Both the position numbers and the translations under genes were made by a program. The notes under the pieces are model-generated. The model was not told the origin of the DNA. It was given only the letters and a program-made list of their open reading frames with translations, and did not search any database. A stretch of 64,000 nucleotides of DNA from a candidate division FCPU426 bacterium (GTDB lineage: Bacteria; Oederibacteriota; Muellerivitia; Muellerivitales; Muellerivitaceae): positions 16,222 through 80,221 of the forward strand of contig JASHNQ010000059.1 of the NCBI GenBank assembly GCA_030041545.1. The letters run 5' to 3'. How positions within the stretch are numbered: position 1 is the first letter of the stretch; each line of letters begins with the position of its first letter. Of the stretch, positions 1 to 64,000 are shown in pieces.

Positions 1-258
1 CTTTTCTTGAAATGGTACCTGTGCCGGGAAACATTGATGAGGAACAAAAAAATCAAAAAACTGCTGGAAGAAATGGACGAAGGGAAGGTGTCCGATCCGG
101 AGCGTTGGGCCAGTCTATTGAGGCTGCGGATTTTAGGGGAAGCCTTCACCGCTTTGAGCAGCCTTTTGGAAAGGCGCTTGAACCCCACCGAGGTGGTCCA
201 TCTTTTCCAACGGGTCGAGGAATTCGTCCAGTTGTACGCCGTGGGGTTGAAAACCTAG
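1..258 (+). CDS. 3' end of an unidentified CDS truncated by the window edge (helical, Leu/Glu-rich)
   Basis: Open frame runs in from position 1 with no upstream stop, to the stop at 256-258. No recognisable motif. Confidence 0.2.
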   Translation, partial: LFLKWYLCRETLMRNKKIKKLLEEMDEGKVSDPERWASLLRLRILGEAFTALSSLLERRLNPTEVVHLFQRVEEFVQLYAVGLKT

Positions 259-342
259 GGAAAAGCCCCAAGGCCCTGAATTTTCTGGAGCCCCCCGCCT
301 CCCTGCGGGGAAAGGCTCCCAACCAGATAAAGGAGAAAAGAC

Positions 343-759
343 ATGTTGAACCGAAAAAAAGGAATTTTCCTGGCCGTCGGTATGGCCTCCCTCTTGGGGG
401 TTTGCGGCTGCGGCCAGAAACGGATCGAGGGAACCGAGGTGCCGAAGCAGCCGGGCGCGCCGGAGGCGGCCCAGGCGCCCGCGCCTTCGGGACATTACGT
501 CGTGAAAAGGCAAGATTGCCTTTGGACGATCGCTGAAAAACCCATGATCTACGGCGATTCGTTCCAATGGCCGCTGCTTTTCAAGGCCAACCGGGACCAA
601 ATCCAGGACCCGGATTTGATCTACCCGCGGCAGGTCCTGAAGGTGGCGAGGGGATTTTCGGCGGAAGAAATCAGCCACGCCCGGCAAATGGCTTCACTGA
701 CGCCCAAATACGTCCCCCACTCCAAGCCACGGGAGACCCTGCCGTTGGATTACTTCTGA
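343..759 (+). CDS. LysM domain lipoprotein (peptidoglycan-binding)
   Basis: Signal peptide with lipobox LLGVCGCG. LysM-like block YVVKRQDCLWTIAEK...IYPRQVLKV. Confidence 0.7.
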   Translation: MLNRKKGIFLAVGMASLLGVCGCGQKRIEGTEVPKQPGAPEAAQAPAPSGHYVVKRQDCLWTIAEKPMIYGDSFQWPLLFKANRDQIQDPDLIYPRQVLKVARGFSAEEISHARQMASLTPKYVPHSKPRETLPLDYF

Positions 760-933
760 TTTCCTCACCTCCCCTTAGGCTCGGTACCCCAAGGCCGAGC
801 CGCGCCCGGTTCCCAAGGCCGGGCGTTTGATCCATCCCCGGCTCGAAGCGGGGGTAGTGGAAGGTTGGCAAGGGCCGCGGCTCAGGGGAGCCGCGGCTCC
901 TCTCCAAAAAAAAAAACGAAAAGGAGGTTGGCT

Positions 934-1143
934 ATGAAAAAGTTGGTTTGTTCGTTGGCGTCCGTTTTGTTTTTAACGGCGGTTTCGGCCCCTGTGATGT
1001 ACGCCCAAACCGGGACGGCGGCAACACCCACGGCCAAAAGCATGAAAAAGAAAGGTAGTTCGGCGCACAAAAAAGGAACCCATAAGGGGACCAAACACAA
1101 AAAAAGTTCCACTAAAAAACAAGTCACACCTTCCGCTCAATGA
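934..1143 (+). CDS. small secreted lysine-rich protein
   Basis: RBS AAGGAGG 7 nt upstream of ATG 934. Signal peptide MKKLVCSLASVLFLTAVSAPVMYAQ, then a K/T/S-rich basic tail. Confidence 0.4.
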   Translation: MKKLVCSLASVLFLTAVSAPVMYAQTGTAATPTAKSMKKKGSSAHKKGTHKGTKHKKSSTKKQVTPSAQ

Positions 1144-1282
1144 CGCGTTTCTTTCATCCCTTTCCCTTGGGGAGGAAAGGGGTGGAAGGAAAAGTGGGAA
1201 GCCCGAAAACCGAGTTTTTCAAGTTGAAAAGCCGCCCCTGAGCGGCAAGGTCCCGAAGGAAATCAAACGGAGGAATAAGATC

Positions 1283-1795
1283 ATGAAAAAGAATTGGTCT
1301 TGGATGTGGTTTGGATTATCGGTGGCCTTGGCCGGCTGTGGAACGACCCGCAGCGTCACCAAGGCCCCTGCCGTTCCCCCCAACAAGATGCAGGCCCAAC
1401 TGCCGGATTTTTCGGCGCTGGGCCAGGCCTCGTTGGCCAATGGGGAGGTTCAACTGGCCGTCGCGGGCGACAGCTTGTTTAAACCCGGCCATACTTATTT
1501 GAACCAGGAAGGCGTTAAAACCATCGACGCCTTGGCCGCGGTTTTGGGGAAATACCCGGCGGATTCGGTGACGGTGGCGGTTTACACGGACAACAGCGGC
1601 GGGGACGCCGAAAACCTGAAGGTTTCCCAGCGCCGGGCGGACCATATTAAGAAAGAATTGGTCAAGCAGGGGGTATCGGTGGACCGCATCACGGCCTTGG
1701 GCAAGGGGGACGTCGATCCGGTGGGGGACAATACCACGGAGGCGGGACGGGCCCAAAACCGCCGCGCCGAATTCCAGGTAACGACCATATCCTAA
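1283..1795 (+). CDS. OmpA-family (Pal-like) lipoprotein
   Basis: Lipobox LAGC. C-terminal OmpA/MotB peptidoglycan-binding motif: NLKVSQRRADHIKKELVKQGV...NRRAEFQV. Confidence 0.8.
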   Translation: MKKNWSWMWFGLSVALAGCGTTRSVTKAPAVPPNKMQAQLPDFSALGQASLANGEVQLAVAGDSLFKPGHTYLNQEGVKTIDALAAVLGKYPADSVTVAVYTDNSGGDAENLKVSQRRADHIKKELVKQGVSVDRITALGKGDVDPVGDNTTEAGRAQNRRAEFQVTTIS

Positions 1796-1940
1796 ACCTT
1801 CCATCGTTTTTCGCGCTTCCTGCGCGAAAACCGCCCCGCCGGGAAAGAAAACCGCCTTTTGGATGACGGGCGGCCTTGCGGCGGGGTGGTTTCTTCTTTA
1901 AACTCAGGCCTCAAATCCACCGAAATGGAATTGCCTTTCC

Positions 1941-4910
1941 ATGCGATCGAAGAACCGGTTTAGCCCCCCCCTCCTGGCCTTGGGCCTTCTCCTCGCGACC
2001 ATCCCAACCGTGGCGGGGCCGCCCGGCGTTCCGCCGCCGTCGCCCACCGACGAAGGCAGGGCCCTCCTGCGGGCCCGCGCTTATGCCCTGGCCATGCAAA
2101 GATTCCGGCTCGTGCAAGAAAAGAGCGAAAACGTGGCCGAGCAGGCCATGGCCCTTCGACTTATCGGCGAAACCCAATTCCGGGACAAGGATTACGCCTC
2201 GGCTTACCAGGCTTACCAGCAATCCCTGCGCTTAAACCCCCTTACGACCGGCGCCTTGGGGTTGGAATTCAAGTCCGCCGTGGCCCTGGTCTATCTCAAG
2301 GATTACAGGCTCGCCGTCGAAAAATTCCAGGCCCTGGAGAAGAGGGCTTATGAAACCGACACCCTTTGCGATCTCTATTTCTGGGAAGCCGAGTGTTATT
2401 TCCAACTCGAGCAATATTTGGACGCGGCGGAACGGTATGGAAAGATCATCGACTTAAACCCCCATTACCAATGGACCGACCTGGTCAAATACCTCCAAGC
2501 CTGGTGCTTTTACCAACGAAAGGATTATGCCAAGGCCCTGGAGGGCTTCGGCGTGGTGCTGGGGGGGACCTCGAATGAAACCCTTAAAAAACTGACACTT
2601 TTCCAGGTGGCGGAAACCCAGTTCCGCCTGGAGGATTACGACGACGCCAAGGAACGGTACGAGGAATTCCTGCGTAAGTACCCGAAGGATTTCCTCCAAG
2701 TTCCGGCCCTTTATGGCCTTGGCTGGACACAGGAAAAACAAAGCGACCACGAAGCGGCCGCCAAGACCTTCGGTCGAATCCTGTCGGAAGATTCGGACCA
2801 TCCCCTGGCTCCTTGGGCGGCGGTGCGGCTGGGAGTGGAGGATTCCACCGCGGCTCGATACGGGGACGCTCGAAACGATTATGCCAAGGGATTAGAGCTG
2901 GCCAAGGGCAAGTCCCCCGCCGATTTGCTGGAATACGGCCTTGGATGGTTGGATTACTCGGACCAGAAATACCCCGATGCCGCCGGGCATTTTTCCAGCG
3001 TCGCGCGGTTTTCCCCTGAAAGCGGCCTGAAATGGGAAGCCCAATACCTCCTGGCGGGCTGCGATTACCTGCAGGGAAAATATGACGACGCCAAGGCCCA
3101 ATACGCCTTGGTGACCCAAGGCGCGGCCGGGGATTTAGCCCAGGACGCGGCCTACGGGAAGGGCTGGTGCGACTACGCCCTGGGCCGGTATGACAAGGCC
3201 ATTGCGGAATTCAAGGATGTAGCGTCGGCCGCGGTGGGCGACCTCAAGTGCCGGACCCTTTGGTCCCAAGCCGAGGCCACCTACGCGCTGGGGGATTACC
3301 CGGGGGCCGCCGGCGATTACCAAAAAGCCCTCGACAACGGGGCTTCCGGCAAGCTGGCCGTCAATTGTTATTCGGGATTGGGCTGGAGCCATTTCCAGCA
3401 GGAAAGATACGCCGACGCCCTCCAAGCCTTCCAAAAGGCCGCCCAGGAAGGTTCCTCCTCGCCCATCGGCGACGAGGCCCAGTTGAGGGCCGGCGACTGC
3501 CTGTACAACCTCCACCGTTACGGCGAGGCGGACGCGACCTATAAGGTGTTGGTGGAAAAAAACGCGCCGGACCCCTACGACCTGGATGCTCTGGAGCAAA
3601 TGGGCTGGTGCAGCTACCGCCAGGAAAAATTCCAGGCGGCCATCCAGACTTGGGCCGGCCTGATGCAAAAACCCGGCACCGACAGTCGCCAGTCCCGGCT
3701 CTTGTATTGGACGGCTTGGGCGTATTTCCGCCAAAAGGATTTCGCGGACGCGGCGGAGGAATTCAAGAAGGTGGAAGCCCAATATCCCCAGGATCCCCTG
3801 GCCCCCGAATCCCACCTCCGGGAGGCGGACTGTTACTTTAACCTCCAAAAGTTCCAAGATTCCAAGCAGGCCTACCAGAGCTTCCTGGACACCTATCCCC
3901 AAAGCCCGCTTCTGCCCGACGCGCTTTACGGCCTGCAGTGGTCCGCGGAGAAACTGGGGGAAAAGGACGTCGCCGCCGCCGTGGCCAAGGACTTCCTGCA
4001 AAAATTTCCATCCAGTCCCTTCGCCTCCACCGTGCAGTACCGCATGGCCGAGGGGCTTTACCACGACGGGAAATACGAGGAGGCCGTCCAGGCCTATAAG
4101 GACTTATTGGCCAAGTACCCGGACAGCGCCGAGGCTCCCCGCGCGCTTTTCTGGATGGGCACGGCCTTCGTCAAGGAGGACCAGGGCGTGGACGCCGAGC
4201 CCGTCTTCCAGGAACTTTTGTCCAAATACCCCAGCGATCCCCTGGCCCTGGAGGGGGAATTTAGTTTGGGAACGGTCTATTTCGAGGCGGGCGACTACCC
4301 CAAGGCCTTGAACGCCTATACCGACATCTATACCCATTACCCCGACCACCGGCTGGCCACCCACGCGCTTTTCAACAGCGCGGTGTGCGAAAAACAACTC
4401 AAGCACCTGGATAAGGCCATCGAGGACTACCAAAAACTCCAGAAAGATTACGGCAATGACCCCCTGGCCCAGGAAGCGGGCCTACAGGCCGGGTTGTTGT
4501 TGGAGAAGGAAGGGAACGACGAAGAGGCCCTCCACTCCTACGAAGACACCATGAAATCCCCGGATAAAGACCTCGCCGTGGAAGCTTCCTATTACCATGC
4601 GGACCTTTTGCAAAAGGAAAAAAAATACGATGCGGCCCGATCGGAATTCGACCGTTTGATCACGGACTTCCCCTCCGAGGACCAATGGGTCGTGACGGCC
4701 TACGCCAAGATCGCGGAAAGCTACGAGGCGCAACGGGAATACGCCAAGGCCGCCGCCGAGTACCGGGAGATTCTGAAATACACCAGGGTCAAGGTCTACC
4801 GCGACGCCACTTACAAGCGGCTGAGGGCCTTGAAGCCCTTCCTGAAGATAAAATCGAAAAATCCGGGAGGGCAACCGCCGGCTTCCACGAGTGGAGGAAC
4901 CCCGCCATGA
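1941..4910 (+). CDS. large periplasmic tetratricopeptide-repeat protein (989 aa)
   Basis: Signal peptide, then dozens of TPR-like 34-aa units (recurrent W/Y..A...Y...G.Y..A patterns). Stop overlaps the next start (ATGA at 4907-4910). Confidence 0.8.
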   Translation: MRSKNRFSPPLLALGLLLATIPTVAGPPGVPPPSPTDEGRALLRARAYALAMQRFRLVQEKSENVAEQAMALRLIGETQFRDKDYASAYQAYQQSLRLNPLTTGALGLEFKSAVALVYLKDYRLAVEKFQALEKRAYETDTLCDLYFWEAECYFQLEQYLDAAERYGKIIDLNPHYQWTDLVKYLQAWCFYQRKDYAKALEGFGVVLGGTSNETLKKLTLFQVAETQFRLEDYDDAKERYEEFLRKYPKDFLQVPALYGLGWTQEKQSDHEAAAKTFGRILSEDSDHPLAPWAAVRLGVEDSTAARYGDARNDYAKGLELAKGKSPADLLEYGLGWLDYSDQKYPDAAGHFSSVARFSPESGLKWEAQYLLAGCDYLQGKYDDAKAQYALVTQGAAGDLAQDAAYGKGWCDYALGRYDKAIAEFKDVASAAVGDLKCRTLWSQAEATYALGDYPGAAGDYQKALDNGASGKLAVNCYSGLGWSHFQQERYADALQAFQKAAQEGSSSPIGDEAQLRAGDCLYNLHRYGEADATYKVLVEKNAPDPYDLDALEQMGWCSYRQEKFQAAIQTWAGLMQKPGTDSRQSRLLYWTAWAYFRQKDFADAAEEFKKVEAQYPQDPLAPESHLREADCYFNLQKFQDSKQAYQSFLDTYPQSPLLPDALYGLQWSAEKLGEKDVAAAVAKDFLQKFPSSPFASTVQYRMAEGLYHDGKYEEAVQAYKDLLAKYPDSAEAPRALFWMGTAFVKEDQGVDAEPVFQELLSKYPSDPLALEGEFSLGTVYFEAGDYPKALNAYTDIYTHYPDHRLATHALFNSAVCEKQLKHLDKAIEDYQKLQKDYGNDPLAQEAGLQAGLLLEKEGNDEEALHSYEDTMKSPDKDLAVEASYYHADLLQKEKKYDAARSEFDRLITDFPSEDQWVVTAYAKIAESYEAQREYAKAAAEYREILKYTRVKVYRDATYKRLRALKPFLKIKSKNPGGQPPASTSGGTPP

Positions 4911-6829
4911 AAAAAATCATGACTGGCCGGGGAAAAGTCCTTTTCAAACTGGGGTTGTGCATTGGCCTAAAGGGCCAAGCGTGGTTGGCCTGTCATCGGC
5001 GAGTCCCTATTCGGGGCTCATTCCTCGCAATGACCGCATTTTTAGTTTTTTCAATTTTATGGGGGCAGGATTCGCCCACGCCTTCCCCCACATCGGCGAC
5101 GCCGGCGGCCGACCTCACCGGCGAATCCGCGCCGGCGACAACGGTTTCCGAGGCCCCCGCCACGCTTTCCAATCCCGAGGCCGTTCCTACGGAAGCCGGC
5201 CAATCCCCCTCCTCCGAACAAAAGCCGTCCCAAGGGGAGGGCGAAAAGGCGCCCGTTATCAGCCGCCCCACGGCCGTGCCCGAGTTCTCCCTGCCCGAAG
5301 TGGTGATCACGGGAGAGAATGAACTGACCATCAGCGCCCAACGGCTGGACCGCAAAGAAAACGACGTCACCTTGGGAAGCCACGACTTGACGGGCGTCGA
5401 CCGGGCCTTCAACGACCTTCCGGGGTTGAGCAAGACCTTCACGGCCCTTGCCACGGAGGAAGCGGGGCCTTCCCAAGATACCGCCTTGGTGCTGCACCTG
5501 GGCGGTGGGATCCCCGGCACCTACGGTGGATGGGGCCTTTTCGGGCAGGAATTCAAGGATATCCAGTACCTCCTGTCGGGGTTTGATTCCACCTGGGGCG
5601 GTGAAGCCACGGCTTCCGGGTTTGACGGGGACAAACGATATGGGTTCGGCGGCCAGATCAGCCTTTTCCCCCAAGCCCCCCAAAACCTGATTTTGTCGGG
5701 CGATTTCAAACGCCTGGACGCCGAACTGCCTTATCAAAACTCCACGCAGGAAACCCATGATGGGATCAACCTCAACCTGGAAGGGCATTGGAAGCTGTCG
5801 GACTTGACCCAGGCCCAACTGAACGTGACAAACCAGGACACCTACCTCGGTTATTGGGACCAATCGGCCCTTACCAACCAGACCCAGGAATGGGAAGGGC
5901 ACTTTAAATTGGTGGCCGACGGCCTGGGCGCCTTTTTCAACCGGTTCACGCTGGACACGGGACTAAGGCACGCCACGTCGGATTTCGCCGTTCCCGCGGC
6001 CAGCGACTACGACTGGGGCTGGCTGGGGGCCCAGGCCTACCTGAAAAGCGGGGAAAATTTGGGGTTGACCCTCAAGCTGCAGGCCCAGGCCGGCGACGGC
6101 CTCAACCTGCCCGCTAAGTTCTACCCGGAGGCCGACTTCATGTGGCGGGTTTTCGGCAACAGCCAGTTGAACCTTTACTGGAAGTCCGACCGATACGTGG
6201 ATAGCTTCAACAAAACTTTCATGGGGGAGGAACACGTCAGCCCGGTGGAAGGGTTCCCCTCGCCCACCGAAGTGACCGGGGAATGGGGTGGCCGGTTCAC
6301 GCAAAAGCTGGCGGAAGCCGTGTTGTTCTCCTTGTCCGCTTCCACGGCCCAAATCCAGGGTTACCACCAATGGACGGACATCAACCCGGCCAACCCCGTC
6401 TTCCTACAGGATTATTCCACCCTGGCCCAAGTGAAGATGAACAAGGCCGCGGCCAACCTTCAATGGAACTTCCAAAAAGACTGGCAGGCCTCTGCCACCT
6501 ATGAGTGGACCCAGGGATTGAACCAGGGCGGAACGCAAAATCTAACCAACCTCCCCGTGAACCAGGGCGTCCTTTCCCTTTACCGGGGCGATGAGACTTG
6601 GGAGGCGCGGTTGGAGCTTCAATTGGCCTCTCCGCGGCAGGCCTTCGCAACCCTCCCGGAAACACTTCCGGCTTACGCCACCCTGGGCCTTGACGCCACC
6701 TACCATTTGAGCAAGACTTTTTCCCTGTGGCTGAACGCGGACAACCTGTGGGGAGAAGCCTACGAGATCCAACCGGGTTATCTGGAACCCGAGTATCACA
6801 TCCGCGGTGGAGTGGAAGTCATCTTCTGA
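4907..6829 (+). CDS. outer-membrane beta-barrel protein, TonB-dependent-receptor-like C-terminus
   Basis: ATGA overlap with the TPR gene. Disordered S/P/T/A/E-rich N-terminus, a VVITG motif, alternating beta-strand pattern, C-terminal ...GGVEVIF ending in Phe. Sits just upstream of exbB-exbD-tonB. Confidence 0.55.
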   Translation: MKKIMTGRGKVLFKLGLCIGLKGQAWLACHRRVPIRGSFLAMTAFLVFSILWGQDSPTPSPTSATPAADLTGESAPATTVSEAPATLSNPEAVPTEAGQSPSSEQKPSQGEGEKAPVISRPTAVPEFSLPEVVITGENELTISAQRLDRKENDVTLGSHDLTGVDRAFNDLPGLSKTFTALATEEAGPSQDTALVLHLGGGIPGTYGGWGLFGQEFKDIQYLLSGFDSTWGGEATASGFDGDKRYGFGGQISLFPQAPQNLILSGDFKRLDAELPYQNSTQETHDGINLNLEGHWKLSDLTQAQLNVTNQDTYLGYWDQSALTNQTQEWEGHFKLVADGLGAFFNRFTLDTGLRHATSDFAVPAASDYDWGWLGAQAYLKSGENLGLTLKLQAQAGDGLNLPAKFYPEADFMWRVFGNSQLNLYWKSDRYVDSFNKTFMGEEHVSPVEGFPSPTEVTGEWGGRFTQKLAEAVLFSLSASTAQIQGYHQWTDINPANPVFLQDYSTLAQVKMNKAAANLQWNFQKDWQASATYEWTQGLNQGGTQNLTNLPVNQGVLSLYRGDETWEARLELQLASPRQAFATLPETLPAYATLGLDATYHLSKTFSLWLNADNLWGEAYEIQPGYLEPEYHIRGGVEVIF

Positions 6830-6854
6830 AGATCAATTCCGTTGGGAGGTTTCG

Positions 6855-7469
6855 ATGAGCCAGGATTTTTCGTTGATCGCCGTGATGATGAAAGGGGGAT
6901 GGACTATAGGAGTTTTGATCCTCATGTCCATCGTGGTCTTCGCGGTCCTTTGGGAGCGCTGGATCTATTTCAAGGCGAGATTCAAAGGCCGGGAGGAAGT
7001 CCTCGCCGACCTGGAGCCGTTCCTCAACAAGCGCAACTACCAGGAATGCATGGAGGCCTGCGACCGGAACGGGTCTTTCCTGGCCCGGATCATCCGGGCC
7101 GGCCTCAAGGCCCGTGCCGATAAGATGGATGTCGCCCAAGGCATGGAACGGGAGACCAAAATCGAGCTTTTAAAACTGGAGCAGCGGCTGCCCCTTTTGG
7201 CCACCATCGGCTCCATCGCCCCCTTTGTGGGCCTTTTTGGGACGGTGATCGGCATTATCCGGGCTTTCCGCGACCTGGCCCTGGCCAACGCCGGCGGCGC
7301 GGCCGTGGTGTCCCAGGGCATCGCGGAGGCCTTGATTGCCACCGCCTCGGGGCTTTTCGTGGCCATTACGGCGGTCTTCATCTACAACTGGTTCCAGGCC
7401 CGCTTGAATGCCATGGCCCAAGAGGCGGAAATCGTCATTTCGGAGATTTCCGAGCGCATAGAGCCTTAA
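6855..7469 (+). CDS. exbB: MotA/TolQ/ExbB proton-channel protein
   Basis: RBS GGGAGG. Three TM helices. ExbB/TolQ signature region ...IAPFVGLFGTVIGIIRAF... Confidence 0.85.
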   Translation: MSQDFSLIAVMMKGGWTIGVLILMSIVVFAVLWERWIYFKARFKGREEVLADLEPFLNKRNYQECMEACDRNGSFLARIIRAGLKARADKMDVAQGMERETKIELLKLEQRLPLLATIGSIAPFVGLFGTVIGIIRAFRDLALANAGGAAVVSQGIAEALIATASGLFVAITAVFIYNWFQARLNAMAQEAEIVISEISERIEP

Positions 7470-7556
7470 ATTTCACTGAGGAATTAGGTTTGGAGATAAG
7501 GTTAAAAAAAACTCCTAATTTCAAACCCTAACTCCTCACTCATCCCGGAGGAATGT

Positions 7557-7976
7557 ATGCAATCCCGCTTAAGACCCGCTACCAAACTTATGGCCGAAAT
7601 CAACATGGTGCCCTTTACGGACGTGGTGCTGGTGCTTTTGGTCATCTTTATGGTGACCACGCCTTTCCTTTTCCAAGGGGATTTCCAGGTGAAGTTGCCC
7701 AAGGTGGCGGCACCTTCGCCCAACCTGCCCGAGACCGTGACACTTACCATCACCCAAGGCGGTAAGGTCTACTTGAACGACAAGGAAACCTCCATGGACG
7801 AGTTGGCTGGGGTCCTGACCCAGATGATGCGCTCCAAGCCCGAGGCCCTGGTCATGATCAACGCCGACAAGAATGTTTCCCATGGAACTGTGGCGGAGGT
7901 CATGTCCAAAGCCTATTTGGCTGGCGTGACAAAAGTGGGGATCGCGGTGGAATTAGACAACAGCGATCCAAAATAA
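7557..7976 (+). CDS. exbD: ExbD/TolR biopolymer transport protein
   Basis: N-terminal EINMVPFTDVVLVLLVIFMV TM helix typical of ExbD/TolR. About 139 aa. Confidence 0.85.
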   Translation: MQSRLRPATKLMAEINMVPFTDVVLVLLVIFMVTTPFLFQGDFQVKLPKVAAPSPNLPETVTLTITQGGKVYLNDKETSMDELAGVLTQMMRSKPEALVMINADKNVSHGTVAEVMSKAYLAGVTKVGIAVELDNSDPK

Positions 7977-7995
7977 CTTTGAGTCAAGGCGTTGA

Positions 7996-8763
7996 ATGGA
8001 TAAACAATTCCGAAACTCCCTCTTTTATTCCACCCTTTTTCATGGGTTGCTGTTGCTTGTCCTATTCCTCCTGTACCGTTCCTTCCTGGTGGCGAATACG
8101 CCCCTCATGATGCAGTTGACCTTGATCGGCCAGATGTCCAAAGGATACGGTTTAGGTTCGCCCGAGGCGAAAAGCGGGGAGGCGCCCAACGTTCTTCCAC
8201 CGGCGGCCACCAATGGCGAATTCGGATCCACCAGCCAAACCCGGTCCAATCCACCCCTGCCCAACGCCGAAAAGCCCGAAGTTGCGGTCAAAAGGCCCCT
8301 GAGTCCTAAAAGAAACTCGGGCAGCGCGCCGTCGGAGAAGTACCTGGAAAGCCTGAATAACGAAGCCCCTATCGGCCTGGAAGAGCAAAAAAATCCCAAT
8401 GACCAGATCAAGACCTCCACGGGTGTGGGCCCATCGGGCGTGGCGGGCTCGCCTGAGGGTAGCCCCACCATCGAGGGCGAACTGGCGGCCCGCGCCATCA
8501 AACACCAAGTGGATCCGGTTTATCCGGATTGGGCGAAAAAGCAGGGCATCGAGGCCGTGGTTAAGTTCCGGCTGACGGTGCTGCCCAACGGGCTCCTGAG
8601 GGAGGATGACCTCCAATTGGACCAAACTTCAGGCTACCGCGAACTGGACCGGGCGGTCTATGACGCCCTTGTGCAGTGGCAATTCCAGCCCCTGGACCCC
8701 AGCGTTCCGCAGGTGGACCAATCGGGCGTCATCACTTTTTCCTTTAGCCTTAAAAACCAATAA
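7996..8763 (+). CDS. tonB: energy transducer TonB (or TolA-like)
   Basis: N-terminal TM anchor, Pro-rich linker, C-terminal TonB-C-like domain (VDPVYPDWAKKQGIEAVVKFRLTVLPNG...). Confidence 0.75.
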   Translation: MDKQFRNSLFYSTLFHGLLLLVLFLLYRSFLVANTPLMMQLTLIGQMSKGYGLGSPEAKSGEAPNVLPPAATNGEFGSTSQTRSNPPLPNAEKPEVAVKRPLSPKRNSGSAPSEKYLESLNNEAPIGLEEQKNPNDQIKTSTGVGPSGVAGSPEGSPTIEGELAARAIKHQVDPVYPDWAKKQGIEAVVKFRLTVLPNGLLREDDLQLDQTSGYRELDRAVYDALVQWQFQPLDPSVPQVDQSGVITFSFSLKNQ

Positions 8764-8867
8764 AACCCAACTCGAACCACAGACCAAGAACCTATAATAA
8801 AATCTCTTTAATCTTAAATCTTAAAACCAAAGGGACACCGCCAAAATTTTTCCTGTAGGATGGGCTT

Positions 8868-9365
8868 ATGGTGAAAAAAGCCGCTTGGGTTTGGTTGTTG
8901 GCCTTCGGAGTCACGACCGCTTATTTCTTTGGAACCTATGGGAACCTTCCCGACAGGCTCGCAACCCACTTTGACGCGGTGGGGAACCCCAATGGTTTCC
9001 AGACCAAAACCGGCTACCTTGTTTTTTCCCTCACCTTCAACTTCATGATCAACGCCCTGCTGGGGTTGGTTTCTTTGCTGGTGTCCCGGATTCCGGTTTC
9101 GCGGATGAACATCCCCAATAAGGATTATTGGCTGGCCCAACCGGAAAGGGCGGCGGAACTGCGCCGGAGGGTCACGGCGATTCTGGCCTTTGCAGCCATT
9201 TTTACCAATGCCGCCTTTCTTTTCGCCGAACAGGTCGTCTACCAGCAAAACACGCCCGATCCCTTATGGAAAATCCCCATCAACGGCGGTGTTTTTCTGC
9301 TCTTGGCCGGTTCGGTAGCCTTGGTGATTTTTTCCCTGCTCGTTTTACGGCCCTCTGAAAAGTAA
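8868..9365 (+). CDS. DUF1648-like integral membrane protein
   Basis: Four TM segments. N-terminal THFDAVGNPNGF motif resembling the DUF1648/SdpI N-terminal family. Confidence 0.5.
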   Translation: MVKKAAWVWLLAFGVTTAYFFGTYGNLPDRLATHFDAVGNPNGFQTKTGYLVFSLTFNFMINALLGLVSLLVSRIPVSRMNIPNKDYWLAQPERAAELRRRVTAILAFAAIFTNAAFLFAEQVVYQQNTPDPLWKIPINGGVFLLLAGSVALVIFSLLVLRPSEK

Positions 9366-9516
9366 AAAAGGGCTTTCACCAGCCTAAAATCTTAAAATCG
9401 GCCGGTTTTTAGGCGAAAAAAATCCAAAATTCTCATAGTTGAAACATTAAAACGTTTGAAGTGCTATACAATAATTACTATAGGTTAACCGTATTTCCAT
9501 TTTTAAAGGACCACCA

Positions 9517-10797
9517 TTGATTTATACCTCCGATTTCAGCGACCTGGATTTCAAGGCGATCTTGAACCGCGAACTGATAGAAGTCCATTTCCAACCCATT
9601 TTCTCCATCCGCGAAAAAAAAGTCGTCGGTTTTGAGGGTCTCTCCCGCGGCGTCCACCCCGAATCGGGAAATCTGATCCCGCCCTTAGCGCTCTTGAAGT
9701 CAGCAAAGGATTCAGGCCTGACCCTGGAACTGGACCAGCTTTTCCGCAAGAAGGTCCTGGAAACTTTCAAGCGCTGCTGTCCATCGCCCCAGGAACTCAT
9801 CCTCACGCTTAACTTCGAGACCTCCGTCATCGACCAGGAAATTGGCACGCTTAACCTGCTTCACCTTTGCCGCCAGCTGGGCATGGACCCCTCGGGCATC
9901 GTCATTGAAATCTTGGAATCTAAGGTCAAGAACACCGAAGCCTTAAGCCGCTTCGTGCACATTTACCGAGAACACGGTTTCCTGGTGGCGCTCGACGACG
10001 TTGGCAAGGGCCACTCCAACCTGGACCGCATCCCGGTCATCCAGCCCGACATCCTCAAAATCGACCGGTCCCTGGTCATGAACCTGGAATCGGACTATCA
10101 CCGCCAGGAGGTCTTCAAGGCCCTCGTGGGCCTTTCCCATAAGATCGGGGCCATGGTCTTAGCCGAGGGAGCGGAAACCGAGGAGGAGACCCTGGAGGCC
10201 ATGGAACTAGGCGCGGACCTCATCCAGGGGTATTACATCTCCAAACCCCAGGAGGCCACCGCGAAGTTCGTGGAGGTGGCCACCCATGTCCTGGATCCCC
10301 TGGCCGGCAAGTTCCGCAAGCGCATGGTGGACAAGTTCAACATCCGCAAGATGCAACATGAACGCTATAGCCTGGTGATGGAATCCCTGGTGGGGGATTT
10401 TTCGACTTTCTCCCTGGGGGAAATGGACGGAAGACTTCCAGGCGCCCTAGCCAGCCATTCCATCGCCGAAGCCCTTTATGTCCTGGATGAGAAGGGGCTC
10501 CAGGCCACCCTCATGGCCTGCAAAAAGGTCCAACGCATTCAAAAGGGTATTTTCCGCCTGCCGCCTAAAGGAACCGATTATTCCATGCGGGACTACTACT
10601 ACCACCTAGTGGAAGCCCATTTCGACCGGGAAACCTACACCAGCGAACCCTATATCTCCCCCGCCACCGGCCTTTTCTGCCTAACCATCGCCACCCGGTT
10701 CAAGGATCGTGACGACGTGCCCCTTATCCTTTGCGTGGATGTGGTGCCCAACTACCTCAAGCATATGGGCCGCATCATGACCCTTTTCGGCGGCTGA
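9517..10797 (+). CDS. EAL-domain c-di-GMP phosphodiesterase with an uncharacterised C-terminal domain
   Basis: TTG start. EAL motifs present: FEGLSR (EALxR position), DDVGKGHSNLDRI (DDFGTGYSS), ILKIDRSLV, AEGAETEEE, IQGYYISKP. About 175 aa after the EAL domain has no recognisable motif. Confidence 0.8.
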   Translation: MIYTSDFSDLDFKAILNRELIEVHFQPIFSIREKKVVGFEGLSRGVHPESGNLIPPLALLKSAKDSGLTLELDQLFRKKVLETFKRCCPSPQELILTLNFETSVIDQEIGTLNLLHLCRQLGMDPSGIVIEILESKVKNTEALSRFVHIYREHGFLVALDDVGKGHSNLDRIPVIQPDILKIDRSLVMNLESDYHRQEVFKALVGLSHKIGAMVLAEGAETEEETLEAMELGADLIQGYYISKPQEATAKFVEVATHVLDPLAGKFRKRMVDKFNIRKMQHERYSLVMESLVGDFSTFSLGEMDGRLPGALASHSIAEALYVLDEKGLQATLMACKKVQRIQKGIFRLPPKGTDYSMRDYYYHLVEAHFDRETYTSEPYISPATGLFCLTIATRFKDRDDVPLILCVDVVPNYLKHMGRIMTLFGG

Positions 10798-10919
10798 GGC
10801 ATCCTCCCCCACTTCCCCCAAACTAACGCTTCTGGTTTAACCTCAGCTCATTGTATAGTTAATCGAGCTTTCAGCAACGGCTTGCTTGAAACGTTATAAA
10901 CCCGTACTCCGGAGCCTTC

Positions 10920-11627
10920 ATGACCACCCCCCTTTGGAATAAAAAAGTCAAATGCCCCTTCTGCCAGTTCGAGTTCGAGACCACGCGCATGCGCTCCTCG
11001 GTCATCAAGATTAAGGAAAAAATGACCGATTTTGGCAATATCTACGACGGCGAATGCGCCTATTTCTACGCGGTCACGGTCTGTCCCCAATGCACTTTCG
11101 CGGCCCTAAACAAGGATTTCGATTCCATCCGCGCCGATTACGAACCCAAAGTGGTTGAAGCCACCAAGAAGATCCGCCAAGCCAACGTGAAAAGGCCGGA
11201 CATTTTCACGCTGGGGCACTTGACGCCGGAAGCCACCGCCAAACGGCACGAGCTGGCCATCGCTTTCACGAAAATGCGCACTTACTCTGAACTGGGCGCC
11301 TTGGCCGGCCTATACATGCACTTAGTGTGGATTTACCGCCTGTCGGGAAACCGCGAAAAGGAAAGGACAGCCATGACCGATGCCGTCAAGGCCTACCAGG
11401 AATTCCATGAAAAAGGCGCGGACCTGCCGGAAAAGCTGGGGGAACCGGGGGTTTTATACCTCATTGGAGAGCTTTACCGCCGACTGGGGCAATTCAAGGA
11501 GGCGCGGACTTATTATGGAAGAGCATTGGCCAGCAAGGAAATAAACCTTTATCCCGCCATCGCCGAAATGACACGCGACATGATGCTGGCCGCCAAGAAA
11601 GCCATGGGAGAAGCCGAAACGGCTTAA
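10920..11627 (+). CDS. DUF2225-like zinc-ribbon protein
   Basis: CPFC...CPQC zinc-ribbon pair, then a helical TPR-like region. Resembles the DUF2225 architecture. Confidence 0.5.
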   Translation: MTTPLWNKKVKCPFCQFEFETTRMRSSVIKIKEKMTDFGNIYDGECAYFYAVTVCPQCTFAALNKDFDSIRADYEPKVVEATKKIRQANVKRPDIFTLGHLTPEATAKRHELAIAFTKMRTYSELGALAGLYMHLVWIYRLSGNREKERTAMTDAVKAYQEFHEKGADLPEKLGEPGVLYLIGELYRRLGQFKEARTYYGRALASKEINLYPAIAEMTRDMMLAAKKAMGEAETA

Positions 11628-11699
11628 ACCCTTCGCCCGTGAATTGGGCCCACACCCGGGAGACATTTGCCGGAAACCGCCATTCCCGCCTTTACACTT

Positions 11700-12035
11700 T
11701 TATTCGAAACGACGATGGGGGGCCTGGGCCCTCTTCTGGGCCTCCCTCAACCCCATTTCCAAGGCCATTTTTTGACGTGACTCACTGGTCAGACGGGGAA
11801 GGGCCTGGGCATAGCGGAAATCGGGCGCGGGGCCGCCGGGTAAAAGGGCCGTTTCCTTCAAGTGTTCTACGGCGGCCATGGCCCCATAAATCACCGTGGG
11901 GGCCTCAGCGTTTGAGAGAAAAATGCGGAATTCATAGCCGCTCTGAACTCGTTGCACTTGGGCGGTAGGCGGGAGAATTTTCCAAAGCTCTGCATAGGGA
12001 TCGGAAACTTCAAAAGGGGGAAACATAGGCTCCAT
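11700..12035 (-). CDS. hypothetical protein
   Basis: ORF with an internal ATG at 12035 (MEPMFPPFEV...). No motif; coding-like composition. Confidence 0.3.
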   Translation of the reverse strand: MEPMFPPFEVSDPYAELWKILPPTAQVQRVQSGYEFRIFLSNAEAPTVIYGAMAAVEHLKETALLPGGPAPDFRYAQALPRLTSESRQKMALEMGLREAQKRAQAPHRRFE

Positions 12036-12502
12036 GATTAACTTTCTCCTTGATGCTTCGGTAACAGGGTAAGGTTTAAAGCTAGTTTTCGTCAAGCGAA
12101 GTGAATGGAATAGTGTCTTTTTTAAAATGTATACATCAAAACAAAAAAGCCACAATTTAGGCGGTCTTAAATTCCGGGAAAATGCTGAGCGGGGAAACGG
12201 ATTACCTTTGATGGGATCTACAGATGTTTACGTATTTCATTCCTCAACCATCCTCCTTGTTATTTTTCTGGTGCCGGGAAAAGGGCAGCCATTTTAACCA
12301 ATGAGGCAATGAGGTCCGCCGAAGAAAACGGTTCAAATACCGCGGAAAGGGAAACGATTCAAGCCCGCTCAAAATCGCGAAGGCGACCTTATTAAACCAC
12401 GTCCAACCGATCTAAGGCCTCGTTCCTAAAACCCGGGATTCTCACGGTCCCAAAACCTGCTAAACTACGGCCTTATTTCAAGCTCTTAAAGGACTCGCGA
12501 CC

Positions 12503-13441
12503 ATGGCCCGCATTGCCGCCATTTTTCCCAATGAAGGCTCCCAGTACGTAGGAATGGCAAAGGAGTTCTATGCGAAATCCCTCACCGTTCGGGACACCTT
12601 TGACAAGGCTGAGAAGCTTTTGGAGCGTAAGATTGCCAAGGTTTGCTTCCTGGGCCCCAAGGAAGAGCAAGACCAACTGGTGAACGCCCACTTGATCACC
12701 TTTTTGTGCGACTTCGCCTTTTTCGATCTTCTCGTGCAAAATCGCCGAAAACCTGAAGTCGTGACCGGCATCGGCGTGGGGGAAGTGTCGGCACTGACAG
12801 CCGCTGAATGCCTACCTTATCCCAACGCCCTGCAATATGTGGTGAAGCGGGCGCAATTGCTGGAAAAATTCAGCCAAAAGGCGGGTGGGGCCGCGCTTTT
12901 CATCACCGGTGTTCCCTTGGAGCAACTCCAGCCCCTTTTGACCCGTGAGGAGGGGGAACTGACCATCACCCAATACTTGGCGCCCGATACCTTTATCGTT
13001 TGGGGGCCCAAGGAAGCCGTGGAATCCCTCCGGGCCGAGGCCCAGGGGATAAGGCAGATCAAAACCAACTTTCAGCCGCCCCGGGGCCCCCTTTTTTCAC
13101 CCAAGGCCGCCGAACTGGAGGCGGATTTAGACCGGCTTTTGACCGAATGCCTGGATGGCAAGCAACTCAACCCCCCCAAAATCACCTTTCACCGCGCCAA
13201 TGATGGGGAATACGTTGGAACCCCCGAGATGGTTCGGGATGTCCTGACCAGACAGTATTCCCGGCCCGTGGATTGGGTCAAGACCGTCCACGCCGTCAAT
13301 TTTCGGGGATTCCGCACATGGGTGGAAGTGGGGCCGGGAAGAATTTACGGCACCTTAGTGCGGAAAATCGATACGGACAACCGGATCACCAACGTGGAAG
13401 ACTTAAAAAGCCTTTCGACCACCGTCAAGGTCACCGGCTGA
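12503..13441 (+). CDS. FabD-like (malonyl-CoA:ACP transacylase fold) protein lacking the catalytic Ser and His
   Basis: FPNEGSQ aligns with FabD FPGQGSQ. GIGVGEVSAL replaces GHSLGEYSAL (Ser->Val). The SH of SHCALM becomes SP. The Arg117 equivalent (VVKRAQLLEKF) is retained. Confidence 0.7.
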   Translation: MARIAAIFPNEGSQYVGMAKEFYAKSLTVRDTFDKAEKLLERKIAKVCFLGPKEEQDQLVNAHLITFLCDFAFFDLLVQNRRKPEVVTGIGVGEVSALTAAECLPYPNALQYVVKRAQLLEKFSQKAGGAALFITGVPLEQLQPLLTREEGELTITQYLAPDTFIVWGPKEAVESLRAEAQGIRQIKTNFQPPRGPLFSPKAAELEADLDRLLTECLDGKQLNPPKITFHRANDGEYVGTPEMVRDVLTRQYSRPVDWVKTVHAVNFRGFRTWVEVGPGRIYGTLVRKIDTDNRITNVEDLKSLSTTVKVTG

Positions 13442-13479
13442 AGATTTACTACCATGACGGCGAAGAACTCGAAAACAAC

Positions 13480-14259
13480 ATGGATTTGAAATTAAGCAAC
13501 ATCATATTTGGGGTTTCTTTAAGAACCGCCTTTTTTCCTTTTCTTCGGATTCTTCGGATCTCCGCGGTGATATTTATTATTCATATTCCGGTTTGGGCGC
13601 AGGAAGACGCCTTGTCAGCGCCCACCCCTCCCCCGGCTATCCCATTAAACGCCGTCGGTTCCAATCCATTTTCCAGAAGCGGCGCCGGTACTCAAGCCGC
13701 GCCCGCGGATGTGGTTGACCCAAACGGCCAACCGGCTCCGGCCGCAGAGCCCACGGTTACCTCCCTGGAAACTCCCGATGATTCCAGGTCTCCTACCCCG
13801 TTGGTAACATCCGTTGGAATCCAAAATTCTCCAGCGCAAACTAAAACTGCGACTCCAACAGCGACCCCCTCTCCGACACCCACGAAGACCGCCACAAAAA
13901 CCCCCTCTCCCCGTTCCCATCCTGGCGGCGCGCCCACCCTAACCCCGACGCCGTCCTTGCCCCGAGTGACGGCTATCCCCAATCCGGCTTATGGCGATAA
14001 AGTGATCTTCCGGGTGATGAGCAAAGGCCCGGCCAAGGCCCGCGTTGTGGTTTACGACCGGTTCTTCAGTAAGGTCGCCGACCTCTCGGGGGAAGGGGAC
14101 CGTCTTTTCGATATTCTTTGGAGTTTAAAGAATGTCGCGGAAGGCATTTACTACTATCAAACCGAAGTGATAGACGCCGCTACTGGACAAAGCCAGATCC
14201 TGAAGATGCAGAGTTTTGCAGTGATGAGGGACCAGACCAACCCCGCCGACGCTTATTAA
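13480..14259 (+). CDS. secreted Pro/Thr-rich protein with a C-terminal FlgD-Ig/T9SS-like sorting domain
   Basis: Signal peptide, PT-rich linker (TATPTATPSPTPTKTATKTPSP), and a C-terminal 85-aa block IPNPAYGDKVIFRV...RVVVYDRFFSKV...EGIYYYQTEVID...ILKMQSFAVMR. Confidence 0.5.
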   Translation: MDLKLSNIIFGVSLRTAFFPFLRILRISAVIFIIHIPVWAQEDALSAPTPPPAIPLNAVGSNPFSRSGAGTQAAPADVVDPNGQPAPAAEPTVTSLETPDDSRSPTPLVTSVGIQNSPAQTKTATPTATPSPTPTKTATKTPSPRSHPGGAPTLTPTPSLPRVTAIPNPAYGDKVIFRVMSKGPAKARVVVYDRFFSKVADLSGEGDRLFDILWSLKNVAEGIYYYQTEVIDAATGQSQILKMQSFAVMRDQTNPADAY

Positions 14260-14407
14260 TCAGCCTGAACCGTTGCTACCCCATGTTATTTTAGCCCTTG
14301 TAAAAGCCGTGTCTTTTGGTTCCTAAGGCCTTCCTTTTAAAGTAGAATCCCAAACGCATCCGTTGTCTTTTCCCCTTCCCTGGGGCTAATACTTTTCCGG
14401 AGTTCTC

Positions 14408-15847
14408 GTGCCTTCCTCTTTGCCTGAAGTGCTTATCGTGGGACGGCCCAACGTGGGCAAATCCACCCTTTTCAACCGGCTGGCCGGAAAATCCTTGGCC
14501 TTGGTGGACAACCAGCCCGGTTCCACGCGGGACTTGAAAAGTTTCGAAACGGATTGGAATGGCACTTCCTTCACCGTGACGGATTCGGGCGGCTGGGTAC
14601 CGGGCGAGAAGGATTCTATCGCCCTGAAAGTAGGAGAAATGCTGGAAAAAAAGATTCGCCAGGCCTCAGCCCTGCTACTGGTGGTGGACGGCCTTGAGGG
14701 AATGACCCCGGCGGATGAGCTGATGGCCCGGTCTATCCGCAAATACGGCCTGCCGACCTGGGTGGCGGTGAACAAGGCCGACCAGCCTGAAAAAGCCGGG
14801 GAATCCGCCGCCGAATTCCTAAAGCTTGGATTTGAGAACTGCATCCCCATATCCGCCATGCACGGCATCGGCGTGGACGACCTGCTAGATTCGCTGGTGT
14901 CAAGCCTTCTCAAATCTCCTCTCCCCAAGGAACCGGAAAAAGAGGAAAAACGACCCTTGCGCTTGGCGGTGCTGGGCAAACCCAATGTGGGCAAATCCTC
15001 GCTGGTCAACGCCATTTTGGGCGAAAACCGAGTGATCGTGGACGACCTGCCCGGCACCACCCATGACGCTGTGCCCGTCATTATCGAAACGGGGGATACA
15101 CCTATAGTTATGGTGGACACGGCCGGCATCCGACAGCAATTGAAACAGGACAGCCGCATCGAAAAAATCAGCGTGGAGCAGGCCCTTTACGAGCTGAAAA
15201 CCTGCCAGGTCGTGCTGATGGTGGTGGACGGGGAAAAGGGCATCACGCACCAGGATGTTTCCATCAGCCGAATCATCGGCGAGGCTTTCCGGCCCGTGGT
15301 GGTGGTCGTCAACAAATGGGATATACATCCCCCTGGGGCGGAACAGGCCCGGGCCGAGAGGATCGCCAAGAGGGAACTGCGGTCCATTCATTTCGCGCCG
15401 GTTTTATTCGTTTCGGCCAAGACTGGGCTGAACCTTCAGAAAATCCTGCCCACGGTTTACGCCGTTTACGAGGAAAGCTGCCGCGAAACCCCCACCCGCA
15501 AGGTCAATTTGGCCCTCCAGGAGGCGGTTTCCAAGCAATCCCCGCCCTTTCGGGGCGGGCACCAGATTAAAATACTTTATGGCTATCAGAGGGTGGGACA
15601 CCCACCCGCGTTTGAAGTTTTTGCCAACCAGTCCGCGAGTGCTACGCCGGCTTACCTTCGCTACTTGGAAGCCGAGGTACGCAAGGCATTGGACCTGGAA
15701 AATACGCCTTTACAGATCGTCTTAAAGGAAAAAGCTGATAAACACGAATTTAAGAACAAGAATTTCAAGCGAAACTTCGTCCTAAAAGCCTCAAAAAACC
15801 AAAAATCAAAGAAGAACGAAGCGAAGAGTTCAAAGAACAAAAATTAA
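14408..15847 (+). CDS. der: ribosome-associated GTPase Der (EngA) with a lysine-rich C-terminal tail
   Basis: Two G domains (GRPNVGKST..., GKPNVGKSS...), a KH-like C-terminus, then a K-rich extension. Confidence 0.9.
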   Translation: MPSSLPEVLIVGRPNVGKSTLFNRLAGKSLALVDNQPGSTRDLKSFETDWNGTSFTVTDSGGWVPGEKDSIALKVGEMLEKKIRQASALLLVVDGLEGMTPADELMARSIRKYGLPTWVAVNKADQPEKAGESAAEFLKLGFENCIPISAMHGIGVDDLLDSLVSSLLKSPLPKEPEKEEKRPLRLAVLGKPNVGKSSLVNAILGENRVIVDDLPGTTHDAVPVIIETGDTPIVMVDTAGIRQQLKQDSRIEKISVEQALYELKTCQVVLMVVDGEKGITHQDVSISRIIGEAFRPVVVVVNKWDIHPPGAEQARAERIAKRELRSIHFAPVLFVSAKTGLNLQKILPTVYAVYEESCRETPTRKVNLALQEAVSKQSPPFRGGHQIKILYGYQRVGHPPAFEVFANQSASATPAYLRYLEAEVRKALDLENTPLQIVLKEKADKHEFKNKNFKRNFVLKASKNQKSKKNEAKSSKNKN

Positions 15848-15858
15848 AGGATTTTTAA

Positions 15859-16464
15859 ATGCTCCGCGGGATCATCTTGCTGGCCGCCTACTGTGTGGGC
15901 TCTATCCCCTTCGGCTTCTTGTTGGTCAAATGGGCCAAGGGCGTGGATGTGCGCACCCAGGGAAGCGGCAATATCGGCATGACCAACGTCTGGCGGGTGG
16001 TCGGCGCCGGGTGGGGAATCGCAACCCTGTTGCTTGACATCTCCAAAGGCGCCCTTGCGGTGTGGCTGCCTCAGCATTTCGCCCCCCTGGACAGCCTTTT
16101 GGAGGTACTTTGTGGGTTGGCTGGGCTTTTGGGCAACATTTTTCCGATTTTCCTCCAGTTCAAGGGGGGAAAGGGCATTGGGGTGAGCGTGGGAGTGTTT
16201 TTCACCCTTTTACCACTGGAAAGCGCCGCAGGACTGGTGGCGTTTACTCTGGCCGTGGCTGCCACCCGGATGATTTCAGTGGGAAGTCTTTTGGGCGTGA
16301 CTACCATGGCTCTCCTGACCATTTACTTGGAAAAAGGCCTCAATTGGTTCTCCGGCTTGGCTTTGTTCGCCATGATTTTAATTTGGTGGACCCATCGCCA
16401 AAACATTAAACGGATATTGAACGGCACGGAAAACAAGATCGGGAAAAAAGGCCTTAACCGATGA
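15859..16464 (+). CDS. plsY: glycerol-3-phosphate acyltransferase PlsY
   Basis: GSGNIGMTNVWR motif, multi-TM. Confidence 0.9.
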   Translation: MLRGIILLAAYCVGSIPFGFLLVKWAKGVDVRTQGSGNIGMTNVWRVVGAGWGIATLLLDISKGALAVWLPQHFAPLDSLLEVLCGLAGLLGNIFPIFLQFKGGKGIGVSVGVFFTLLPLESAAGLVAFTLAVAATRMISVGSLLGVTTMALLTIYLEKGLNWFSGLALFAMILIWWTHRQNIKRILNGTENKIGKKGLNR

Positions 16465-17468
16465 AACTCTGCGTCTTAGGGGCCGGAAGTTGGGGAATCG
16501 CGTTAAGTGTTCACCTCTACCGCGCAGGGCATAATATCAGCCTTTGGGAGCATGACCCGGTAAAGGCCGAAAAACTAGGGCAAAGCCGGGAAAACAAGGT
16601 TCTCCTTCCGGGCATCTTACTGCCAGCCGGCATTCAGGTTACTTCGAGCATTGAAGAGGCACTCAAGGGCGGGGAAGGGGTGGTTTTGGTGGTTCCTTCC
16701 CACGTTGTCCGGGACACGATCCAAAAGGCGTTTTCTTTTTGGCCCCAAGGCGCCTGGGTGGTCTGCACTACCAAAGGCTTGGAGGAGAACAGCCACTTGC
16801 GCATGAGCCAGGTGTTAAAGGAATACATTAAAGACGAGGATTTGATTTCTGTTTTATCCGGCCCAAGCCATGCCGAGGAAGTGTCGCAAAAAATGCCGAC
16901 AACCGTTGTGTCGGCCTCCGTCAACCAAGCCCTGGTCCATACGGTCCAAGGTATTTTCCACTCCGATTATTTCAGGGTCTACACCTCCCCGGATGTCATC
17001 GGAGTGGAACTGGGTGGATCCTTGAAAAACGTCATCGCGATTGCCGCAGGCATTTCGGACGGCCTGGGATTGGGCGACAATTCTAAGGCGGCCCTCATGA
17101 CCCGTGGATTACATGAAATCACCCGGCTGGGGGTGGCGCTGGGAGCCCAGCCTCCTACCTTCGCAGGGCTGGCCGGGATGGGGGACCTTATTGTCACCTG
17201 CTGCAGTCGGCACAGCCGAAACCGCCTCTTGGGTGAAAAAATAGGGAAGGGGGCTACTTTTCAACAAGCCCTGAAGGAAATGGTGATGGTGGCCGAGGGC
17301 ATCAAAACATCCCACGCTGCCGTGGAACTTGCTCAGAGAGCCCAATTGGAAGTGCCTATCACCCGGGAAGTTTATAGCGTTCTTTTCGAGGGAAAAGGCG
17401 CCAAGGAAGCCGTCAAGTCGCTTTTGGCGCGGGCGGCCAAGGCTGAGCAGGATCCGACGGTTTGGTAA
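16461..17468 (+). CDS. gpsA: NAD(P)H-dependent glycerol-3-phosphate dehydrogenase
   Basis: MKLCVLGAGSWG Rossmann motif. Full-length GpsA similarity. 4-nt overlap with plsY. Confidence 0.9.
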   Translation: MKLCVLGAGSWGIALSVHLYRAGHNISLWEHDPVKAEKLGQSRENKVLLPGILLPAGIQVTSSIEEALKGGEGVVLVVPSHVVRDTIQKAFSFWPQGAWVVCTTKGLEENSHLRMSQVLKEYIKDEDLISVLSGPSHAEEVSQKMPTTVVSASVNQALVHTVQGIFHSDYFRVYTSPDVIGVELGGSLKNVIAIAAGISDGLGLGDNSKAALMTRGLHEITRLGVALGAQPPTFAGLAGMGDLIVTCCSRHSRNRLLGEKIGKGATFQQALKEMVMVAEGIKTSHAAVELAQRAQLEVPITREVYSVLFEGKGAKEAVKSLLARAAKAEQDPTVW

Positions 17469-17502
17469 GCAAGGCGCCCGAAACTCGGCTGAAGGGGTTC
17501 GA

Positions 17503-17790
17503 TTGACCCGCAAAGAAATGATTAAAAGCCTTATGCGACTGAGACTGGCCCGGCCGCAAGCCCGATCGGCCTTGGATTCCTTCTTTGGTTCCATTACGGC
17601 CGCCTTGAGAGAGGGACACAAAGTTTCTATAGTGGGTTTGGGATCGTGGGAATGGCGCAAAAGGCGGGCCCGGATCGCCCGGGACCCCAAGACGGGAAAG
17701 CGGATGGCCCTGGCATCCCGGCAAGTACTTTTCTTCAAACCTGCGCCCAGCCTTCGCCAAAAATTGAATAGACCTAGCGATAGGGATTAA
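17503..17790 (+). CDS. HU/IHF family DNA-binding protein
   Basis: RBS AAGGGG before TTG 17503 (alternative ATG 17518). ...VSIVGLGSWEWRKRRARIARDPKTGKRMALASRQVLFFKPAPSLRQKL matches the HU/IHF arm. Confidence 0.75.
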   Translation: MTRKEMIKSLMRLRLARPQARSALDSFFGSITAALREGHKVSIVGLGSWEWRKRRARIARDPKTGKRMALASRQVLFFKPAPSLRQKLNRPSDRD

Positions 17791-17812
17791 TTCCAATTTC
17801 ACGGAGAGGTGA

Positions 17813-18232
17813 ATGCCGGAGGAAGAAAAACTCTTTTACACCATCGGCGAAGCGGCCCAACGGATCGATGTTAAACCCTACGTGCTTCGGTATTGGGAGA
17901 CGGAATTCCGCAAACTCAATCCGCAAAAATCCGTGACAGGGCAGCGGGCCTACCGCAAAAGGGATCTTCAGGTGGCCCTGACTATCAGAAGGCTTTTGTA
18001 CGGCGAAAAATATACCATCGCGGGAGCTGTAAAAAAACTGGACGAATTGGACGAAAAAGGGGCTCTGGAGCAGTTGGAAGGGCCCTCCAACTCACCGGCC
18101 GATGAGCGTGCGCCCGAACTTCCGCCCAAGGCGGAGGAAAACTTACCGCCCATCCTCAAGGAAAAAGTCAGGGAAATGAAAAATCTGATCGCCTCCACCA
18201 AGGCGATTTTGAAGAAATACGGGTTGAATTGA
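17813..18232 (+). CDS. MerR family transcriptional regulator
   Basis: N-terminal HTH YTIGEAAQRIDVKPYVLRYWETEF, then a coiled-coil C-terminus. Confidence 0.75.
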   Translation: MPEEEKLFYTIGEAAQRIDVKPYVLRYWETEFRKLNPQKSVTGQRAYRKRDLQVALTIRRLLYGEKYTIAGAVKKLDELDEKGALEQLEGPSNSPADERAPELPPKAEENLPPILKEKVREMKNLIASTKAILKKYGLN

Positions 18233-18328
18233 AGGCCCTTTGAGGGTCTTTTTTCGCACGCTTCTTTTCTTGATCAAGGCCTCGATTTCACTTATAGTAG
18301 GCCTCCCCTCAGGGAGAGGTTTTCTGGA

Positions 18329-18404
<76 letters not shown>

Positions 18405-18460
18405 GAAAACTGTTCTGGCTGGTCTTACCGTCCGGTGGTTAAGTTCCTTGGATGATCCGT

Positions 18461-18537
18461 CGGGGCGTGGCGCAGCCCGGTAGCGCAGTTGCATGGGGTG
18501 CAAAAGGTCGCAGGTTCAAATCCTGCCGCCCCGACCA
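18461..18537 (+). tRNA. tRNA-Pro (anticodon GGG)
   Basis: Acceptor CGGGGCG/CGCCCCG, anticodon loop ATGGGGT, T arm GCAGG-TTCAAAT-CCTGC, encoded CCA. One mismatch at the top of the anticodon stem. Confidence 0.8.
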
Positions 18538-18685
18538 TTTAAAAGGGTCGTTTCTCGGATCTTCGAATCAAAACCTTACTTTTCCCAGTTTCCCCCCCTA
18601 CCACAAATCTTTAAAAAGTCAAAAAAAAGCCCCCTTAATTCAAAAAACTGACAAAACGAACCTTGGGTTTTCATGGAGGTTTCAC

Positions 18686-18961
18686 ATGTTTAACGCTTTC
18701 ACAGGATCAGTCCATGGAAGAGTCCAGGGGGTCGGATTTCGTTATTTTTCCAAGGATTGCGCCGAACAGTTGAATTTAACAGGCTGGGTGCGGAATTTGC
18801 CTGATGGAAGCGTAGAAATATTTGCCAACGGCCCACTGTCGGCGCTGGAACAGTTTATGCAAAGATTAAAAGTGGGTCCCATTGGAAGCCGGGTTGAACA
18901 GACCAAGTTCCAATGGCTGGAAACAACGGAAAGGCTAGAAGGGTTTGAAATCCGAGCTTAA
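18686..18961 (+). CDS. acyP: acylphosphatase
   Basis: VHGRVQGVGFR and GWVRNLPDGSVE signatures. 91 aa. Confidence 0.8.
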   Translation: MFNAFTGSVHGRVQGVGFRYFSKDCAEQLNLTGWVRNLPDGSVEIFANGPLSALEQFMQRLKVGPIGSRVEQTKFQWLETTERLEGFEIRA

Positions 18962-18976
18962 TAGCAAGGTGAGTCC

Positions 18977-19933
18977 ATGGGCTTAAAAAAACGTTTGAAG
19001 GTAAGTTCCACACGGCGGATTATTACGCCGTTGGTCCCCCTGATCGAAAAAGAGACGCCCGCAACCGAATCCAAGTCCTTTGATCGCGTCACCACGGATA
19101 GCCTGAAACTGTATTTTCGCGAGATTTCCAGGGTCAAATTACTCACTGCCCAAGAAGAAGTGGCCTTAGCCAAGCGCATTGAGAAGGGCGACTTGAAGGC
19201 CAAACAGGCATTGATTGCCGCCAACCTCCGCTTGGTCATCAAAGTGGCCAAGAAATACATGAATCAGGGCCTTTCCTTCCAAGATTTGATCGAGGAAGGC
19301 AACTTGGGCCTCATCAAGGCCAGTGAGAAGTTTTCTTGGCGCCGGGGGTTCAAGTTCAGCACTTATGCGACGTGGTGGATCCGCCAGGCCATCACCCGGG
19401 CCCTTTCCAACCAATCACGGACGGTGCGCGTTCCTGTCCATGTTTCCGAGGACATCAACCGTTTTGAACGCATCTCCCGCGACCTCACCCGTAAACTGGG
19501 GCGCGACCCAAGCCTCATTGAGATATCCAAGGCCGGCAAACTGAAATTCGAAAAGATCCATCGCCTACAGCGCTTGGCCCAAAGGAATATATCCTTGGAA
19601 GTCCCGGTGGGGGACGAGGCGAATTCCAAATCCATCGCCGACTTCATCGAAGACAAATCGGTCTGCAGCCCGGCTCAGAATGTCTTTGACCAGTTACGTT
19701 CCGAAAAGCTCAAAAAACTCATCGGCGCGCTCAACGAGAAGGAGCAAAAAGTCATCCTGATGCGCTTCGGTTTTGACCAGGACCTGCCCAAGACACTGGA
19801 ACAGACCGGATCCCTCTTGGGGGTCACCCGCGAGCGGATCCGCCAAATCGAGGAAAAGGCCCTTCAAAAAATCCGCTTCCTGATGAAGTCCAGCAGTGAA
19901 GAATATCGTGAACTTTTAAACGAATTTGTGTAA
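18977..19933 (+). CDS. RNA polymerase sigma factor, sigma-70 family (RpoD/RpoS-like, no region 1.1)
   Basis: Region 2 [14 protein letters not shown], region 3, region 4 [24 protein letters not shown]. Confidence 0.85.
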
Positions 19934-20062
19934 ACTTCCCGCCTGTTAGAAAATACCCAACATCCAAAAGTAAGAAAATTTTAAAAGTGTGAAGGGAGAC
20001 AAAGAACCCTTTTGTCTATTATGTTACCTTTTCACTTTTCATTCCTTAGTTATAAGGAAACC

Positions 20063-20575
20063 ATGGACCTCAAGAACTTCATCCGTGACGTGCAGGATTT
20101 CCCCAAAAAGGGAGTCATCTTCAAGGACATCACTCCTCTTTTAAAACATCCCCAAGCCTTCCGGGAAGTCATCCGCCAGATGGGAGAAAAATATCGGGCT
20201 CAAAAAGTGGATACCATCGTGGCTATGGAGTCCCGGGGCTTCATCCTGGGAGGCGCCTTGGCCGCCCACCTGGGCGTTTCCTTTGTTCCCGTGCGCAAGC
20301 CCGGCAAGCTGCCCTGGAAGACCCTTCGGGAAACCTACGATCTGGAATACGGCAGGGACACCTTGGAAATCCACGAGGATTCCATCGCCCAAGGCGATAG
20401 GGTGCTGGTTTTGGACGACGTTTTGGCCACCGGCGGCACCGCCGCAGCCACTGTCCGGTTGGTGGAAAGAGCCGGGGGCCAGGTTGTGGGGGCCTGTTTC
20501 CTCATTCATTTGGGTTTCCTGAACGGCCATGAAAAATTGAAAAGCATCCCCGTTTTCTCTATACTCCACTACTGA
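20063..20575 (+). CDS. apt: adenine phosphoribosyltransferase
   Basis: PRTase motif VLVLDDVLATGGTAAA. Apt-length protein. Confidence 0.85.
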   Translation: MDLKNFIRDVQDFPKKGVIFKDITPLLKHPQAFREVIRQMGEKYRAQKVDTIVAMESRGFILGGALAAHLGVSFVPVRKPGKLPWKTLRETYDLEYGRDTLEIHEDSIAQGDRVLVLDDVLATGGTAAATVRLVERAGGQVVGACFLIHLGFLNGHEKLKSIPVFSILHY

Positions 20576-20615
20576 TTTTTAAAGGTTTCCTTTACCAAGG
20601 TGTTTTACAAGAAAA

Positions 20616-20692
20616 GGCCCTCGTAGCTCAGTTGGATAGAGCGACCCTTTCCTAAAGGGTAGGTCACGCGTTCGATTCGCGTCGAGGGTACC
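20616..20692 (+). tRNA. tRNA-Arg (anticodon CCT)
   Basis: Acceptor GCCCTCG/CGAGGGT (G1-U72 wobble), D arm GCTC-AGTTGGATA-GAGC, anticodon loop TTCCTAA, T arm ACGCG-TTCGATT-CGCGT, encoded CCA. Confidence 0.8.
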
Positions 20693-20790
20693 ATTCGGAT
20701 GAGGCCTTCCCAATCCGGGAAGGCTTCGATTTCCAGGCATTGTTCAAAGGCGTTCTTCGCCAGAAACCCGTGCCTTCACAAGGACTTTGA

Positions 20791-21490
20791 AATGGCGACT
20801 CATTTGGGCGGTTTGAAACCGCTGTTGCGCGAAAAATCCAAGACTGAGAAATGGCTGGACTGGGCCAAAGCCCACCAGGAATTCATCATGGTGACGGGCA
20901 TTGTCCTTTTGTTGTTGGCGATCGGCATTCCTTATGTCCTCCACAGCCGGGAGCAAAGCGAAAAAGACGCCCAAGGCGTTCTTTCCCTGGGCCAATACTA
21001 CTTCCACTCTCCGGTGGACCCCAAAAACGGGCCTTTCAAAACCGATGTGGAACGCCTGCAGCAAACCCTCCAAACTTTTCAGCGCATCCTGACCGATTAT
21101 TCCTCAACCCAGGCCGCCAAACTGGCACGCTATTACGTGGCCAAGTGCCAGTATTCCTTGGGCCAATATACCCAGGCTTACGCCAATTTCGACCTCTGCA
21201 CCCAGGAATTAAGGGACGTTCCACTGGGGGAGGAGGCCTATTTGGGTAAGATTCTATGCCTGGAGGCCCAAAATGAATTCCCCCAGGCCGCGACCTGGGC
21301 CGAAACCTTCCTCAAGGAGCATCCCGACAGTTTCCTGACCGCTGAGATAAGACTGGACCTTTCGGATATTTACCTAAAATCCAACGACAAGGCCCGGGCC
21401 ATGGACCAACTCAAAACCCTCGCCAAAACCGATGCCGATGATGATTGGGGTAAGGAAGCTGAACGGCGGCTGAAGGAAATGCAATCCTAA
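20791..21490 (+). CDS. membrane-anchored TPR-like protein
   Basis: Single N-terminal TM helix (FIMVTGIVLLLLAIGIPYVL) and TPR-like helical repeats. Confidence 0.5.
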
Positions 21491-21573
21491 ACACATTCAA
21501 AAAGTGCGAAGGTGTGAAAGTTCAAACGGGAACGCTCGGCGGTAGAATTTCCACTTTCATGCTTTTTTAATTT

Positions 21574-22743
21574 TTACGCCTTTTCTAAATATTTTCGGAT
21601 CCTGACCACCCCCTCCTGAAACACTTCCATCGGGGGTAAAAGGCTTAAAACTAAGAAACAACCTTCTGGAAAGTCATAAAAGGCCCCGGGTTGAACTAGG
21701 ACCCGGTGCTTTTCCAATAGTTCCAGCACAATAGTGTCATCCGCGTCCCCTTTTTCCCTTATTTCCACCAAAGCGTACCAGCCCCCTTGGGAGGGCCAAA
21801 GGCGGGTCTGGCCCACCCCTTGAAGTCTTTCTTCTAGGAACTGCCGGTTCCCCAACACCCTTTTCAGCAACTGGTTCTGGAAAGAGTCTGTGGATTTGAA
21901 CAGTTGGGGAAGGGACAACTGGACGGGTGTATTCACCGACAGGTAAGTGTCCGCGACCAATTCCAAGCGCTCCCGGCATTCCGCAAGGGCCTCTTGGGGG
22001 CCGTCCATGACGATCCAGGACAGTTTTAGTTGAGGCAATCCAAGGCTCTTGGAAAGGCCGCCCAGGCGGAAAGAAAGGGTTCCGCTGGGGGTCCAAGGCG
22101 TGAAGGCATGGCCGGGGTAGGCATAATCCGAAAAGACCTCGTCCGATATATAGGCCCATTGGTTTTCCTCGCAGAGCCGGCCCAGGAAATTCCGGTCCGC
22201 GGCGCTTAAAAAGGCGCCAGTCGGGTTATGGGGATTGACAACCACCAGCCCCCGGCAGGCGGCGGTCCCCGCCTTTCTCGTCGCTTCAAGGTCAACGGGC
22301 CAATTAGGCGTGGCACGCAATGGATAAGGGACCATTTCCAAGCCTTCCAGGCGTAACAAGTGCTCCAGGAGGGGATAGCCGGGCGTGGGAACGAGGAAAC
22401 GGTTGCCGGGATTTCCCAAGAGCTTAAAGAGATAGGAATAAGCTTCGCTGGTGCTGGCGGTCAAAACGACTTTTTCTGCATCGACCTTTTGTCCTTTGGC
22501 CTTTAGGTAGCCCGCCACGGCTTGTCGGGCACAGGGAAGCCCTAAGGGATGGGGATCATAAGTGAACGCGTCCGGTTGAGCCAAGGAGTCCAGGAGAGAA
22601 GGGGGGTAATGAAAACCGCATTGGGTTGGATTGGATTCGGTGAGATCCAAAATTCCTTTTCCAGCCGCCCGCTGAATGGCTTGGGCGACGGGGTTGGAAC
22701 TTAAATCCCCGGGAGTCCGGCTGGAAAAATCCATTCCATACAC
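21574..22743 (-). CDS. class I/II PLP-dependent aminotransferase
   Basis: Fold-type I aminotransferase core (...SLSKSLGLPQLKLSW... lysine region). 389 aa. Confidence 0.8.
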   Translation of the reverse strand: MYGMDFSSRTPGDLSSNPVAQAIQRAAGKGILDLTESNPTQCGFHYPPSLLDSLAQPDAFTYDPHPLGLPCARQAVAGYLKAKGQKVDAEKVVLTASTSEAYSYLFKLLGNPGNRFLVPTPGYPLLEHLLRLEGLEMVPYPLRATPNWPVDLEATRKAGTAACRGLVVVNPHNPTGAFLSAADRNFLGRLCEENQWAYISDEVFSDYAYPGHAFTPWTPSGTLSFRLGGLSKSLGLPQLKLSWIVMDGPQEALAECRERLELVADTYLSVNTPVQLSLPQLFKSTDSFQNQLLKRVLGNRQFLEERLQGVGQTRLWPSQGGWYALVEIREKGDADDTIVLELLEKHRVLVQPGAFYDFPEGCFLVLSLLPPMEVFQEGVVRIRKYLEKA

Positions 22744-23174
22744 CTCAAGTAAAACTTTAGGGGCTCAAGGAAAGTTATAGGAGATCTTCACGTAAAGCCT
22801 TCAATGTTGAAAATCTCAAGGCTTTCAGGCAAAACCAAACCTCTTGCACAAACATTAAGCCGTATTGAGCTCCAGCGGGGAAGAGTTCGAGCCGTTTCCG
22901 CGAAGTTTTCCAAGGCCGTTTCTAGCCGATTTTAGGCGTCGAGACAAGAAGTACGGGAATCGCTAACGGTAAAAAATCTTTCAAATAAACACCGTTTAAA
23001 TGCAAAATCGGCCCATTTCGGGCTCTTTGATTTTAGTCCAAGTCTTGAACCGTCCCGCGACCTTGTTGGAAAGGCCAATTTATTCTCATAAACCATCACT
23101 TAAGGAACATCTGGTAAGTCCCAAAGACGCTTGGGGATATCGTTGTCGGTGCCCAGGGAGTAACCCACAAGGGA

Positions 23175-24200
23175 CTAGCGGTTCAAAGCCCGGTGGCGTT
23201 TCAGGAGCAAGGAACTCCAGGAATAATCCTCCAATCTCAGGTGATGAAGCTTGCCACCATCCCCAAAAGCCTTTTGGTGGGCGGATCGGGCCTTGGTGGA
23301 GGCCAGCTTCACGTAGTTTTCACTGACCATGATGCTGGAATGGCCCATCAAGTCCCGTATTTCATAAACGCTGGCGCCCGATTCGGCTAATTGGGTGCCG
23401 AAGGAATGCCGTAACACGTGCACGGTCAGTTCGTCCGGGTTTTCCAAGTGGGCCCACTTTGCCGCTTTCTTGACCCATGACTCCAGGTAATCCGGATGAA
23501 TGGGTTTTTGGGCGCTTCTTGGACTTGCGAAAAGATAGGGGCTCTGGGGTTTGTCCTGGTTTGCCAAATAACGCTTTAGCAACTCCTTCAAGGTCTCGGT
23601 CATAGGCACGGTGCGTTCCTTGTCGCCCTTACCAATGACTGTGACCAAGCCCTGGGCAAGGTCCAAATCACGGGTCCGCAAATGGGCGATCTCCGAAACC
23701 CTCAAGCCGCAATGGTAGCCTAAAAGGACGGTCAGACTAATTTTTTGACCCTCTAAGTTATCTGTTTGGAGGCTCTTGACTAATGCTTCGCGATCCCGGG
23801 GCGACAAAGGATGGGGGTTTCTCTGGGGGCTTCGGATGGAAAGGTTGTGGAAAACGGCGGTAGGATCGTTGGTGATGTGCTGGGTCGAAGCCAAGAAACG
23901 GTAAAAGGACCGGGTGGAGGCCAGAATGCGTTTCATGGACCGAGTGGAATAAGCGTTCCGGAACTTACCGCTCGGGGTTTTGCCAGCTTTGGTCAAAGAC
24001 CCAGCAAAGCGGACCATATGTTCTGGTTTTGCGCCAGCAGGGCCCAAGATGTCGTTCTGGTCCAGGAATAGCTTTAAAACGCGAAGGTCTTGATGATAAT
24101 TTTCCTTGGTGTGGGAGGATTTGCACAACGCCAGAAAACCATCATAGGGCTTGATTTCCAAAAGATTGAGCGGGTTGGGAGCTTGTGATTGGGGGTTCAT
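23175..24200 (-). CDS. tyrosine-type site-specific recombinase/integrase (XerC/D-like)
   Basis: R...GKGDKERTVP box I and LRHSFGTQLAESGASVYEIRDLMGHSSIMVSENY box II with the catalytic Tyr. The start could instead be 24323. Confidence 0.75.
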   Translation of the reverse strand: MNPQSQAPNPLNLLEIKPYDGFLALCKSSHTKENYHQDLRVLKLFLDQNDILGPAGAKPEHMVRFAGSLTKAGKTPSGKFRNAYSTRSMKRILASTRSFYRFLASTQHITNDPTAVFHNLSIRSPQRNPHPLSPRDREALVKSLQTDNLEGQKISLTVLLGYHCGLRVSEIAHLRTRDLDLAQGLVTVIGKGDKERTVPMTETLKELLKRYLANQDKPQSPYLFASPRSAQKPIHPDYLESWVKKAAKWAHLENPDELTVHVLRHSFGTQLAESGASVYEIRDLMGHSSIMVSENYVKLASTKARSAHQKAFGDGGKLHHLRLEDYSWSSLLLKRHRALNR

Positions 24201-24424
24201 AAACTCGGTATAACTGTAATTATACCAAGTTTTGGAACCGAATGGGAAGAGAATTATTTTTGTATTTTTTTCCGCAGACAGTGCAGACCAGGTTTTCTTC
24301 GTAATAACCTCTTCTAGGTCCACCCATAGGGTCCTCTCAACTGGCGATTTTGCATTTGAAGGCGGTTTTTTTCGACGATCATACGGCGAGGTAAGCCGTC
24401 ATATTCCGTCGAACGGCGCTTTTT

Positions 24425-25201
24425 TTACAGCGTCTTGGACAGGAAACGGTCCAGGATTTTTTGGAAGGAACCTGGATCTTCCAGAGGAAGCAAGTGCCCG
24501 GCGCCCTCCAAAATCTCCAGTTGGCTGAGCCGGATGACCTTGGCCATGGCCTCGGACTCGGAAACCGGGATCAAAGCATCCTCCCGGCCAGCCAAGATGA
24601 GCGTGGGCACCCTTAAGGCTGGCAAAAGGCTTGTCTGGTCGCGCCGGACCGCCATGGCCCGTTGGGCCAAGGCCACGGCTTCCGGGGACGTGCCCTGGAT
24701 CCATTGGGCCACTTGGTCCTTAACTTCGGGTTTTTCCGATAAAGTTGTCTTACCAAGCAGGCCCGGGATCATGGCGGCCACCATGAACTCCGTGCCTTCT
24801 TTCAGGACCTTTTCCGCCATCTTCAAGCGGTTTTCCCGCGCTTCAGGTTTGTCCGCCCCAGCCCTGGTCGAGATGAACAAGGCCTTGTTCACTTGGGATG
24901 GAAATTGCCTCAAGAACTCCATAGCCCAATAACCGCCCATGGAGATGCCGCCTAAGGAAATCGGCCCTTTGATTTTCAATTCGTGTAGGTGGTTTTCCAG
25001 GCTTTGGGCCGCCATTTCCAACGTCAATCCCTCTGGGGCCAAGGGAGCCCCTCCGAAGCCCGGAAAATCCGTCAAAATCAGCGAATATCCCTTGGGAGAT
25101 TTCAGGTTTTTCCAAATTTGGTGGGACAACGGGAAGGCGTGCAAAAGCACAAGGGGTTTTCCGGTTCCAATGACTTTGGAGTGAAGGGACGGCACAGCCA
25201 T
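24425..25201 (-). CDS. alpha/beta-fold hydrolase
   Basis: LVLLHAFP and GGISMGG nucleophile-elbow motifs. Confidence 0.75.
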   Translation of the reverse strand: MAVPSLHSKVIGTGKPLVLLHAFPLSHQIWKNLKSPKGYSLILTDFPGFGGAPLAPEGLTLEMAAQSLENHLHELKIKGPISLGGISMGGYWAMEFLRQFPSQVNKALFISTRAGADKPEARENRLKMAEKVLKEGTEFMVAAMIPGLLGKTTLSEKPEVKDQVAQWIQGTSPEAVALAQRAMAVRRDQTSLLPALRVPTLILAGREDALIPVSESEAMAKVIRLSQLEILEGAGHLLPLEDPGSFQKILDRFLSKTL

Positions 25202-25271
25202 GAAAACCCTTTTAAATCTTTGATTTAACCATGAATTCTTGAAGCTTTACTTTAAGACTTGAGATTATAGA

Positions 25272-26228
25272 TTAATAGGTGAAAACGGGTGTCTTGGGCC
25301 GTCGTCCCGACAAAACCAGGTCGATATTCTCGGCGGCTAAGAGGGCCATTGCAGTGCGGGTTTCCACTGTGGCGCTCCCAATATGCGGCAACAGCGTGCA
25401 GTTTTCCAGGCGCAACAGTCTTTTTTCAATCTGGGGTTCGTTTTCGTAAACATCAAGCCCGGCTGAGTAAAGCCACCTCTTTTCAAGCGCCTCCGCCAGA
25501 TCTTTTTCCCGGTGGATGGCTCCCCGCCCGGTATTGATGAAGATGGCGGTTTTCTTCATCTTCCGGAATTCCTTCTTGGCGAACCGTTGGCGGGTGTCCG
25601 GGGTGAGGGGGCTGTTCACGCTCAGGAAGTCTGAATTTCGTAAAAGGGTATTGAAGGACACATAACGCGCGTTTAATCCCCTTTCAACTTTTGGGTTTTC
25701 CCGGTGTCGCTGGTGGTAGAGGATTTTCATGTTCCATCCCCTTCCCCGCCGGGCTACGGCCTTCCCGATGCGCCCAAAGCCGTAGATCCCAAGAGTTTTT
25801 CCCGCCAAGTCCACTCCCAAAAGCATTAGGGGATGGGCCCCCTGGAATTTTCCAGCCCGGACCAAACGGTCCCCCTCTGGTATCCTCCGGGCGCAGGACA
25901 AAAGGAGCGCCCAGGCGGTATCGGCCGTTGCTTCGGTCAGGACTTCGGGGGTATGGGTCACCCATATGCGCCGGGCTCGGGCTGCCTCCAGGTCGATGTT
26001 GTTGAATCCCACGGCGCAATTGGCCACGCATTTCAAACGCGGGGCCGCAAGAACCATTTTGGTGACGGGATCGGCCAGTGTGGTTAAAAGCGCGTCAAAG
26101 AGCCTGGATCTGGAAATAAGCTGGGTTTCGGTCAACTGGTGCTTATTCCAAACAACCTGGTATTTTTGGCGGAGGAGAAGAAAGGCGGAATCCGGCAATT
26201 GGTTGGTGATCAAAACCCGTTTTTTCAC
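25272..26228 (-). CDS. D-isomer-specific 2-hydroxyacid dehydrogenase (glyoxylate/hydroxypyruvate reductase-like)
   Basis: GIYGFGRIGKAVARR NAD-binding motif and the catalytic His/Glu region. Confidence 0.85.
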   Translation of the reverse strand: MKKRVLITNQLPDSAFLLLRQKYQVVWNKHQLTETQLISRSRLFDALLTTLADPVTKMVLAAPRLKCVANCAVGFNNIDLEAARARRIWVTHTPEVLTEATADTAWALLLSCARRIPEGDRLVRAGKFQGAHPLMLLGVDLAGKTLGIYGFGRIGKAVARRGRGWNMKILYHQRHRENPKVERGLNARYVSFNTLLRNSDFLSVNSPLTPDTRQRFAKKEFRKMKKTAIFINTGRGAIHREKDLAEALEKRWLYSAGLDVYENEPQIEKRLLRLENCTLLPHIGSATVETRTAMALLAAENIDLVLSGRRPKTPVFTY

Positions 26229-26309
26229 GGTGAAACCTTTCGGGGACCAGGAAAGACGGCAGGAGGGCTGATATTACGCGGTTTTACCAGGTGGTTCAAG
26301 CCAAGCGGG

Positions 26310-27056
26310 TTAGGTGCCGGGGGTCACGGTCCCAGTCGGAGTGATGGTTTCCTTGGGATTGACGATATTGGTGATCTTCTGCCACAGGCTCGGCGGGGGC
26401 GTGGGGGTGACGGTGGGGCTAGGGGTCGGCGTAGGTGAAATGCGGCCGTCCAGCAGCAGGACCGTGTCGTGCCCGCCGGTCTTAAAAACGGGCGTTCCCA
26501 CCGGGTCCACGTGCGAGGACACCTGGGATACCTCGATCACGTCCACCGCGATGGCGTATTCGGACTCCACTAGGTTGTAAAACCGGCCATAAATGACGAC
26601 TTTCAGTCCTTTGGAAAGTTGGTCCAACTGGTGCAGGTCCCCGGTGGCCGTGTGGAAAAGCAGGATGGGAAAGGAATAATGATAGCCGTCCTTTTCCTCA
26701 AGGGTCATTTGGACGAGGTTATAGTCCTCGACGTTGTCCCCGATGCGGGAAAGCCTCGATTTGTATTCGTAGGGTGAAAGCCACTTGTAGGAATCGAAGG
26801 TTCCCTCGATTTGGATGGGGCGGCCGTTATTGATTTCGGTGTAATGGGTCCTCAGGAAATCCAGGTCCATGATTCCATAGTCCGAGATGTAATCCCGGGA
26901 CTCGGATTGGGCAACCAGGGTACCGGCCAGCAGAAGGAACGCAAAGGCGGTTAAAAGGGCGGCTTTTTTCACGAACCGGCTCCCACCAATGGACAGGGTT
27001 TGAAAGGCTTCCGCGCTAAGCTTTGCAAGGATGATCTTAATGAGAGGCTCGGACAA
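26310..27056 (-). CDS. hypothetical secreted protein with a Pro/Thr-rich C-terminus
   Basis: Signal-like segment AALLTAFAFLLLAGTLVAQ. PTPTPSPTVTPTPPP tail. Confidence 0.4.
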   Translation of the reverse strand: MSEPLIKIILAKLSAEAFQTLSIGGSRFVKKAALLTAFAFLLLAGTLVAQSESRDYISDYGIMDLDFLRTHYTEINNGRPIQIEGTFDSYKWLSPYEYKSRLSRIGDNVEDYNLVQMTLEEKDGYHYSFPILLFHTATGDLHQLDQLSKGLKVVIYGRFYNLVESEYAIAVDVIEVSQVSSHVDPVGTPVFKTGGHDTVLLLDGRISPTPTPSPTVTPTPPPSLWQKITNIVNPKETITPTGTVTPGT

Positions 27057-27160
27057 AGACGGGCATCATTATAGCCCCCCTCTCCCTCCCCCACCAACTG
27101 GTTTTTAAGGCCGGGCATTCCCCCACCCTAGGGCCCGCGTGCCGCGGGAGCGCGTCGATT

Positions 27161-30100
27161 TTAAAACATCGGGGCCAGGTTGAAGTCGAATTCCGGGGGA
27201 CTCGATTGGGTCAGGGCCCAAGCCACATCGAAACGGAACATCACAAGGGCCCTCTGGTCGAAAAAGGTATAGAAGCGGATTCCCGTTCCAAGGCTGGCCA
27301 GCACCGGCGAATAAGGCAGGTCCTGGACCTCGTTGGAAACAATCCCCGCGTCCATGAATCCCGCCAGCTCCACGTCCTTGATGAGCAGGAAGGAAAGGGG
27401 CTGGGGAATGAAGTTCATGTTGGTGGCGATGGGATAGCGCAACTCGGAATTCACGAGCCCCAGGTCGCTGCCGAAAAAAGTGGCGCCGTTGTAGCCCCGG
27501 ATGGTGGTGAAGTAGCCTCCCAGCAAGGTGTTGGCCACGTCGTCGTCGCCGATGAAGAAGGTCTGGGGATTGGGTCCTTGGGAGGTCATGGCGATGACGC
27601 GGTTGGCCCAGACCAGGTGGTTGAGAAAGCTGAAGTCGGCGAAAACGTCGGTCTCGAACAACAGGTTGGCGAAGGAGGCGTTGTAATCGAAGACCGGGAG
27701 CGCGTGCAGCAGGGTGAAATTCAGGCCGTACCCGCTGCTGGGCCAGAACTGGGTGCCCTGGCGCCGGTCCTGAACGAAGGAGAGCCGGTAGAAATTGGCC
27801 ACCGTCCACTGTTGGTTGAGGTTATAGTTGGAGATGCCCTCGGAAAACTGCAGGTAAAGCGGGCTTCCCAGGAACCGCTCGGTGCCTACCCCATATTCCA
27901 CGCGGGTGTAGGTGTCGATGGGATAGCTGAAATTCAGCGTGAAGCCGTTGGCGTTGAAATGGTAGGCCGTCGTGAGGAGCCCCGTTTGGGGGTTGTACAG
28001 GTTGTAGTAGTTCTGGTAGTAAAAGAAGTTCAAGTCCACTGTAGTGCGCCATTGGGAGAATTCATAACTGGCGTCCACCCCCGTGTCCACCCCCGGGACC
28101 GTGTCGCCCTCAATCCCCAGGCGGTGGTCCCCCAACTCGTCGCTCATTTCCACCAGCCCCCCGCCCACGAAGCCGAAGGCGCTGTCGTAGCCGGCCAGGA
28201 AAAGCAGCAGGTCGGGGGTGAGGCTGAACTGGTAGTCCTTGGCGGCTACCTTGAAGGACGGGCGGGCCTCCACGGTGGGGGAGGGGGGGCTTTCCCCCAA
28301 TTTGTTGACGGCGGTAACGTAGTAGAAATAGGCGCCTCCGATCCGCACGTCGTAATCAATGTACAAGCCGCGCCGGAGGCTGGGGGCTGTTCCCAGGTAG
28401 GTGAAGGTGGCCCCGGCCGCCGCCGCGCGGTAAACGCGGTAACTGTCCACCGAGTCCTCCGTGGCGCCGGTGGTGGGCCATTGGAGCTCCACGATGTTGG
28501 ACTCTTCGGCCACGGCCAGGCTGGCGACGGCGGCGGGGGCATGGGTCGGCGTTTTCTTCTCGACGACGATCTCGGGTTCCTCCCGTTCCGCCGGGTTGGG
28601 CGGCAGCTCCACCTCCTGGACGGTTTCCGTGACGGGATGGACCGCGATCACCTTGGAGGCGTCCTGGAAAGAATTGGAGATGTAGGAAAATTCCTGGGTC
28701 ATGGTCTCAAAAACGGAATTGGGCCATTCCTGCCCTTCCAAATTGGCCCCATCGAAGGCGTAGAGGGACTCCATGCCCTTCTGGTAGCAAACCGCGTAAA
28801 GTTTTTTCCCTTCCGGGTCGGGCAACGCGCTCACCACGTCGGCGAAAGTGTTGGTGAGCTGGGTCAGGTGGCCCCCGTCCAAATCCGTTTGGAAGACGTT
28901 GAAAATCCTCCGGCTCAAATCCGAGGTGAAGGTCAGGTGGCCGGAGCGCGCCGTAAGTGAGGTCAGGGTCCCTAAATTCCTTCCCACGGCCTGGGGTCCA
29001 CCCGTGGGAATCCCCTGGTCGTTGAGGGCGCTCCTAAGGATTTCCTGCCGCCCCGCCTCTTCGTTGATGAAGTAAAGTGATTTCCCGTCCGGGCCGTATT
29101 GGGCCCAGCTTTTGTAGTCCCGGTCGTGGGTGAGGCGTTCCACCTTTCCCGTGGCGACCTCGTAGCGGTACAGATCGGTGGTTTCGTAGTCGAAGCCGCT
29201 GAAGACGATGAATTTTTGGTCGGGCGACCAGCCCGGCGAGGCGATGACCGGCAGGCCTTGGAGCGGGCATTCCCGCAATTGGCGGTTGTCGATCCGGTAG
29301 AGGCAAAGACGGTATTCACCGTTCCGGTCGGCGGCGAAAGCCAGCGTCTTGCCGTCGGGCGACCATGCCACGCCCGACCCCTCGGTCTGGAAATGCCGGT
29401 TGAGCAGGACCGTTTTGTTCTTGTCCGCCAGACGGAGGAGGGACAGTTCCCTTCCCTTCAAGAGGGCCAGGGTTTTGCCGTCCGGGGAAAGGGCCCCTTT
29501 GAGGGCCGAGGTGGGGGTTCCCTTTTCCAGGGCATCGCCGTATTTTTCCGGCGCGGGAAGGCCGTTGATGCGGGACCAGGCCTGGGTACGCATGAAAAAA
29601 TGCCAGTTGTTGTAAAGCTGGTCCAGGGAAACCCCCAGCACGGCCTTCGTGGCCGTGTCCGGTGACTGGTTGGCCGCCATGTGCTTGAACAACTGCACGA
29701 CCTTTCCGTTCCCGTACACCTGGGTGACGTAATCCAAAACGCTCTGGGATTCCTTGTAAGCCGTGTACACCTGGGGAAAGTGATCGAAGGATTCCATCAG
29801 CGAAAGGGGCATGACCAGGTCGTTCAATACGGCGTCCCGGAGGACCATTTCTCCCTGGGCGTCCAGGTGCTGGGCGTTCCATTCCGCCATCCCCTCCATC
29901 ATCCAAGTGGGTACGAAGACGGGCCTTAGGAGGTTTACCGACCGCCACCCTTCGCCGTAGATGAGGTCGTATTGGAAGGCGTGGGTCAGCTCGTGGTGGA
30001 TGACCTTTTCGAACTCGTGGTAGGAGCCGTCCATGGGCACCACGATGCGGTTCTTGAACACTTCGGTGAACCCCCCCACGCCCTCGGAGAGGATCTCCGG

Positions 30101-30454
30101 GGTGATGTTGGTTTCCTCGAACTCCAGGGGGGTGGCGTAAACGAACAAGGGGATCCGGGTCTTGGGCACATAGTCGAAGGCCTGGCAGGTCCCCACGAAG
30201 GCCCTTTCGGCCATGTCGGCGGCGGCCTCGGCCAGCGCTTGGCAGTGGTCGTAATAATAAACGTCGAAGTGCTCCGTCTCGATGCATTTCCAATGGTGGT
30301 CGGTGTGGTAACGGACCTTGTTTTGACCGAAATCCAGGCCCCAGCAAGGGGAAAAAGGGATTACAAAGGCGAGGGTCAGGAAAAGGGCGGCTGCGGGGTT
30401 CAGGCGCCGGCTTTTCCCGGGCGGACCGTCAATTCGGGCGCTGGGGTCCCACAA
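27161..30454 (-). CDS. multidomain outer-membrane protein: HExxH peptidase-like domain + PD40/TolB-like propeller + FN3-like + C-terminal Omp85/BamA-type beta-barrel
   Basis: VIHHELTHAFQYD HExxH motif. SPDGKTLAL and WSPDGKTLAF repeats. YRVYRAAAAGATFTYLG FN3-like segment. C-terminal barrel with GFMDAGIV and LGTGIRFY motifs, ending ...LAPMF. Confidence 0.7.
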   Translation of the reverse strand: MWDPSARIDGPPGKSRRLNPAAALFLTLAFVIPFSPCWGLDFGQNKVRYHTDHHWKCIETEHFDVYYYDHCQALAEAAADMAERAFVGTCQAFDYVPKTRIPLFVYATPLEFEETNITPEILSEGVGGFTEVFKNRIVVPMDGSYHEFEKVIHHELTHAFQYDLIYGEGWRSVNLLRPVFVPTWMMEGMAEWNAQHLDAQGEMVLRDAVLNDLVMPLSLMESFDHFPQVYTAYKESQSVLDYVTQVYGNGKVVQLFKHMAANQSPDTATKAVLGVSLDQLYNNWHFFMRTQAWSRINGLPAPEKYGDALEKGTPTSALKGALSPDGKTLALLKGRELSLLRLADKNKTVLLNRHFQTEGSGVAWSPDGKTLAFAADRNGEYRLCLYRIDNRQLRECPLQGLPVIASPGWSPDQKFIVFSGFDYETTDLYRYEVATGKVERLTHDRDYKSWAQYGPDGKSLYFINEEAGRQEILRSALNDQGIPTGGPQAVGRNLGTLTSLTARSGHLTFTSDLSRRIFNVFQTDLDGGHLTQLTNTFADVVSALPDPEGKKLYAVCYQKGMESLYAFDGANLEGQEWPNSVFETMTQEFSYISNSFQDASKVIAVHPVTETVQEVELPPNPAEREEPEIVVEKKTPTHAPAAVASLAVAEESNIVELQWPTTGATEDSVDSYRVYRAAAAGATFTYLGTAPSLRRGLYIDYDVRIGGAYFYYVTAVNKLGESPPSPTVEARPSFKVAAKDYQFSLTPDLLLFLAGYDSAFGFVGGGLVEMSDELGDHRLGIEGDTVPGVDTGVDASYEFSQWRTTVDLNFFYYQNYYNLYNPQTGLLTTAYHFNANGFTLNFSYPIDTYTRVEYGVGTERFLGSPLYLQFSEGISNYNLNQQWTVANFYRLSFVQDRRQGTQFWPSSGYGLNFTLLHALPVFDYNASFANLLFETDVFADFSFLNHLVWANRVIAMTSQGPNPQTFFIGDDDVANTLLGGYFTTIRGYNGATFFGSDLGLVNSELRYPIATNMNFIPQPLSFLLIKDVELAGFMDAGIVSNEVQDLPYSPVLASLGTGIRFYTFFDQRALVMFRFDVAWALTQSSPPEFDFNLAPMF

Positions 30455-30525
30455 AGGGTTCTCTCCGAAAACGTAAAATGAAGCGGGGGGACTTCCGCAT
30501 CCATGGGTTTACCGGGTTCCGCCCG

Positions 30526-32460
30526 TCAGCGCAAGGCCGCCACCCAAATCCCATGTCCCAACGAAGGGTACCACAAACCTTCGCCGGCGATAAAGGCCAC
30601 CTTTACCCCGTCGGAAGCCATGGCCGGCGACCCCGTTGAAAATTGCGGCGGGAGCAGGTACTGGCAGGTTCCAAGGTTCGCGTCCAGAAGCCTGGACGTG
30701 GTGACGGTGCTGAAGAAACCAAAGTCCCAGCCGGGGTGAACTTCCTCGAAGAGGATTTGTTGAGCGTTCGGGTTCCACACCAGGTCCCGGACCCCGGCGT
30801 TAGTCTGGAAAATAGGGACCCGCTTGGTTCCGTCGGCCAGCACCAGCCAAAGGGTGCTTTTTTTGCCGTCCTGTTCGAGGTAAAGGTAGCGGAACCCGTC
30901 TGGCGCTGGAATGACTTCCCCCACCTTCCCTACGGCGGAGAACTTATTCCCCAGGTCCCTTTCCGCCTCGGACATCAGGGGTTCCTTGAATCCGGATTTC
31001 ACGTCCACGACGTAAAACAAGCCGTGGATCCCGTCGGCGTAAGCCACTTCCTGCTCCGGGTAAACCCCCGATGGATTGTAGGGTGGGTTCAAGGGCCTCA
31101 CCCAGGACGGGGTATGGATGGGGTTTTCGGAGGTCATGAGCACCTTCGACTTACCGGTGGCCAAGGTGAGCGCGTTCAGAAAGTACCTTTCGCCCGGATG
31201 AGTCACATAGAGGAACTGTCCGCGGGTTTTAGACCATGGCACGCCGTCCTCAATGGGTTCAATCTCCTGCCTCAGGAGCGTAGCCTTGCCCGTGGCAGTG
31301 TTCACCTTCCAAAGCCCCCGCCCGCCGTTTCGGGACAGGTCAGCCAGCACCAGGCTTCCGTTTTCAATGAACAGAGGCCGAAAAGCCTCCTCCCCGGCTT
31401 GGACTTTAAGAAGGGTCGTGGACACGGGCGACGAAGCGGCTGGATTCAGGAGGTATTGGCGGGAAAGCAGGGCGGTCAGGATCGCCAGGCTCCATTCCCC
31501 TTTTTCGTTTTGGGCAAAGGCGATTTCGTCTTTCAGGTGATCCGCCTCGGCGAAATAATCGAGGTTCTGGACCTCACCTGGAAGCTTCTCAGTGGCCAGT
31601 TTCAAATCCACCAGGTCGGCGGTGGGATAGCCGAAAGGAAGGGCATAATAGGTGATGTGGCCCAGCATGAAAACCGAAACGGCCAGCATAAGTTTGTGGG
31701 GCCAAAACCCTTTCTGCTCGACTCCCTTGATGCGGATGAGGACGGCCGCCAAAAGAGCGAAGATGGCCAAAAGCCCCACTAGCAGCGCAGGAAAAACCCA
31801 TTGGGGCACGGACCAAAGGAAAAAGGCGAAAAACGAGAGAAACAAGGTCACAATTGCCATCCGCAGCCGCGCAATGGCGGGAAGGCGGTTCACGGAGTGC
31901 GCGATGATGTACCACAAAGCGTAAAGGAAGCCCAGGAAAAGGATCCAAACCATCGCCATCAGGTTTTCAACCGGTGGAAATCCCCCCAGGCTCACGGGGA
32001 GGGCATAGAGGAAGCAAGCTATTTCAAACAAGAAGACCTGGAATCCCACCAGTGGGATTTTCCAGGCGTGTGGGAAACGCCGGTTCTTGCGGTAGTCGGC
32101 GATCAGCCCGCTCACGGCCATACTACGGGCCCAACCTAGGAAAAATAAGCCCACCCCGACGGGGAAATAAGGCGGGTGCGGAAAAATCATCTCCAGGGGG
32201 GGTTTTAAGGCTCCAGGGAGAAGTTGGGGGTACTTGCGGATCAGGATTCCAATCAGAACCAGCCCAAGGCCCAAAAGCAGGAAAAAGGTTGAGGTAAAAA
32301 GCCGGGCAAATCTCGCCAGGAAACGTCTGGCCGCACTACGGAAAGCGGACGCGGCAAGCGGTGCTGCGGGGGGTGCGGGTGGAGCCGCAGCCGGGGCCGG
32401 CGGTGGAGCCGCAGGTGCGTTGGACGGATTCGCTGTTTCGGCCACGATGCCCTCCATCAA
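30526..32460 (-). CDS. polytopic membrane protein with Ala/Pro-rich N-terminus and a C-terminal beta-propeller-like periplasmic domain
   Basis: APAAPPPAPAAAPPAPPAAP low-complexity start, about 8 TM helices, then about 330 aa of beta-rich repeats. Confidence 0.55.
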   Translation of the reverse strand: MMEGIVAETANPSNAPAAPPPAPAAAPPAPPAAPLAASAFRSAARRFLARFARLFTSTFFLLLGLGLVLIGILIRKYPQLLPGALKPPLEMIFPHPPYFPVGVGLFFLGWARSMAVSGLIADYRKNRRFPHAWKIPLVGFQVFLFEIACFLYALPVSLGGFPPVENLMAMVWILFLGFLYALWYIIAHSVNRLPAIARLRMAIVTLFLSFFAFFLWSVPQWVFPALLVGLLAIFALLAAVLIRIKGVEQKGFWPHKLMLAVSVFMLGHITYYALPFGYPTADLVDLKLATEKLPGEVQNLDYFAEADHLKDEIAFAQNEKGEWSLAILTALLSRQYLLNPAASSPVSTTLLKVQAGEEAFRPLFIENGSLVLADLSRNGGRGLWKVNTATGKATLLRQEIEPIEDGVPWSKTRGQFLYVTHPGERYFLNALTLATGKSKVLMTSENPIHTPSWVRPLNPPYNPSGVYPEQEVAYADGIHGLFYVVDVKSGFKEPLMSEAERDLGNKFSAVGKVGEVIPAPDGFRYLYLEQDGKKSTLWLVLADGTKRVPIFQTNAGVRDLVWNPNAQQILFEEVHPGWDFGFFSTVTTSRLLDANLGTCQYLLPPQFSTGSPAMASDGVKVAFIAGEGLWYPSLGHGIWVAALR

Positions 32461-32463
32461 AAA

Positions 32464-32546
32464 AGTTTTGAGTTGATGAGAATTTTCATCCGTGAAACGG
32501 ATGAAAATTTCCCAAACTCATAACTCAGCACTCTGAACTCAAAACT
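32464..32546. repeat. intergenic hairpin repeat element (family copy 1)
   Basis: AGTTTTGAGTT...central perfect palindrome AATTTTCATCCG-TGAAA-CGGATGAAAATT...ATAACTCAGCACTCTGAACTCAAAACT. Shares the ATAACTCA/CTGAACTCAAAACT core with copies 2 and 3. Confidence 0.5.
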
Positions 32547-32550
32547 GACG

Positions 32551-33540
32551 TCAAAAGGCCCTGTATTCCAACAAACAGCCGTTTTGGAACATCGATTTCA
32601 GGGTGGAAAAAGGCGTCATATTCTTCAGGAATTCCTCGACGGGAGAGGGCCGGTCCAAACGCACCGTCGGTTCCCCCTTGATTCCGGCCAAGTCGGCGGT
32701 CAATTGCACGGCGTCCTCATAGTCCCCCAGTTGGTCCACCAAGCCCAATTCATAGGCCTTTTGACCGGTTAAAACCCGACCATCCGCGTAGGGCAAAAGG
32801 TAGCTGCGTATCTCCAAATCCGTGACGGCCGAAGCCTTCTTGCCCAGGGTTTTGGAAAGTTTCTGCTGGAGCACCTTACGGCGGCCGTCAATCACGGCAT
32901 TCAAGAACTGGTTGAAAACCTCATTAATGGTGCCCTGGATATAGGCCTTTTCCTGGGGGGTCATGGGCCGGCTGATGGAACCGGTGTCCTTGAATTTGCC
33001 GCTTTTAACCACCTGATAATCCACTCCTATCTTCTTAAGGAGGCCGGCGGCTTCGGGAAGCTCGAAAATGACCCCGATGGAACCCGTCAAGGTGCCCGGG
33101 TTGGCCACGATTTTGTTGCAGGCGGAGGCGATGTAATAAGCGCCCGAGGCAGCCAGGCTGCCCATGCTGGCCACCACGATCTTCTTGTCTTCCCGGGCTT
33201 TCAAAATTTCAGAATAAACCTCCTGGGAAGGGGCCACCACCCCGCCCGGACTGTCGATGCGCAACAGCAGGGCCTTTTTGGACCCGGTACGGAACCGCTT
33301 GATGAGCCGCACCAAGTCGTCGCTTTCGTAGATCGGGCCTTGGATTTCCACCAGGCTGATCTCGTTGCCGTCGGAAATCAGGGATGTGGCGCCCGTGCCG
33401 GTCAAGGCGTGCTGGACCGCGAAAACCACCACGACCAGGCTCAAGAAAAGCAGGCCCACGAGGATGACCATGGCCCAAAGAAGGGCATGGTTTCGGGACG
33501 TGGCCGGTGAGGGGGTTGGGGATACGGTAGAAGTCGCCAT
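32551..33540 (-). CDS. sppA: signal peptide peptidase SppA (S49, 36K type)
   Basis: S49 motifs SPGGVVAPSQEVY and GSLAASGAYYIASAC (Ser nucleophile). Internal Met 33540 chosen as start. Confidence 0.8.
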   Translation of the reverse strand: MATSTVSPTPSPATSRNHALLWAMVILVGLLFLSLVVVVFAVQHALTGTGATSLISDGNEISLVEIQGPIYESDDLVRLIKRFRTGSKKALLLRIDSPGGVVAPSQEVYSEILKAREDKKIVVASMGSLAASGAYYIASACNKIVANPGTLTGSIGVIFELPEAAGLLKKIGVDYQVVKSGKFKDTGSISRPMTPQEKAYIQGTINEVFNQFLNAVIDGRRKVLQQKLSKTLGKKASAVTDLEIRSYLLPYADGRVLTGQKAYELGLVDQLGDYEDAVQLTADLAGIKGEPTVRLDRPSPVEEFLKNMTPFSTLKSMFQNGCLLEYRAF

Positions 33541-33644
33541 AAGGAGGCTATGGTAACAGACCCCTAAAACCGATGCAACACGCCAATCGGGATGATAGAG
33601 GCTCATCGCAGCTTTGAGTCGCCGCGCCGCTTGCCCCTGGGGCG

Positions 33645-35030
33645 CTACGGCCCACTGCGCATTAAAACCATCTTCCTTAAGAATCGGCCATCCTTGGACA
33701 AAACGGCGGAATAAAGTCCAGGCGGCGCTTCCAGGCCCAGGCCTTCCAGCCCATCCCATGAAGCCCAGGCTTCCTTTTCCGTCGTGATTTTTTTATCGAA
33801 AACCGTTTGTATCAACTGGCCGTGGTTGTCCCAAATGCAGAGTTGGTACTCCCCTACCCCGTCCCGGAAGCCCATATAAATGTTGATGGGAAAAACACTG
33901 AAGACCAACGTTGAGGGAGCCCCCGCGGAAATGGGAATATTTTGGGCTGGAGAAGGACCGCCCACCGACAGGAAACTTCCACCGGTCGGTGTCAAAGAGG
34001 GCAAGGGTAGGGTGGGAAAGGCCGTGGGAATGGGCTTGCCCTTCCCCACCGGGGTTTGGCCGGAAAGCGCCGGCAAGGCCGCTTCCGTGCAGGGGCATCC
34101 ACCCTCCCCCAGCCATTGGGCCACGGCGGGGAAAAAGGCCCGGGTCACCTCCTTGGCCTCCCGCACGTGCTGGGCCAGGGAGGCGGTGGAGCGGATGTTT
34201 CCGGGCGCCCAGGCCGAATCGTCCCAAATGGGGGGGGGGTTCTCCGCCCCGCCGTACATCCCCGGCTGCCAAAGGGTCCACATGGTGGCATCCCAAACCA
34301 TGAAAAACCTGCCTCGGCCGCACAAACCGCTCGTCACGGCCCCGCCCAATTGGTTGCCCGACCAGCCGGAAACCATGGACCGGTCCGCTTGGTCGCTGAC
34401 CCAATCCTCCGATGTGTCCACGAAGTTGGTTCCTGTTAAATAGTCCAGCGGGATTCCTCCCACCATATTTCCATAAAATCGGCGGGGGCCCAGGCCGTTC
34501 CGGACCTTGTAAAAACCCTCGCCGGTGGTGCTGCTGTTGCCCCGGGGCGATGGCGGACAGGGATCATATCCCGGCTTGACCGCGTGGATTTCTTGGAGGA
34601 AGGCATAGACCCCCTCATCCCGGTCCGCGTAGGGGAAATATTCCGCGGCCAGGAAAAGTTTGCCGCAATGGTTGAGGAAGGAAACGGCCTTGGACCGCCA
34701 GCGGCCGTCGAAGTAATCCGCGGCCTGGGGCTGGCCGCTGCCGCACTCCCTGGAATCCCGGTCCACGAACCGCATATCCCATACCTGGTCGTAGGGGGCG
34801 CCCCAATCGTCGCTGCGCGGGTCGCGGTTCTTCCCGTCCACGTCCACGGTGGTCACGCGGTGGCCGGCGTTCTGGAGGATGGTCACGCATTCCAAAAGCG
34901 CGCCATTGGTGCCGTCGCCGCTATTGTAGTAAAAAAGGATGTTGTAGGCATGGGCCGTTAAAGGCCGGATAAAAAGGGATGAGGTCAAAAAGGTAAAAAG
35001 GAAAAAAAGGAATCGTGGCGGGAATTTCAT
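33645..35030 (-). CDS. secreted protein with a C-terminal FlgD-Ig/T9SS-like sorting domain
   Basis: Signal peptide MKFPPRFLFFLFTFLTSSLF. C-terminal block PINIYMGFRDGVGEYQLCIWDNHGQLIQTV...GLYSAVLSKDGRFLRKMVLMR. Confidence 0.5.
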   Translation of the reverse strand: MKFPPRFLFFLFTFLTSSLFIRPLTAHAYNILFYYNSGDGTNGALLECVTILQNAGHRVTTVDVDGKNRDPRSDDWGAPYDQVWDMRFVDRDSRECGSGQPQAADYFDGRWRSKAVSFLNHCGKLFLAAEYFPYADRDEGVYAFLQEIHAVKPGYDPCPPSPRGNSSTTGEGFYKVRNGLGPRRFYGNMVGGIPLDYLTGTNFVDTSEDWVSDQADRSMVSGWSGNQLGGAVTSGLCGRGRFFMVWDATMWTLWQPGMYGGAENPPPIWDDSAWAPGNIRSTASLAQHVREAKEVTRAFFPAVAQWLGEGGCPCTEAALPALSGQTPVGKGKPIPTAFPTLPLPSLTPTGGSFLSVGGPSPAQNIPISAGAPSTLVFSVFPINIYMGFRDGVGEYQLCIWDNHGQLIQTVFDKKITTEKEAWASWDGLEGLGLEAPPGLYSAVLSKDGRFLRKMVLMRSGP

Positions 35031-35109
35031 GACCAAGTCCACAGTTGTCCATTTGCAGTTGAGGGGCGTTTTTGGCTGCCGACTGTGGACTGTTAGCTGG
35101 CGACTGCCT

Positions 35110-35991
35110 TTAGTGGTAGTAATCGCCCTTGTCCACGAATTGGGATTTGGAGGCATCCCACTGGTAAACCGTGGTCATGCGCCGGAAGGGCCCGGCGAAG
35201 TCGTTGTCCGTCAGCTGGTAGCGTTCCTGGGCCTGCGTCTTCAAATCCGGCGGGTAAAGGACGTCGGTGGTGTTGATGATCTCCAGGGTGCCGTCGTGGT
35301 TCAGGTCCCGGTAAAGGGTGTAGCCCTCCAGCCACACGTTCAGCTCGAGTTCTTCCTTCACGTATTTTTGCACGTCCACCAGTTCGGGACGGTTGTAAAG
35401 CTCGTCCGGAACGCCCTGGAGGGCGTCGGTGACCAGCCGGTAAAAGGTCCTATCACAGCGGCTTCCCCCGCCGTAAGTGCCCACCTCGAAGAAAACGGGC
35501 ATTTCCTTGCCCAGGCTGACCAGGCGGGCGCAGCCGGGGTAACCTTGCCCGTGGAAGAGGTGCCGCCATTCCAGCCCGATTTTGATGTAGATCTCCGAGC
35601 TGCAGTGCCGGATGTCCCATTCGTCGGCGTAATCGGCCGTCAGGAAGGATTGTCCTTCGGCCTTGGAGTACCCCAGGAAGACCAGGGGAACCTCCGCTCC
35701 GTTGGCAGTGAGGGCCGTCAAGGGAATGCCGAACCTTGGGGCCAGCCCCGGGAGCAGCCGCCGCATGGCCACCAGGCGCCGGTGCCGCGAGGCGATGAAG
35801 TACACGTGAGGCTTGACCCGGATACCCCGGATGGCGCTTTGGAGGGATGGGTCCAGTTTGGCGTTGTGCCGGTCCACCCAAACCTGCGACATTTCCAAAC
35901 GGTCCATGGTCTCGTTTTCCGAAATCGCCCGCAAACCTCCGGGGAAAAACGCGCAGGCCAAGAGGATCGATAGGATGAGGGTTCTTTTCAT
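35110..35991 (-). CDS. hypothetical secreted protein
   Basis: Signal peptide MKRTLILSILLACAFFPGGLRA. No motif. Confidence 0.45.
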   Translation of the reverse strand: MKRTLILSILLACAFFPGGLRAISENETMDRLEMSQVWVDRHNAKLDPSLQSAIRGIRVKPHVYFIASRHRRLVAMRRLLPGLAPRFGIPLTALTANGAEVPLVFLGYSKAEGQSFLTADYADEWDIRHCSSEIYIKIGLEWRHLFHGQGYPGCARLVSLGKEMPVFFEVGTYGGGSRCDRTFYRLVTDALQGVPDELYNRPELVDVQKYVKEELELNVWLEGYTLYRDLNHDGTLEIINTTDVLYPPDLKTQAQERYQLTDNDFAGPFRRMTTVYQWDASKSQFVDKGDYYH

Positions 35992-35999
35992 GGACTCCT

Positions 36000-36217
36000 C
36001 CCAAAATTGTTTGAGGGACAATTATAAATGTAAAATGAACAAATAACGAAAAATAGTGAAATGGTTTTTGATGATTTTTCAGTACTGAAAATCTACAAAA
36101 ATGCCAATAAAGAGAATGTCCCTTTTTCAAAAGAACTTCCGGACGTCGTCTTAAACAATGTTACAATATGACTGTACTTATTAATAACTACATACAATTT
36201 ATAACATAGGCAAAGAC
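36000..36217 (+). promoter_or_regulatory. AT-rich leader/promoter region upstream of abiEi (left edge of the island)
   Basis: Sharp GC drop relative to both flanks. Direct TACAAT-containing repeats GTTACAATATGA and ATACAATTTATAA upstream of ATG 36218. Confidence 0.35.
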
Positions 36218-36820
36218 ATGAAAACAGCACCTAAAATCTCTATCCCCAAAACCCTTTTCCAAAAGGGCGTCCTGCGTCCCCGCGACATCCTCCAACAAGG
36301 GATCAGCCGGATGCGCCTGAAAAGGCTGGTGGACCAAGGCGTCCTAGTGCGTGAGGCGCGGGGGGTATACCGCGTTCCCGGCCATGAACCTTCCGAAAAG
36401 GAAAGCCTCGTCCAGGCCTGCGAAAGAGTGCCGGGCGGCATTCTTTGCCTGCTGACGGCGCTCCAATTCCATGGCATGACAACCCAATTCCCCCATGAAA
36501 TCTGGATGGCGATTGACGTGTGGGCCCGCAAGCCCCATGCGGAACATCTTCCCATCCGTTTTGTCCGTGCTTCCGGCAAATCCCTCGCTTCCGAGGTGGA
36601 GGAACACACCGTCCAAGGCGGGCGCATCCGGGTTTATAGCGCGGCGAAAACAGTTGCCGATTGCTTCAAGTACCGGAACAAGATCGGCCTGGACGTGGCG
36701 CTGGAAGCCCTGAAAGCCTTCCAAACCGGCCACAAAGGAAAGATGGATGATCTTTGGAGGAGCGCCCGCGTTTGCCGCGTGTCAAATATCATCCGGCCTT
36801 ATTTGGAGGCCCTGGCTTGA
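36218..36820 (+). CDS. abiEi: AbiEi family antitoxin (type IV TA / abortive infection)
   Basis: N-terminal wHTH region (GISRMRLKRLVDQGVLVREARGVYRV) and C-terminal conserved domain typical of AbiEi_4. Confidence 0.8.
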   Translation: MKTAPKISIPKTLFQKGVLRPRDILQQGISRMRLKRLVDQGVLVREARGVYRVPGHEPSEKESLVQACERVPGGILCLLTALQFHGMTTQFPHEIWMAIDVWARKPHAEHLPIRFVRASGKSLASEVEEHTVQGGRIRVYSAAKTVADCFKYRNKIGLDVALEALKAFQTGHKGKMDDLWRSARVCRVSNIIRPYLEALA

Positions 36821-37685
36821 AGAAAAAAAAAAGATCAAAAACCTCCCAGCTTCTGTGCGTCAGCGGCTCTATAACATCTCCAAAACTCGCAAGGAGGAAT
36901 TCGAATATGTCCTCACACGGTACGCCCTGGAAAGGTTCCTTTACCGCCTGGGCCGGTCAGTCCACCAAAAGAGGTTCGTTTTGAAAGGGGCCATGCTTTT
37001 CCAAGCCTGGTCACCCGAGATCCACCGTATGACCAGGGATTTGGACCTCCTGGATTCCAACAACCATGAAGCCCAAAAGGTCGTCCATGCTATCCGGGAA
37101 GTGTTGAATTCAAAAGTCCCAGATGACGGATTGGTTTTCAACGGTAAGTCGATTAAGTGGGGAGCCATCCGGCAGGGGCAAGCCTATCATGGGGTCCGCC
37201 TTCACTTTAAGGCCAAATTGACCCCGGCGGTCATCCCCCTCCAAGTAGATGTGGGTTTCGGCGACGCGATTGTGCCAAAGCCCAAGCGCATCCGTTACCC
37301 GACCCTTTTGGGTTTCCCATCCCCACATGTCCTGGCTTATGCCAAAGAAACCGTGGTCGCGGAAAAGCTCCATGCCATCGTGCTACTGGGCATGACGAAC
37401 AGCCGCTTGAAGGATTACTTCGACCTGTCGGTGCTCCTGAAAGGCGAAACCCTCGACGCCGACATGCTGGCCCAAGCGATTAAGGCAACGTTCAAGCGCC
37501 GCAGCATGCCCGTTCCCGCCGAACTGCCGATCGGTCTCACGGACGAATTCTCGCACGATCCATCGCAACAGGCGCTATGGCGTGCGTTCGTCAAGAGGAA
37601 CGGACTCGACCTCGAACCTTTGGCCGCCGTCGTGGAGCGACTGCGGACGGCCTTGGGACCGGCATTGAGCCGGGCCGGTCTATGA
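36747..37685 (+). CDS. abiEii: nucleotidyltransferase AbiEii/AbiGii toxin family protein
   Basis: NLPASVRQRLYN...YALERFLYRL N-terminal signature. DLD(L)LD NTase-like motif. First ATG overlaps abiEi by 74 nt; the true start may be a non-ATG codon nearer 36820. Confidence 0.8.
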   Translation: MIFGGAPAFAACQISSGLIWRPWLEEKKKIKNLPASVRQRLYNISKTRKEEFEYVLTRYALERFLYRLGRSVHQKRFVLKGAMLFQAWSPEIHRMTRDLDLLDSNNHEAQKVVHAIREVLNSKVPDDGLVFNGKSIKWGAIRQGQAYHGVRLHFKAKLTPAVIPLQVDVGFGDAIVPKPKRIRYPTLLGFPSPHVLAYAKETVVAEKLHAIVLLGMTNSRLKDYFDLSVLLKGETLDADMLAQAIKATFKRRSMPVPAELPIGLTDEFSHDPSQQALWRAFVKRNGLDLEPLAAVVERLRTALGPALSRAGL

Positions 37686-40600
37686 CAACCGCTTCTTTCG
37701 TATCCATTGACCTGGAAGTCGGCCGCGACAGCGGACGCATCCACCAGTTGGCTGGGGTACATAGCAATGGCATCGCCTCCCTTGCCTTTCCGCCCGGTAC
37801 GCTGTCTGATGCGCTTGATGCCTTGGATCGCCTCGCCGACGGCGCTACATTTGTTATCGGGCACAACCTGATCGCCTTCGACTTGCCGCAGTTGCGCGCG
37901 GCCCAGCCCAATCTGCGGCTACTGGATAAACCCGCGGTTGATACGCTACGCCTCAATCCCCTAGCCTTCCCGCGAAACCCCTACCACCACCTCGTCAAGC
38001 ACTACCAGGACGGCGCCTTGCTCGGCAACCGCCGCAATAATCCATTTTTGGACGCTGAACTCGCCTTGCAAGTCTTTGCCGACCAACACGCCAGCCTGAA
38101 AGCGATGCAGCACACCATGCCCGACTTGTTGCTCGCGTGGCATTGGCTGACAGCCCAGAATGACGGTGTTGGCGGATTTGATCGCTTCTTTACCGAAGTT
38201 CGCGGCACCGGCAAGCCGGATGCGGCACAGGTTGGGGCTGCATTTAGCCGTTTGCTGGACAACACGGCCTGCACACGAGCCAGTGCAAAAATCATCTCCG
38301 AAGCGGCGCAATCCCCCTGGTCTTTGGCCTATGCACTCGCCTGGATATCCGTGGCGGGGGGTAATTCGGTGGTGTCGCCGTGGGTGCGTCACCAGTTCCC
38401 TGAAACTGGACGGTTGATCCGGGCCCTGCGCGACACGCCCTGCGCCGATCCGGCCTGCGCCTGGTGCCGACGCGAACACGACTCTCTGGCCCAGTTGAAG
38501 CAGTGGTACGGCAAGGATTACGACTTTCGCTCCGAGCCGGTGGATAAGTCCAGCGGCCTGCCCTTGCAGCGGGTGATCGTCGAAGCGGCAATTCGCGGCG
38601 AGCACGCGTTAGGCATTTTGCCCACCGGCACCGGTAAGTCGCTGTGTTACCAGGTGCCCGCCCTGTCGCGTTTCGTGCGCACCGGAGCGTTGTCCATCGT
38701 CATCTCGCCATTGGTGGCGCTGATGGAAGACCAAGTAATGGGACTCCGCGAGCGCGGCATCGAAGGCTGCGCGGCGATCAACGGCCTGTTGTCCATGCCC
38801 GAGCGCGCGGACGTGCTGGACCGGGCACGCCTGGGTGATGTCGGCATCCTCCTCATCGCGCCGGAGCAGTTGCGCAACAAGAGCGTGCGAAAAGTTCTGG
38901 CACAGCGCGAGATCGGCGCTTGGATTTTCGACGAGGCCCACTGCCTGTCTAAGTGGGGACAGGATTTTCGCCCCGATTACCGTTATGTCGCCCGCTTCAT
39001 TCGTGAAAGCGCCGAGGCCAGTCCAAGCGGCGAACTGCCGCTGATCCAATGCCTGACCGCCACTGCCAAGCCCGAGGTCGTGGCCGACATCGTGGGCCAC
39101 TTCCGCGAAAGACTTGGTGTGGAGCTGCGCGTGTTCGACGGCGGATCGAAGCGTGACAACCTCGAATTCGATGTGATCGAAACCACCCCCGGCCAAAAAT
39201 TCGACCAAGTCGCCCACCTGATCGAGCGCGACTTGCCCGCCGGAATGTTCGGCGGGGCCATCGTTTACTGCGCCACGCGCAACCGGACGGAAGACCTGGC
39301 CGGTTTTCTGTGCGAAAAAGGGATGGCTGCCGCCCCTTACCACGCGAAATTGAAACCGGAAACCAAGAAGGAGACGCAGAAAGCATTCATTATGGGTACG
39401 CTACGCGTCATCGCGGCGACCAATGCTTTCGGCATGGGGATCGACAAGCCCGACGTGCGTCTTGTCGTCCATGCCGACATTCCCGGCTCGCTGGAAAATT
39501 ATTTGCAGGAGGCAGGCCGCGCCGGGCGTGACCGCGCACAGGCGCGCTGCGTGCTGCTCTACGCCCCCGATGACGTAGAGCGCCAGCACGGCATGTCGGC
39601 GGCCTCTCGCCTGTCGCGGCGCGACATCCAGAGCGTACTGCGCGCCTTGCGCCAGTTGCAGCGCAAGAAGGAACGCGATCAGGCGCTGGTCGCCACTGCC
39701 GGTGAAATCCTGAACGAGAATGAAGAAGGCGAGTTCAAACGCGACGGTGCCACCGACGACACCCGCGTGCGCACAGCCGTCGCGTGGCTGGAGGAAGCCG
39801 GATTGTTGCGCCGCGAGGAAAACACGGTTCAAATCTTCCCTTCGTCGCTCCGTGTCAAAAACCTGGCCGACGCTGAGCGCAAGCTGGCGGGCGTCGATGC
39901 CATATACCGCCAGAAATGCCTGGACCTGGTCCAAATCCTGTTGGCCGCCCCAGCGAATGAAGGACTGTCCACCGACGAACTAATGGCAGCCACCGGCCTT
40001 CATGCCGATGCCCTGCGCGAAACCCTGTTCCTTTTCGACCGCCTGGACATTGCCGGCAACGACACGGCGATGACCGCCTACGTCCACGTCGCGGTCGAAA
40101 ATTCGTCGAAGAAACGTTTTGACGAAGCCTGCGCGTTGGAGCAGGCCGTGATCGCCGCCCTACGGGAAGAAGCACCCGACCTCGGGGCGGGCGACGCCTC
40201 GCCGTTGCACCTGCGCCTGCTGGCCCAGCGGCTGAAAGACCAGGGCTTTCCTGCGCTGCCCCAACGGCTGCGCCAGGTCATCGCTGGGCTGGCGGGTGAC
40301 GGTCGCGACGGCGAGGATGGCAAGGGAAGCCTTACCTTGAAGCGCGGTGCCGATCCCGAGACGATTCATGTCACGCTCAACCGTCCATGGAACACTCTGG
40401 AAAAGATTGCCGAGCGTCGCCGCAGCGCCGCCCGAAGGCTGCTGGAGCATTGGCTGTCCGCCCTGCCGCAAGGTGCACGCGGCGTCGATCAACTGGCGGA
40501 AACCACGCTCGGCAAACTAACCGCCAGCGTCGCGGGCGATGCCATCCTCTCCGCCGAAACCCCGGACATACGCAAGCTAGTCGATCGGGCTCTGCTATGG

Positions 40601-42778
40601 CTGCACGAGCAGGAAGTGCTACGCCTGAACAAGGGGCTGGCCATCTTTCGCGCCGCAATGACTTTACATCTGGAACCCAACTGGAAGTTGCAATTTGAAA
40701 AAAACAACTACCAGCCACTGGCCATGCACTACGACGAACTGACCCGGCAAATCCACATCATGGCGGAATACGCCGAGCTTGGCGTCAAGAAAATGGCCGA
40801 TGCTCTGCGCCTGGCGGTGGACTATTTCCGCCTGTCACGCGAGGAGTTTTGTCGGCGATGGCTGCCGGGCCGCGAAGACGAACTAACCCGCCAGACCACG
40901 CCCCAGTCCTGGGACACCATCGTCGAAACCCTGTCCCGACCTCACCAACGCAGGATCGTCGCCGATGACCGGGAGGACACCAACGTGCTGGTGCTTGCCG
41001 GACCCGGCTCGGGCAAGACCCGCGTGCTCGTCCACCGCATCGCCTACCTAGTGCGTATACGCCGCGAAAACCCCCGGGCCATTCTGGCCCTGGCCTACAA
41101 CCGCCATGCGGCGCTGGAGATCCGCAAGCGATTGATAGAACTCATCGGCGGCGACGCACGCGGCGTCACTGTGCACACCTGCCACGGACTGGCCATGCGC
41201 CTGATGGGTGCGAGCTTTGCAAATCGCAGAGGCGAGGATGCCGACTTCGACGCCGTTCTGAAGGAGGCAACAGCCCTGCTCGAAGGCCACGGCTTGCCGC
41301 CGGAAGATGCCGACGTTCAGCGCGACCGCCTGCTGGCGGGTTTTCGCTGGATATTGGTGGACGAGTACCAGGATATCGACCCCGGCCAGTACGCGCTGAT
41401 CTCGGCGCTGGCTGGGCGCAAGCGCAACGACGAGGATGGACGCCTCAACCTGTTCGCGGTGGGCGATGACGATCAGAACATCTACGCTTTTGCGGGTGCC
41501 TCGGTAGAGTTCATCCGCCGCTTTACCGAGGACTACAAGGCCAAAACGGAACTCCTGGTCGAAAACTACCGCAGCACACGCCACATCATCGACGCCGCCA
41601 ACCGCGTGATAATCCGTGCTGCGTCGCGGATGAAGACTGAAGCGATCCGAGTAAACACCGCCCGCGCCCAATGCGCGCCTGGCGGCGATTGGCAACGGAT
41701 CGACCCTGTGGTACAGGGCCGCGTACAGATACTCCCCACTGGCAACAGCGCGCAACAGCAGGCACTGGCCATCTACACCGAACTGCGGCGCATGATGGCG
41801 CTTGGCCTCGATCCAGCCAAAACGGCGGTCATCGCCCGCCAGTGGAAATTCCTCGATCCCCTGCGCGCGGCGCTGGAAGCCGCCGATATCCCCGTCGCTA
41901 TGGCCGATGAAGAGGCGCCACTCCTGTGGCGTTTACGCGAAACGCAGGCGCTGCTGGCTTTTCTCGATGAACGGCAAACAGCTTCCGGCTCCCGGTTGCT
42001 CAAAGCGGATGACCTTCAATCCTGGCTGGCAACGCAGGACAGCACGGGCTGGTGGCCCATGCTCAGCGAAGCCATAGCCGCCTTTGCCGAGGACACCCAG
42101 GGTGCGGAAGTATTGCTTGCCTCCTTCCGCGACTGGTTGGCCGAATGGGGCCGCGCTAGCCGCCGCCTGCAAACCGGCATCCTGCTTCTGACCGCGCACC
42201 GCGCTAAAGGGCTGGAGTTCGACCATGTGTTCATTCTTGACGGCGAATGGCAGGCCGGCAAGAACGAGGATCAGGATGGGGCGCGACGCCTCTATTACGT
42301 CGCCATGACCCGCGCCCGCGCCACCCTGGCGCTGGCGCGCATGAATACGGGGAATGCCATGCTCGATGGCCTGGCTGATCATCCTGCCCTGTTGCGCCGT
42401 CCTCTAACGCAATGGTTGCCACCCCCCGGACCAATGGAACGCTATTATCGGATGCCCGGACTGGAAGAGATCAACCTCGGTTTCGCGGGTCGGCAGGACG
42501 TAGGCCACCGGGTGCACCGCGCCATCGCCAGCCTACGCATTGGTGATGCGCTGCGCTACGTCGGGGACGAACTGGGTCATCGGCTCGAAAACACGTCCGG
42601 CGTGACCGTCGGGCGCTTGTCGAAAAATTTCGAACCGCCGCCCGGATTGCGTTGCCAAGCGGCTCGGGTGCGCGCCATTCTGGTCTGGCGCAAATCTGAC
42701 AGCGCGCCGGAATATCAGGCCCAATGCCGCAGTGAAACTTGGGAAGTCGTTCTGCCGGAACTGGTTTTCGCACCTTGA
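37682..42778 (+). CDS. fusion protein: DnaQ-like 3'-5' exonuclease + RecQ-family helicase + UvrD/PcrA-family helicase (WRN-like with extra SF1 helicase)
   Basis: ATG overlaps the abiEii stop (ATGA at 37682-37685). Exo motifs FVSIDLEV and GHNLIAFDLPQL. RecQ motifs ILPTGTGKSLCYQVPAL, DEAHCLSKWGQDFRPDY, LTATA, HADIPGSLENYLQEAGRAGRD. UvrD motifs LAGPGSGKTRVLVHRIAYLV, ILVDEYQDIDP, VGDDDQNIYAFAG, ENYRST, LLTAHRAKGLEFDHVFI, YYVAMTRAR. Confidence 0.85.
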   Translation: MTTASFVSIDLEVGRDSGRIHQLAGVHSNGIASLAFPPGTLSDALDALDRLADGATFVIGHNLIAFDLPQLRAAQPNLRLLDKPAVDTLRLNPLAFPRNPYHHLVKHYQDGALLGNRRNNPFLDAELALQVFADQHASLKAMQHTMPDLLLAWHWLTAQNDGVGGFDRFFTEVRGTGKPDAAQVGAAFSRLLDNTACTRASAKIISEAAQSPWSLAYALAWISVAGGNSVVSPWVRHQFPETGRLIRALRDTPCADPACAWCRREHDSLAQLKQWYGKDYDFRSEPVDKSSGLPLQRVIVEAAIRGEHALGILPTGTGKSLCYQVPALSRFVRTGALSIVISPLVALMEDQVMGLRERGIEGCAAINGLLSMPERADVLDRARLGDVGILLIAPEQLRNKSVRKVLAQREIGAWIFDEAHCLSKWGQDFRPDYRYVARFIRESAEASPSGELPLIQCLTATAKPEVVADIVGHFRERLGVELRVFDGGSKRDNLEFDVIETTPGQKFDQVAHLIERDLPAGMFGGAIVYCATRNRTEDLAGFLCEKGMAAAPYHAKLKPETKKETQKAFIMGTLRVIAATNAFGMGIDKPDVRLVVHADIPGSLENYLQEAGRAGRDRAQARCVLLYAPDDVERQHGMSAASRLSRRDIQSVLRALRQLQRKKERDQALVATAGEILNENEEGEFKRDGATDDTRVRTAVAWLEEAGLLRREENTVQIFPSSLRVKNLADAERKLAGVDAIYRQKCLDLVQILLAAPANEGLSTDELMAATGLHADALRETLFLFDRLDIAGNDTAMTAYVHVAVENSSKKRFDEACALEQAVIAALREEAPDLGAGDASPLHLRLLAQRLKDQGFPALPQRLRQVIAGLAGDGRDGEDGKGSLTLKRGADPETIHVTLNRPWNTLEKIAERRRSAARRLLEHWLSALPQGARGVDQLAETTLGKLTASVAGDAILSAETPDIRKLVDRALLWLHEQEVLRLNKGLAIFRAAMTLHLEPNWKLQFEKNNYQPLAMHYDELTRQIHIMAEYAELGVKKMADALRLAVDYFRLSREEFCRRWLPGREDELTRQTTPQSWDTIVETLSRPHQRRIVADDREDTNVLVLAGPGSGKTRVLVHRIAYLVRIRRENPRAILALAYNRHAALEIRKRLIELIGGDARGVTVHTCHGLAMRLMGASFANRRGEDADFDAVLKEATALLEGHGLPPEDADVQRDRLLAGFRWILVDEYQDIDPGQYALISALAGRKRNDEDGRLNLFAVGDDDQNIYAFAGASVEFIRRFTEDYKAKTELLVENYRSTRHIIDAANRVIIRAASRMKTEAIRVNTARAQCAPGGDWQRIDPVVQGRVQILPTGNSAQQQALAIYTELRRMMALGLDPAKTAVIARQWKFLDPLRAALEAADIPVAMADEEAPLLWRLRETQALLAFLDERQTASGSRLLKADDLQSWLATQDSTGWWPMLSEAIAAFAEDTQGAEVLLASFRDWLAEWGRASRRLQTGILLLTAHRAKGLEFDHVFILDGEWQAGKNEDQDGARRLYYVAMTRARATLALARMNTGNAMLDGLADHPALLRRPLTQWLPPPGPMERYYRMPGLEEINLGFAGRQDVGHRVHRAIASLRIGDALRYVGDELGHRLENTSGVTVGRLSKNFEPPPGLRCQAARVRAILVWRKSDSAPEYQAQCRSETWEVVLPELVFAP

Positions 42779-42828
42779 TCGGCGGTGCACAAGTCGCACG
42801 AAATTAACCTGACTTTCGCAACTAAAGA

Positions 42829-42912
42829 GTGTGACCAAATAGGTTTTTTGGCATGCCCGTGGGGCGATTAAGGAAAAGCCAAGGATGAAAACGGCTAAAT
42901 ACTTTTTCATAA
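42829..42912 (-). pseudogene. orphan duplicate of the signal-peptide coding segment of the downstream Thr/Pro-rich protein gene
   Basis: About 84 nt with about 90% identity to 43651-43733. Encodes MKKYLAVFILGFSLIAPRACQKTYLVT against MKKYLAVFILGFSLTAPWACKRTYLVT. Downstream reading frame is antisense to the helicase 3' end. Confidence 0.45.
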
Positions 42913-42940
42913 TGGAATGGCCCTATCGGGAGGGCCTGGC

Positions 42941-43732
42941 TTATACGGAAATGGCGGAAGAACCCACCTGCCATTGGACCGGCAGGTTCATCAGTGGCAC
43001 GACGACGGCCACGTACCCGTACGGTATTAGGGGTGCGGGAGTCGAGGTTAGCTCAGAGTAAACCAAAAAAACACTAACTGTCACTTGGGTGGCGTTCCAA
43101 CAAACGCTCAAAACTCCGACGCCAGTGGTGGGGTTGGTCGGAGGCTCGTATACAAGAACCATTTGGGTGGAAAAATCCACGGCCGGGGGCGTGGAGGACC
43201 CATAAATCGACTGCCAGGCGGCTTGATTGGTAATGACCAGGGTCGTTCCTGAAACTGGTTGACCGGGCGCAATGGGGACAAAGTCACCGGCGGTGAGGGG
43301 GGCGTAAGGGACGTTCCAAGTGGGCATGGAGACCGACGTGAATCCGCAATTGGTGGCGATCGGGGTGAAGGTAACTGTTGGTGTGGAAGTCGTCGTAGGC
43401 GTATTGGTCCAAGTGGGGGTAGGGGTGGGTGGGACCTGGGTATTGGTCGGCGAGGGAGTCGGGGTGGCGGTGGAAGTAAAGCTTGGTGTAAAAGTGGAAA
43501 GGGTGGAAGGCGTAAAGGTGGGCGTGGAAGTGGGCGTGGGCGATGGCGCGGCCGTTATTGAAGTCGTCAGGAAATAATAAGTGTAAATGGGGGAAGGCGA
43601 AAAACTAGGCGTGGGCGATGGTGTGGCCGCCATTGAAGTCGGCGACAGGGGTGTGACCAAATAGGTTCTTTTGCATGCCCATGGTGCGGTTAAGGAAAAG
43701 CCAAGGATGAAGACGGCTAAATATTTTTTCAT
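42941..43732 (-). CDS. secreted Thr/Pro-rich repetitive protein
   Basis: Signal peptide, long TPTPT/STPT low-complexity linker, beta-rich C-terminal domain. Confidence 0.55.
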   Translation of the reverse strand: MKKYLAVFILGFSLTAPWACKRTYLVTPLSPTSMAATPSPTPSFSPSPIYTYYFLTTSITAAPSPTPTSTPTFTPSTLSTFTPSFTSTATPTPSPTNTQVPPTPTPTWTNTPTTTSTPTVTFTPIATNCGFTSVSMPTWNVPYAPLTAGDFVPIAPGQPVSGTTLVITNQAAWQSIYGSSTPPAVDFSTQMVLVYEPPTNPTTGVGVLSVCWNATQVTVSVFLVYSELTSTPAPLIPYGYVAVVVPLMNLPVQWQVGSSAISV

Positions 43733-44004
43733 ATCGGCATCCTGCGCTGAGACATACATTTTTAAGCTTATAGACGGTCGTGTCAAGTTCGGCCGCGATC
43801 CATGGAGTCCACGACCAGCTATCGAACCTAAAAAAACGCAATTTCAGGGCCTTTGTATCATTAAACTTCCATCGCTTTCGCTTACGCCTTTTCCGGCTGG
43901 AACCAGCTGAGTACACAAAGTAAGTCGAAAATGTCTTGAAAAAGAATTCGGTTTACTTCGTGGTCTTCGTGTACTTCGTGGTGAGAGAGGTTTTGAAACA
44001 GGTT

Positions 44005-44460
44005 CTAGTCTTTCCATCGGTTCCCCAGGTACCGGCATCCCCCGGGCCATTGGTTAGCCAATCCTTCCAGGATTTCCGCTTTCACGTCCGGGGTAACCGA
44101 CATTCCTCCAAAGTCCTTCAGCGGATGGAAGGCGGCGCTCTTTAAAATCGCGTCGGGCGTCACATGGATGTTGAAATGGCGCGCGGAAACCAGGAAATAA
44201 AGGTTCAATACCTGCCGGTGGCGGTTGGGCGGAATGGAATCGTGAGCCAGAACCAGTTTCCCGACCTGGATGGGGAGGCCCACTTCCTCCCGGAATTCCC
44301 GGATGAGGGCCTCCTCCACGCTTTCGCCGAAATCAACGCCGCCACCAGGAAGAAGCCAATAACTTTTGCCATTTTTTTCGTGGCGGACAAGCAGGATTTC
44401 CCCGTCTTTGACGAGGATTCCCGCGGCGCGGATGCGGATATTTTGCAAAAAATCCTCCAT
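44005..44460 (-). CDS. NUDIX hydrolase
   Basis: NUDIX box GGGVDFGESVEEALIREFREEVGL. Confidence 0.75.
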   Translation of the reverse strand: MEDFLQNIRIRAAGILVKDGEILLVRHEKNGKSYWLLPGGGVDFGESVEEALIREFREEVGLPIQVGKLVLAHDSIPPNRHRQVLNLYFLVSARHFNIHVTPDAILKSAAFHPLKDFGGMSVTPDVKAEILEGLANQWPGGCRYLGNRWKD

Positions 44461-44559
44461 CCGCCAGGCTGTCGGCGGATGCCCTCCGAAGCCTTGGCGA
44501 AGGAGGGCAAAAAGGCCCCACAGGCTATGCCCGTGGGGCTCCATTGAAAATTCAGGTTG

Positions 44560-45504
44560 TCAGCTTTCTCCGGCTGCCATTATTTTATCGATTTCATCCA
44601 CAGCCTTCCCCATGTTTTCGTAATCATCCAGGTTGATCCACCGAACTTTATGCTGGTGCTTGAACCATGTCCACTGGCGCTTGGCGTATTGGCGCGTGCG
44701 GCGGAACATCCTTTCCAAGGCCTCCCCTTCCCGCAGTTCCCCCTTTTGGAAGGCCAGGGCTTCGGCGTAGCCGATGGCGCCCCAAATCGGATGGTCCGGG
44801 GCCAGGCCCCTGCCGGAAAGCCTTTGGGCTTCCTCCAAAAGGCCGTTTTTCCACATGGATTCCACCCGGGCCCTCAACATCAAGTCCAGGCGGTCCCGGG
44901 AGCGCTCTAAACCCAAAAATAAAACCACTGGATCGCCCAAGGGCCGGTAACCCGCGTCCTCCGACCCCTTTTCGTAGGTCTTTTCCAAGGCCCGACAGAG
45001 CCGCTGGAGATCGTTGGAATGGAGCCTTCGGGCGGCCGCGGGATCCCTTTCCTCCAACCAGGCATGGGCCTTTTCATTTCCCAATTTCAGGACCTTCGCT
45101 AAAACCCAGGCCCGGACTTCCGGCAGGGGAGCCTTGCCTTGCGGGGGGCCTTCCACGAGGGCGCGCAGGTAAAAGCCCGATCCTCCCACGAGGATGAAGC
45201 GTTTCCCATGGTTTTGTCCTTCCTGGAGGACGCGGCTGGCCTCCCGTGCGAACTCCACGGCGTTCCAAGCTTTGCGGGGATCCCGCGTGCCCACCAGATG
45301 GTGCGGAATTTCCTTTTGCCATTCTTTTGGAGGCTGCGCCGTACCCACCTCCAAACCCCGGTAGACCTGGAAAGCATCCGCCGAAAGGATTTCGGCCTTC
45401 CATCTTTTGGCCAGGAGGAACGCCGCTTCCGATTTACCGACGCCGGTGGGCCCCACCAGGATGGGTAGTTTTAAGTTTTGAGTTCCGGGTTTTGAGTTTT
45501 TCAA
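44560..45504 (-). CDS. miaA: tRNA dimethylallyltransferase
   Basis: P-loop GPTGVGKS, typical MiaA length, position downstream of mutL. The first 13 codons overlap a repeat element, so the start is uncertain. Confidence 0.85.
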   Translation of the reverse strand: MKNSKPGTQNLKLPILVGPTGVGKSEAAFLLAKRWKAEILSADAFQVYRGLEVGTAQPPKEWQKEIPHHLVGTRDPRKAWNAVEFAREASRVLQEGQNHGKRFILVGGSGFYLRALVEGPPQGKAPLPEVRAWVLAKVLKLGNEKAHAWLEERDPAAARRLHSNDLQRLCRALEKTYEKGSEDAGYRPLGDPVVLFLGLERSRDRLDLMLRARVESMWKNGLLEEAQRLSGRGLAPDHPIWGAIGYAEALAFQKGELREGEALERMFRRTRQYAKRQWTWFKHQHKVRWINLDDYENMGKAVDEIDKIMAAGES

Positions 45505-45595
45505 GATGTATTCTAGGCCGGCAAAAATCCCTGGTTTTGAACCTTTGGTTCAAAACATACAATAACTCAAAACCCTGAACTCAAAACTTAAAACT
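45467..45595. repeat. intergenic inverted-repeat (MITE/REP-like) element (family copy 2) between mutL and miaA
   Basis: Terminal inverted repeats AGTTTTAAGTTTTGAGTTCCGGGTTTTGAGTT / AACTCAAAACCCTGAACTCAAAACTTAAAACT. Internal palindrome GGTTTTGAACC-TTT-GGTTCAAAAC. Confidence 0.5.
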
Positions 45596-45602
45596 GCCGT
45601 TC

Positions 45603-47438
45603 TCAATGCCTATCGAACCGGCGGTAAAGCTCGGAGAGTGGAATGGAAAGGATCGTGGGCCTTCCGTGGGGGCAGGTGAAAGGCAGGTTGGCGGCCCTCA
45701 TCTGGTCAACCAGGCGGCGCATTTGTTCCTCATTGAGCTTGTCCCCGGCCATGACCGCGCTGCGGCAGGACATGAAAGTCGCCGCCCTTTCCCGCGCCTG
45801 GTCCAGGCGGTTGGAGGCCTTGACCCCCAAGGCGTCCTGGGCGGCCAGGTCATCCACCAAATCCCTCACCAGGTTTACCAAGTTCTTCCCCGACAGGTCG
45901 GCCGGGACGCTTCGTACGAGGAAGGTGTTGCCGCCAAAAGGCGCCACTTCCATGCCCAATTCCATCAGCGTGTCCAGGTTGTTTTTCAAAACCTGGGCTT
46001 CCTTGGCGCTTAACTCCACGGTGACGGGCATCAGCAGGGGTTGCACCTCCAAGGCCTTTTCCCGCGCCCCTTTCATAAGGCGCTCGTAATTCAGCCTTTC
46101 ATGCACGGTGTGCTGGTCCGCGATGAACATTTCGCTGTCGGACTGGAAAACAATGAAGGTATTGAACAACTGGTTGAAATTATAAAGTGGTACTTGAGGG
46201 TCGATTCGGCGGGCCTGCAAGGAGGCTTTTCCCAATCCGTATTCCTCAAAAGCGGCCATATGAGCCGAAGCCCCCCCTTCCCCGTTTGTCAAAGGGGGGT
46301 GGAAGGAGCTTTTCGGCTCATTCCCCGGATGTTTTTCGGCGATCCGATCGTAAAGCGTGGCAGCGGGGGCTTCGTTCAGGAAACCCGGCTGGACCGGGGC
46401 GTCACCGTAGTCCTGGGAAGTTGGAGAGGCCGGGGCGGGTTGAAGGGCCCCGGACGCCGATAACAAGGTTCCCCGCACGGCCTTGACCACCGCGTCGTAA
46501 ACCGCCCGGTCCTGGGAAAATTTCACTTCCCTCTTGGTGGGATGCACGTTCACGTCCACCTCGTCTTCTGGCACTTCCAAAAAAAGAACGGCTACCGGGA
46601 ACCGCCGGGTAGGAAGCAGGGTATGGAAGGCGGTCATCACCGCGTGGCCCAAGGAGGCGTTGGTGATCCAGCGCCGGTTGACGAAATAAAGCATGTTTTC
46701 GCGGGTGGGTTTGGTGACCGTGGGCCCGCTGACCACGCCGCGGATCCGCGCCCCCGGCCCCGCGTAGTCCAAAGGCAGGAAGGATTGGGCCGTTTCCCTT
46801 CCAAAAACCTTGGAAAGCCGGCCCGGGAAATCCGACGGCGGGGCTTGGAGGGCCTCCTTGCCGTCCAGGGTCAGTTTGAACCCGACTTCCGGGAAAGCCA
46901 GGGCGTAGGTGCTGACCACCATGACGATGTGGTTTTCCTCGGTGGATCGCTTTTTCATGAATTTCAGCCGGGCCGGGGTGTTGAAGAAAAGATTGGAGAC
47001 CGCTAGGGTCGTGCCCACGGGCCGGCCGGTTTCAATGGGTTTGGGAGCGCCCCCGCCCTTGATTTTCAGGGAAACGCCCGAAAGGGCGTCGGCGGTTCGG
47101 GTGGAAAGCTCGAAGTGGGAGACGGAGGCGATGCTGGCCAGGGCCTCGCCCCGGAACCCGAAGGTATGGAGGTTCGACAGGTCCTCAACCGAGAAAATCT
47201 TGCTGGTGGCGTGCTTTTGGACGGACAGTTGGGCGTCCTCGGGCGTCATGCCTTCCCCGTTGTCGGAGACCTTGATGAGCTTGAGTCCGCCTTCCTGGAT
47301 CTCCACCTCCACCCAGGTCGCCTTGGCGTCCAGGGCGTTTTCCACCAGTTCCTTGACCACCGAGGAGGGGCGCTCCACCACCTCGCCGGCCGCGATCTGG
47401 TTGATGACTTTTACAGGGAGGGATTTAATTTTTCCCAT
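45603..47438 (-). CDS. mutL: DNA mismatch repair protein MutL
   Basis: GHKL ATPase N-terminus VINQIAAGEVVERPSSVVKELVENALDA and C-terminal dimerisation domain. Confidence 0.9.
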   Translation of the reverse strand: MGKIKSLPVKVINQIAAGEVVERPSSVVKELVENALDAKATWVEVEIQEGGLKLIKVSDNGEGMTPEDAQLSVQKHATSKIFSVEDLSNLHTFGFRGEALASIASVSHFELSTRTADALSGVSLKIKGGGAPKPIETGRPVGTTLAVSNLFFNTPARLKFMKKRSTEENHIVMVVSTYALAFPEVGFKLTLDGKEALQAPPSDFPGRLSKVFGRETAQSFLPLDYAGPGARIRGVVSGPTVTKPTRENMLYFVNRRWITNASLGHAVMTAFHTLLPTRRFPVAVLFLEVPEDEVDVNVHPTKREVKFSQDRAVYDAVVKAVRGTLLSASGALQPAPASPTSQDYGDAPVQPGFLNEAPAATLYDRIAEKHPGNEPKSSFHPPLTNGEGGASAHMAAFEEYGLGKASLQARRIDPQVPLYNFNQLFNTFIVFQSDSEMFIADQHTVHERLNYERLMKGAREKALEVQPLLMPVTVELSAKEAQVLKNNLDTLMELGMEVAPFGGNTFLVRSVPADLSGKNLVNLVRDLVDDLAAQDALGVKASNRLDQARERAATFMSCRSAVMAGDKLNEEQMRRLVDQMRAANLPFTCPHGRPTILSIPLSELYRRFDRH

Positions 47439-47503
47439 AATGAGTGGTTATCGAAGATTCGGAAGGAAGTGTCAACAGGGAAAAGAAACTACCGTTGTCT
47501 GGC

Positions 47504-48586
47504 TCAAGGAGGGGGAGTGGGGGTCGGATTATTTTGGTTGCAGTAGGTCGCGCCGTAGGTGGTCTGGTCGAACTTCATGTAGTTCAGCCCTTGATTGTTA
47601 TAAACAAACCAAAAATAAAGCTGGGTACTGCCGGGTAGAGTTATTCCGCAATTATTTTCAGGCGTGAATTGGACCCAAGCGGTCGCGTTCGTGGATAAAA
47701 CCTTCACCGCGAAAATATCGTTCGCCGCGAGGGTAGCCGCCGCCGAACCCACGGCCGCGGTCTTGGCCTGGAGCGTATTGGGGTAATAAACCGCGTTGGA
47801 GGGGATCAAGGGGAAATCCACCAAGTCTCCATTGCCCAAATAGGTGAAGATGGAGGGAGCGGGCGAGATGGCCACATCCTGGCTTACGGGCCCGGCCAGG
47901 TAAGTCGAAAGGGTGGTCTGGTCGAATAGGGCTTGCACGTCTCCAGTTCCTAAGGATGTTGAATCGGATGTGACTCCTGAGTTGAATGAATAAAGGTCAC
48001 CGAAGCCCAAAGTCACCTCACAATCGGTATTGTCGGTAATGGTCGTGGTGTAACAACTGTCTTCATCGTAGCCGATGTCCTCCATACTCAGGGTGAAGGA
48101 GGTGGTCCCTTGGACATTCACCTCGTCCGCCCCCACGAACTCCGGACTGGCGGAGGAATATCCTGGCACGGTCAGCTTGGCACTTACCGCCTTTTTCACG
48201 CCCGCGGTGGTGAGGCTATTTAACTGAAACCACTCGGCCGATACCACCCACACCCCCGCTTTGGGCAGGTTGATGAAGATATTCCCCACATCCGACCCGC
48301 TGGTAAATGTGATGACTCCCGTGACCGGGGTTTCCCCGGCCGTGGCCAGGTAATACTCCAAAGCCCCCGCGCTGGGGTTGGGTACACCCCCCGAGGAACT
48401 GGGGGTCACGGGGACGGCCTGGGATTTCACATTGGAAAGAGTATTAAGGATTTGCGGCGGGATCACTAGGTTCAGCACCGCCGCATTGACGGGCACCACG
48501 GGGCTGGAAGACTTGTTGCAACCCGCCAGGATGGAGGCCATTCCGACGCAACAAGCTAACCCCCCCCAAAAAATTTTTTTCACCAT
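47504..48586 (-). CDS. hypothetical lipoprotein
   Basis: Lipobox LAGC. Ser/Thr-rich. PTPTPPP C-terminus. Confidence 0.5.
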   Translation of the reverse strand: MVKKIFWGGLACCVGMASILAGCNKSSSPVVPVNAAVLNLVIPPQILNTLSNVKSQAVPVTPSSSGGVPNPSAGALEYYLATAGETPVTGVITFTSGSDVGNIFINLPKAGVWVVSAEWFQLNSLTTAGVKKAVSAKLTVPGYSSASPEFVGADEVNVQGTTSFTLSMEDIGYDEDSCYTTTITDNTDCEVTLGFGDLYSFNSGVTSDSTSLGTGDVQALFDQTTLSTYLAGPVSQDVAISPAPSIFTYLGNGDLVDFPLIPSNAVYYPNTLQAKTAAVGSAAATLAANDIFAVKVLSTNATAWVQFTPENNCGITLPGSTQLYFWFVYNNQGLNYMKFDQTTYGATYCNQNNPTPTPPP

Positions 48587-49746
48587 TTGAATCCCACGTT
48601 CGTTCCGAAAGTGAACCGCTGGTAGGTGATGGTTTGGTTGTTGACCCCGGCGTTGACATTAGCGATGTAATGGTAAAGCCCGGCCAGGTTCCAGAAGGTT
48701 GAAGAAGAGAGTTGGAAGGTGATGCTTTGTTCGGCCCCCAAAAGGTTTCCCCCTCCCTCGTAATATTCCGTGCTGGACTGGGGATACCCGTTGGGCTGGA
48801 TCCAGTCCCAAACCAACCCGCTTTCCAGCACCACGCCCGGGCCCGCGGAATAGCCGAAGATGGGATGGATTTCCAGCTTGTCCCCAAAATAAGGCCCTGG
48901 GTCCGCGGCGAGGGAATAGGGGGCCGTTGTCTGGGCCGTGTTGCCGGTCCCGTAAAAGCTGTAGGAGGCGTTGATTACCAGCTTGTCCTTCCCCATTTGG
49001 CTGATCCATTGGGTGGTGAGAATATTGCTGGCATCCTCGGTAAAATCCTCCGACGCGGTGGAATAGGTCGACTCAAAGGGGAAAGTGCGCACGTAGCGGA
49101 AGGCCCAAATATCGGCGGCCGACATGCGCAGCCCTAGGGTGGCTAGGGCCACTGCGTTGTCGCCCGGGCTGAAGGTGCCTTGTGCGGAAAGGGTCGTGTC
49201 GTAGGTGGCCGTGGACATGAACCCACCGCCCAGGCCATACTCGACGCCGGGACTTGAAACCGAAAGGGTGTAAAAAACGTCGCCACCCCAGCCCGCGCCA
49301 TGGTAGTAGCTCGGCTCAAAGATAAAGGGGATGGCCCCGACCAGCTCCGCGATTTCCCACCGGTTGTCGCCCGTGGGGATGTTCAGGATGCCGGAAAAGG
49401 TGGACCGCACGGAGTTGCCCATGTCCAGCCCCCAGTTGACGCCCAGGCTGGTGTCGGAAAACTCGCTGGAACTATAGCTGGAGCCCGCGATGCCAAAGCT
49501 GGGGTCCGCGTCCTGCACATAGTCCCCCGCCACGAAGGCCGTGTTCAGGGAAAGGGAAAGGTCTGGCGAGGAGAAATAATAGGACAGGGGGACCCGGTTC
49601 TCGGTCCCGTTGTAAAGCGAGTTGCTATTCCAAAAATCGAAGACATAGCCCGCCTGCAGCTCCTCTTGGTCGGCCCGCGACGGTCCCCCGGCTAAAAACA
49701 GGCCCAAGGCCAGGACCGCCGTGATACCGCATTGTCTCAGGTTCAT
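48580..49746 (-). CDS. putative outer-membrane beta-barrel protein
   Basis: Signal peptide. Alternating hydrophobic beta-strand pattern. C-terminal ...NVGFKW aromatic end. Confidence 0.5.
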   Translation of the reverse strand: MNLRQCGITAVLALGLFLAGGPSRADQEELQAGYVFDFWNSNSLYNGTENRVPLSYYFSSPDLSLSLNTAFVAGDYVQDADPSFGIAGSSYSSSEFSDTSLGVNWGLDMGNSVRSTFSGILNIPTGDNRWEIAELVGAIPFIFEPSYYHGAGWGGDVFYTLSVSSPGVEYGLGGGFMSTATYDTTLSAQGTFSPGDNAVALATLGLRMSAADIWAFRYVRTFPFESTYSTASEDFTEDASNILTTQWISQMGKDKLVINASYSFYGTGNTAQTTAPYSLAADPGPYFGDKLEIHPIFGYSAGPGVVLESGLVWDWIQPNGYPQSSTEYYEGGGNLLGAEQSITFQLSSSTFWNLAGLYHYIANVNAGVNNQTITYQRFTFGTNVGFKW

Positions 49747-49761
49747 AAAGTCGGTCTTTCG

Positions 49762-50550
49762 TTATTTCGTTAAAGGAAGGTATTGGGGGAATCCCAGTTG
49801 TAAATTCAGCAAGTTGTGGGCGCCCAGCGCCGCGATTCCCGTGTTGTGAACCTGGCCGGTGATCCCAGGCAACCCACTGGGCAGATCGGTCAGAGGAGTG
49901 TTGAACTCGTCCAAACCTGTGCCATTGAAACCGTAAAAAGGGTTGGAGGCAATGAAGCCCGGGTGAGGCAGATTGGTTCCCGTGGAAGGCGGCGTATGCG
50001 GCGTCCAGGTTCCGTTCAGGTAGGTGCCTCCCTGGCCCGCGTGGAATTCCTGGGTCTGGCCGTTGGCCGTGGACCAAACCGTGCCGTCGAGCACCAAGAC
50101 GTCCACCTTGCCCGTGGAGGGGTCGTAAAACATCGAGTATTCCGTGCCTCGCACGCCGCACACCACGCCCCCGGCCTCGATCTCGAAGGAGGATTTGGAC
50201 GTCAGCAACTTGCTCACGCTCGCCAAAAGCTTGCCCAGTTCCAGTTTGAATTGGATGACCTTGTCCTTGGGTCCGGGTTGCTGGAGCTTTTCCACCGTGA
50301 ACCCGGTATTGGGGCTGATTTGAAGTTGGGACCCGTCGAAGAGCTTCAGGGTGGCCTGGCCGTCGGCCCCGGCCTCGATACGGTCCCCTTCCGAAACCTG
50401 TCCATTGACCTTGGCTGGATGGGCCTTGTGGCTTTTGGCGGTCGTGAACGTGACCGTGCCCGTGACGGAAGTGAAAACGGCCCCGGTATCGGCCAGGGCC
50501 AATCCCGGAAGGATCAGTAGGAACGTTATAAGTGTGAGCAAGCGTTTCAT
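49762..50550 (-). CDS. periplasmic FecR-domain protein
   Basis: Signal peptide. FecR-like segment ATLKLFDGSQLQISPNTGFTV...FEIEAGGVVCGVRGTEY. No cytoplasmic anti-sigma N-domain. Confidence 0.55.
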   Translation of the reverse strand: MKRLLTLITFLLILPGLALADTGAVFTSVTGTVTFTTAKSHKAHPAKVNGQVSEGDRIEAGADGQATLKLFDGSQLQISPNTGFTVEKLQQPGPKDKVIQFKLELGKLLASVSKLLTSKSSFEIEAGGVVCGVRGTEYSMFYDPSTGKVDVLVLDGTVWSTANGQTQEFHAGQGGTYLNGTWTPHTPPSTGTNLPHPGFIASNPFYGFNGTGLDEFNTPLTDLPSGLPGITGQVHNTGIAALGAHNLLNLQLGFPQYLPLTK

Positions 50551-50823
50551 ACGAACCCCTTGGGCCCACGGGCCCTTTCTTGTTTACAATTTAAGCATAT
50601 CAAAAACAAGCCAAATCTTAGGTGAAACTCCGATTAAATTTTCCAAAAACAGGGATTTTTACGAAAATTAACCTTGCATTGATCACGCCTCTGGAAGGGA
50701 AAACGCTTCCTAGGGTCGGCGGCAAAAGAAGGCTCCCACCGAACTCCCCATAACCAAACGGATTTTTCGCCGTATGCCGATCCCACGAACTTGAAATGTA
50801 TTGAAGGAGCAAGAGCTAAGGGG

Positions 50824-52392
50824 TCAGGAGGGACCGGTAAGGCCCATGACTTCGTAGATTTGTACCTTCGCGGACTTACCCTTGAGGGAGACGGATTTCA
50901 ACTTGTTGACCTTGACGGCGTTTCCCAGTTCCTGGAAGGTCTCCTCCGTGATGAAGATCTGCCCGCCCTCGGTCTCCCCTTCCACGCGGGAGGCGGTGTT
51001 CACCATGTCGCCGATGGCCGTGTACTCCATCCGTCGCTCGCTGCCGATGTTGCCCACGATGGCCTCGCCGGTGTTGAGGCCGTAGCCCACCTGGATCTGG
51101 GGTTTCTTCTCGGCCTTCCACTTCTCGTTCAACTTGGCCAGCTTGTCACGCATCTCAATGGCCGTCTTGACGGCCTTATAGGCCCCGTCCTTCAGCTCCA
51201 GGGGCGCCCCGTAGATGGCCATGACGGCGTCGCCGATGAACTTGTCCAATGTGCCGTTGTTGGCGAAGATGACCTCGGACATGGCGCTGAAATACTCGTT
51301 GAGGAGGCCCACGATGGTTTCCACGGGCTCCTTCTCGGTGAGGGTGGTGAAACCGCGGATGTCGCAGAACAGGACCGAAATTTTCCTTTTCTCGCCGCCC
51401 AAGGAAAGCGCGCCCGTCTTCTCCACCATCTCGTCCACGAGGTTGGGGGAAAGGTAGCGCTGCAGCGAGGTGCGCAGGCGCTCCTCCCGCCTCACGTCGT
51501 CGAAGAGCTTGGCGTTGGCGATGGCCACCGCGGCCTGGTTGGCGAAGGCCGAGAGGAAGTACATGTCCTCCTCGTTGAAGGTGGTGGTGCCTTCCGCCTT
51601 GTCCACGTAAATGACGCCCACGATGTTTTCCCGCTCCCAGATGGGCACGCAGATGACCGAGGAGAGGGGCAGGGCCTTGAGGCTTTCACGGCCGGAGAAA
51701 CGCACGTCGTGGATGGCGTCCAGGACCAGCACGGGCACCCGCTCCCGCAGGACCGTGTCCACGATGGTCTGGCTGTAGGGGGCCTGGGCCTCGGCGGGGG
51801 TCAAGGCATGGGTGGCCGCGGGCTTAAGGTCGCCCGCCTTGTCCCGCAAGAGCAGGAAGCCCCGGTTGGCCTGCATGACCTTGATGGCCATGGCCATGAT
51901 GATGGAAAGCAGGGTCTTGAGTTCCAGCACCGAGTTGACGATGTTCCCCACCTCGTAAAGGGTGAGGAGCTTCTTGTGGGCCAGCTCGTCGATCTTAGGG
52001 GTCCGCGAGTCCTCCGAGTCCTTGGAGACCTCCAGGGCGAACCGCAGGCGGGTGCCGCCGATGGAAATCACGTCCTGGCTGCGCAAGGGGTTCTCGGTGA
52101 CGCGGGCGCCGTTCAGGAAGGTGCCGTTGGTGCTGCCCAGGTCCTTGAGGGAGATGCCGCCCATCCCCAGCATGATCTGGCAATGCTGCCGGGAGACCAG
52201 GGGATCGGTGACGACGATCTCGCAGGTGGTGGAGCGGCCCAGGATGGTGGTGGGCCGGGAGACCTTGAACACCTGCCCCTGCTCCGGCCCGGCCATGACG
52301 GTCAGGGTGATTTGCGGCTTGCCCGTGGACTTGGGGGGGGTGAGGATGATGCGGCCCGGAGTGGACGGTTCGGCGGATTGGGGAGAAGGCAT
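50824..52392 (-). CDS. FHA-GAF-adenylate/guanylate cyclase (class III) signalling protein
   Basis: FHA (TILGRSTTCEIVV...VSRQHCQI...GSTNGTFLNG), GAF, and cyclase motifs ISVLFCDIRGFT and FIGDAVMAIYGAP. Confidence 0.8.
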   Translation of the reverse strand: MPSPQSAEPSTPGRIILTPPKSTGKPQITLTVMAGPEQGQVFKVSRPTTILGRSTTCEIVVTDPLVSRQHCQIMLGMGGISLKDLGSTNGTFLNGARVTENPLRSQDVISIGGTRLRFALEVSKDSEDSRTPKIDELAHKKLLTLYEVGNIVNSVLELKTLLSIIMAMAIKVMQANRGFLLLRDKAGDLKPAATHALTPAEAQAPYSQTIVDTVLRERVPVLVLDAIHDVRFSGRESLKALPLSSVICVPIWERENIVGVIYVDKAEGTTTFNEEDMYFLSAFANQAAVAIANAKLFDDVRREERLRTSLQRYLSPNLVDEMVEKTGALSLGGEKRKISVLFCDIRGFTTLTEKEPVETIVGLLNEYFSAMSEVIFANNGTLDKFIGDAVMAIYGAPLELKDGAYKAVKTAIEMRDKLAKLNEKWKAEKKPQIQVGYGLNTGEAIVGNIGSERRMEYTAIGDMVNTASRVEGETEGGQIFITEETFQELGNAVKVNKLKSVSLKGKSAKVQIYEVMGLTGPS

Positions 52393-52442
52393 TTCATGAC
52401 CTTTCGAGGCGAATTATGAATTTTTAATTTTAAATTGTTGAA

Positions 52443-52500
52443 AGTTTTGATCCAAAGGTTCAACACTTTCCATAACTCGGAACTCACAACTCAAAACTTA
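52443..52500. repeat. intergenic repeat element (family copy 3) between the cyclase gene start and the kinase gene end
   Basis: AGTTTTGATCCAAAGGTTCAACAC...ATAACTCGGAACTCACAACTCAAAACTT. Same core as copies 1 and 2. Confidence 0.45.
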
Positions 52501-52508
52501 GAATTTGT

Positions 52509-54317
52509 TTATTTTTTCAACGCGTATACCAGCACGCTGCAGTTGGCGATGTCCGTCACGAAAAGGTTGTTCTCCGCGTCCAGGGTGACGCCGTAATACT
52601 TGGGGGCGGTGCGGTAATTGCCTTGGGGCGTTCCGAACTCGGTCAAATAATACCCCTCCGGGTCGAAAACTTGGATGCGCATGTCCCGGTCGGTCACGAA
52701 GATGTTGCGCTTGGAATCCACCGCCACGCCGATGGGCGCGGCGAACTCGCCCCTCCCTGACCCCCTTTTGCCGAACTTGTTCTTGAAGACGCCCCGGTAG
52801 GTGAAGACCTGGACCCGGTAGTTCTTCTCGTCCACCACCAGCAGGTTCTGGGCGCTGTCGGTGGTCAGGCCCGTCGGGCAGTTGAACTCGCCCAGCCGCG
52901 CGCCCTGGATGCCAAACTTGTTGATCACCTTCCCGGCGGAATTGAAGACCCGGATGCGGTGGTTGCCCGTATCCGAGACGTAGATGTTGTCCTTTTCGTC
53001 CAAGGCCAGGGCTTGGGGGTGGAAAAACCCCCCTGTCCCGATCTCAATTTTACCCGTTGTGGGCGAGGCAGGCTCGCCAAATTTCGCCAAAAGTTGCCCC
53101 ATTTTTCCGATAATTTGGACATTGCAGGTCTTGGCGTCCAAAACCACCAGGTTCCCCCCCTGGTCCACGGCCAGTGAAACCGGCATCAAGAAGGAGATTT
53201 CCTTGGGGTCCTGCACCTCCTTCCCGAATTTGCCCACGGAATAAAGGAATTTGCCGTCAAAATCAAAAACCTGTATGTTGCACTTGAGGGAATCGCAGAC
53301 GTAAATGCGTTTCTGTGAGTCCACGGCCACAGCCAGGGGCGAGATGAAGTTGCCGTCTTCCTTGCCCCGAGTCCCGATGGCTTTGATGAGCTTGTAATGG
53401 TAGCCCTGGTACCGCAGGGTGTTGATGTCCCCCGGATCCTTGGCCGCCTCTTTCTTGGTTTCCTCTTGAATGATGGTGTGGGTCAAAACCTCCTGGGTTT
53501 TACTGCCGATGCCAATAGGGGCGTCTAATACCTTGAGCGGCAGATTTTCCAGGTCGGCTTTCATCTCATTGGCCGTCTGATAACGTTTAGAGACTTCTTT
53601 TTGCAACGCTTTCATGATGACGGCTTCCAGTTCCTTGGGCAAATTGGCGTTTAACTTGTGGGGTTCGGTGACGTCATCCTTGAGGATCTTGTTAAGGACC
53701 ACCATGGGGACCTCATCGTAAAAGGGAAGCTTACCCGTCACCATTTCGTACAGGATGACCCCTACCGAATAAACATCCGAGGCCTTGGCCGGGTGCCCCA
53801 GCACCTGTTCCTTGGCCATGTAGTAAAGGGTGCCCCCAATGCCCGCCCCGTTTTTCCCCGCCTGGATGACGGCCGTGCCGAAATCGGTGATTTTGGCTTT
53901 TCGGTCGGAGGTCAGGAGGATATTGCCGGGCTTTAGGTCCCGGTGGATGACATTCTTGTCGTGGGCGTATTGGAGCGCGGAAAGGATTTGGATGACAATA
54001 TCGACGGCTTCCTTGAAAGTGAGGGGGGTTTCCTGGATGAGCTGGGCGAGGTTCTTCCCATCCACGTATTCCATGACCATGAAGAAAATGTTCTCGGCCC
54101 TGTCAACCGTCAGGATTTGGACGATATTGGGATGGTCCAGGGAGGCCAGCAGCTTGGGTTCAGCGATGAGGTTGGTGAACTCTTCTTTTTGGTTGTGGGG
54201 TATTTTGATGGCGACTTTCTTGCCGATCCAGGTGTCCTCGGCCAGCCAGACGGTGCCGAAGGTGCCGCTGCCCTTGATCTCAAGGAGTTTATATTTGTCG
54301 ATATTTCCCTGAAGCAT
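52509..54317 (-). CDS. Ser/Thr protein kinase with C-terminal NHL-repeat beta-propeller
   Basis: Kinase subdomains (GSGTFGTVWLA, VAIK, HRDLKPGNILL, DFGTA). Five or six NHL-like repeats (...NHRIRVFN..., ...YRVQVF..., ...MRIQVFD...). Confidence 0.85.
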   Translation of the reverse strand: MLQGNIDKYKLLEIKGSGTFGTVWLAEDTWIGKKVAIKIPHNQKEEFTNLIAEPKLLASLDHPNIVQILTVDRAENIFFMVMEYVDGKNLAQLIQETPLTFKEAVDIVIQILSALQYAHDKNVIHRDLKPGNILLTSDRKAKITDFGTAVIQAGKNGAGIGGTLYYMAKEQVLGHPAKASDVYSVGVILYEMVTGKLPFYDEVPMVVLNKILKDDVTEPHKLNANLPKELEAVIMKALQKEVSKRYQTANEMKADLENLPLKVLDAPIGIGSKTQEVLTHTIIQEETKKEAAKDPGDINTLRYQGYHYKLIKAIGTRGKEDGNFISPLAVAVDSQKRIYVCDSLKCNIQVFDFDGKFLYSVGKFGKEVQDPKEISFLMPVSLAVDQGGNLVVLDAKTCNVQIIGKMGQLLAKFGEPASPTTGKIEIGTGGFFHPQALALDEKDNIYVSDTGNHRIRVFNSAGKVINKFGIQGARLGEFNCPTGLTTDSAQNLLVVDEKNYRVQVFTYRGVFKNKFGKRGSGRGEFAAPIGVAVDSKRNIFVTDRDMRIQVFDPEGYYLTEFGTPQGNYRTAPKYYGVTLDAENNLFVTDIANCSVLVYALKK

Positions 54318-54541
54318 CAGGCCCCCTCACTGTCAGACTGGCTTATTTTATCAGAGCTTTTTCGGCCTGTAACCATCTTAACCTGGACGAGCCGGAACCA
54401 AACAGGGTTGCATCCGCTACTTTCACGGGTGAATCCACTGTAAAAGCGCCCGATCCCTTAGGTCGGGAAATTTTCGGCTTTTTGTATAAAATTTCACGAC
54501 TAAGAGACTAAAGGACCTTTTCAAGTCCTCCCTCCAGGGTT

Positions 54542-55114
54542 TTAAGTCGGCGAAAATTTTAAATCCACGGTGATTTGTTGGTTTTTGACGGCGATGCCTT
54601 CGCACGCCAAAAGCCTTATTTTCCATTCCAACCCGCTGCCATAGCCGCCCAAGAAGTTGCCCGAGGCAATAACACGGTGGCAGGGGATAAAGATAGGAAT
54701 AGGGTTGCGGTTCAGCGCCTGTCCCGTGGCCCGGAAGCCGCACGGCGACCCGGACTTTTGGGCCACCCAGCCGTAGGTTCGCACCTGGCCCCAGGGAATT
54801 TCGGTGGTGGACCTTAAAACTCTTTGCTGGAAGGGGGTCAGGAAGGAAAGGTCGAACCTCCTGAAATCAAAGGGCTTTCCGGCCAATGCCAGGCGGGTCT
54901 GTTTTTGGACCGCAGAGGGAACGGGGGCGGCGGGCTGGTTCCAGGTTTCCTCCGGCAGGGGCGGCAAATACCCGCGCAGCCCCTTGAGGGCCTGCTTCCG
55001 GCTGGGCCTGGGTAGGACCAGCGCCGCGAGACCCTTGGCCGTCCATGCCGCCGCGCAGCATTCCCGGCCCACGTGGAAAAAACCAAAGCGTAGTTTCGGC
55101 ATTTGAATCACCAA
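54542..55114 (-). CDS. ogt: methylated-DNA--protein-cysteine methyltransferase
   Basis: Active-site PCHRVI motif and the WGQVRTYGWVA helix-turn-helix region. Confidence 0.8.
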   Translation of the reverse strand: MVIQMPKLRFGFFHVGRECCAAAWTAKGLAALVLPRPSRKQALKGLRGYLPPLPEETWNQPAAPVPSAVQKQTRLALAGKPFDFRRFDLSFLTPFQQRVLRSTTEIPWGQVRTYGWVAQKSGSPCGFRATGQALNRNPIPIFIPCHRVIASGNFLGGYGSGLEWKIRLLACEGIAVKNQQITVDLKFSPT

Positions 55115-55146
55115 GGCACTCTATTAAAAGACTTTACCGGTTCAAA

Positions 55147-56775
55147 TTATTTTCTTCTTTTTGCCCTTTGCGCGTTGATCCAATCGTAACTTTGGCAGCC
55201 CAAGGCTTTGGCGGATAGGAAATAAGCCGCAGCCCCGGCGCCAATGGGCAGGAAGACCTCCCACACGCGGTTTCCCGGCGGATTCCAGGCTTTTAGGCCC
55301 CACAAAAAGGCTTCCGTCACCGCGGCCATCACCACAGTAGCCGAAAGAATCTTGCCCCCTTCCCGGAACACGGCCGGGAAGTCGAACTTCACCCCCTGGC
55401 GGATCAACCCGTGGCAAAGGAAAAAGAAGGTTGAAAAGACCCCGACGGTGGTGGCCAGGGGCAGGGCCAGGAATTTCAAGTGGGGGTCGTTGAGGAAAAG
55501 GAGGGCGGAAAGGTTCAAAAGCGCGGTGGAAACCATGCTCACCACGGCCGCCCAAAAGGGCCATTGGGGTTTTTGGAGGGGGTAAAAGGACTGTGCCGCG
55601 ATCTTGATGCCCGAATGCGCGAAGAGCCCCAGCGCGTAAAGGCAGGTGGCCTCCGAAACCAGTTGGGTGGCCTCCTCGCCGAAGTGACCGTGCTGGAAGG
55701 CCAGGCGGCAGATGGGCTGGCTGACAATGCAGAGTCCAACGGTGGCAGGGACCATGATGAAGGCCGCCGCCTCCAAGGATTGTCCCAAAGTCTGGCTGAA
55801 TCCGTCCCGGTCTCCTTCCGCCCATTGCCGGGACATGAGGGGCAGGACCACGGTGGCGATGGAAACCCCGAAAACGCCGTAGGGCAACTGCATGAGCCGG
55901 TTGCCGTAGTTCAGGCAGGTAATGCTTCCGTTTTGTAAAAAAGAGGCGAAGATTTGGTTGAGAAGGAAATCCACCTGGGTGACGGACAGGCTGATGACCG
56001 CGGGCGCCAGGAGCGTGAGGATTTCCTTGATTCCGGGATGGGTGGGAGGCCAAGCCAGCCGGAACCGCCCTCCGAGGGCGCGCACATCGGGCCATTGGAT
56101 GATCCATTGGAAGGCGAAACCCACGGTGGTGGCGATGGTCCAAAGGTAGATTTTGAGCGTCTCATCTTGTGAGGAGCGCAGGGAGGGCCAGAAATAAAGG
56201 TAAAGCCCTGTCAGTATCAGGGTAAGGTTCATGGCCATGGGCGCGAAAGCCGGTACCGCGAAACGGTTGAAGGAGTTCAAGGTGCCCATCCAAAGGGCCG
56301 CCATGGAGACGAAAAGGAGTACCGGGAAAAGGATGCGCGTCAGCGACACGGTGAGGGCGTATTTGGCGGGGTCGCCGGAGAACCCCGGGGCCACCACGTG
56401 CACCAGGAGCGGCGCCACCAGGATTCCCAGGCCTAGCGTCACTCCCACGGCCAAAAGCAGCGTGGTAAAGACCTGGGAAATGAGCTTCCAGGCTTCTTCG
56501 GGTTTTCCATCCTTAATCGCTTTGGAAAGGACCGGCACAAAGGCCGGTGAGAAGGCGCCTTCGGCAAAAAGATCCCGCAGCAGGTTGGGGATCCGGAGGG
56601 CCGCGAAATAGGAGTCGGAAACGAGCCCGGCCCCAAAAATCCACGAATTGAGCAGGTCCCGGCCGAAACCCGCGACGCGGCTGATGGAAGTGGCGATGGA
56701 CACCACCCGGAAATGCCCGGCCACCTGGTGGGCCGTCCGGCGCCCGGCTTTGACGCCCGCGCCCTCAATGGCCAT
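55147..56775 (-). CDS. murJ: lipid II flippase MurJ (MviN)
   Basis: 14-TM protein with N-terminal ...SRVAGFGRDLL...AFVPVLS... MurJ signature. Confidence 0.85.
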   Translation of the reverse strand: MAIEGAGVKAGRRTAHQVAGHFRVVSIATSISRVAGFGRDLLNSWIFGAGLVSDSYFAALRIPNLLRDLFAEGAFSPAFVPVLSKAIKDGKPEEAWKLISQVFTTLLLAVGVTLGLGILVAPLLVHVVAPGFSGDPAKYALTVSLTRILFPVLLFVSMAALWMGTLNSFNRFAVPAFAPMAMNLTLILTGLYLYFWPSLRSSQDETLKIYLWTIATTVGFAFQWIIQWPDVRALGGRFRLAWPPTHPGIKEILTLLAPAVISLSVTQVDFLLNQIFASFLQNGSITCLNYGNRLMQLPYGVFGVSIATVVLPLMSRQWAEGDRDGFSQTLGQSLEAAAFIMVPATVGLCIVSQPICRLAFQHGHFGEEATQLVSEATCLYALGLFAHSGIKIAAQSFYPLQKPQWPFWAAVVSMVSTALLNLSALLFLNDPHLKFLALPLATTVGVFSTFFFLCHGLIRQGVKFDFPAVFREGGKILSATVVMAAVTEAFLWGLKAWNPPGNRVWEVFLPIGAGAAAYFLSAKALGCQSYDWINAQRAKRRK

Positions 56776-56808
56776 GATTGACAGCCCTCCGCCCTTCGTT
56801 TATAAAGG

Positions 56809-56901
56809 CAGTCCACAGTCGACGGTCCACAGTCGACAGCAAGGCCGGCAAGGATTCGCTTGGAGGGCCTGGCTGTGAACTGTCGACCGTCGACTGTGAA
56901 C
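56809..56901 (+). promoter_or_regulatory. long imperfect inverted repeat built from four GTCGAC-centred 11-12 nt units, between murJ and rpsT
   Basis: TCCACAGTCGACGG TCCACAGTCGACAG ...(30 nt)... CTGTCGACCG TCGACTGTGAAC. Ends 12 nt before the rpsT RBS. Confidence 0.4.
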
Positions 56902-56920
56902 TTGCCTTTTTGGAGGATTC

Positions 56921-57181
56921 ATGCCGATCATCAAGTCGTCGATCAAGGATGTCCGCCGCATCAAGCGCCGCACCGCCCGCAACTCGGCGGAAAAGAACAA
57001 GATCCGAACCGTCATGAAATCCGTCCGTGCGGCCCCAAGCGCCGAGGAGGCATCCCAAAAATTGAAGGAAGCCATGCAGGTACTGGACAAGGCCCAGGCG
57101 CACGGCATCCTCAAACGCAATACCGCCTCCCGCCATGTTTCCCGCCTTTCTTCATTTGTTAACGCGAAATTCAAGAAGTAG
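56921..57181 (+). CDS. rpsT: 30S ribosomal protein S20
   Basis: RBS GGAGGA. MPIIKSSIKDVRRIKRR... typical S20. 86 aa. Confidence 0.9.
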   Translation: MPIIKSSIKDVRRIKRRTARNSAEKNKIRTVMKSVRAAPSAEEASQKLKEAMQVLDKAQAHGILKRNTASRHVSRLSSFVNAKFKK

Positions 57182-57238
57182 TTCGAAGTAGTTCACAGGC
57201 AACAGTTCACGGCTGACAGCTTGGCTCCCTTCCATCTG

Positions 57239-58261
57239 TCACCTGTGAGTTGTGAACGGGCGTTTCTTTCCCCATTTCAAAACCCACATCTCCAAGTAAA
57301 CGGCGGGCACGGCCTTGCCCAGGCGGCCGGTGACTACGCCGGCCTGCAGGCGGATCAGATCCCGCAGGGCGCCTTTCAGCTCCTCCGTTGAAAACTGGCC
57401 CGACTGCTCCCATAGGGCCTTGAGCCGAAAGGGATGCAGGCCCAGTTTTTGGGCCGCGTCCGCCTGGCTCATCCCCTTGGAGCGGCCCAGGGCCACGGCC
57501 AATAGTTCCCGGATGCGCCCATAAAGCAGCATGATGGTGCCCGTGTCCACACCCTCCCCCAGGCGGGCCATGAGCCCCAGGGCCTTCTCGGCCTGGCGCA
57601 GGCCCACCGCGTCCAGCAATGGGAAAATTTCGGATTCCACCCCAGGAACGGGCAGTTCCTTCACCATTTCCACATCAGTGGCCTTTTGGGGATAAACATA
57701 AAGGGCCAGTTGGTCCAGGGCCCGCCGCAGGTAGGCGATATCCGGGCCGGTCTTCTGCACCAGGAGCTGCGCCGCCTCCTCGGGAAGGGCCAGGCCCAGG
57801 GCCTGAGCCTGCTGCTTGAGCCATCCGGCGAGTTTCCATTCGGGCATGTCGGAGCACTGCACGGCCCAACCCATGCGCTCGGCCGCGGCCACGGCCCTAA
57901 CGGTTTTGCGCAGGCCCGGCGCCAGGAAGACCAAGTGGGAGGAGGGGTTGGGATTTTGGAAATATTCCTTGAGTTGCTCCAGGGCCGCCTCCGCATGCCC
58001 CCCCAGAATCTTTTCCCCGTGTTGCACTAGCAGCATCTGGGCGCCCGAGAACAGCGAGGCCGTCTGTGCCGCGGCCAGCACTTCCCCCAGCTTGTCCGAA
58101 CCGCCGTCATAGGTTTGGAGGGTGCCGTCCGGTGATTGCTTCCGGAATTGTTCCCTCAAGGCCCGGGCGCCTTCGGCGATGACTCCGTCGGATTCACCGA
58201 AAAGCAACACCAGGGCGGGCAGGCCGCCCTTCAATCGGTTCAAAAAATCGTCAAAATACAT
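57239..58261 (-). CDS. holA: DNA polymerase III delta subunit
   Basis: Delta-subunit-like N-terminal ...ALVLLFGESDGVI... and length. Conserved leuS-lptE-holA neighbourhood. Confidence 0.7.
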   Translation of the reverse strand: MYFDDFLNRLKGGLPALVLLFGESDGVIAEGARALREQFRKQSPDGTLQTYDGGSDKLGEVLAAAQTASLFSGAQMLLVQHGEKILGGHAEAALEQLKEYFQNPNPSSHLVFLAPGLRKTVRAVAAAERMGWAVQCSDMPEWKLAGWLKQQAQALGLALPEEAAQLLVQKTGPDIAYLRRALDQLALYVYPQKATDVEMVKELPVPGVESEIFPLLDAVGLRQAEKALGLMARLGEGVDTGTIMLLYGRIRELLAVALGRSKGMSQADAAQKLGLHPFRLKALWEQSGQFSTEELKGALRDLIRLQAGVVTGRLGKAVPAVYLEMWVLKWGKKRPFTTHR

Positions 58262-58267
58262 AATTGG

Positions 58268-58981
58268 CTATGGGATGTTTCTGGGGATGGGCCCGTGGGA
58301 AATCGGTGTGGCCATGGGCAGGGGTGTGGCCTGGGGTGGCACCGGTGGAATGGTGGAAACAGCCGTGGGCGTCTTGGGTTCCTCATTTTTCACGTAAAAG
58401 AAGGTGATGCCCACCAGCTGGCCGTCCACGGTCAGGTGGATGGTATAGAGGCCCAAGTCGCGGGGCAGGCCGGATTGGCCGTACTCGGAGTGCATGTGAT
58501 CCATGCCAAGGGTCAAATTGACCAGGAACCACTGGTAGGTTTCGTTTTGCACCGTCAGGAGCCGGTCGGTGAATCCCACCTGGAACTCCTGGTCGAACTT
58601 GGCGATACGGATATTGGAGGGCGAGTAGCACTCCACGGTGGCCGTGTGGATTCGGCTGGAGGGTTTGAGGAGGAAATAGGCGAAATAGCAGACCTGGTTG
58701 TTCTTGTCCGGGTAAAAATAGTTGACGCTGTCCGCGGGATAGTCGTCCACGACGCGCGTGCAGGTGATCATGTGGCTGACGATGATATCCTGGTTGGGCG
58801 CGGGGTTGGAGGCTTGGTCGGCGGGCGCGTCCTTGACCGTGGTGGCCGGGTTCTCGCCGGCGTTCTTGGGCACCCCACCGGTGATCCACTCCAAATCGGC
58901 CCCGGTTTTGGCCGCAAAAAAAAGAAACAGAACGGCCAAAACCCGGGCGGAAATTTTAAATTTGAATTTAACCATTTCCAA
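58268..58981 (-). CDS. hypothetical secreted protein
   Basis: Signal peptide ARVLAVLFLFFAA. No motif. Inserted between lptE and holA. Confidence 0.4.
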   Translation of the reverse strand: MEMVKFKFKISARVLAVLFLFFAAKTGADLEWITGGVPKNAGENPATTVKDAPADQASNPAPNQDIIVSHMITCTRVVDDYPADSVNYFYPDKNNQVCYFAYFLLKPSSRIHTATVECYSPSNIRIAKFDQEFQVGFTDRLLTVQNETYQWFLVNLTLGMDHMHSEYGQSGLPRDLGLYTIHLTVDGQLVGITFFYVKNEEPKTPTAVSTIPPVPPQATPLPMATPISHGPIPRNIP

Positions 58982-59019
58982 TCTTTCGTCTTTCCACCGT
59001 TAATTAAAAATTTAAAATT

Positions 59020-59057
59020 GAGAATTCAAAATTCCCATTTGGCTTTGCCAAATGGGT
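59020..59057 (-). terminator. putative rho-independent terminator downstream of lptE
   Basis: Perfect hairpin CCCATTTGGC-TTT-GCCAAATGGG abutting the lptE stop, followed on the minus strand by AATTTTGAATT. Confidence 0.4.
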
Positions 59058-59578
59058 CAGTTCCCTTCCAGCACCCTTCGCACCACCACGTAGGCCGTGT
59101 CGCCGGCCAGCTGGGTGACCGCCTGGTCCATGGTCATGTTGGGCGCTCCGGTGTATTGGGGCGTATAGAAGAAATAGCTGTGGATCTTGTTGTCGTCCTC
59201 CACGAAGGTTTTCTTCTCCTGCTCGTCCACGGCCGCCAGGTCGTAGACGACGGAAAGCCGGTACTCCAAAACGTAGTTGTTGGTGGCGTACATTTGGGGT
59301 TCCTGGACGTACTGGCGGAGGGTCATCTTGACCACCATGTCCGCCTTGTCCGGATCCACCACCGGCAGCCTCCCGTCGATCTGGAACTGGTGGATGATCG
59401 CCTGCGTGAAGATGGTATCCAGCCCGTAATAGCTGGTCCGGTTGTCCACCAGCGCCACGCCAACGCTTTGGATGTAGGACGGCACCACTAGGGCCGCCGG
59501 GTGGCAACCGGTCATTCCCACCAAAAGGCACGTTAAGGGAATCCAGGGAAAAATTTTCAGCCTTTTCATTCGTTCCAT
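59057..59578 (-). CDS. lptE: LptE-like LPS-assembly lipoprotein
   Basis: Lipobox VGMTGC. About 170 aa. Position between leuS and holA as in the proteobacterial leuS-lptE-holA synteny. Primary-sequence similarity is weak. Confidence 0.5.
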   Translation of the reverse strand: MERMKRLKIFPWIPLTCLLVGMTGCHPAALVVPSYIQSVGVALVDNRTSYYGLDTIFTQAIIHQFQIDGRLPVVDPDKADMVVKMTLRQYVQEPQMYATNNYVLEYRLSVVYDLAAVDEQEKKTFVEDDNKIHSYFFYTPQYTGAPNMTMDQAVTQLAGDTAYVVVRRVLEGN

Positions 59579-59718
59579 CGAACCTTCACCCTTTCCTGTT
59601 TCTAACCCTTTCTCTTTTTTCAGTTATAGCTATTTTCCCAAATTTTATACATTCACAATTTGAAAAATTTGTGGTGATGTCCGGTTTCGCCTGGCTGCCG
59701 ACGGCCAACCGTGAACCC

Positions 59719-62229
59719 TCAACCGCCTTTGACGATGAAATTAGCCAGTTTGTCCTTCACCCAAACCAGCTTGACGATTTCCCCGGTAACGGCCTTGGAG
59801 ACCCTCTCGTCCGTCCGGGCCAGCTCCCGGATGGCGGTTTCCTCCAGCCCCACGGGCACGCTCACCCGCGTGCGCACCTTGCCGTTGACCTGAACGGCGA
59901 TCTCTACGACTTCAGATCTCATCAATGCCGGGTCGTGCTTAGGCCAGCCCGCGTCCAGCAATTCCCCCTTGCCCAAGCGGCTCCATATTTCAGAGGCGAC
60001 ATGGGGGGTAAAGGGTCCCAAGAGCTTGACCAGGGACTCCACGGCCTCGCGGAGGATGGGCGTCCGGGCGGCCGGGTCCGCCTTGTAATCGTAAAGCAGG
60101 TTGATGAGTTCCATCATGGCGCTGATGGCCGTGTTGAACTTGAAGCCGCCGTCCATGTCCTGGGTGACCTTTTGGATGGTCTGGTGTGTCTTGCGGCGCA
60201 CTTCCTTGTCCCGCTCCGTGGCGGCTTGGGGGGCGCCGCCCGCGTTGAAGTCGGGCCTTTCCAAGAGTTCTTGGAAGAGCCTCCAGACGCGGTTGAGGAA
60301 GCGGAAGGCGCCTTCCACGGCCCGGTCGTCCCATTCCGCGTCCCGTTCGGGAGGGCCGATGAAGAGCGTGTAGAGTCGGAAGGTGTCCGAGCCGTACTTT
60401 TGGATGAGTTCGTCGGGCTGCACCGAGTTGCCCTTGCTCTTGGACATCTTCACCCCGCCCTTGGTGATCATGCCCTGGGTGAAGAGGCGCCGGAAGGGTT
60501 CGTCGAAGGAAATAAGGCCCAGGTCCTTGAGCACCTTGGTGATGAAGCGCGAGTAAAGCAGGTGCAGGATGGCGTGCTCCACGCCGCCGATGTACTGGTC
60601 CACGGGAAGCCACTGGTTGGCGGTTTGGGGGTCGAAGGCCTGTTTGGAATCCTTGGCCGAGACGTAGCGCAGGAAATACCAACTGGAATCCACGAAGGTG
60701 TCCATGGTGTCGGTTTCGCGCCGGGCTTCTCCGCCGCATTTGGGGCAGGCGGCCCTCACGAAGGAGGGCACGGCCTTCAAAGGCGACTCGCCGGTGGGCT
60801 TGAATTCCACGTCGTGGGGAAGCTTGACCGGAAGGTCCTTTTCAGGCACCGGAACCCAGCCGCATTTTCCGCAATGGATCATGGGGATAGGAGCGCCCCA
60901 GTAGCGCTGCCGGGAAATCAGCCAGTCCCTCAGGCGGTAGGTCACCGCGCCCTTGCCCAGCTTTTTTTCCGTGAGCCACTCGGTCATTTTTGTCTTGGCG
61001 ACTTCCACCTTGAGGCCGTCCAGGAACCCAGAGTTGATGAGCTTGCCATCGTCCGTGTAGGCCTCCTCCTGGGGGTCGAAAACGTGGCCCGAGGCTTTCC
61101 AAGCCCGCTTGACCTCGTCGTCCGGGTCGATGACCTGCACGATGTGGATTTTGTATTTCTGGGCGAAATCGAAGTCGCGGGTGTCGTGGGCCGGCACGGC
61201 CATGATGGCGCCCGTACCGTAGTCCATCAAGACGTAATTGGCGATATAAATCGGAATTGCCTTGCCATTGACCGGGTTGACGGCCTTCGCGCCCGTGTCC
61301 AGGCCCAGCTTTTCCGCGTTCTCGCCGGTTCGGTCCAGAGCGCTCTGCTTTTTGACGTCCTCCACGAAGGTCCGGACCTCGGCTTCCTTGGGCGTCCCCT
61401 TCACCAGTTCCGGAACCATGGGATGTTCGGGCGCCAGCACCATGTAGGTGGCCCCGAAAAGCGTGTCAGGCCGTGTGGTAAAAACCGTGATGATTTCGGA
61501 ACGGCTTTCCACCTGGAAGTTGACCGCCGCGCCCTCGCTTTGGCCGATCCAGTTTTTTTGCATGGTCTTGACCCGCTCGGGCCAATTTCCCAGCCGGGCG
61601 ATGTCGGCCAGGAGGCGCTCTGCGTAGGCCGTTATCTTGAGGAACCACTGTTCCAACTCCTTCTGGATAACCTCGCTGTCGCACCTTTCGCAATGGCCTT
61701 CAATCACTTGCTCGTTGGCAAGGACCGTCAGGCAGGAGGGGCACCAGTTCACGTAGGCCTTTTTGCGGTAGGCCAGGCCTTTCTCGTAGAGCTTCAGGAA
61801 AATCCATTGGGTCCAGCGGTAGTAATCGGGCAGGCAGGAAACCACTTCCTTGTCCCAGTCGTAGCCCATGCCCCAGTCGTAGAACTGGCCCTTCATGCGC
61901 TCGATGTTCTTGAGGGTCCAGTCCTCGGGGTGGATGCCCTTGTGGATGGCCGTGTTCTCAGCCGGCAGCCCGAAGGCGTCAAAACCCATGGGGTTCAGTA
62001 CGTTGTGGCCCAGGGCCCGGAAATAGCGGAACACCGCGTCGCCGATGATGTAGTTGCGGCCGTGGCCCGCGTGCAGGAAGTCCCCCGAGGGATAGGGGAA
62101 CATGACCAGGGTGTAGTACTTCTTGGCGGTCTTGGCGAGGTCGCAGGAAAAGACACGGCGGTCCTTCCAATGCTTTTTCCAGCGTTGCTCGATGTCGGTG
62201 AAGTTATAGGCTTCCATGGCGCCTTCCAA
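59719..62229 (-). CDS. leuS: leucine--tRNA ligase
   Basis: HIGH region (FPYPSGDFLHAGHG), KMSKS (VKMSKSKGN), CP1 editing domain. Likely true start is MEAYNF at 62217. Confidence 0.9.
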   Translation of the reverse strand: MEGAMEAYNFTDIEQRWKKHWKDRRVFSCDLAKTAKKYYTLVMFPYPSGDFLHAGHGRNYIIGDAVFRYFRALGHNVLNPMGFDAFGLPAENTAIHKGIHPEDWTLKNIERMKGQFYDWGMGYDWDKEVVSCLPDYYRWTQWIFLKLYEKGLAYRKKAYVNWCPSCLTVLANEQVIEGHCERCDSEVIQKELEQWFLKITAYAERLLADIARLGNWPERVKTMQKNWIGQSEGAAVNFQVESRSEIITVFTTRPDTLFGATYMVLAPEHPMVPELVKGTPKEAEVRTFVEDVKKQSALDRTGENAEKLGLDTGAKAVNPVNGKAIPIYIANYVLMDYGTGAIMAVPAHDTRDFDFAQKYKIHIVQVIDPDDEVKRAWKASGHVFDPQEEAYTDDGKLINSGFLDGLKVEVAKTKMTEWLTEKKLGKGAVTYRLRDWLISRQRYWGAPIPMIHCGKCGWVPVPEKDLPVKLPHDVEFKPTGESPLKAVPSFVRAACPKCGGEARRETDTMDTFVDSSWYFLRYVSAKDSKQAFDPQTANQWLPVDQYIGGVEHAILHLLYSRFITKVLKDLGLISFDEPFRRLFTQGMITKGGVKMSKSKGNSVQPDELIQKYGSDTFRLYTLFIGPPERDAEWDDRAVEGAFRFLNRVWRLFQELLERPDFNAGGAPQAATERDKEVRRKTHQTIQKVTQDMDGGFKFNTAISAMMELINLLYDYKADPAARTPILREAVESLVKLLGPFTPHVASEIWSRLGKGELLDAGWPKHDPALMRSEVVEIAVQVNGKVRTRVSVPVGLEETAIRELARTDERVSKAVTGEIVKLVWVKDKLANFIVKGG

Positions 62230-62340
62230 AGGGGGTTAAGGAGAGGAAATTATATAAAAGAAACCGGGAATTTTAAGGTTTTCTTGGGGTTGATTCCCAG
62301 GCTGGGTATGATTGCGGGTTTCTGAAAGTCCTGGCCATTC

Positions 62341-63831
62341 CTACGGTCTTGTCTTGGCCGAGGCTGGGAGATCCGGGAAATCAACCTTAAACCCCGCCTC
62401 TAAGAGCGTGTTGCCCAGCAGGTTGTCCACGTAGGGGTCATACAAGTAGGAAGCGTAATCCCTCAATTCGGTGTACAACGCGAAGTCCCGGTCCACCTGG
62501 AATTGGAGTCCCATGGCCACCTGCAAAGCCACTCCGATAAAATAACCCGCGCTGCTGGGCAGGTCCAATCCCACCCCACCGTAAAGGTAGGGCTCCACGA
62601 TCGTGTCGGTGGGAGAGGTCAATTGAAGGTTGGCCATCACCGCCCACTCCTGCGAGAATCTTTCCAGGTCGGCGAAAACCGAAACATTGTCGGGAAAATC
62701 ATAACCCAAAGCCCCGAAAAAGGTCCCAAGGGCCTGCGACGACCCGTTGTAGGAAACTGGATCCAGGGCGAATCCCCCGCCGGTCTTCACGAAAAACCCG
62801 CCATTGGGCATGGCCGGGGCTGGGCTGCGGCCCTGACCGTTCCAAGGGCTCAATATCAATCCGAGGTCGATTGGGTAGTCCAATGTCGTGAAACGGAAAG
62901 GAGGGAGAGAAGACCAAGTGTAGGTCAGGTTCTCAAATGCCACATTGGCCCCGGATTCCAGGAAAAGGCTGAGGCCCGGGTCCAAGGGGCATTCCAGCCC
63001 CACCCTTCCCCGGAGGGTCGGGGCTGGGGGCGCATACACGGGAGCATAGAATGGGTACTGGTAAGTGAAGAGGCCGTAACCAACGTAAAGGGGGGCAGTC
63101 CATCCCAAACCCGCCGTGAGATAAGGCCTGAGCAGTCCCCCCCCGAACCGATACCGGGCCGCCAAAAAGCCATCATCCAGGGTTGCGGGGAAAACGACCT
63201 GGCTTGCGGTTTGGATCTCGGGAAGACCGTAAAAACCACCCCCCAGCCAAAAGGACCACCGGTCGTCTAGGGCGTATCCCAGGGCGAATTCCCCGCCCCG
63301 TCCAAAGGTCCGGAAGGAGGTATCATAATTTTCCCCCAGAAAATCCAATCCCGGCCCCATTTGGAAACGGAAATGCTTCAGGACGTCCAAAAGAGGATCG
63401 GTTGGGGCGGGTACTTTAGAGGAAGGGCTTTTTTCAGGGACAAGGTCCGGCGGCGGGGGCATTTCAGCTTCTTGAGGGCCTTCCATGTAGGCCACGCTGC
63501 TGTTGACCCGCATTGCCCTGGGCGACGGGGATTCCAGCCATTGGACGAAATCCCTCAGCCGGGGGTTGCCCCCGTGGAGGAGGAGGCTCTCCCGGCACTC
63601 GTCCAAGGCCGCCTTCTCGTCGTTCATTCGGTAGTAGCAATAGCCCAGCAATTGGCGGACCTTCCAATTTTGGGAATCGCCCCGAAGGGCCAGTTGAAGG
63701 TTGACCGCCGATTGGGAATAACGGCCCCCTGCGTATTGGAACAAGGCGTCCTGGTAGTAAAAGCTGCTCTCGTCGGCGAAAAGCGGATAGACTGATAAGG
63801 AAAATAAAACCGCTAAGACGAGTGTTCGCAT
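62341..63831 (-). CDS. outer-membrane protein with N-terminal TPR segment and C-terminal beta-barrel-like domain
   Basis: Signal peptide, TPR-like helices (YYQDALFQYAGGRY...), then a Gly/aromatic-rich beta-strand region. Confidence 0.45.
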   Translation of the reverse strand: MRTLVLAVLFSLSVYPLFADESSFYYQDALFQYAGGRYSQSAVNLQLALRGDSQNWKVRQLLGYCYYRMNDEKAALDECRESLLLHGGNPRLRDFVQWLESPSPRAMRVNSSVAYMEGPQEAEMPPPPDLVPEKSPSSKVPAPTDPLLDVLKHFRFQMGPGLDFLGENYDTSFRTFGRGGEFALGYALDDRWSFWLGGGFYGLPEIQTASQVVFPATLDDGFLAARYRFGGGLLRPYLTAGLGWTAPLYVGYGLFTYQYPFYAPVYAPPAPTLRGRVGLECPLDPGLSLFLESGANVAFENLTYTWSSLPPFRFTTLDYPIDLGLILSPWNGQGRSPAPAMPNGGFFVKTGGGFALDPVSYNGSSQALGTFFGALGYDFPDNVSVFADLERFSQEWAVMANLQLTSPTDTIVEPYLYGGVGLDLPSSAGYFIGVALQVAMGLQFQVDRDFALYTELRDYASYLYDPYVDNLLGNTLLEAGFKVDFPDLPASAKTRP

Positions 63832-64000
63832 TCATACCCCCAGCCATATATCGCATCTTACCAACGATTTTATTTAATCATCTATTTCTTGGCCTGTTTC
63901 AGCCGATCCTTTACTCCAACGCCACCGGGCCCACGTGCCTCACCCGTCTTTTAAGGTCCAGCCATATTTCCCCGCCCATCTGGGTCCACCGCCTGCAAAA

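Follow-up and report, generated by a model that had tools for sequence, protein, structure and literature searches.

A peptidase-propeller member of the Omp85 superfamily with an FN3-like domain in a candidate division FCPU426 bacterium

Introduction

Omp85 proteins are central to outer-membrane biogenesis. The characterised members assemble or translocate proteins, with the periplasmic lipase PlpD as a recent exception (PMC11116518). What, then, is the role of an Omp85-type barrel that carries a peptidase and a propeller at its N-terminal side? The question is raised by a gene in the window, that is, the whole 64,000-nucleotide stretch of FCPU426 contig JASHNQ010000059.1 analysed here. The original prediction, made from the sequence alone, described a fusion of these domains with an FN3-like segment, regarded it as unusual, and suggested either a two-partner-secretion-like or an envelope quality-control machine. 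In the following, the gene and its domains are described, the architecture is placed among known Omp85 proteins, and the possible functions are weighed together with the gene neighbourhood.

The gene and its export signal

The gene occupies 27161-30454 on the minus strand as an uninterrupted open reading frame (ORF) of 1,097 codons, from a TTG start (30454-30452) to a stop (27163-27161), and both the ORF list and the translation give a protein of 1,097 aa. A Shine-Dalgarno-like GGAGAG (30461-30466, minus strand), read from the sequence, lies 6 nt upstream of the TTG; the start site is also supported by the orthologue at locus L001, which begins with the identical LWDPSA. Between the two genes, whose proteins are 93% identical, 251 codons differ by synonymous changes only and 79 by changes of the amino acid. 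Synonymous changes far outnumber non-synonymous ones in each domain, which indicates that purifying selection acts on all of them. With this excess and 2,271 protein matches at E <= 1e-5 in the database search, the gene is genuine and not a chance ORF. Every motif quoted in the original prediction was found (HELTH, SPDGKTLAL, WSPDGKTLAF, GFMDAGIV, LGTGIRFY and the terminal APMF), and the four-domain protein described there is confirmed.

The first ~40 residues (30335-30454, minus strand) read as a signal peptide of the Sec/SPase I type, in which KSRR is followed by a hydrophobic helix and SPCWG; inspection of the signal peptide sequence found no canonical lipobox. In the full-length AlphaFold model (pLDDT 83, pTM 0.84) a helix of low pLDDT is predicted here at about residues 20-34. 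Further on, the model has a propeller of 6 blades, an FN3-like part of 7 strands and a barrel of 16.

A gluzincin peptidase and a TolB-like propeller

Residues 42-301 (29552-30331, minus strand) form a metallopeptidase domain of the gluzincins (clan MA), which matches Pfam Peptidase_MA_2 at E 2.5e-16 (60.5 bits against a cutoff of 32.4). The zinc-binding and catalytic motif HELTH (residues 154-158; 29981-29995, minus strand) provides H154, E155 and H158, and the putative third zinc ligand, E187, follows 28 residues past H158 in WMMEGMAEW (29879-29905, minus strand). All four residues are invariant in an alignment of 42 sequences with identity down to 23% (the numbering of which equals the ORF numbering minus 1), as are W, E, G, A and E of the motif WxxEGxAE. 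Among 117 full-length homologues, HExxH is present in all and the third-ligand motif WxxEGx[AS] in 115. The WMMEGMAEW motif also lines up with the zinc-ligand motif LKEGLTVF of E. coli PepN in a low-scoring hhalign alignment, which begins past GAMEN and lacks significance (E 0.05, probability 1%). In M1 aminopeptidases a GxMEN exopeptidase motif lies upstream of HExxH; here, an invariant GGxTE (residues 127-131) is located 23 residues ahead of it.

Structure comparison of the model identifies the gluzincin fold, with its thermolysin-like catalytic core. The structural neighbours are endopeptidases of families M30 (lugdulysin) and M9 (collagenase), together with the M1 enzymes aminopeptidase N and tricorn-interacting factor F3; identity to solved peptidases is only 10-17%, and a sequence search detected no relatives of the domain in the PDB. 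The protein has in common with the gluzincins their HExxH, downstream Glu ligand and fold, and differs from the solved members in carrying a propeller and a barrel on the same chain. Within the family, the peptidase is the best-conserved domain. Its predicted HExxH...E zinc site is complete, and the HExxH noted in the original prediction is, with an invariant putative third ligand and a gluzincin fold, not fortuitous.

The peptidase is followed by the PD40/TolB-like beta-propeller that had been proposed (residues 305-569; 28748-29542, minus strand), here with six blades. Pfam PD40 matches above its cutoff at E 1.5e-13, and PD40 covers the propeller region in 3 stretches at E 6e-16. TolB is the top match both by sequence (PDB chains at E 1e-14 to 1e-11) and by structure (Foldseek, 3e-11). 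In the model, the propeller consists of 24 strands that form six four-stranded groups, for the most part at pLDDT above 90. TolB of the Tol-Pal system is likewise a six-bladed PD40 propeller and the best match of residues 305-569, but it is a soluble periplasmic protein with an N-terminal alpha/beta domain that this membrane protein lacks; the TolB equivalog TIGR02800 is not reached (66.7 bits against a cutoff of 343), and its match is confined to profile positions 197-356, the propeller.

A linker, an FN3-like domain and an Omp85 barrel

An acidic, proline-rich flexible linker of 76 residues (570-645; 28520-28747, minus strand) leads from the propeller towards the membrane part. It is the least conserved segment, its length differs among clades, and pLDDT falls below 50 at model residues 608-630. 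Next comes an FN3-like beta-sandwich (residues 646-732; 28259-28519, minus strand) in the position that POTRA domains occupy in BamA. The FN3-like segment of the original prediction stands as an all-beta domain of 7 strands and no helix in the model, with a Pfam fn3 match below threshold (E 5.7e-4, 20.5 bits against a cutoff of 25). Pfam fn3 matches 10 of the 42 aligned homologues, and the domain can be aligned only within the FCPU426 and Coatesbacteria clade; in the majority of distant homologues, only ~80 residues separate the propeller from the barrel.

The C-terminal part (residues 745-1097, ending in the aromatic F1097; 27164-28222, minus strand) is an Omp85-type beta-barrel, for which 16 long strands appear in the DSSP string of the model. 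The family profile aligns with the barrel of E. coli BamA (BamA residues 426-809) at E 3.4e-9 and a probability of 96%, and Foldseek matches the barrel to BamA and TamA at ~2e-10, with TM 0.54-0.58 on barrel-only chains. Two hallmark motifs are in register with BamA in the profile alignment. IRGY (residues 985-988; 27491-27502, minus strand), the (V/I)RG(F/Y) motif of loop L6 between strands 11 and 12, pairs with VRGF, its R being invariant and its G present in >= 90% of sequences; FMDAG (residues 1033-1037; 27344-27358, minus strand), the (F/G)xDxG motif on strand 13, pairs with FWDMG, with F and D invariant and G again in >= 90%. Pfam PF01103 gives no match on the protein's own C-terminus, even at E <= 10, and matches 31 of the 42 aligned homologues (best E 6e-18); NCBIfam Omp85_fam NF047779 matches the protein at E 2.2e-13, with 50.5 bits below the model cutoff of 200. 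By barrel profile, strand number, and the L6 and strand-13 motifs, the protein belongs to the Omp85/TpsB superfamily.

It was also correctly foreseen that this is no standard BamA or TamA. The 16-strand barrel, both motifs and the aromatic C-terminus are shared with them, but no POTRA family matches any of the 42 homologues, no profile alignment to BamA extends N-terminally beyond the barrel, and neither the enzymatic module nor the propeller is related to BamA. The BamA equivalog TIGR03303 is not reached (19.1 bits against a cutoff of 297).

A known subfamily of Omp85 proteins

The fusion turns out not to be new. In 2014, Heinz and Lithgow defined the 'WD40-like' subfamily of Omp85 proteins (PMC4104836), to which the protein is assigned by its architecture, in comparison with the members as described there. 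In their Table S3, Phyre2 matches of both the TolB-like and the aminopeptidase-like kind are already present (PMC4104836), and a 2024 paper refers to the subfamily as one with 'divergent WD40 and peptidase domains' (PMC11358297). Shared features are an N-terminal aminopeptidase-like region (Phyre2 templates F3, APN, ERAP1 and collagenase) (PMC4104836), PD40 repeats with TolB as best match, a barrel (PF01103 in the published members) with BamA/TamA as best match, and the missing POTRA. The same template families were recovered independently for the protein studied here. The architecture is thus known from the 2014 catalogue, and what the window adds is an FCPU426 member and an FN3-containing variant, not a new principle; compared with the majority of distant members, it carries in addition the long linker and the FN3-like domain.

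The subfamily is large and its zinc site strictly conserved. At E <= 1e-30, matches extend to about 770 clusters (50% identity) in many phyla, including Elusimicrobia, Gemmatimonadota, phyla of the FCB group and several candidate phyla, and homologues occur in taxa related to the published members (Salinivenus, Calditrichia, Gemmatimonadota and Latescibacterota). Homologues in FCPU426 genomes are 53-93% identical to the protein. Literature searches found no functional study of the subfamily. [quoted passage not shown]

Proposed function

We consider, with moderate confidence, that the protein is most likely an outer-membrane-anchored, periplasm-facing zinc peptidase that serves envelope proteostasis or processing, is gated by its propeller and needs no operon partner. 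Propellers bind or filter the substrate for the peptidase in tricorn protease, prolyl oligopeptidase and DPP-IV; by analogy, the propeller here would be a substrate-binding platform or size filter. The barrel would sit in the outer membrane and the N-terminal module would be tethered below it in the periplasm, since every Omp85 protein of known topology keeps that module there: POTRA domains are periplasmic in all known cases, and the N-terminal enzyme domain of PlpD has been shown to be periplasmic (PMC11116518). [quoted passage not shown] The barrel may be an anchor alone, or may in addition offer the peptidase stalled barrel substrates. Instead of gating substrates, the propeller could dock other proteins in the manner of TolB or BamB, a role suggested by Heinz and Lithgow (PMC4104836). 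Should the protein be a periplasmic protease anchored in the outer membrane, a degradative function would be added to the Omp85 scaffold, which might account for how lineages manage envelope proteostasis.

A putative role in envelope quality control, as raised in the original prediction, is plausible. In its strongest form, one polypeptide would act as a quality-control machine of the outer membrane, in which the lateral gate engages stalled or misfolded barrel or lipoprotein substrates and passes them via the propeller to the peptidase; this form is rather unlikely. If true, it would join BamA-like recognition to BepA- or DegP-like degradation, and would be the first Omp85 protein for degradation instead of assembly or translocation, giving a function to an uncharacterised subfamily. 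BepA is a BAM-associated M48 zinc metalloprotease that acts on outer-membrane proteins stalled at BAM, and in tricorn protease the propellers channel substrates to the protease. BepA, DegP and tricorn protease are functional analogues of the proposal, with no homology claimed; they belong to other peptidase families and have other accessory domains (TPR, PDZ), and tricorn protease also acts in another compartment.

It is unlikely that the protein is a BAM-like assembly factor, in which the barrel would be the insertase or translocase, the propeller a fused BamB/TolB-like dock, and the peptidase mainly a holder of substrates. Heinz and Lithgow proposed a reading akin to a BamA-BamB fusion (PMC4104836), assembly or translocation is what characterised Omp85 proteins other than PlpD do (PMC11116518), and the barrel retains the L6 RGY and FxDxG motifs required for Omp85 function. 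However, POTRA domains are missing, and the propeller has 6 TolB-type blades against the 8 of the BamB type. Essentially all homologues keep the zinc site complete, and the peptidase is the most conserved domain, which favours catalysis over mere binding.

Gene neighbourhood

The peptidase might also act within a set of genes. The original prediction placed SppA and a membrane-propeller gene downstream and suggested a proteolytic envelope module; both genes are upstream, because the peptidase-propeller gene is on the minus strand. The immediate upstream neighbour, g644 (30526-32460, minus strand), encodes a polytopic membrane N-terminal half and a propeller-like C-terminal half; it matches no Pfam family, gives a faint PD40/TolB signal only, and has no similarity to the peptidase-propeller protein. 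Two genes upstream lies the signal peptide peptidase SppA (S49; 32551-33759, minus strand), which matches Peptidase_S49 at E 2e-44 and TIGR00706 above cutoff at E 4e-58. Downstream is g248 (26310-27056, minus strand), which encodes a small secreted protein; its tail is rich in Pro/Thr, and neither Pfam nor NCBIfam assigns the protein to a family.

A module in which the four gene products cooperate, for example by passing membrane-derived peptides on from the inner membrane to the peptidase at the outer one, would fit their common orientation, their gaps of 71-104 nt, and an order retained in nearly all 20 FCPU426-clade loci (L001-L020), across which the central protein is 53-93% identical. But the synteny block runs on through genes for a 2-hydroxyacid dehydrogenase, an alpha/beta hydrolase, a Xer-like recombinase and an aminotransferase, which makes it look like a gene order of the phylum in general. 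SppA and g248 are syntenic within FCPU426 only, and none of the 57 loci from other phyla, among them Elusimicrobia, Gemmatimonadota and Coatesbacteria, has any of these neighbours beside the homologue; homologues there adjoin rpsA/cmk, RsfS/SMC, HflX/sigma-70 and similar genes. Promoter and terminator scans gave chance-level results. The module with SppA is thus not supported and quite unlikely. With no neighbour common to the different phyla, the protein probably functions independently of any dedicated partner in an operon. As for g644, it adjoins the gene in 19 of the 20 FCPU426-clade loci (it is displaced in L019) and is a lineage-specific companion, the functional link of which is putative.

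Export of the passenger or of a partner

Alternatively, the barrel could export its own peptidase-propeller passenger in a type V-like manner, giving a surface-displayed protease for extracellular degradation or nutrition. The order of an N-terminal passenger and a C-terminal barrel, with a long, disordered linker that would also be compatible with an exported passenger, is consistent with this, and secreted enzymes (M30 lugdulysin and M9 collagenases) are among the closest folds of the peptidase. PlpD was formerly explained by the same model, but that model has been overturned by the periplasmic location of its enzyme domain (PMC11116518), and no known Omp85 protein sets a precedent. Furthermore, the propeller and a 260-residue peptidase would have to cross, unfolded, a 16-strand barrel occupied by L6, and the majority of distant homologues offer just ~80 residues between propeller and barrel. 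Surface display is therefore distinctly unlikely. Transport of a separate exoprotein in the manner of two-partner secretion is effectively refuted despite the shared Omp85/TpsB superfamily, since the defining POTRA pair and partner gene are both missing: no POTRA or TpsB/ShlB-type HMM matches, no gene for a TpsA-like large exoprotein adjoins in any lineage examined, and the barrel aligns with those of BamA and TamA.

Gene and domain organization

The protein is encoded by a single open reading frame of 1,097 codons (27161-30454, minus strand), which starts with TTG and is preceded by GGAGAG at a spacer of 6 nt. Identical first residues are found in its orthologue from an FCPU426 MAG (93% identity). 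The codon differences between the two are mostly synonymous (251 synonymous-only, 79 amino-acid-changing), with the strongest constraint in the peptidase domain (58 versus 12) and the barrel (74 versus 11); the gene is therefore real and subject to purifying selection. The other long open reading frames that overlap it, 27206-28960 (plus strand) and 29316-30347 (minus strand), are shadow frames. Residues are numbered from the TTG codon as 1; numbering in the two family alignments (A1, A2) and in the structure models, all made without the start codon, runs one lower.

The protein begins with a putative Sec-type signal peptide (residues 1 to about 40), read as KSRR, a hydrophobic helix and then SPCWG; a canonical lipobox was absent on reading this segment. 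The peptidase domain (residues 42-301) is followed by a propeller (residues 305-569), modeled as six blades with 24 strands in groups of four, mostly at pLDDT above 90. PD40 was detected in the propeller, and its best match was TolB, by sequence (E down to 1e-14) as well as by structure (3e-11). An acidic and proline-rich linker of low model confidence (residues 570-645) leads to an FN3-like domain (residues 646-732), which has seven beta-strands and no helix in the model and a sub-threshold fn3 score (E 5.7e-4). The C-terminal part (residues 745-1097) is modeled as a barrel of 16 long strands.

The peptidase site

H154, E155, H158 and the stretch W184-x-x-E187-G-x-A-E191 are invariant in a family alignment that reaches down to 23% identity. 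In full-length homologues, HExxH is present in 117 of 117 and WxxEGx[A/S], which contains the putative third ligand E187, in 115 of 117. The peptidase is also the best-conserved domain, with 37% identity to distant homologues versus 22-23% for the propeller and the barrel. Judged by this conservation, HExxH is meaningful and not fortuitous, the latter being an objection that the original prediction had raised against itself.

Searching PDB sequences with the peptidase domain returned no relative, so a fold comparison was needed. When the family was aligned to E. coli PepN by hhalign, HExxH, the Glu ligand and the invariant Tyr233 fell opposite the PepN zinc ligands and catalytic-region Tyr, in an alignment that is not significant (E 0.05, probability 1%) and does not reach the GAMEN motif. 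It is consistent with the predicted peptidase site; because it is non-significant and stops short of GAMEN, no aminopeptidase claim is made.

An invariant GGxTE (residues 127-131; 30062-30076, minus strand) lies on a strand 23 residues before HExxH, and N116, K134, R136 and P140 around it are also invariant. It recalls the GxMEN exopeptidase motif of M1 peptidases, of which it may be a counterpart.

Omp85 identity of the barrel

Pfam PF01103 gave no match at E <= 10 on the isolated C-terminal 366 residues, so the identity of the barrel was taken from NCBIfam, profile-sequence alignment and structure. The NCBIfam Omp85_fam model matched at E 2.2e-13, with 50.5 bits against a curated cutoff of 200, and the BamA model at E 3.4e-4, likewise below its curated cutoff. 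A profile of 42 homologues covers the E. coli BamA barrel from end to end (residues 426-809; E 3.4e-9, probability 96%). This alignment sets IRGY (985-988) opposite the VRGF of BamA L6, FMDAG (1033-1037) opposite FWDMG, and the C-terminal FDFNLAPMF opposite FQFNIGKTW, and the residues of these motifs are invariant or nearly so across the family alignment. PF01103 is significant in 31 of the 42 homologues, and in Foldseek the model matched chains of BamA and TamA (about 2e-10; TM 0.54-0.58 for barrel-only chains). Profile, motifs, homologue PF01103 matches and Foldseek settle that the C-terminus is a bona fide Omp85 barrel. The outcomes that were to refute the original prediction (no third ligand, no peptidase fold, no Omp85 score) did not occur. 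Every part of its observation is confirmed, and its domain-level interpretation was right.

POTRA families had no match in any of the 42 family members. Profile alignments to BamA stop at the barrel and never extend further upstream, the distant clade included, and POTRA was not detected in the roughly 80-residue propeller-barrel segment of distant homologues. At the level of profile comparison, the protein is without POTRA.

A widespread subfamily with a variable spacer

A word-indexed search retrieved 2,271 proteins at E <= 1e-5. Most of the 120 top matches have 925-1,150 residues and carry Peptidase_MA_2 and PD40, some also PF01103; the 120 originate from Coatesbacteria, Eisenbacteria, Latescibacterota, Gemmatimonadota, Calditrichia and Chitinispirillaceae, under source names such as 'BamA/TamA family outer membrane protein', 'Tol biopolymer transport system component' and 'PD40 domain-containing protein'. 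When 1.84 billion 50%-identity representatives were searched exhaustively, 768 proteins scored at E <= 1e-30; of the top 150, 128 have at least 900 residues. Species-representative genomes with the family belong to FCPU426, Elusimicrobia, Gemmatimonadota, Krumholzibacteriia, Salinivenus and others. In Candidatus Obscuribacterium magneticum (JAJAPZ010000001), two copies with identical match statistics lie about 128 kb apart on a single contig, a pattern that a recent duplication or an assembly repeat could explain.

The fusion had been thought unusual, but it is already catalogued. Heinz and Lithgow (2014, PMC4104836) defined ten Omp85/TpsB subfamilies, one of them 'WD40-like' or 'WD40-Omp85', with PF07676 plus PF01103 architectures in their Table S2. 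In their Table S3, the members examined have a BamA or TamA barrel match and a TolB match, and most have a 'best aminopeptidase hit' to F3, APN, ERAP1 or collagenase templates at 98.7-99.4% confidence. Hanson et al. (2024, PMC11116518) described the subfamily as conserved and not well characterised, and a 2024 Leptospira paper refers to its 'divergent WD40 and peptidase domains'. In literature searches that paired Omp85 with PD40 plus peptidase, M1 aminopeptidase, tricorn or WD40-like, no functional work on the subfamily came up. The subfamily is catalogued, widespread and functionally unexplored, and still a worthwhile experimental target.

The segment between propeller and barrel (linker plus FN3-like domain) measures 163 residues in the FCPU426 and Coatesbacteria clade and about 80 in most distant homologues, where FN3 is not alignable; fn3 is significant in 10 of 42 family members. 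The FN3 spacer is a lineage variant and not a new principle, and the protein is a new WD40-like Omp85 member from candidate phylum FCPU426 that carries it.

Genomic neighbourhood

SppA (32551-33759; TIGR00706 above cutoff) and a 644-aa membrane-propeller protein, g644 (30526-32460, minus strand), had been placed downstream; as the gene is on the minus strand, both are upstream. The N-terminal half of g644 is polytopic (residues ~50-280) and its C-terminal half propeller-like, with no Pfam family match, a faint PD40/TolB signal only, and no similarity to the peptidase-barrel protein. Downstream lies g248 (26310-27056, minus strand), a 248-aa protein with a signal peptide and a C-terminal tail rich in Pro and Thr, which matches no family.

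The g644 gene is directly upstream in 19 of 20 FCPU426-clade loci (29-81% identity), and g248 is kept immediately downstream within FCPU426 only. The order SppA-g644-peptidase-barrel gene-g248 is retained in nearly all 20 loci, and the conserved block runs on through a 2-hydroxyacid dehydrogenase, an alpha/beta hydrolase, a Xer-like recombinase and an aminotransferase. Neither g644 nor any other gene of the block was found beside homologues in 57 loci from other phyla. A search for neighbours common across phyla yielded only lineage-specific housekeeping synteny. In Gemmatimonadota the homologues adjoin RsfS, a SPOR-domain protein and SMC, in Coatesbacteria HflX and sigma-70, and in Elusimicrobia cmk-plsC-rpsA together with a TPR protein; elsewhere, the adjacent genes are unrelated. 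The proposed 'proteolytic envelope module' is therefore at most a lineage-specific association; the protein family appears self-contained. A promoter and terminator scan of 25000-36500 stayed at chance level.

The Elusimicrobia TPR protein (275 aa; 8830-9654 in locus L021 and present in 11 other loci) precedes the homologue by about 50 nt and follows cmk-plsC-rpsA. It includes a weak TPR_Slam-like match and could be a lineage-specific partner. The tyrosine recombinase of the FCPU426 block ('phage integrase' family; 23175-24323, minus strand) was considered as a sign of a mobile element, a reading rejected on its synteny in 17 of 20 FCPU426-clade loci, several of the remaining loci ending before that position; it looks like a chromosomal Xer-type recombinase.

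Proposed role and alternatives

The protein is secreted and combines an intact, strongly conserved gluzincin site with a TolB-type propeller and an Omp85 barrel. We lean, with moderate confidence, towards a periplasmic module whose propeller binds or filters substrates for the peptidase at the outer membrane. In tricorn protease, prolyl oligopeptidase and DPP-IV, propellers bind or filter peptidase substrates, and by analogy the propeller would do so here. The substrates would be unfolded polypeptides of the envelope, or peptides, on the inner side of the outer membrane. Strand 1 of Omp85 barrels starts on the periplasmic side, and on this basis the N-terminal module would be periplasmic. Two precedents point the same way: POTRA domains have so far been found only in the periplasm, and the enzyme domain of PlpD, long thought secreted, is periplasmic (PMC11116518).

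An assembly factor resembling a BamA/BamB fusion is unlikely, since POTRA is lacking and the catalytic site is universally kept. A dedicated module with SppA and g644, which would not exclude the periplasmic peptidase reading, is rather unlikely. Display of the protease on the cell surface is quite improbable in view of the PlpD precedent and the size of the folded passenger, and a TPS-like transporter is very improbable.

Other genes in the window

A TPR-rich protein of 989 aa (1941-4910, plus strand) has a YfiO/BamD-like match at residues 585-661 (E 1.8e-13) and may be a BAM-associated lipoprotein relative in the same genome. The open reading frame at 37577-42778 (plus strand; 1,733 aa) joins a DEAD/Helicase_C helicase (residues 329-652) to a UvrD-type helicase (1123-1587), an unusual architecture with two helicases. 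Two adjoining signalling genes lie on the minus strand: the product of one (50824-52392) combines FHA, GAF and adenylate/guanylate cyclase domains, and that of the other (52509-54317) is a Ser/Thr kinase with a fused six-bladed NHL propeller.

Follow-up and report, generated by a model that had tools for sequence, protein, structure and literature searches.

Three intergenic sites in the 64-kb stretch of DNA analysed here (the window) are probably copies of a lineage-specific, non-coding and non-autonomous palindromic repeat of about 102 nt, dispersed and selfish in the manner of REP, ERIC and MITE elements, and co-transcribed as a hairpin that does not terminate transcription. The family adds a new member to a known class of small bacterial repeats and does not amount to a new system. 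From comparison of the copies and their flanks we show that the element has evidently been copied into many unrelated intergenic spacers within one shallow, uncultured bacterial clade, that it appears to arrive in operon spacers that were formerly very short, and that it seems to decay in place through G:C to A:T erosion of the arms, deletion of the centre or its replacement by another palindrome, and flips of orientation. That the element is mobile we infer from these patterns.

Results

Three related elements between tandem genes

The original prediction placed three related elements at 32464-32546, 45467-45595 and 52443-52500, and they are present at all three positions, sharing a core whose similarity is far above chance. 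With at most one mismatch, AACTCAAAACT occurs 12 times in the 64-kb window against 0.73 expected, and 11 of these 12 occurrences lie within the three sites; the 25-nt phased pattern WAACTCNNNACNCNNAACTCAAAAC is matched exactly at 4 places, and at 7 when up to 3 mismatches are allowed, against 0.01 expected. The core common to the three sites is a 7-nt-periodic array, (NNAACTC)n, and the use of heptanucleotide tandem arrays as arms ties the elements to the known literature on heptamer repeats. This periodicity had been overlooked in the original prediction. Among short periods in the window lag 7 alone is enriched, five of the six strict lag-7 segments touch intergenic DNA (16% of the window), and TRF reports period 7 at 32515-32546, 45467-45500 and 45550-45595.

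Read in gene sense, each site has the same order: a stop codon, 4-9 nt, G/T-rich heptads of the AGTTTTG type, a hairpin private to that site, A/C-rich heptads and the next gene. All three indeed sit at gene junctions, but these lie between tandem minus-strand genes, and the convergent arrangement that had also been proposed does not occur among them. RNA folding of each copy, suggested as a check, gives z-scores of -4.4, -8.1 and -2.5 on the gene-sense strand for sites 1, 2 and 3, respectively.

Copy 1 (32464-32546) lies between the stop codon of an S49 peptidase gene (TGA, 32553-32551) and a 644-aa gene, its gene sense being the minus strand. It is recovered by nhmmer (E = 1.2e-8) with a family profile built without site 1, and folds at -35.2 kcal/mol (z = -4.4). 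The G/T-rich 5' arm (32512-32546, minus strand; AGTTTTG AGTTCAG AGTGCTG AGTTATG AGTTTGG; TRF period 7, 4.6 copies) begins 4 nt past the stop codon and, on the plus strand, is the ATAACTCA...CTGAACTCAAAACT core that first drew attention to the sites; its third unit, AGTGNTG, is also found in family copies. The centre holds the different perfect palindrome that had been noticed here, a private one of 13 bp (32481-32509, AATTTTCATCCGT-GAA-ACGGATGAAAATT, halves 32481-32493 and 32497-32509), standing in place of the family hairpin, which the relative L122 has at the same junction. The outer arms form an 11-nt inverted repeat. In gene sense the short A/C-rich 3' arm (32464-32474, minus strand) reads AACTCAAAACT; it has 2 units against 5 in L122, and lies upstream of the Shine-Dalgarno (SD) sequence GGAGGG and a GTG start at 32445. 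This GTG is likely the true start of the downstream gene; orthologues begin GTG GCC GAA, and the position of the ATG reads AGG in L122.

Copy 2 (45464-45598), whose sequence is also found in the NCBI MAG GCA_030051685.1, lies between the mutL stop codon (TGA, 45605-45603) and miaA. The terminal inverted repeats and inner perfect palindrome noticed earlier are confirmed: the arms (45464-45501 and 45561-45598) are 38 nt long and 92% complementary, and the halves of the palindrome lie at 45534-45543 and 45547-45556. This palindrome is the family central hairpin (45534-45556, GTTTTGAACC-TTT-GGTTCAAAAC), which recurs twice in L124 and in some 14 copies from metagenomes; the version in L122 has a 2-nt loop and one stem mismatch. 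The whole copy folds at -59.8 kcal/mol in sense and -66.8 kcal/mol in antisense (z = -8 to -10). The G/T-rich 5' arm (45561-45598, minus strand; on the plus strand ATAACTC AAAACCC TGAACTC AAAACTT AAAACT) begins 4 nt past the mutL stop.

The A/C-rich arm of copy 2 (45467-45504, minus strand) consists of the miaA TTG start (45504-45502) and codons 2-13 (KNSKPGTQNLKL), and is therefore translated. Orthologous N-termini agree with the earlier claim that a copy supplies the first 13 codons of miaA, and support TTG as its start: after the TTG the window reads KNSKPGTQNLKL-PILVGPTG, L126 reads MSDNSKLKPQNLKLPILVGPTG and L125 reads MPENSQLKIHNLKLPILVGPTG, and at those codons L126 has a heptad array of 5 units. 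The A/C-rich arm is ancestral coding sequence in the relatives; at this site the 5' arm and the hairpin are both missing from every one of them. Since the arm was already coding in relatives, copy 2 may have grown in place rather than having been inserted whole.

Copy 3 (52411-52499) lies between the stop codon of a Ser/Thr kinase gene (TAA, 52511-52509) and the start of an FHA-GAF-cyclase gene (ATG, 52392). It gives an nhmmer match at 52406-52510 (E = 2e-18), and over hairpin and core it is identical to copy 2 at 46 of 63 positions, gap-free. The G/T-rich 5' arm (52471-52499, minus strand; on the plus strand CATAACTC GGAACTC ACAACTC AAAACTT) begins 9 nt past the kinase stop and is followed by a diverged form of the family hairpin (52440-52470, GAAAGTTTTGATCC-AAA-GGTTCAACACTTTC). 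The left end of the site extends to about 52411, beyond the 52443 first proposed, the added part being a degenerate A-rich 3' arm (52411-52439, minus strand; lag-7 segment 52409-52439) of the AATTNNN type, with AAAATTN heptads in gene sense. This arm shows G:C to A:T decay and stops just upstream of an SD-like GAAAGG.

Two further heptad sites were found in the window. Site 4 (58950-59056), which lies outside the family of copies 1-3 by nhmmer, consists in gene sense of the stop codon of lptE (assigned from Pfam), a hairpin (59056-59034), heptads of the (AATTTTG) type (59035-59001) and A-rich heptads that encode the N-terminus of the next gene, MVKFKFKI; it is conserved in L124 (1787-1844). 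Between the divergent genes murJ and rpsT, an inverted pair of arrays with CAGTCNA and TNGACTG units (56809-56903; TRF period 7, 4.4 copies) has counterparts in L221, where arms of this type are combined with the family hairpin.

The family in relatives and metagenomes

Copies of the family were seen in metagenome contigs and in syntenic relatives, and our alignment of 18 of them (A1) gives a clear consensus of about 102 nt: five G/T-rich heptads of the AGTTTTG type, GGAAGT, the hairpin TTTTGAACC-NNN-GGTTCAAAA, ACATTCA, and five A/C-rich heptads (TTAACTC AAAACTN ANAACTC ANAACTC AAAACTT), with ends that read AGTTTT...AAAACT. The central stem is 98% paired and includes three compensatory pairs, the centres of L240 and L190b differ by two compensatory pairs, and the arms pair at 71% in the correct register, against 50% after a shift of one column. 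Except for two syntenic contig pairs, the contigs share the element alone, at 80-87% identity over 95-113 nt. Several copies may occupy one contig (three in 10 kb of L173, two in L190, two in 22 kb of L124, three in the 64-kb window); copy number per genome is an extrapolation from 64 kb and its relatives. The G/T-rich arm comes first in all aligned copies, and the element as a whole occurs in both orientations. Flanking genes are co-directional in about 14 of the 17 copies that have called genes on both sides, with the upstream stop 0-10 nt away. Certain unit variants recur at fixed positions (AGTGTTG as the third 5' unit in 5 of 14 copies, ATTAACT as the first 3' unit in 5 of 14), a pattern that argues for descent from a master copy.

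Across orthologous junctions, copies are present or absent, flipped, or have exchanged their central palindrome, and both filled and empty sites were found, as with MITEs. At the site 1 junction L122 retains the arms with the family hairpin, and L123 and L124 have only remnants. At the site 3 junction the element lies in the opposite orientation in L124 and L125, L123 has an unrelated spacer and L126 a spacer of only 7 nt. Distant relatives have spacers of at most 43 nt (one pair of genes overlaps), with no heptads and no copies. L124 and L125, which share the same MutL protein and come from different samples, are identical at the junctions compared.

The suggestion that the sites are mobile miniature elements is thus supported in part, as a hairpin repeat family of the REP/MITE kind, given its unrelated flanks, several copies per contig and presence or absence. 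The proposed check for target-site duplication was negative, no flanking di- to octanucleotide being shared in 13 copies, and none of the approximately 53 genes in the window has a Pfam match to a transposase. Speaking against mobility as such are this lack of duplication, the fact that no parent element was found, and the lack of polymorphism between strains of one species; L124 and L125 are identical at these junctions.

Discussion

We consider it probable that the three sites are copies of a selfish dispersed repeat. Landing in very short spacers would place such an element directly against the stop codon of the upstream gene on one side and the ribosome-binding site of the next gene on the other. 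It would be co-transcribed with its neighbour genes, and the predicted fold of the transcript is a long, imperfect hairpin (-30 to -60 kcal/mol), which should not terminate transcription because the stem is followed by an A/C-rich arm, not a U-tract. Any effects on expression would be by-products and not the reason that each copy exists; the hairpin may hold up 3' exonucleases, offer double-strand RNases a target or mask the initiation region of the next gene. In miaA, the A/C-rich arm would have been taken over as codons 2-13, and in this genome both they and the TTG start lie within or next to a stem paired at 35 of 38 positions, so that lower miaA translation is expected. Because a conserved hairpin goes together with a lack of target-site duplication, our tentative best guess for mobilisation is a single-strand, hairpin-recognising route, REP/RAYT- or IS200-like.

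E. coli REP, ERIC and Neisseria Correia elements have been reported to protect, process or tune mRNA. The sites could likewise be selected intercistronic RNA elements that protect against 3' exonucleases, serve double-strand RNase processing and/or tune translation of the neighbouring genes, through a stem that runs from 4-9 nt past the stop to the initiation region of the next gene. We regard this as rather unlikely, despite hairpins that are stable on the sense strand and compensatory changes in their central stem. The RNA also folds better in sense than in antisense in 10 of 15 copies, with about twice as many G-U pairs (41 against 22), but this bias is weak (Wilcoxon p = 0.035, sign test p = 0.30) and could be produced by a coding-strand C-to-T bias. 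Complementarity between the two arms of one copy does not exceed that between arms taken from different copies (p = 0.43 and 0.24), and the element occurs in both orientations. It is absent from the same junctions in close relatives, and the ancestral spacer had at most 43 nt and no element. In most copies the stem begins at most 10 nt past the stop; such proximity is, however, the trivial outcome of insertion into very short spacers. The exchange of the centre for another palindrome at two orthologous sites, where it might simply have been lost, also counts for a selected RNA. That exchange and the sense-strand folding bias are a hint of constraint on the RNA, as opposed to pure neutrality.

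The heptads might instead be phased sites that define a post-transcriptional regulon, bound by a protein with sequence specificity for single-stranded nucleic acid (a cold-shock-domain protein, ribosomal protein S1 or some other reader of heptads). The unit invites this idea, having five of its seven positions conserved and two free to vary (A.96, G.79, T.99, T.81, then variable positions, with 5 units per arm), and arrays of 4-5 units resemble those of Xanthomonas (PMC4692102). The first unit, TAACTCA, is one base from TAACTGA (PMC4679880), in other phyla A/C-rich arrays are often found immediately 5' of a start codon (26 of 131, with ORFs called crudely), and arm polarity is nearly constant, the G/T-rich arm coming first in 32:0 and 25:2 pairs (57 of 59 overall). 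This regulon nevertheless appears quite improbable. Viral contigs contain control heptamers of the same composition about as often as AAAACTC (44 against 32, 22 and 45), so AAAACTC itself is not privileged; SD-like sequences stand between arm and start codon at sites 1 and 3; orthologous genes in relatives lack arrays; and the same central hairpin is also flanked by quite different units (CAGTNCG, CTAACTG).

It is very unlikely that each site arose independently in place and without mobility, slippage making the heptamer arrays and template switching the palindromes. Heptamer arrays with many different unit sequences abound everywhere (see also Mrazek 2007 as cited in PMC4679880), central palindromes do change in place, there is no target-site duplication, and at site 2 an ancestral miaA coding arm has a near-perfect inverted copy in this genome only. 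In-place origin cannot, however, yield 80-87% identity over about 100 nt in unrelated flanks, where the shared stretch takes in two non-repetitive linkers (GGAAGT and ACATTCA), the 21-nt hairpin and unit variants tied to particular positions, and the heterogeneity of units within an arm does not fit recent slippage.

That the sites are terminators or attenuators, small-RNA genes, as had been proposed, or phase-variable simple-sequence-repeat switches is barely credible: hairpins do stand at the junctions, the site 4 hairpin and T-rich heptads score as terminator-like, and heptamer repeats control hmw expression in Haemophilus, but the three copies have no terminator-like site, no U-tract after the stem and only one weak sigma-70-like promoter match (at site 3), relatives have tight operons at these junctions, Rfam gives no family (only sub-threshold plant miRNA-precursor matches, typical of any long hairpin), and L124 equals L125 at these junctions, though from different samples. 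The unit number is also steady at about five, and slippage should be rare because units are imperfect and their number is stable. Simple-sequence-repeat phase variation in Haemophilus is covered in PMC12721329.

Heptameric intergenic repeats are among the closest known parallels of the family. Those of Xanthomonas (GGGAATC) and Nostoc (GGGGAYT) are heterogeneous 7-nt arrays, mostly of about four units with about five conserved positions; some 90% fall in intergenic DNA, where the flanking ORFs mostly share one orientation and the array is closer to the end of the upstream one; roughly three quarters form inverted pairs, "always" in one relative order, and length and sequence vary widely among close species (Rehm et al. 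2015, PMC4692102). Our family shares the heterogeneous units, fixed-order inverted pairs, co-oriented ORFs and nearness to the upstream stop. It differs in its A/C-rich unit (AAAACTC; the units AGTTTTG/CAAAACT have no G-tracts and no G-quadruplex potential), in arms that flank a conserved 21-nt hairpin with fixed linkers to give a discrete element of about 102 nt, in its host lineage and in having one arm translated.

Direct repeats of TAACTGA occur in marine Beggiatoaceae, some Cyanobacteria and Bacteroidetes, and have been proposed as a post-transcriptional regulon in Beggiatoaceae, with 169 direct sets and one indirect; they overlap the ribosome-binding position, and related heptamers are rare in the genome (MacGregor 2015, PMC4679880). 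Common to both are sense-strand intergenic arrays (2-6 units) just upstream of start codons and a patchy distribution across phyla. Here, by contrast, the units are TAACTCA/AAAACTC, they form inverted pairs around a hairpin, GGAGGG (site 1) and GAAAGG (site 3) separate arm from start, and the miaA arm is coding. Period 7 is also the dominant class of long simple-sequence repeats in bacteria and includes the cyanobacterial STRR heptanucleotides (Mazel 1990 and Mrazek 2007, as cited in PMC4692102 and PMC4679880). Our arrays likewise consist of tandem 7-nt units in at least 3 copies and are enriched in intergenic DNA. STRR arrays can be long and homogeneous, whereas ours have about 5 heterogeneous units within a composite palindromic element.

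REP elements, which number more than 100 copies in a genome, carry a GTAG-like head next to the palindrome. No such head adjoins ours, the conserved flanks being GGAAGT and ACATTCA. Like REP/BIME elements, which are associated with RAYT transposases (Nunvar et al. 2010, PMC2817692), the family is a small non-coding imperfect palindrome found in extragenic, mostly co-transcribed spacers in both orientations and without target-site duplication. It departs from them in its heptad-array arms and in the absence of a RAYT gene from the 64-kb window. ERIC and Correia-like units are imperfect palindromes of about 100-150 nt that lie in transcribed spacers in either orientation. Our elements, of about 102 nt and lying in both orientations in operon-internal spacers that would be transcribed, resemble them in architecture. 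The TA duplication made by Neisseria Correia elements, also known as NEMIS, is not seen in the present family. The terminal inverted repeats, seen in the arms of site 2 and in the family ends, are a MITE feature, unlike the lack of target-site duplication. Finally, Rickettsia palindromic elements insert in frame inside genes, and here too a palindromic repeat lies in protein-coding sequence, forming the N-termini of miaA and of a 237-aa protein (58268-58981), with the difference that one arm only is used, as the first 12 or so codons.

Results and Discussion

We show that three intergenic sites of the window (32464-32546, 45464-45598 and 52411-52499; sites 1, 2 and 3) carry related elements, as the original prediction had claimed and as inspection of the sequence bears out. 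Their common core amounts to more than a shared word: on the + strand it forms an array with 7-nt periodicity, (NNAACTC)n, reading CAAACTC, ATAACTC, AGCACTC, TGAACTC, AAAACTG at site 1, ATAACTC, AAAACCC, TGAACTC, AAAACTT, AAAACTG at site 2 and ATAACTC, GGAACTC, ACAACTC, AAAACTT at site 3. Tandem Repeats Finder also detects the 7-nt period at sites 1 and 2. The relatedness is far above chance: in the window, the 11-mer AACTCAAAACT with at most one mismatch occurs 12 times against 0.73 expected, and a phased 25-nt pattern has four exact matches against 0.01 expected even allowing up to three mismatches. Among short periods in the window only lag 7 is enriched; at a strict threshold, five of six lag-7 segments touch intergenic DNA, which makes up 16% of the window, and no intergenic segments appear at lags 5, 6 or 8-11. 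Sites 1-3 are best explained as copies of a palindromic repeat that is specific to the lineage, non-autonomous and equipped with arms made of heptads. The proposed REP/MITE-like nature of the sites is broadly right, given dispersed copies in unrelated flanks and turnover at the junctions.

An alignment of 18 copies (L numbers denote loci or contigs outside the window) defines an element of about 102 nt with AGTTTTGAG ends and the consensus AGTTTTG AGTTTTG AGTnTTG AGTTnTG AGTTTTG GAAGT TTTTGAACC nnA GGTTCAAAA ACATnCA TTAACTC AAAACTn AnAACTC AnAACTC AAAACTT. Variants of its central hairpin, TTTTGAACC-NNN-GGTTCAAAA, are common to sites 2 and 3, to L122 and to two sites in L124, and its slightly asymmetric centre is found in both orientations. 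A metagenome scan for this hairpin gave about 14 full elements (GC 0.49-0.60) among the 120 matches listed; as a family finder the hairpin alone was rejected, most of those listed matches being unrelated palindromes. Except for two syntenic pairs, the contigs resemble each other in the element only, at 80-87% identity over about 100 nt, and a profile search found further copies on the same contigs (L173, n = 3; L190, n = 2). Certain unit variants recur at fixed positions in different copies, in keeping with derivation from a master copy. We also considered a rule by which the G/T-rich arm has stops in all frames and the A/C-rich arm is open in all frames, and discarded it because 3' arms of the family also contain TAA or TAG. 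Neither this family nor arrays of AAAACTC turned up in the literature that we searched. No transposase domain was found among the approximately 53 genes of the window, and a search of the flanks of 13 copies for target-site duplications gave none.

The elements had been placed at gene junctions, both tandem and convergent; the tandem setting holds and the convergent one does not, since sites 1-3 all lie between co-directional minus-strand genes: an S49 peptidase and then a 644-aa protein at site 1, mutL and then miaA at site 2, and an NHL Ser/Thr kinase and then an FHA-GAF-adenylate cyclase (start at ATG 52392 in the ORF list) at site 3. In gene sense, the order at all three is a stop codon, 4-9 nt, G/T-rich heptads of the AGTTTTG type, the hairpin, A/C-rich or A-rich heptads, and the next gene. 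Around the family copies, genes were called with a codon-usage model trained on the relatives' called genes, as longest-ORF calling misassigned strands. Of the 17 copies for which this gave a gene on either side, about 14 have co-directional neighbors, two being in convergent and one in divergent contexts. The co-directional copies lie at a distance of 0-10 nt from the upstream stop, and in L155 and L198 the stop falls within the first heptad.

Folding of each copy supports the predicted secondary structure, with gene-sense z-scores of -4.4, -8.1 and -2.5 at sites 1, 2 and 3. The terminal inverted repeats and perfect inner palindrome described for site 2 correspond to 38-nt arms, 92% complementary, flanking a perfect 10-bp hairpin, and site 1 has the separate perfect palindrome ascribed to it, of 13 bp and unlike the site 2 centre. 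A rival reading is a selected RNA role, in which the hairpin itself is maintained. The central stem, the only part supported by RNAalifold, is 98% paired with three compensatory pairs, and between L240 and L190b, which are syntenic, two pairs have changed in a compensatory manner (TTTTGAACC/GGTTCAAAA versus TTTTCAATC/GATTGAAAA). Arm positions pair in 71% of cells in register versus 50% when slid by one column, with modest covariation (reached by 8 of 500 shuffles), and arms are no more complementary to their own partner than to arms taken from other elements (p = 0.43 and 0.24). In 10 of 15 copies the sense strand gives the more stable RNA fold (Wilcoxon p = 0.035, sign test p = 0.30), with 41 G-U pairs in sense versus 22 in antisense across these copies; these differences are a weak hint of either RNA-level constraint or a C-to-T bias on the coding strand. 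We regard a selected RNA role as less likely than the mobile repeat.

A heptad-binding protein would be another source of constraint, acting on the 7-nt units. The heptad core pattern matches more than 120 loci of the genome collection in many phyla, including Cyanobacteria, Bacteroidota, Acidobacteriota, Chloroflexota, Ignavibacteria, delta-proteobacteria and Verrucomicrobiota, and many matches are inverted pairs. However, AAAACTC is not special, since in viral contigs (AAAACTC)3 occurs at 44 loci and three control heptamers of the same composition occur at 32, 22 and 45; a motif conserved across phyla was accordingly dropped as a candidate. Heptamer arrays of any sequence are common, in agreement with the literature (Mrazek 2007, as cited in PMC4679880; Rehm 2015, PMC4692102). 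In Xanthomonas (PMC4692102), heterogeneous (GGGANTN)n arrays of about four units have the same architecture: approximately 90% are intergenic, at a mean of 28 nt from the upstream ORF and mostly with co-oriented ORFs on both sides, and about 75% form inverted pairs, always in one relative order. MacGregor (PMC4679880) described TAACTGA arrays directly upstream of start codons. In our data, the G/T-rich array lies 5' of the A/C-rich one in 57 of 59 inverted pairs from many phyla and from phage contigs (for example at loci L004, L019, L053, L077, L109 and L249-L269), on both strands, and in every family copy; by set, among loci with an inverted partner, the counts are 32 of 32 in genomes and 17:0, 2:0 and 6:2 in viral contigs. 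Several contigs of IMG/VR sample 3300045988 are packed with heptamer arrays.

A plausible reason for this polarity is that the reverse order, an A-rich arm followed by the hairpin and a U-rich arm, would be a bidirectional terminator, and it is consistent with this that a related heptad site at 58950-59056 (site 4) is scored as an intrinsic terminator, unlike the three family copies. It is tempting, although improbable, to see heptad-armed hairpins as a widespread intergenic class of many phyla and phages, with a near-absolute polarity rule that implies a shared constraint or machinery. If so, they could be selected as hairpins that let transcription pass both ways, or be recognised by a conserved single-strand-binding protein with a 7-nt step; the family in the window would then be a single lineage's mobile form of a general device, and the function of STRR-type heptamer repeats, a question 35 years old, would become testable. 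If general, the polarity rule would give experiments an easy point of entry to the heptanucleotide repeats of bacteria, which have long gone unexplained. For sites 1-3, we consider a heptad-binding protein less likely than a mobile repeat.

Comparison with relatives bears on whether the elements arose in place. A MutL search identified a clade of MAGs labelled 'bacterium' at 87-52% identity, with the next matches at about 42% and Poribacteria-labelled matches at 39-40%, and seven syntenic loci were compared. In the three most distant relatives (71-57% MutL identity), all three junctions have spacers of at most 43 nt with neither heptad arrays nor family copies, and in one of them mutL and miaA overlap by 4 nt; ancestrally these were therefore the junctions of a tight operon, to which the elements are a later addition. 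The same junctions in the window now measure 90-116 nt, and closer relatives differ widely. At site 1, the arms in L122 (87%) are those of the window, down to the unusual third unit AGTGTTG, but they enclose a different centre (TTTTTGAACCAAGGTTCGAAAA), and only remnants are left in L123 and L124. The 5' arm and hairpin of site 2 are absent from every relative compared. Site 3 has a hairpin and AACTC heptads, flipped relative to the genes, in L124 and L125, an unrelated spacer in L123 and only 7 nt in L126. The mutL/miaA junction holds several very different spacers among the compared relatives; in L122 (2297-2335), three tandem 8-nt units, CACAGAGA CACAGAGG CACAGAG, stand in place of the heptad element. 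Origin in place, which would have each array grow at its own junction, is less likely than dispersal of a repeat, as the copies lie in unrelated surroundings.

The suggestion that the elements are attenuators or small-RNA genes found no support. A terminator scan detected no hairpin-plus-U-tract terminators at sites 1-3, a promoter scan of these sites gave a single weak sigma-70-like match, at site 3, and Rfam at gathering thresholds returned tRNAs only, permissive searches adding only sub-threshold plant miRNA-precursor matches of the kind expected of any long hairpin. We consider a terminator, small-RNA or phase-variation function less likely. We propose instead that the repeat invaded short operon spacers and evolves fast, that it is co-transcribed as a non-terminating hairpin, and that its effects on neighbors are incidental. 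In this uncultured lineage, it offers a clean, datable case of small palindromic repeats entering tight operons, and shows how they decay and can be recruited into coding sequence.

Such recruitment has happened once, at the miaA N-terminus. One copy had been said to supply the apparent first 13 codons of miaA, and this was correct: the A/C-rich arm of site 2 forms the TTG at 45504 and the following 12 codons. The protein begins KNSKPGTQNLKL-PILVGPTG after the TTG start, against MSDNSKLKPQNLKLPILVGPTG in L126 and MPENSQLKIHNLKLPILVGPTG in L125. At the DNA level, L126 has five heptad units in this place, and its array stops at the same codon; MiaA N-termini of distant relatives are short and unrelated. 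The arm is therefore translated. The miaA call on the contig of public MAG GCA_030051685.1 that carries this sequence (GTG 45456, inside the P-loop strand) is probably too short, by 16 codons. In this genome alone, the arm codons are paired (35/38) in a stem with the upstream inverted copy, with the TTG start at its inner end; judging from the pairing, this stem should hinder initiation or invite cleavage by a double-strand RNase. Starts that adjoin these repeats are easy to misplace: for the 644-aa gene, the longest ORF begins at TTG 32460, within the site 1 element, and orthologues indicate GTG 32445 with the Shine-Dalgarno GGAGGG as the true start, since L123 and L124 have GTG after GGAGG.

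Other features of the window

Heptads also reach coding sequence at site 4 (1787-1945 in L124), where the lptE stop is followed by a GC-containing hairpin and (AATTTTG)-type heptads. The A-rich heptads encode the N-terminus of the next protein (MVKFKFKISARVLAVL in the window, MFQFKIQNLKLKISALAVVFF in L124), and the array thereby supplies the charged beginning of a signal or anchor peptide. Between the divergent murJ and rpsT genes, 56809-56903 holds an inverted heptad-array pair with another unit (CAGTCCA/CAGTCGA, containing GTCGAC). Arms of this type are joined to the family hairpin in L221, a metagenome copy; arms and centre therefore behave as separate modules. Directly after rpsT, GAAGTAGTTC occurs twice as a perfect direct repeat (57175-57194), and the convergent rpsT/holA spacer has more CAGTT-type heptad-like units beyond it.

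A block at 36218-42778, missing from all syntenic relatives, encodes an AbiEi antitoxin (36218-36820), an AbiEii nucleotidyltransferase toxin (36747-37685) and a 1733-aa protein with a DEAD/Helicase_C module fused to a UvrD-type helicase (37577-42778), and looks like an inserted defence island. The tyrosine recombinase at 23175-24323 (Phage_integrase and SAM-like N-terminal domains) adjoins an alpha/beta hydrolase and a 2-hydroxyacid dehydrogenase. Since this neighborhood is kept in the distant relatives L391 and L392, the recombinase gene is probably resident and Xer-like rather than part of a mobile element. Two tRNA-Pro genes (CGG and GGG), 57 nt apart, lie at 18329-18537, and a tRNA-Arg gene (CCT) follows 2 kb beyond, at 20617-20693.

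Follow-up and report, generated by a model that had tools for sequence, protein, structure and literature searches.

A segment of about 8 kb in the 64,000-nt stretch analysed here (hereafter, the window) carries an operon-like unit in which a pair of abiE genes is followed by the gene of a giant multidomain helicase. We propose that this unit is probably a horizontally acquired composite, in which two candidate defence modules that are independent elsewhere were joined in one operon within a small lineage. The first module would be an ordinary AbiE type IV toxin-antitoxin/abortive-infection pair, with AbiEi acting as wHTH autorepressor and antitoxin and AbiEii as GTP-dependent nucleotidyltransferase toxin. 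The second would be a single-polypeptide machine of approximately 1,700 aa, combining DEDD exonuclease-like, RecQ-like SF2, UvrD-like SF1, and HIRAN-like parts. The locus comprises the following features.

36018..44002, no strand: whole inserted segment, 7,985 bp; the site is empty in relatives
36156..36217, + strand: probable abiE promoter/operator within the AT-rich leader, with a TACAAT box and the palindrome TGTACTTATTAATAACTACA
36218..36820, + strand: abiEi, 200 aa, wHTH regulator/antitoxin of the "type A" lineage (Pfam AbiEi_4 1.9e-12, PADLOC AbiEi 5.7e-76)
36823..36832, + strand: A10 homopolymer, breaking the frame between the canonical abiEii start (TTG 36817) and the gene body
36828..37685, + strand: body of abiEii, predicted nucleotidyltransferase toxin, apparently chimeric and of uncertain start (Pfam AbiEii 1.4e-43, PADLOC 7.1e-100)
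37320..37365, + strand: recombination crossover within abiEii, between a type-A 5' part and a type-B 3' part, as indicated by a switch in DNA and protein identity
37682..42778, + strand: giant multidomain helicase gene, 1,698 aa, identical to P0001 (NCBI annotation, 1698 aa)
42829..42918, - strand: truncated duplicate of the 5' end of the secreted-protein gene (RBS and signal peptide), abutting the 3' end of the helicase gene
42941..43732, - strand: Thr/Pro-rich secreted or lipoprotein-like gene, 263 aa, within the insertion and outside the operon (from the ORF and its translation)

Horizontal acquisition of the 8-kb insertion is proven by phylogeny and by the empty site. The homology of the window to L175 and L174 ends at 36017 and restarts at 44003 (blastn), and both loci (MutL 87% and 81% identical, respectively) present the series MutL, MiaA, NUDIX, a 293-aa protein, a protein of ~460 aa, and SppA, with a 103-nt spacer and without the insertion. 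These relatives make the island larger than the 36000-42830 delimited by the earlier note. Its gene content is limited to abiEi, abiEii, the helicase, and the secreted-protein gene; we found no integrase or transposase within it, no convincing target-site duplication at its borders, and no match to Rfam in the island. The giant helicase shares 84% identity with betaproteobacterial proteins, whereas the MutL of the host has at most 43% identity with the MutL of any named phylum. Acquisition had originally been proposed from a shift in composition, on which our conclusion does not draw. That shift is weak: the giant gene does rank first among the large ORFs in total GC (0.625), but with 0.73 its GC3 lies within one standard deviation of the other genes (0.68 ± 0.08) and is no outlier, so that composition was rejected as evidence of transfer. 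The absence of a compositional difference in GC3 is a result that the earlier note itself had listed as speaking against its interpretation.

The three genes of the unit run in the same direction, as initially described. They are preceded by an AT-rich leader (GC 0.33-0.35 across 35950-36249), and the ATG of the helicase gene at 37682 overlaps the stop of abiEii (37685) as ATGA. This is the first ATG supported by homologues, the in-frame ATG at 37577, inside abiEii, giving the longer ORF of 1733 aa; both starts had been correctly reported, and only the length of the protein had to be changed, from 1,684 to 1,698 aa. The promoter/operator region has a GC of 0.33. It varies hardly at all among the window, L170, L171, and L173, the last three being type-A AbiE loci, and farther upstream the sequence is not conserved. 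The palindrome TGTACTTATTAATAACTACA, at 36180-36200, may be the operator of AbiEi, by analogy with the autoregulation of AbiEi in S. agalactiae (PMC3985639). The assignment of the first two genes to AbiE is upheld by the profile searches given above. AbiEi is matched along the full length of the PADLOC model (aa 11-199) and has the N-terminal wHTH domain of COG5340/AbiEi_4 together with a C-terminal antitoxin domain. AbiEii is a DUF1814/PF08843 nucleotidyltransferase with motifs I-IV, in which KGA-x15-DLD, AEKLHA, and KDYFD are present and the catalytic motifs intact, the G-A in motif I being common to homologues. The AbiE systems in the literature are characterised by a 4-nt gene overlap, autorepression by AbiEi (S. 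agalactiae), and binding of GTP by AbiEii (Dy et al. 2014, PMC3985639). The window resembles them in the succession of an AbiEi_4 wHTH protein and a PF08843 nucleotidyltransferase with motifs I-IV, in the AT-rich promoter region with a palindrome, and in the location on horizontally mobile DNA. Unlike them, it adds a third gene of 1,698 aa translationally coupled to abiEii, and its abiEii combines two lineages and has the 4-nt-overlap start out of frame at the A10 run.

Two peculiarities of abiEii deserve attention. First, its start could be at 36747, at 36855, or at TTG 36817 after slippage. The homologues in L170 and L171 have an in-frame ATGA overlap followed by MTKTKIKNIP. In the window, TTG 36817 overlaps the stop of abiEi and is out of frame with the body of abiEii because of the A10 run (TTGAAG, A10, GATC), where A11 or A8 would be needed to keep the frame; the bicistronic 4-nt abiEi/abiEii start overlap typical of AbiE is accordingly lacking in the window. 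The sole in-frame ATG is 36747, PGAP places the start at GTG 36855 (P0122, 276 aa), and the profile match to AbiEii begins at "KKIKNLPASV". The frame break may be an assembly error or slippage. Second, in comparison with L081-83 and L085, the DNA of the window is 45-60% identical in abiEi and the front of abiEii and 73-90% identical from ~37365 to 42700. At the crossover, identity to L081/L085 changes from 38-64% before it to 73-89% after it, and the comparison with type A (L170/L171) gives the opposite pattern. The protein follows the same division, with residues 1-168 matching P0123/125/126 at 69-82% identity and residues 169-285 matching type B at 60-83%. Judging from these identities, the AbiEii of the window arose by recombination between two AbiE lineages.

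We surveyed 112 loci of the giant-helicase family, 103 of which have at least 600 nt of upstream sequence. The complete order abiEi-abiEii-helicase is restricted to the window, L081-83 (helicase 84% identical), and L085 (82%), which share the ATGA overlaps and have unrelated flanks. The layout extends, then, beyond a single contig, and it is more than chance since the same 4-nt overlap recurs in independent genomic contexts. AbiEi accompanies the helicase alone in two other loci, L091 and L098, where AbiEii has been cleanly deleted and the stop of AbiEi overlaps the start of the helicase (ATGA, GTGA). The abiEi genes of these two loci share ~80% DNA identity with their counterparts in L081 and L085, which indicates that the pairing of AbiEi and helicase was stably inherited. 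In L165, a degraded relic of ~90 nt from the 3' end of abiEii stands in exact register ahead of the helicase ATG; local DNA alignments upstream of other AbiE-free helicases yielded no significant remnants, and a relic in fixed register was found in L165 only. The sample of the close helicase clade is small, with ~13 loci having usable upstream sequence. Weaker in-register hints of an AbiE remnant were seen in L126. Among the related loci, the sole matches to Rfam were a Mn riboswitch and a tRNA, which flank L081.

Outside this group of loci the two modules are found independently of each other. About 100 of the 112 family loci have neither AbiE nor a conserved partner, and even close relatives of the window protein (P0002, P0006, P0008, and P0011, 82-84% identical) are intact, solitary, and flanked by housekeeping genes. 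A type-B AbiEii sharing 88-92% identity with the helicase-linked one belongs to a two-gene unit without helicase in six contexts (Pseudomonas, Dechloromonas), and the closest type-A AbiE pairs are followed by other cargo, not by the helicase. By these identities, the helicase-linked AbiE is of an ordinary proteobacterial type and not a specialised lineage. The helicase family comprises ~1,000 clusters at 50% identity and has a patchy spread over many phyla, unrelated hosts carrying near-identical copies; 24 full-length copies belong to plasmids or chromids, and no phage copy was seen. The 38 co-directional upstream neighbours include no Pfam family that recurs more than two times. At least 12 of the 38 match PADLOC families (Hhe, PDC-S01/05/23/37, AbiE), i.e. 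approximately one third are defence or candidate-defence genes, and further neighbours are TerY-P-like, HNH/YhcG, and WYL/Cas6. The family behaves like a mobile, defence-island-associated gene. A trio on a Nostoc plasmid ("RecQ / UvrD / 3'-5' exonuclease") was considered as a split version of the protein and discarded, because it is apparently a fragmented gene and its "exonuclease" a piece of UvrD_C. Our search of the literature on AbiE with RecQ/UvrD, or on the four-domain architecture, found nothing specific.

The giant protein has full-length homologues at 60-84% identity, mostly in Betaproteobacteria, and is organised as follows.

37682..38560, + strand: N-terminal domain (aa 1-293), DEDD exonuclease-like fold and a helical region with four Cys (197, 254, 259, 262)
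38561..39730, + strand: RecQ-like SF2 helicase core (aa 294-683; Pfam DEAD 1.9e-27, Helicase_C 1.9e-20)
39731..40942, + strand: middle region (aa 684-1087) of no recognisable family, strongly conserved among family members
40943..42337, + strand: UvrD-like SF1 helicase (aa 1088-1552; Pfam UvrD-helicase 5.8e-41, AAA_19 1.4e-25, UvrD_C 1.9e-19)
42338..42775, + strand: C-terminal beta-barrel domain (aa 1553-1698), HIRAN-like

Of the exonuclease-RecQ-UvrD architecture proposed earlier, the two helicases are recovered by Pfam with intact ATPase motifs, and the exonuclease at the level of the fold only. The N-terminal domain has no match in Pfam or NCBIfam, and the best PDB sequence has an E of 0.25; it is predicted to be exonuclease-like from a structure model, which shows a DnaQ-like fold with four acidic residues. 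Its motif III (H-x4-D) lacks the catalytic His (or Tyr), replaced by an Asn (N119-x4-D124) that is invariant in 12 of 12 aligned homologues, which makes the putative nuclease activity uncertain. The RecQ-like core contains GTGKS, DEAH, and QEAGRAGR and passes the NCBIfam model recQ_fam (TIGR00614, 285 bits for a cut-off of 219.8), but it does not reach the recQ equivalog (TIGR01389, 330 bits for a cut-off of 640). Pfam gave no match in the giant protein to RQC or HRDC, the domains expected of a bona fide RecQ orthologue. PADLOC v2 has no full-length model for the protein, the best being DpdF (362 bits, aa 296-683). The middle region shows winged-helix hints below threshold only (WH_Lhr E 0.23, DprA_WH E 1.5). 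The UvrD-like module carries GPGSGKT, DEYQD, and VAMTRA, conforms to the SF1A domain of UvrD/Rep/PcrA, and matches GajB of PADLOC (7.8e-53); since it falls short of the equivalog cut-offs for UvrD, PcrA, and Rep, it is a paralogue. The C-terminal domain is a candidate HIRAN domain, a type of small beta-barrel that binds DNA 3'-OH ends.

Several known systems share parts of this architecture. Hna, Hhe, Hachiman HamAB, and Gabija GajAB also combine a large ATP-dependent helicase with a nuclease and the sensing of DNA ends or damage, as we presume for the protein of the window, and have a patchy, defence-island-associated spread. GajB resembles the UvrD part of the window protein and a region of HamB its C-terminal barrel. 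In contrast to these systems, the window protein has two motors (SF2 RecQ-like and SF1 UvrD-like) together with DEDD-like and HIRAN-like domains in one chain. PsyrTA (RqlHI) and Dpd are similar in the RecQ-like core, which scores strongly against PsyrT (2.2e-84) and DpdF (1.6e-108), but the match is restricted to aa 294-683. The insertion contains no GajA, HamA, PsyrA/DprA-like antitoxin, or dpd (dpdA-K) 7-deazaguanine modification genes. From the exonuclease-helicase fusions of the WRN and S. aureus DinG types, the window protein differs in that an invariant Asn takes the place of the catalytic His, in the additional helicase and HIRAN-like domain that follow, and in being devoid of RQC and HRDC.

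We can now outline how the composite might have arisen and how it might work. The helicase is most likely autonomous and probably defensive: it would sense 3' ends of DNA that are free or aberrant, for instance on invading linear molecules or on replication intermediates, and then unwind and possibly degrade such DNA. Within a sub-clade defined by at least 78% identity, its gene came to stand immediately downstream of abiEii, the stop and start codons overlapping by 4 nt, a position that would place its transcription and translation under the AbiEi-repressed abiE promoter. The abiE-helicase unit spreads by horizontal transfer, and in the window the incoming unit (the 3' third of abiEii and the helicase) recombined with a different AbiE lineage, so that promoter and abiEi are now type A, abiEii is chimeric, and the helicase follows. 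The locus is a clear natural example of the assembly of defence modules, by operon fusion behind a toxin-antitoxin promoter and transfer between phyla, and the same set of loci illustrates the recombination of AbiE lineages into a chimeric toxin and the stepwise loss of the toxin with the regulator kept. The large uncharacterised four-domain family (exonuclease-like, RecQ-like, UvrD-like, and HIRAN-like) becomes a candidate new single-gene defence or anti-plasmid system. Functional coupling is directly testable because natural variants exist with the helicase alone, with AbiEi and the helicase, and with all three genes.

Two observations weigh against regarding the modules as fully independent. 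The fusion was kept through ~20% DNA divergence, several transfers, and recombination, which hints at selection for linkage more than at mere adjacency. Furthermore, the recruitment of an essential helicase by toxin-antitoxin defence systems has experimental precedents in DarHTG and ietHAS, which by analogy might apply here (PMC13069673). A bolder version of our proposal, which we regard as unlikely, would take AbiEi and the AbiE promoter, alone or together with AbiEii, as an obligate control module throughout the clade at 78% identity or more, making the unit a two-armed composite immune system and the helicase family a new widespread single-gene defence against MGE. Its arms would be a 3'-end-sensing dual-motor helicase/exonuclease and an abortive-infection nucleotidyltransferase, co-induced once repression by AbiEi is lifted.

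The earlier note had gone further and proposed a dedicated three-gene module with a sensor/effector or toxin-modulation relationship. A genuine tripartite system in this clade, in which the helicase senses foreign DNA and licenses AbiEii, or co-regulates its toxicity, could account for the 4-nt overlap kept in three lineages, for the movement of the whole unit into unrelated sites, for a linkage that outlived the exchange of the AbiE front by recombination, and would have company among toxin-antitoxin systems with acquired essential helicases (PMC13069673). DarHTG and ietHAS are similarly composed of a toxin-antitoxin defence pair and an extra helicase gene in one operon. However, their helicase is small, system-specific, and essential (PMC13069673), whereas that of the window is giant, multidomain, and, even at 82-84% identity, mostly solitary; with ~100 of 112 family loci without AbiE, it is neither consistently associated with a toxin-antitoxin pair nor specific to one. 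Moreover, the linked AbiE is nearly the same as common two-gene AbiE (88-92% identity), L091 and L098 have lost AbiEii by a precise deletion that left the helicase intact, and the AbiEii of the window is chimeric with its canonical start disrupted. A dedicated module of this kind looks improbable to us.

The deletions in L091 and L098 could instead mean that AbiEi was co-opted to serve the helicase as a dedicated transcriptional regulator or antitoxin-like partner, with AbiEii on its way out. WYL/BrxR-type regulators, for comparison, accompany diverse defence genes. The coupled and stably inherited pairs without AbiEii, the missing canonical start of abiEii in the window, and the conserved putative promoter/operator upstream of abiEi all fit this idea, to which we nonetheless give little credence: most members of the family are without AbiEi and no single regulator family recurs next to them, the catalytic motifs of the AbiEii of the window are intact, and its AbiEi is of another lineage (~47-50% amino acid identity to those of L081, L085, L091, and L098), which argues against a specific protein-protein partnership between AbiEi and the helicase. 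It is very improbable that the giant protein is an accessory of DNA repair or replication restart with AbiE as a mere addiction module stabilising the island, since the classical genome-maintenance nature of RecQ, UvrD, DEDD exonuclease, and HIRAN domains, the many copies among housekeeping genes without other defence genes, and the ability of AbiE to stabilise mobile elements (PMC3985639) are countered by the patchy distribution across phyla with near-identical copies in unrelated hosts, by the absence of the gene at this site in close relatives of the host, by the third of upstream neighbours in defence or candidate defence, and by DpdF, PsyrT, and GajB, all of them defence paralogues, being the best-scoring models for the RecQ and UvrD parts.

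The remaining gene of the insertion, encoding the 263-aa Thr/Pro-rich secreted protein, has no match in Pfam. The truncated duplicate of its 5' end forms a 90-nt direct repeat (42829..42918 and 43651-43740, 89% identical). This gene also causes the spike in GC skew at 43001-44000.

Three co-directional genes on the plus strand, flanked by minus-strand housekeeping genes, make up the AbiE-helicase unit:

36218-36820, plus strand: abiEi, 200 aa (Pfam AbiEi_4, 1.9e-12; full-length PADLOC AbiEi model, 5.7e-76)
ending at 37685, plus strand: abiEii (Pfam AbiEii, 1.4e-43; PADLOC, 7e-100)
from a homologue-supported ATG at 37682, plus strand: giant helicase, 1,698 aa, identical in sequence to the NCBI-annotated protein (P0001)

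The helicase ATG overlaps the abiEii stop as ATGA, and the leader (36018-36217) has a GC content of ~0.33. The earlier note had read this region as a compositionally shifted candidate three-gene defence module. The gene order and the ATGA overlap that it described are confirmed by the ORFs, the Pfam and PADLOC matches and the homologue-supported ATG, and its observations were largely right; they erred on how large the helicase is (given as 1,684 aa), on where the island begins and ends, on how strong the composition signal is and on the start of abiEii. Its interpretation held only in part.

The close relatives of the MutL encoded in the window are all in MAGs labelled 'bacterium' (87-52% identity), with at most 43% identity to MutL of any named phylum, and the host therefore belongs to an uncultured, unclassified lineage. 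Two such relatives (L175 and L174, MutL 87% and 81% identical) keep the order MutL-MiaA-NUDIX-293aa-~460aa-SppA-640aa-peptidase and provide an empty site, a spacer of 103 nt versus 7,985 bp in the window. This maps the insertion to 36018-44002, so that it runs ~1.2 kb past the end at 42830 proposed earlier. The additional segment includes:

42941-43732, minus strand: gene for a Thr/Pro-rich secreted protein, absent from the relatives
42829-42918 and 43651-43740: 90-nt direct repeat, 89% identical, covering the RBS and signal-peptide start of the secreted-protein gene

The left repeat copy is truncated and abuts the helicase stop, which suggests that the helicase unit landed in, or beside, a tandem paralogue of the secreted-protein gene. 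The giant helicase shares 84% identity with betaproteobacterial proteins (from Rubrivivax, Azoarcus and Pseudoduganella, among others); this and the empty site prove a recent transfer between phyla. Composition, which the earlier note had taken as consistent with horizontal acquisition, is weak evidence of transfer: the total GC of the helicase gene (0.625) is indeed the highest among large ORFs, but its GC3 is 0.73, against 0.68 ± 0.08 in the other genes. The tRNA genes at 18329-20693 (two for Pro, one for Arg) are unrelated to the island.

We surveyed 112 loci encoding family members, drawn from genomes, metagenomes and exact-protein look-ups, 103 of them with at least 600 nt upstream. The order abiEi-abiEii-helicase with the same ATGA overlap, for which a search had been proposed, recurs in two other lineages, L081-83 (helicase P0003, 84% identical to that of the window) and L085 (82%), whose flanks are unrelated. 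In two further loci AbiEi is coupled straight to the helicase without AbiEii (L091, 79%, ATGA overlap; L098, 78%, GTGA overlap); since the helicase retains its native 'MTT...' start, AbiEii was cleanly excised between two overlap junctions. The abiEi genes of these four lineages have diverged to the same degree as their helicases (~80% DNA identity), and this sequence comparison indicates a linkage of common descent. AbiE is absent from all remaining loci of the survey. In L081 the unit has a Mn2+ riboswitch (6162-6340, accompanied by GDT1) on one side and a tRNA gene (13189-13261) on the other; tRNA genes are typical sites of island insertion, and no integrase lies near this one. A ~190-nt non-coding element ending in the hairpin GCCCAACCGAGAACGGTTGGGC lies 3' of the helicase in L085 (9602-9789) and 5' of abiEi in L098 (124-311; 83% identical); a Pseudomonas-type locus carries a partial copy 5' of its abiEi (L177 5545-5612). 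It has no Rfam match and might be a border marker of the mobile unit or an sRNA.

The AbiE pair of the window is itself a mosaic. Compared with L081 and L085, abiEi and the first two-thirds of abiEii show 45-60% DNA identity, which jumps to 73-90% from ~37365 through the helicase. In the AbiEii protein, residues 1-168 match type-A proteins (P0123/125/126) at 69-82% identity, and residues 169-285 match type B (L081, L085, P0144, P0164) at 60-83%. The crossover lies within abiEii at ~37320-37365, in the conserved AEKLHA region, and left a chimeric protein with motifs I and II from type A and III and IV from type B. The linkage is real and inherited: it moved as a unit and was kept through a recombination event. 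The ~60 nt 5' of abiEi are nearly invariant relative to type-A loci and hold TACAAT and the palindrome TGTACTTATTAATAACTACA; judging by the AbiE of S. agalactiae (PMC3985639), they probably act as promoter and as operator for AbiEi. Helicase expression in this clade would now be under an AbiEi-repressed promoter. The canonical abiEii start, TTG 36817, which overlaps the abiEi stop, is out of frame owing to an A10 run (36823-36832): in homologues an ATGA lies in frame and 'MTKTKIKNIP' comes next; the window reads TTGAAG and A10 there, and only A11 or A8 would restore the frame. PGAP places the start at GTG 36855. This could be an assembly error, real toxin decay or slippage-dependent expression. 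Decay here and the excision in L091 and L098 would fit a co-option of AbiEi as helicase regulator while AbiEii decays, which we consider unlikely.

A dedicated three-gene system, as first proposed, is not supported because both modules are self-sufficient elsewhere. First, AbiE-free relatives (P0002, P0006, P0008, P0011) are interleaved within the same clade, all solitary, P0002 between yceG and ftsE. The final ~90 nt upstream of P0002 align position for position with the 3' end of abiEii (48/90 nt versus a background of ~18%), reading 'LAAITE*LRTVLELAL' against 'LAAVVERLRTALGPAL'. On this alignment they are an abiEii relic, which shows that the copy comes from an AbiE-linked ancestor and is now intact without AbiE. 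Second, the helicase-linked AbiEii shares 88-92% identity with a type-B form that is very common in Proteobacteria and occurs without the helicase, so the helicase-linked AbiE is not a specialised lineage. In six P. aeruginosa-type contexts, type-B AbiE is a two-gene unit followed by recombinase and ParB genes, and the helicase is never next. Type-A pairs (L170-L173) adjoin RHH, TraG and integrase genes of a mobile-element backbone, with DruA and further (Druantia-like) genes as downstream cargo in one, and GrpE and an Hsp70-like gene in the others. The type-B pairs of L176-L181 precede a 144-aa ORF, a serine recombinase, ParB/RepB and DUF499, and the genes upstream of these pairs vary; in both sets AbiE lies at the border of a mobile-element backbone, and the cargo on one side of it is variable. 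We favour, with some reserve, a fusion of two independent modules into one operon, in which the helicase probably acts on its own. In spite of the inherited linkage, a genuinely tripartite system of the DarHTG or ietHAS kind (PMC13069673) seems improbable given the solitary copies of both modules. Less likely still is that the helicase is a repair enzyme and AbiE an addiction module that stabilises it. Among known kinds, the locus resembles a TA pair plus a helicase, the latter a candidate for single-protein helicase-nuclease defence.

The helicase protein has five regions, and the domains called earlier are upheld for two of them, both with complete ATPase motifs:

aa 294-683: RecQ-like SF2 core, above the cut-off of NCBIfam recQ_fam and below that of the RecQ equivalog; best PADLOC models DpdF and PsyrT
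aa 1088-1552: UvrD-like SF1 module, resembling GajB

Profile searches assign no family to the ~400-aa middle region. The C-terminal HIRAN-like barrel and the two 3'-5' motors would engage DNA 3' ends, with the N-terminal DEDD-like domain as a possible effector. A profile search with the N-terminal domain retrieved 1,060 clusters (50% identity) at E <= 1e-10; among the best 150 representatives many have ~1,700-1,900 aa, and the others (154 to ~1,400 aa) are taken to be putative fragments from short metagenome contigs. Full-length copies occur in 24 plasmid or chromid records, and none was found among phage records. PADLOC v2 has no full-length model for the family, and literature searches found no description of it. 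This uncharacterised family is the most valuable lead, together with the natural variant series of the locus, which makes the AbiE-helicase coupling testable. Among the co-directional upstream neighbours about one in three is a known or candidate defence protein (Hhe, PDC-S01/05/23/37, AbiE), and no Pfam family was found more than twice among the upstream co-directional ORFs (n=38); further neighbours include TerY-P-like genes, HNH/YhcG and WYL/Cas6. The Azoarcus-like copy P0008 adjoins a TerY-P-like TerD/VWA/PP2C/kinase cluster (L166 1-5700). On the Thiothrix plasmid pTfr153 (L182 6455-6700, 15493-17100), a family member with 58.8% identity follows an 81-aa HTH gene, with a WYL-domain regulator and Cas6 nearby.
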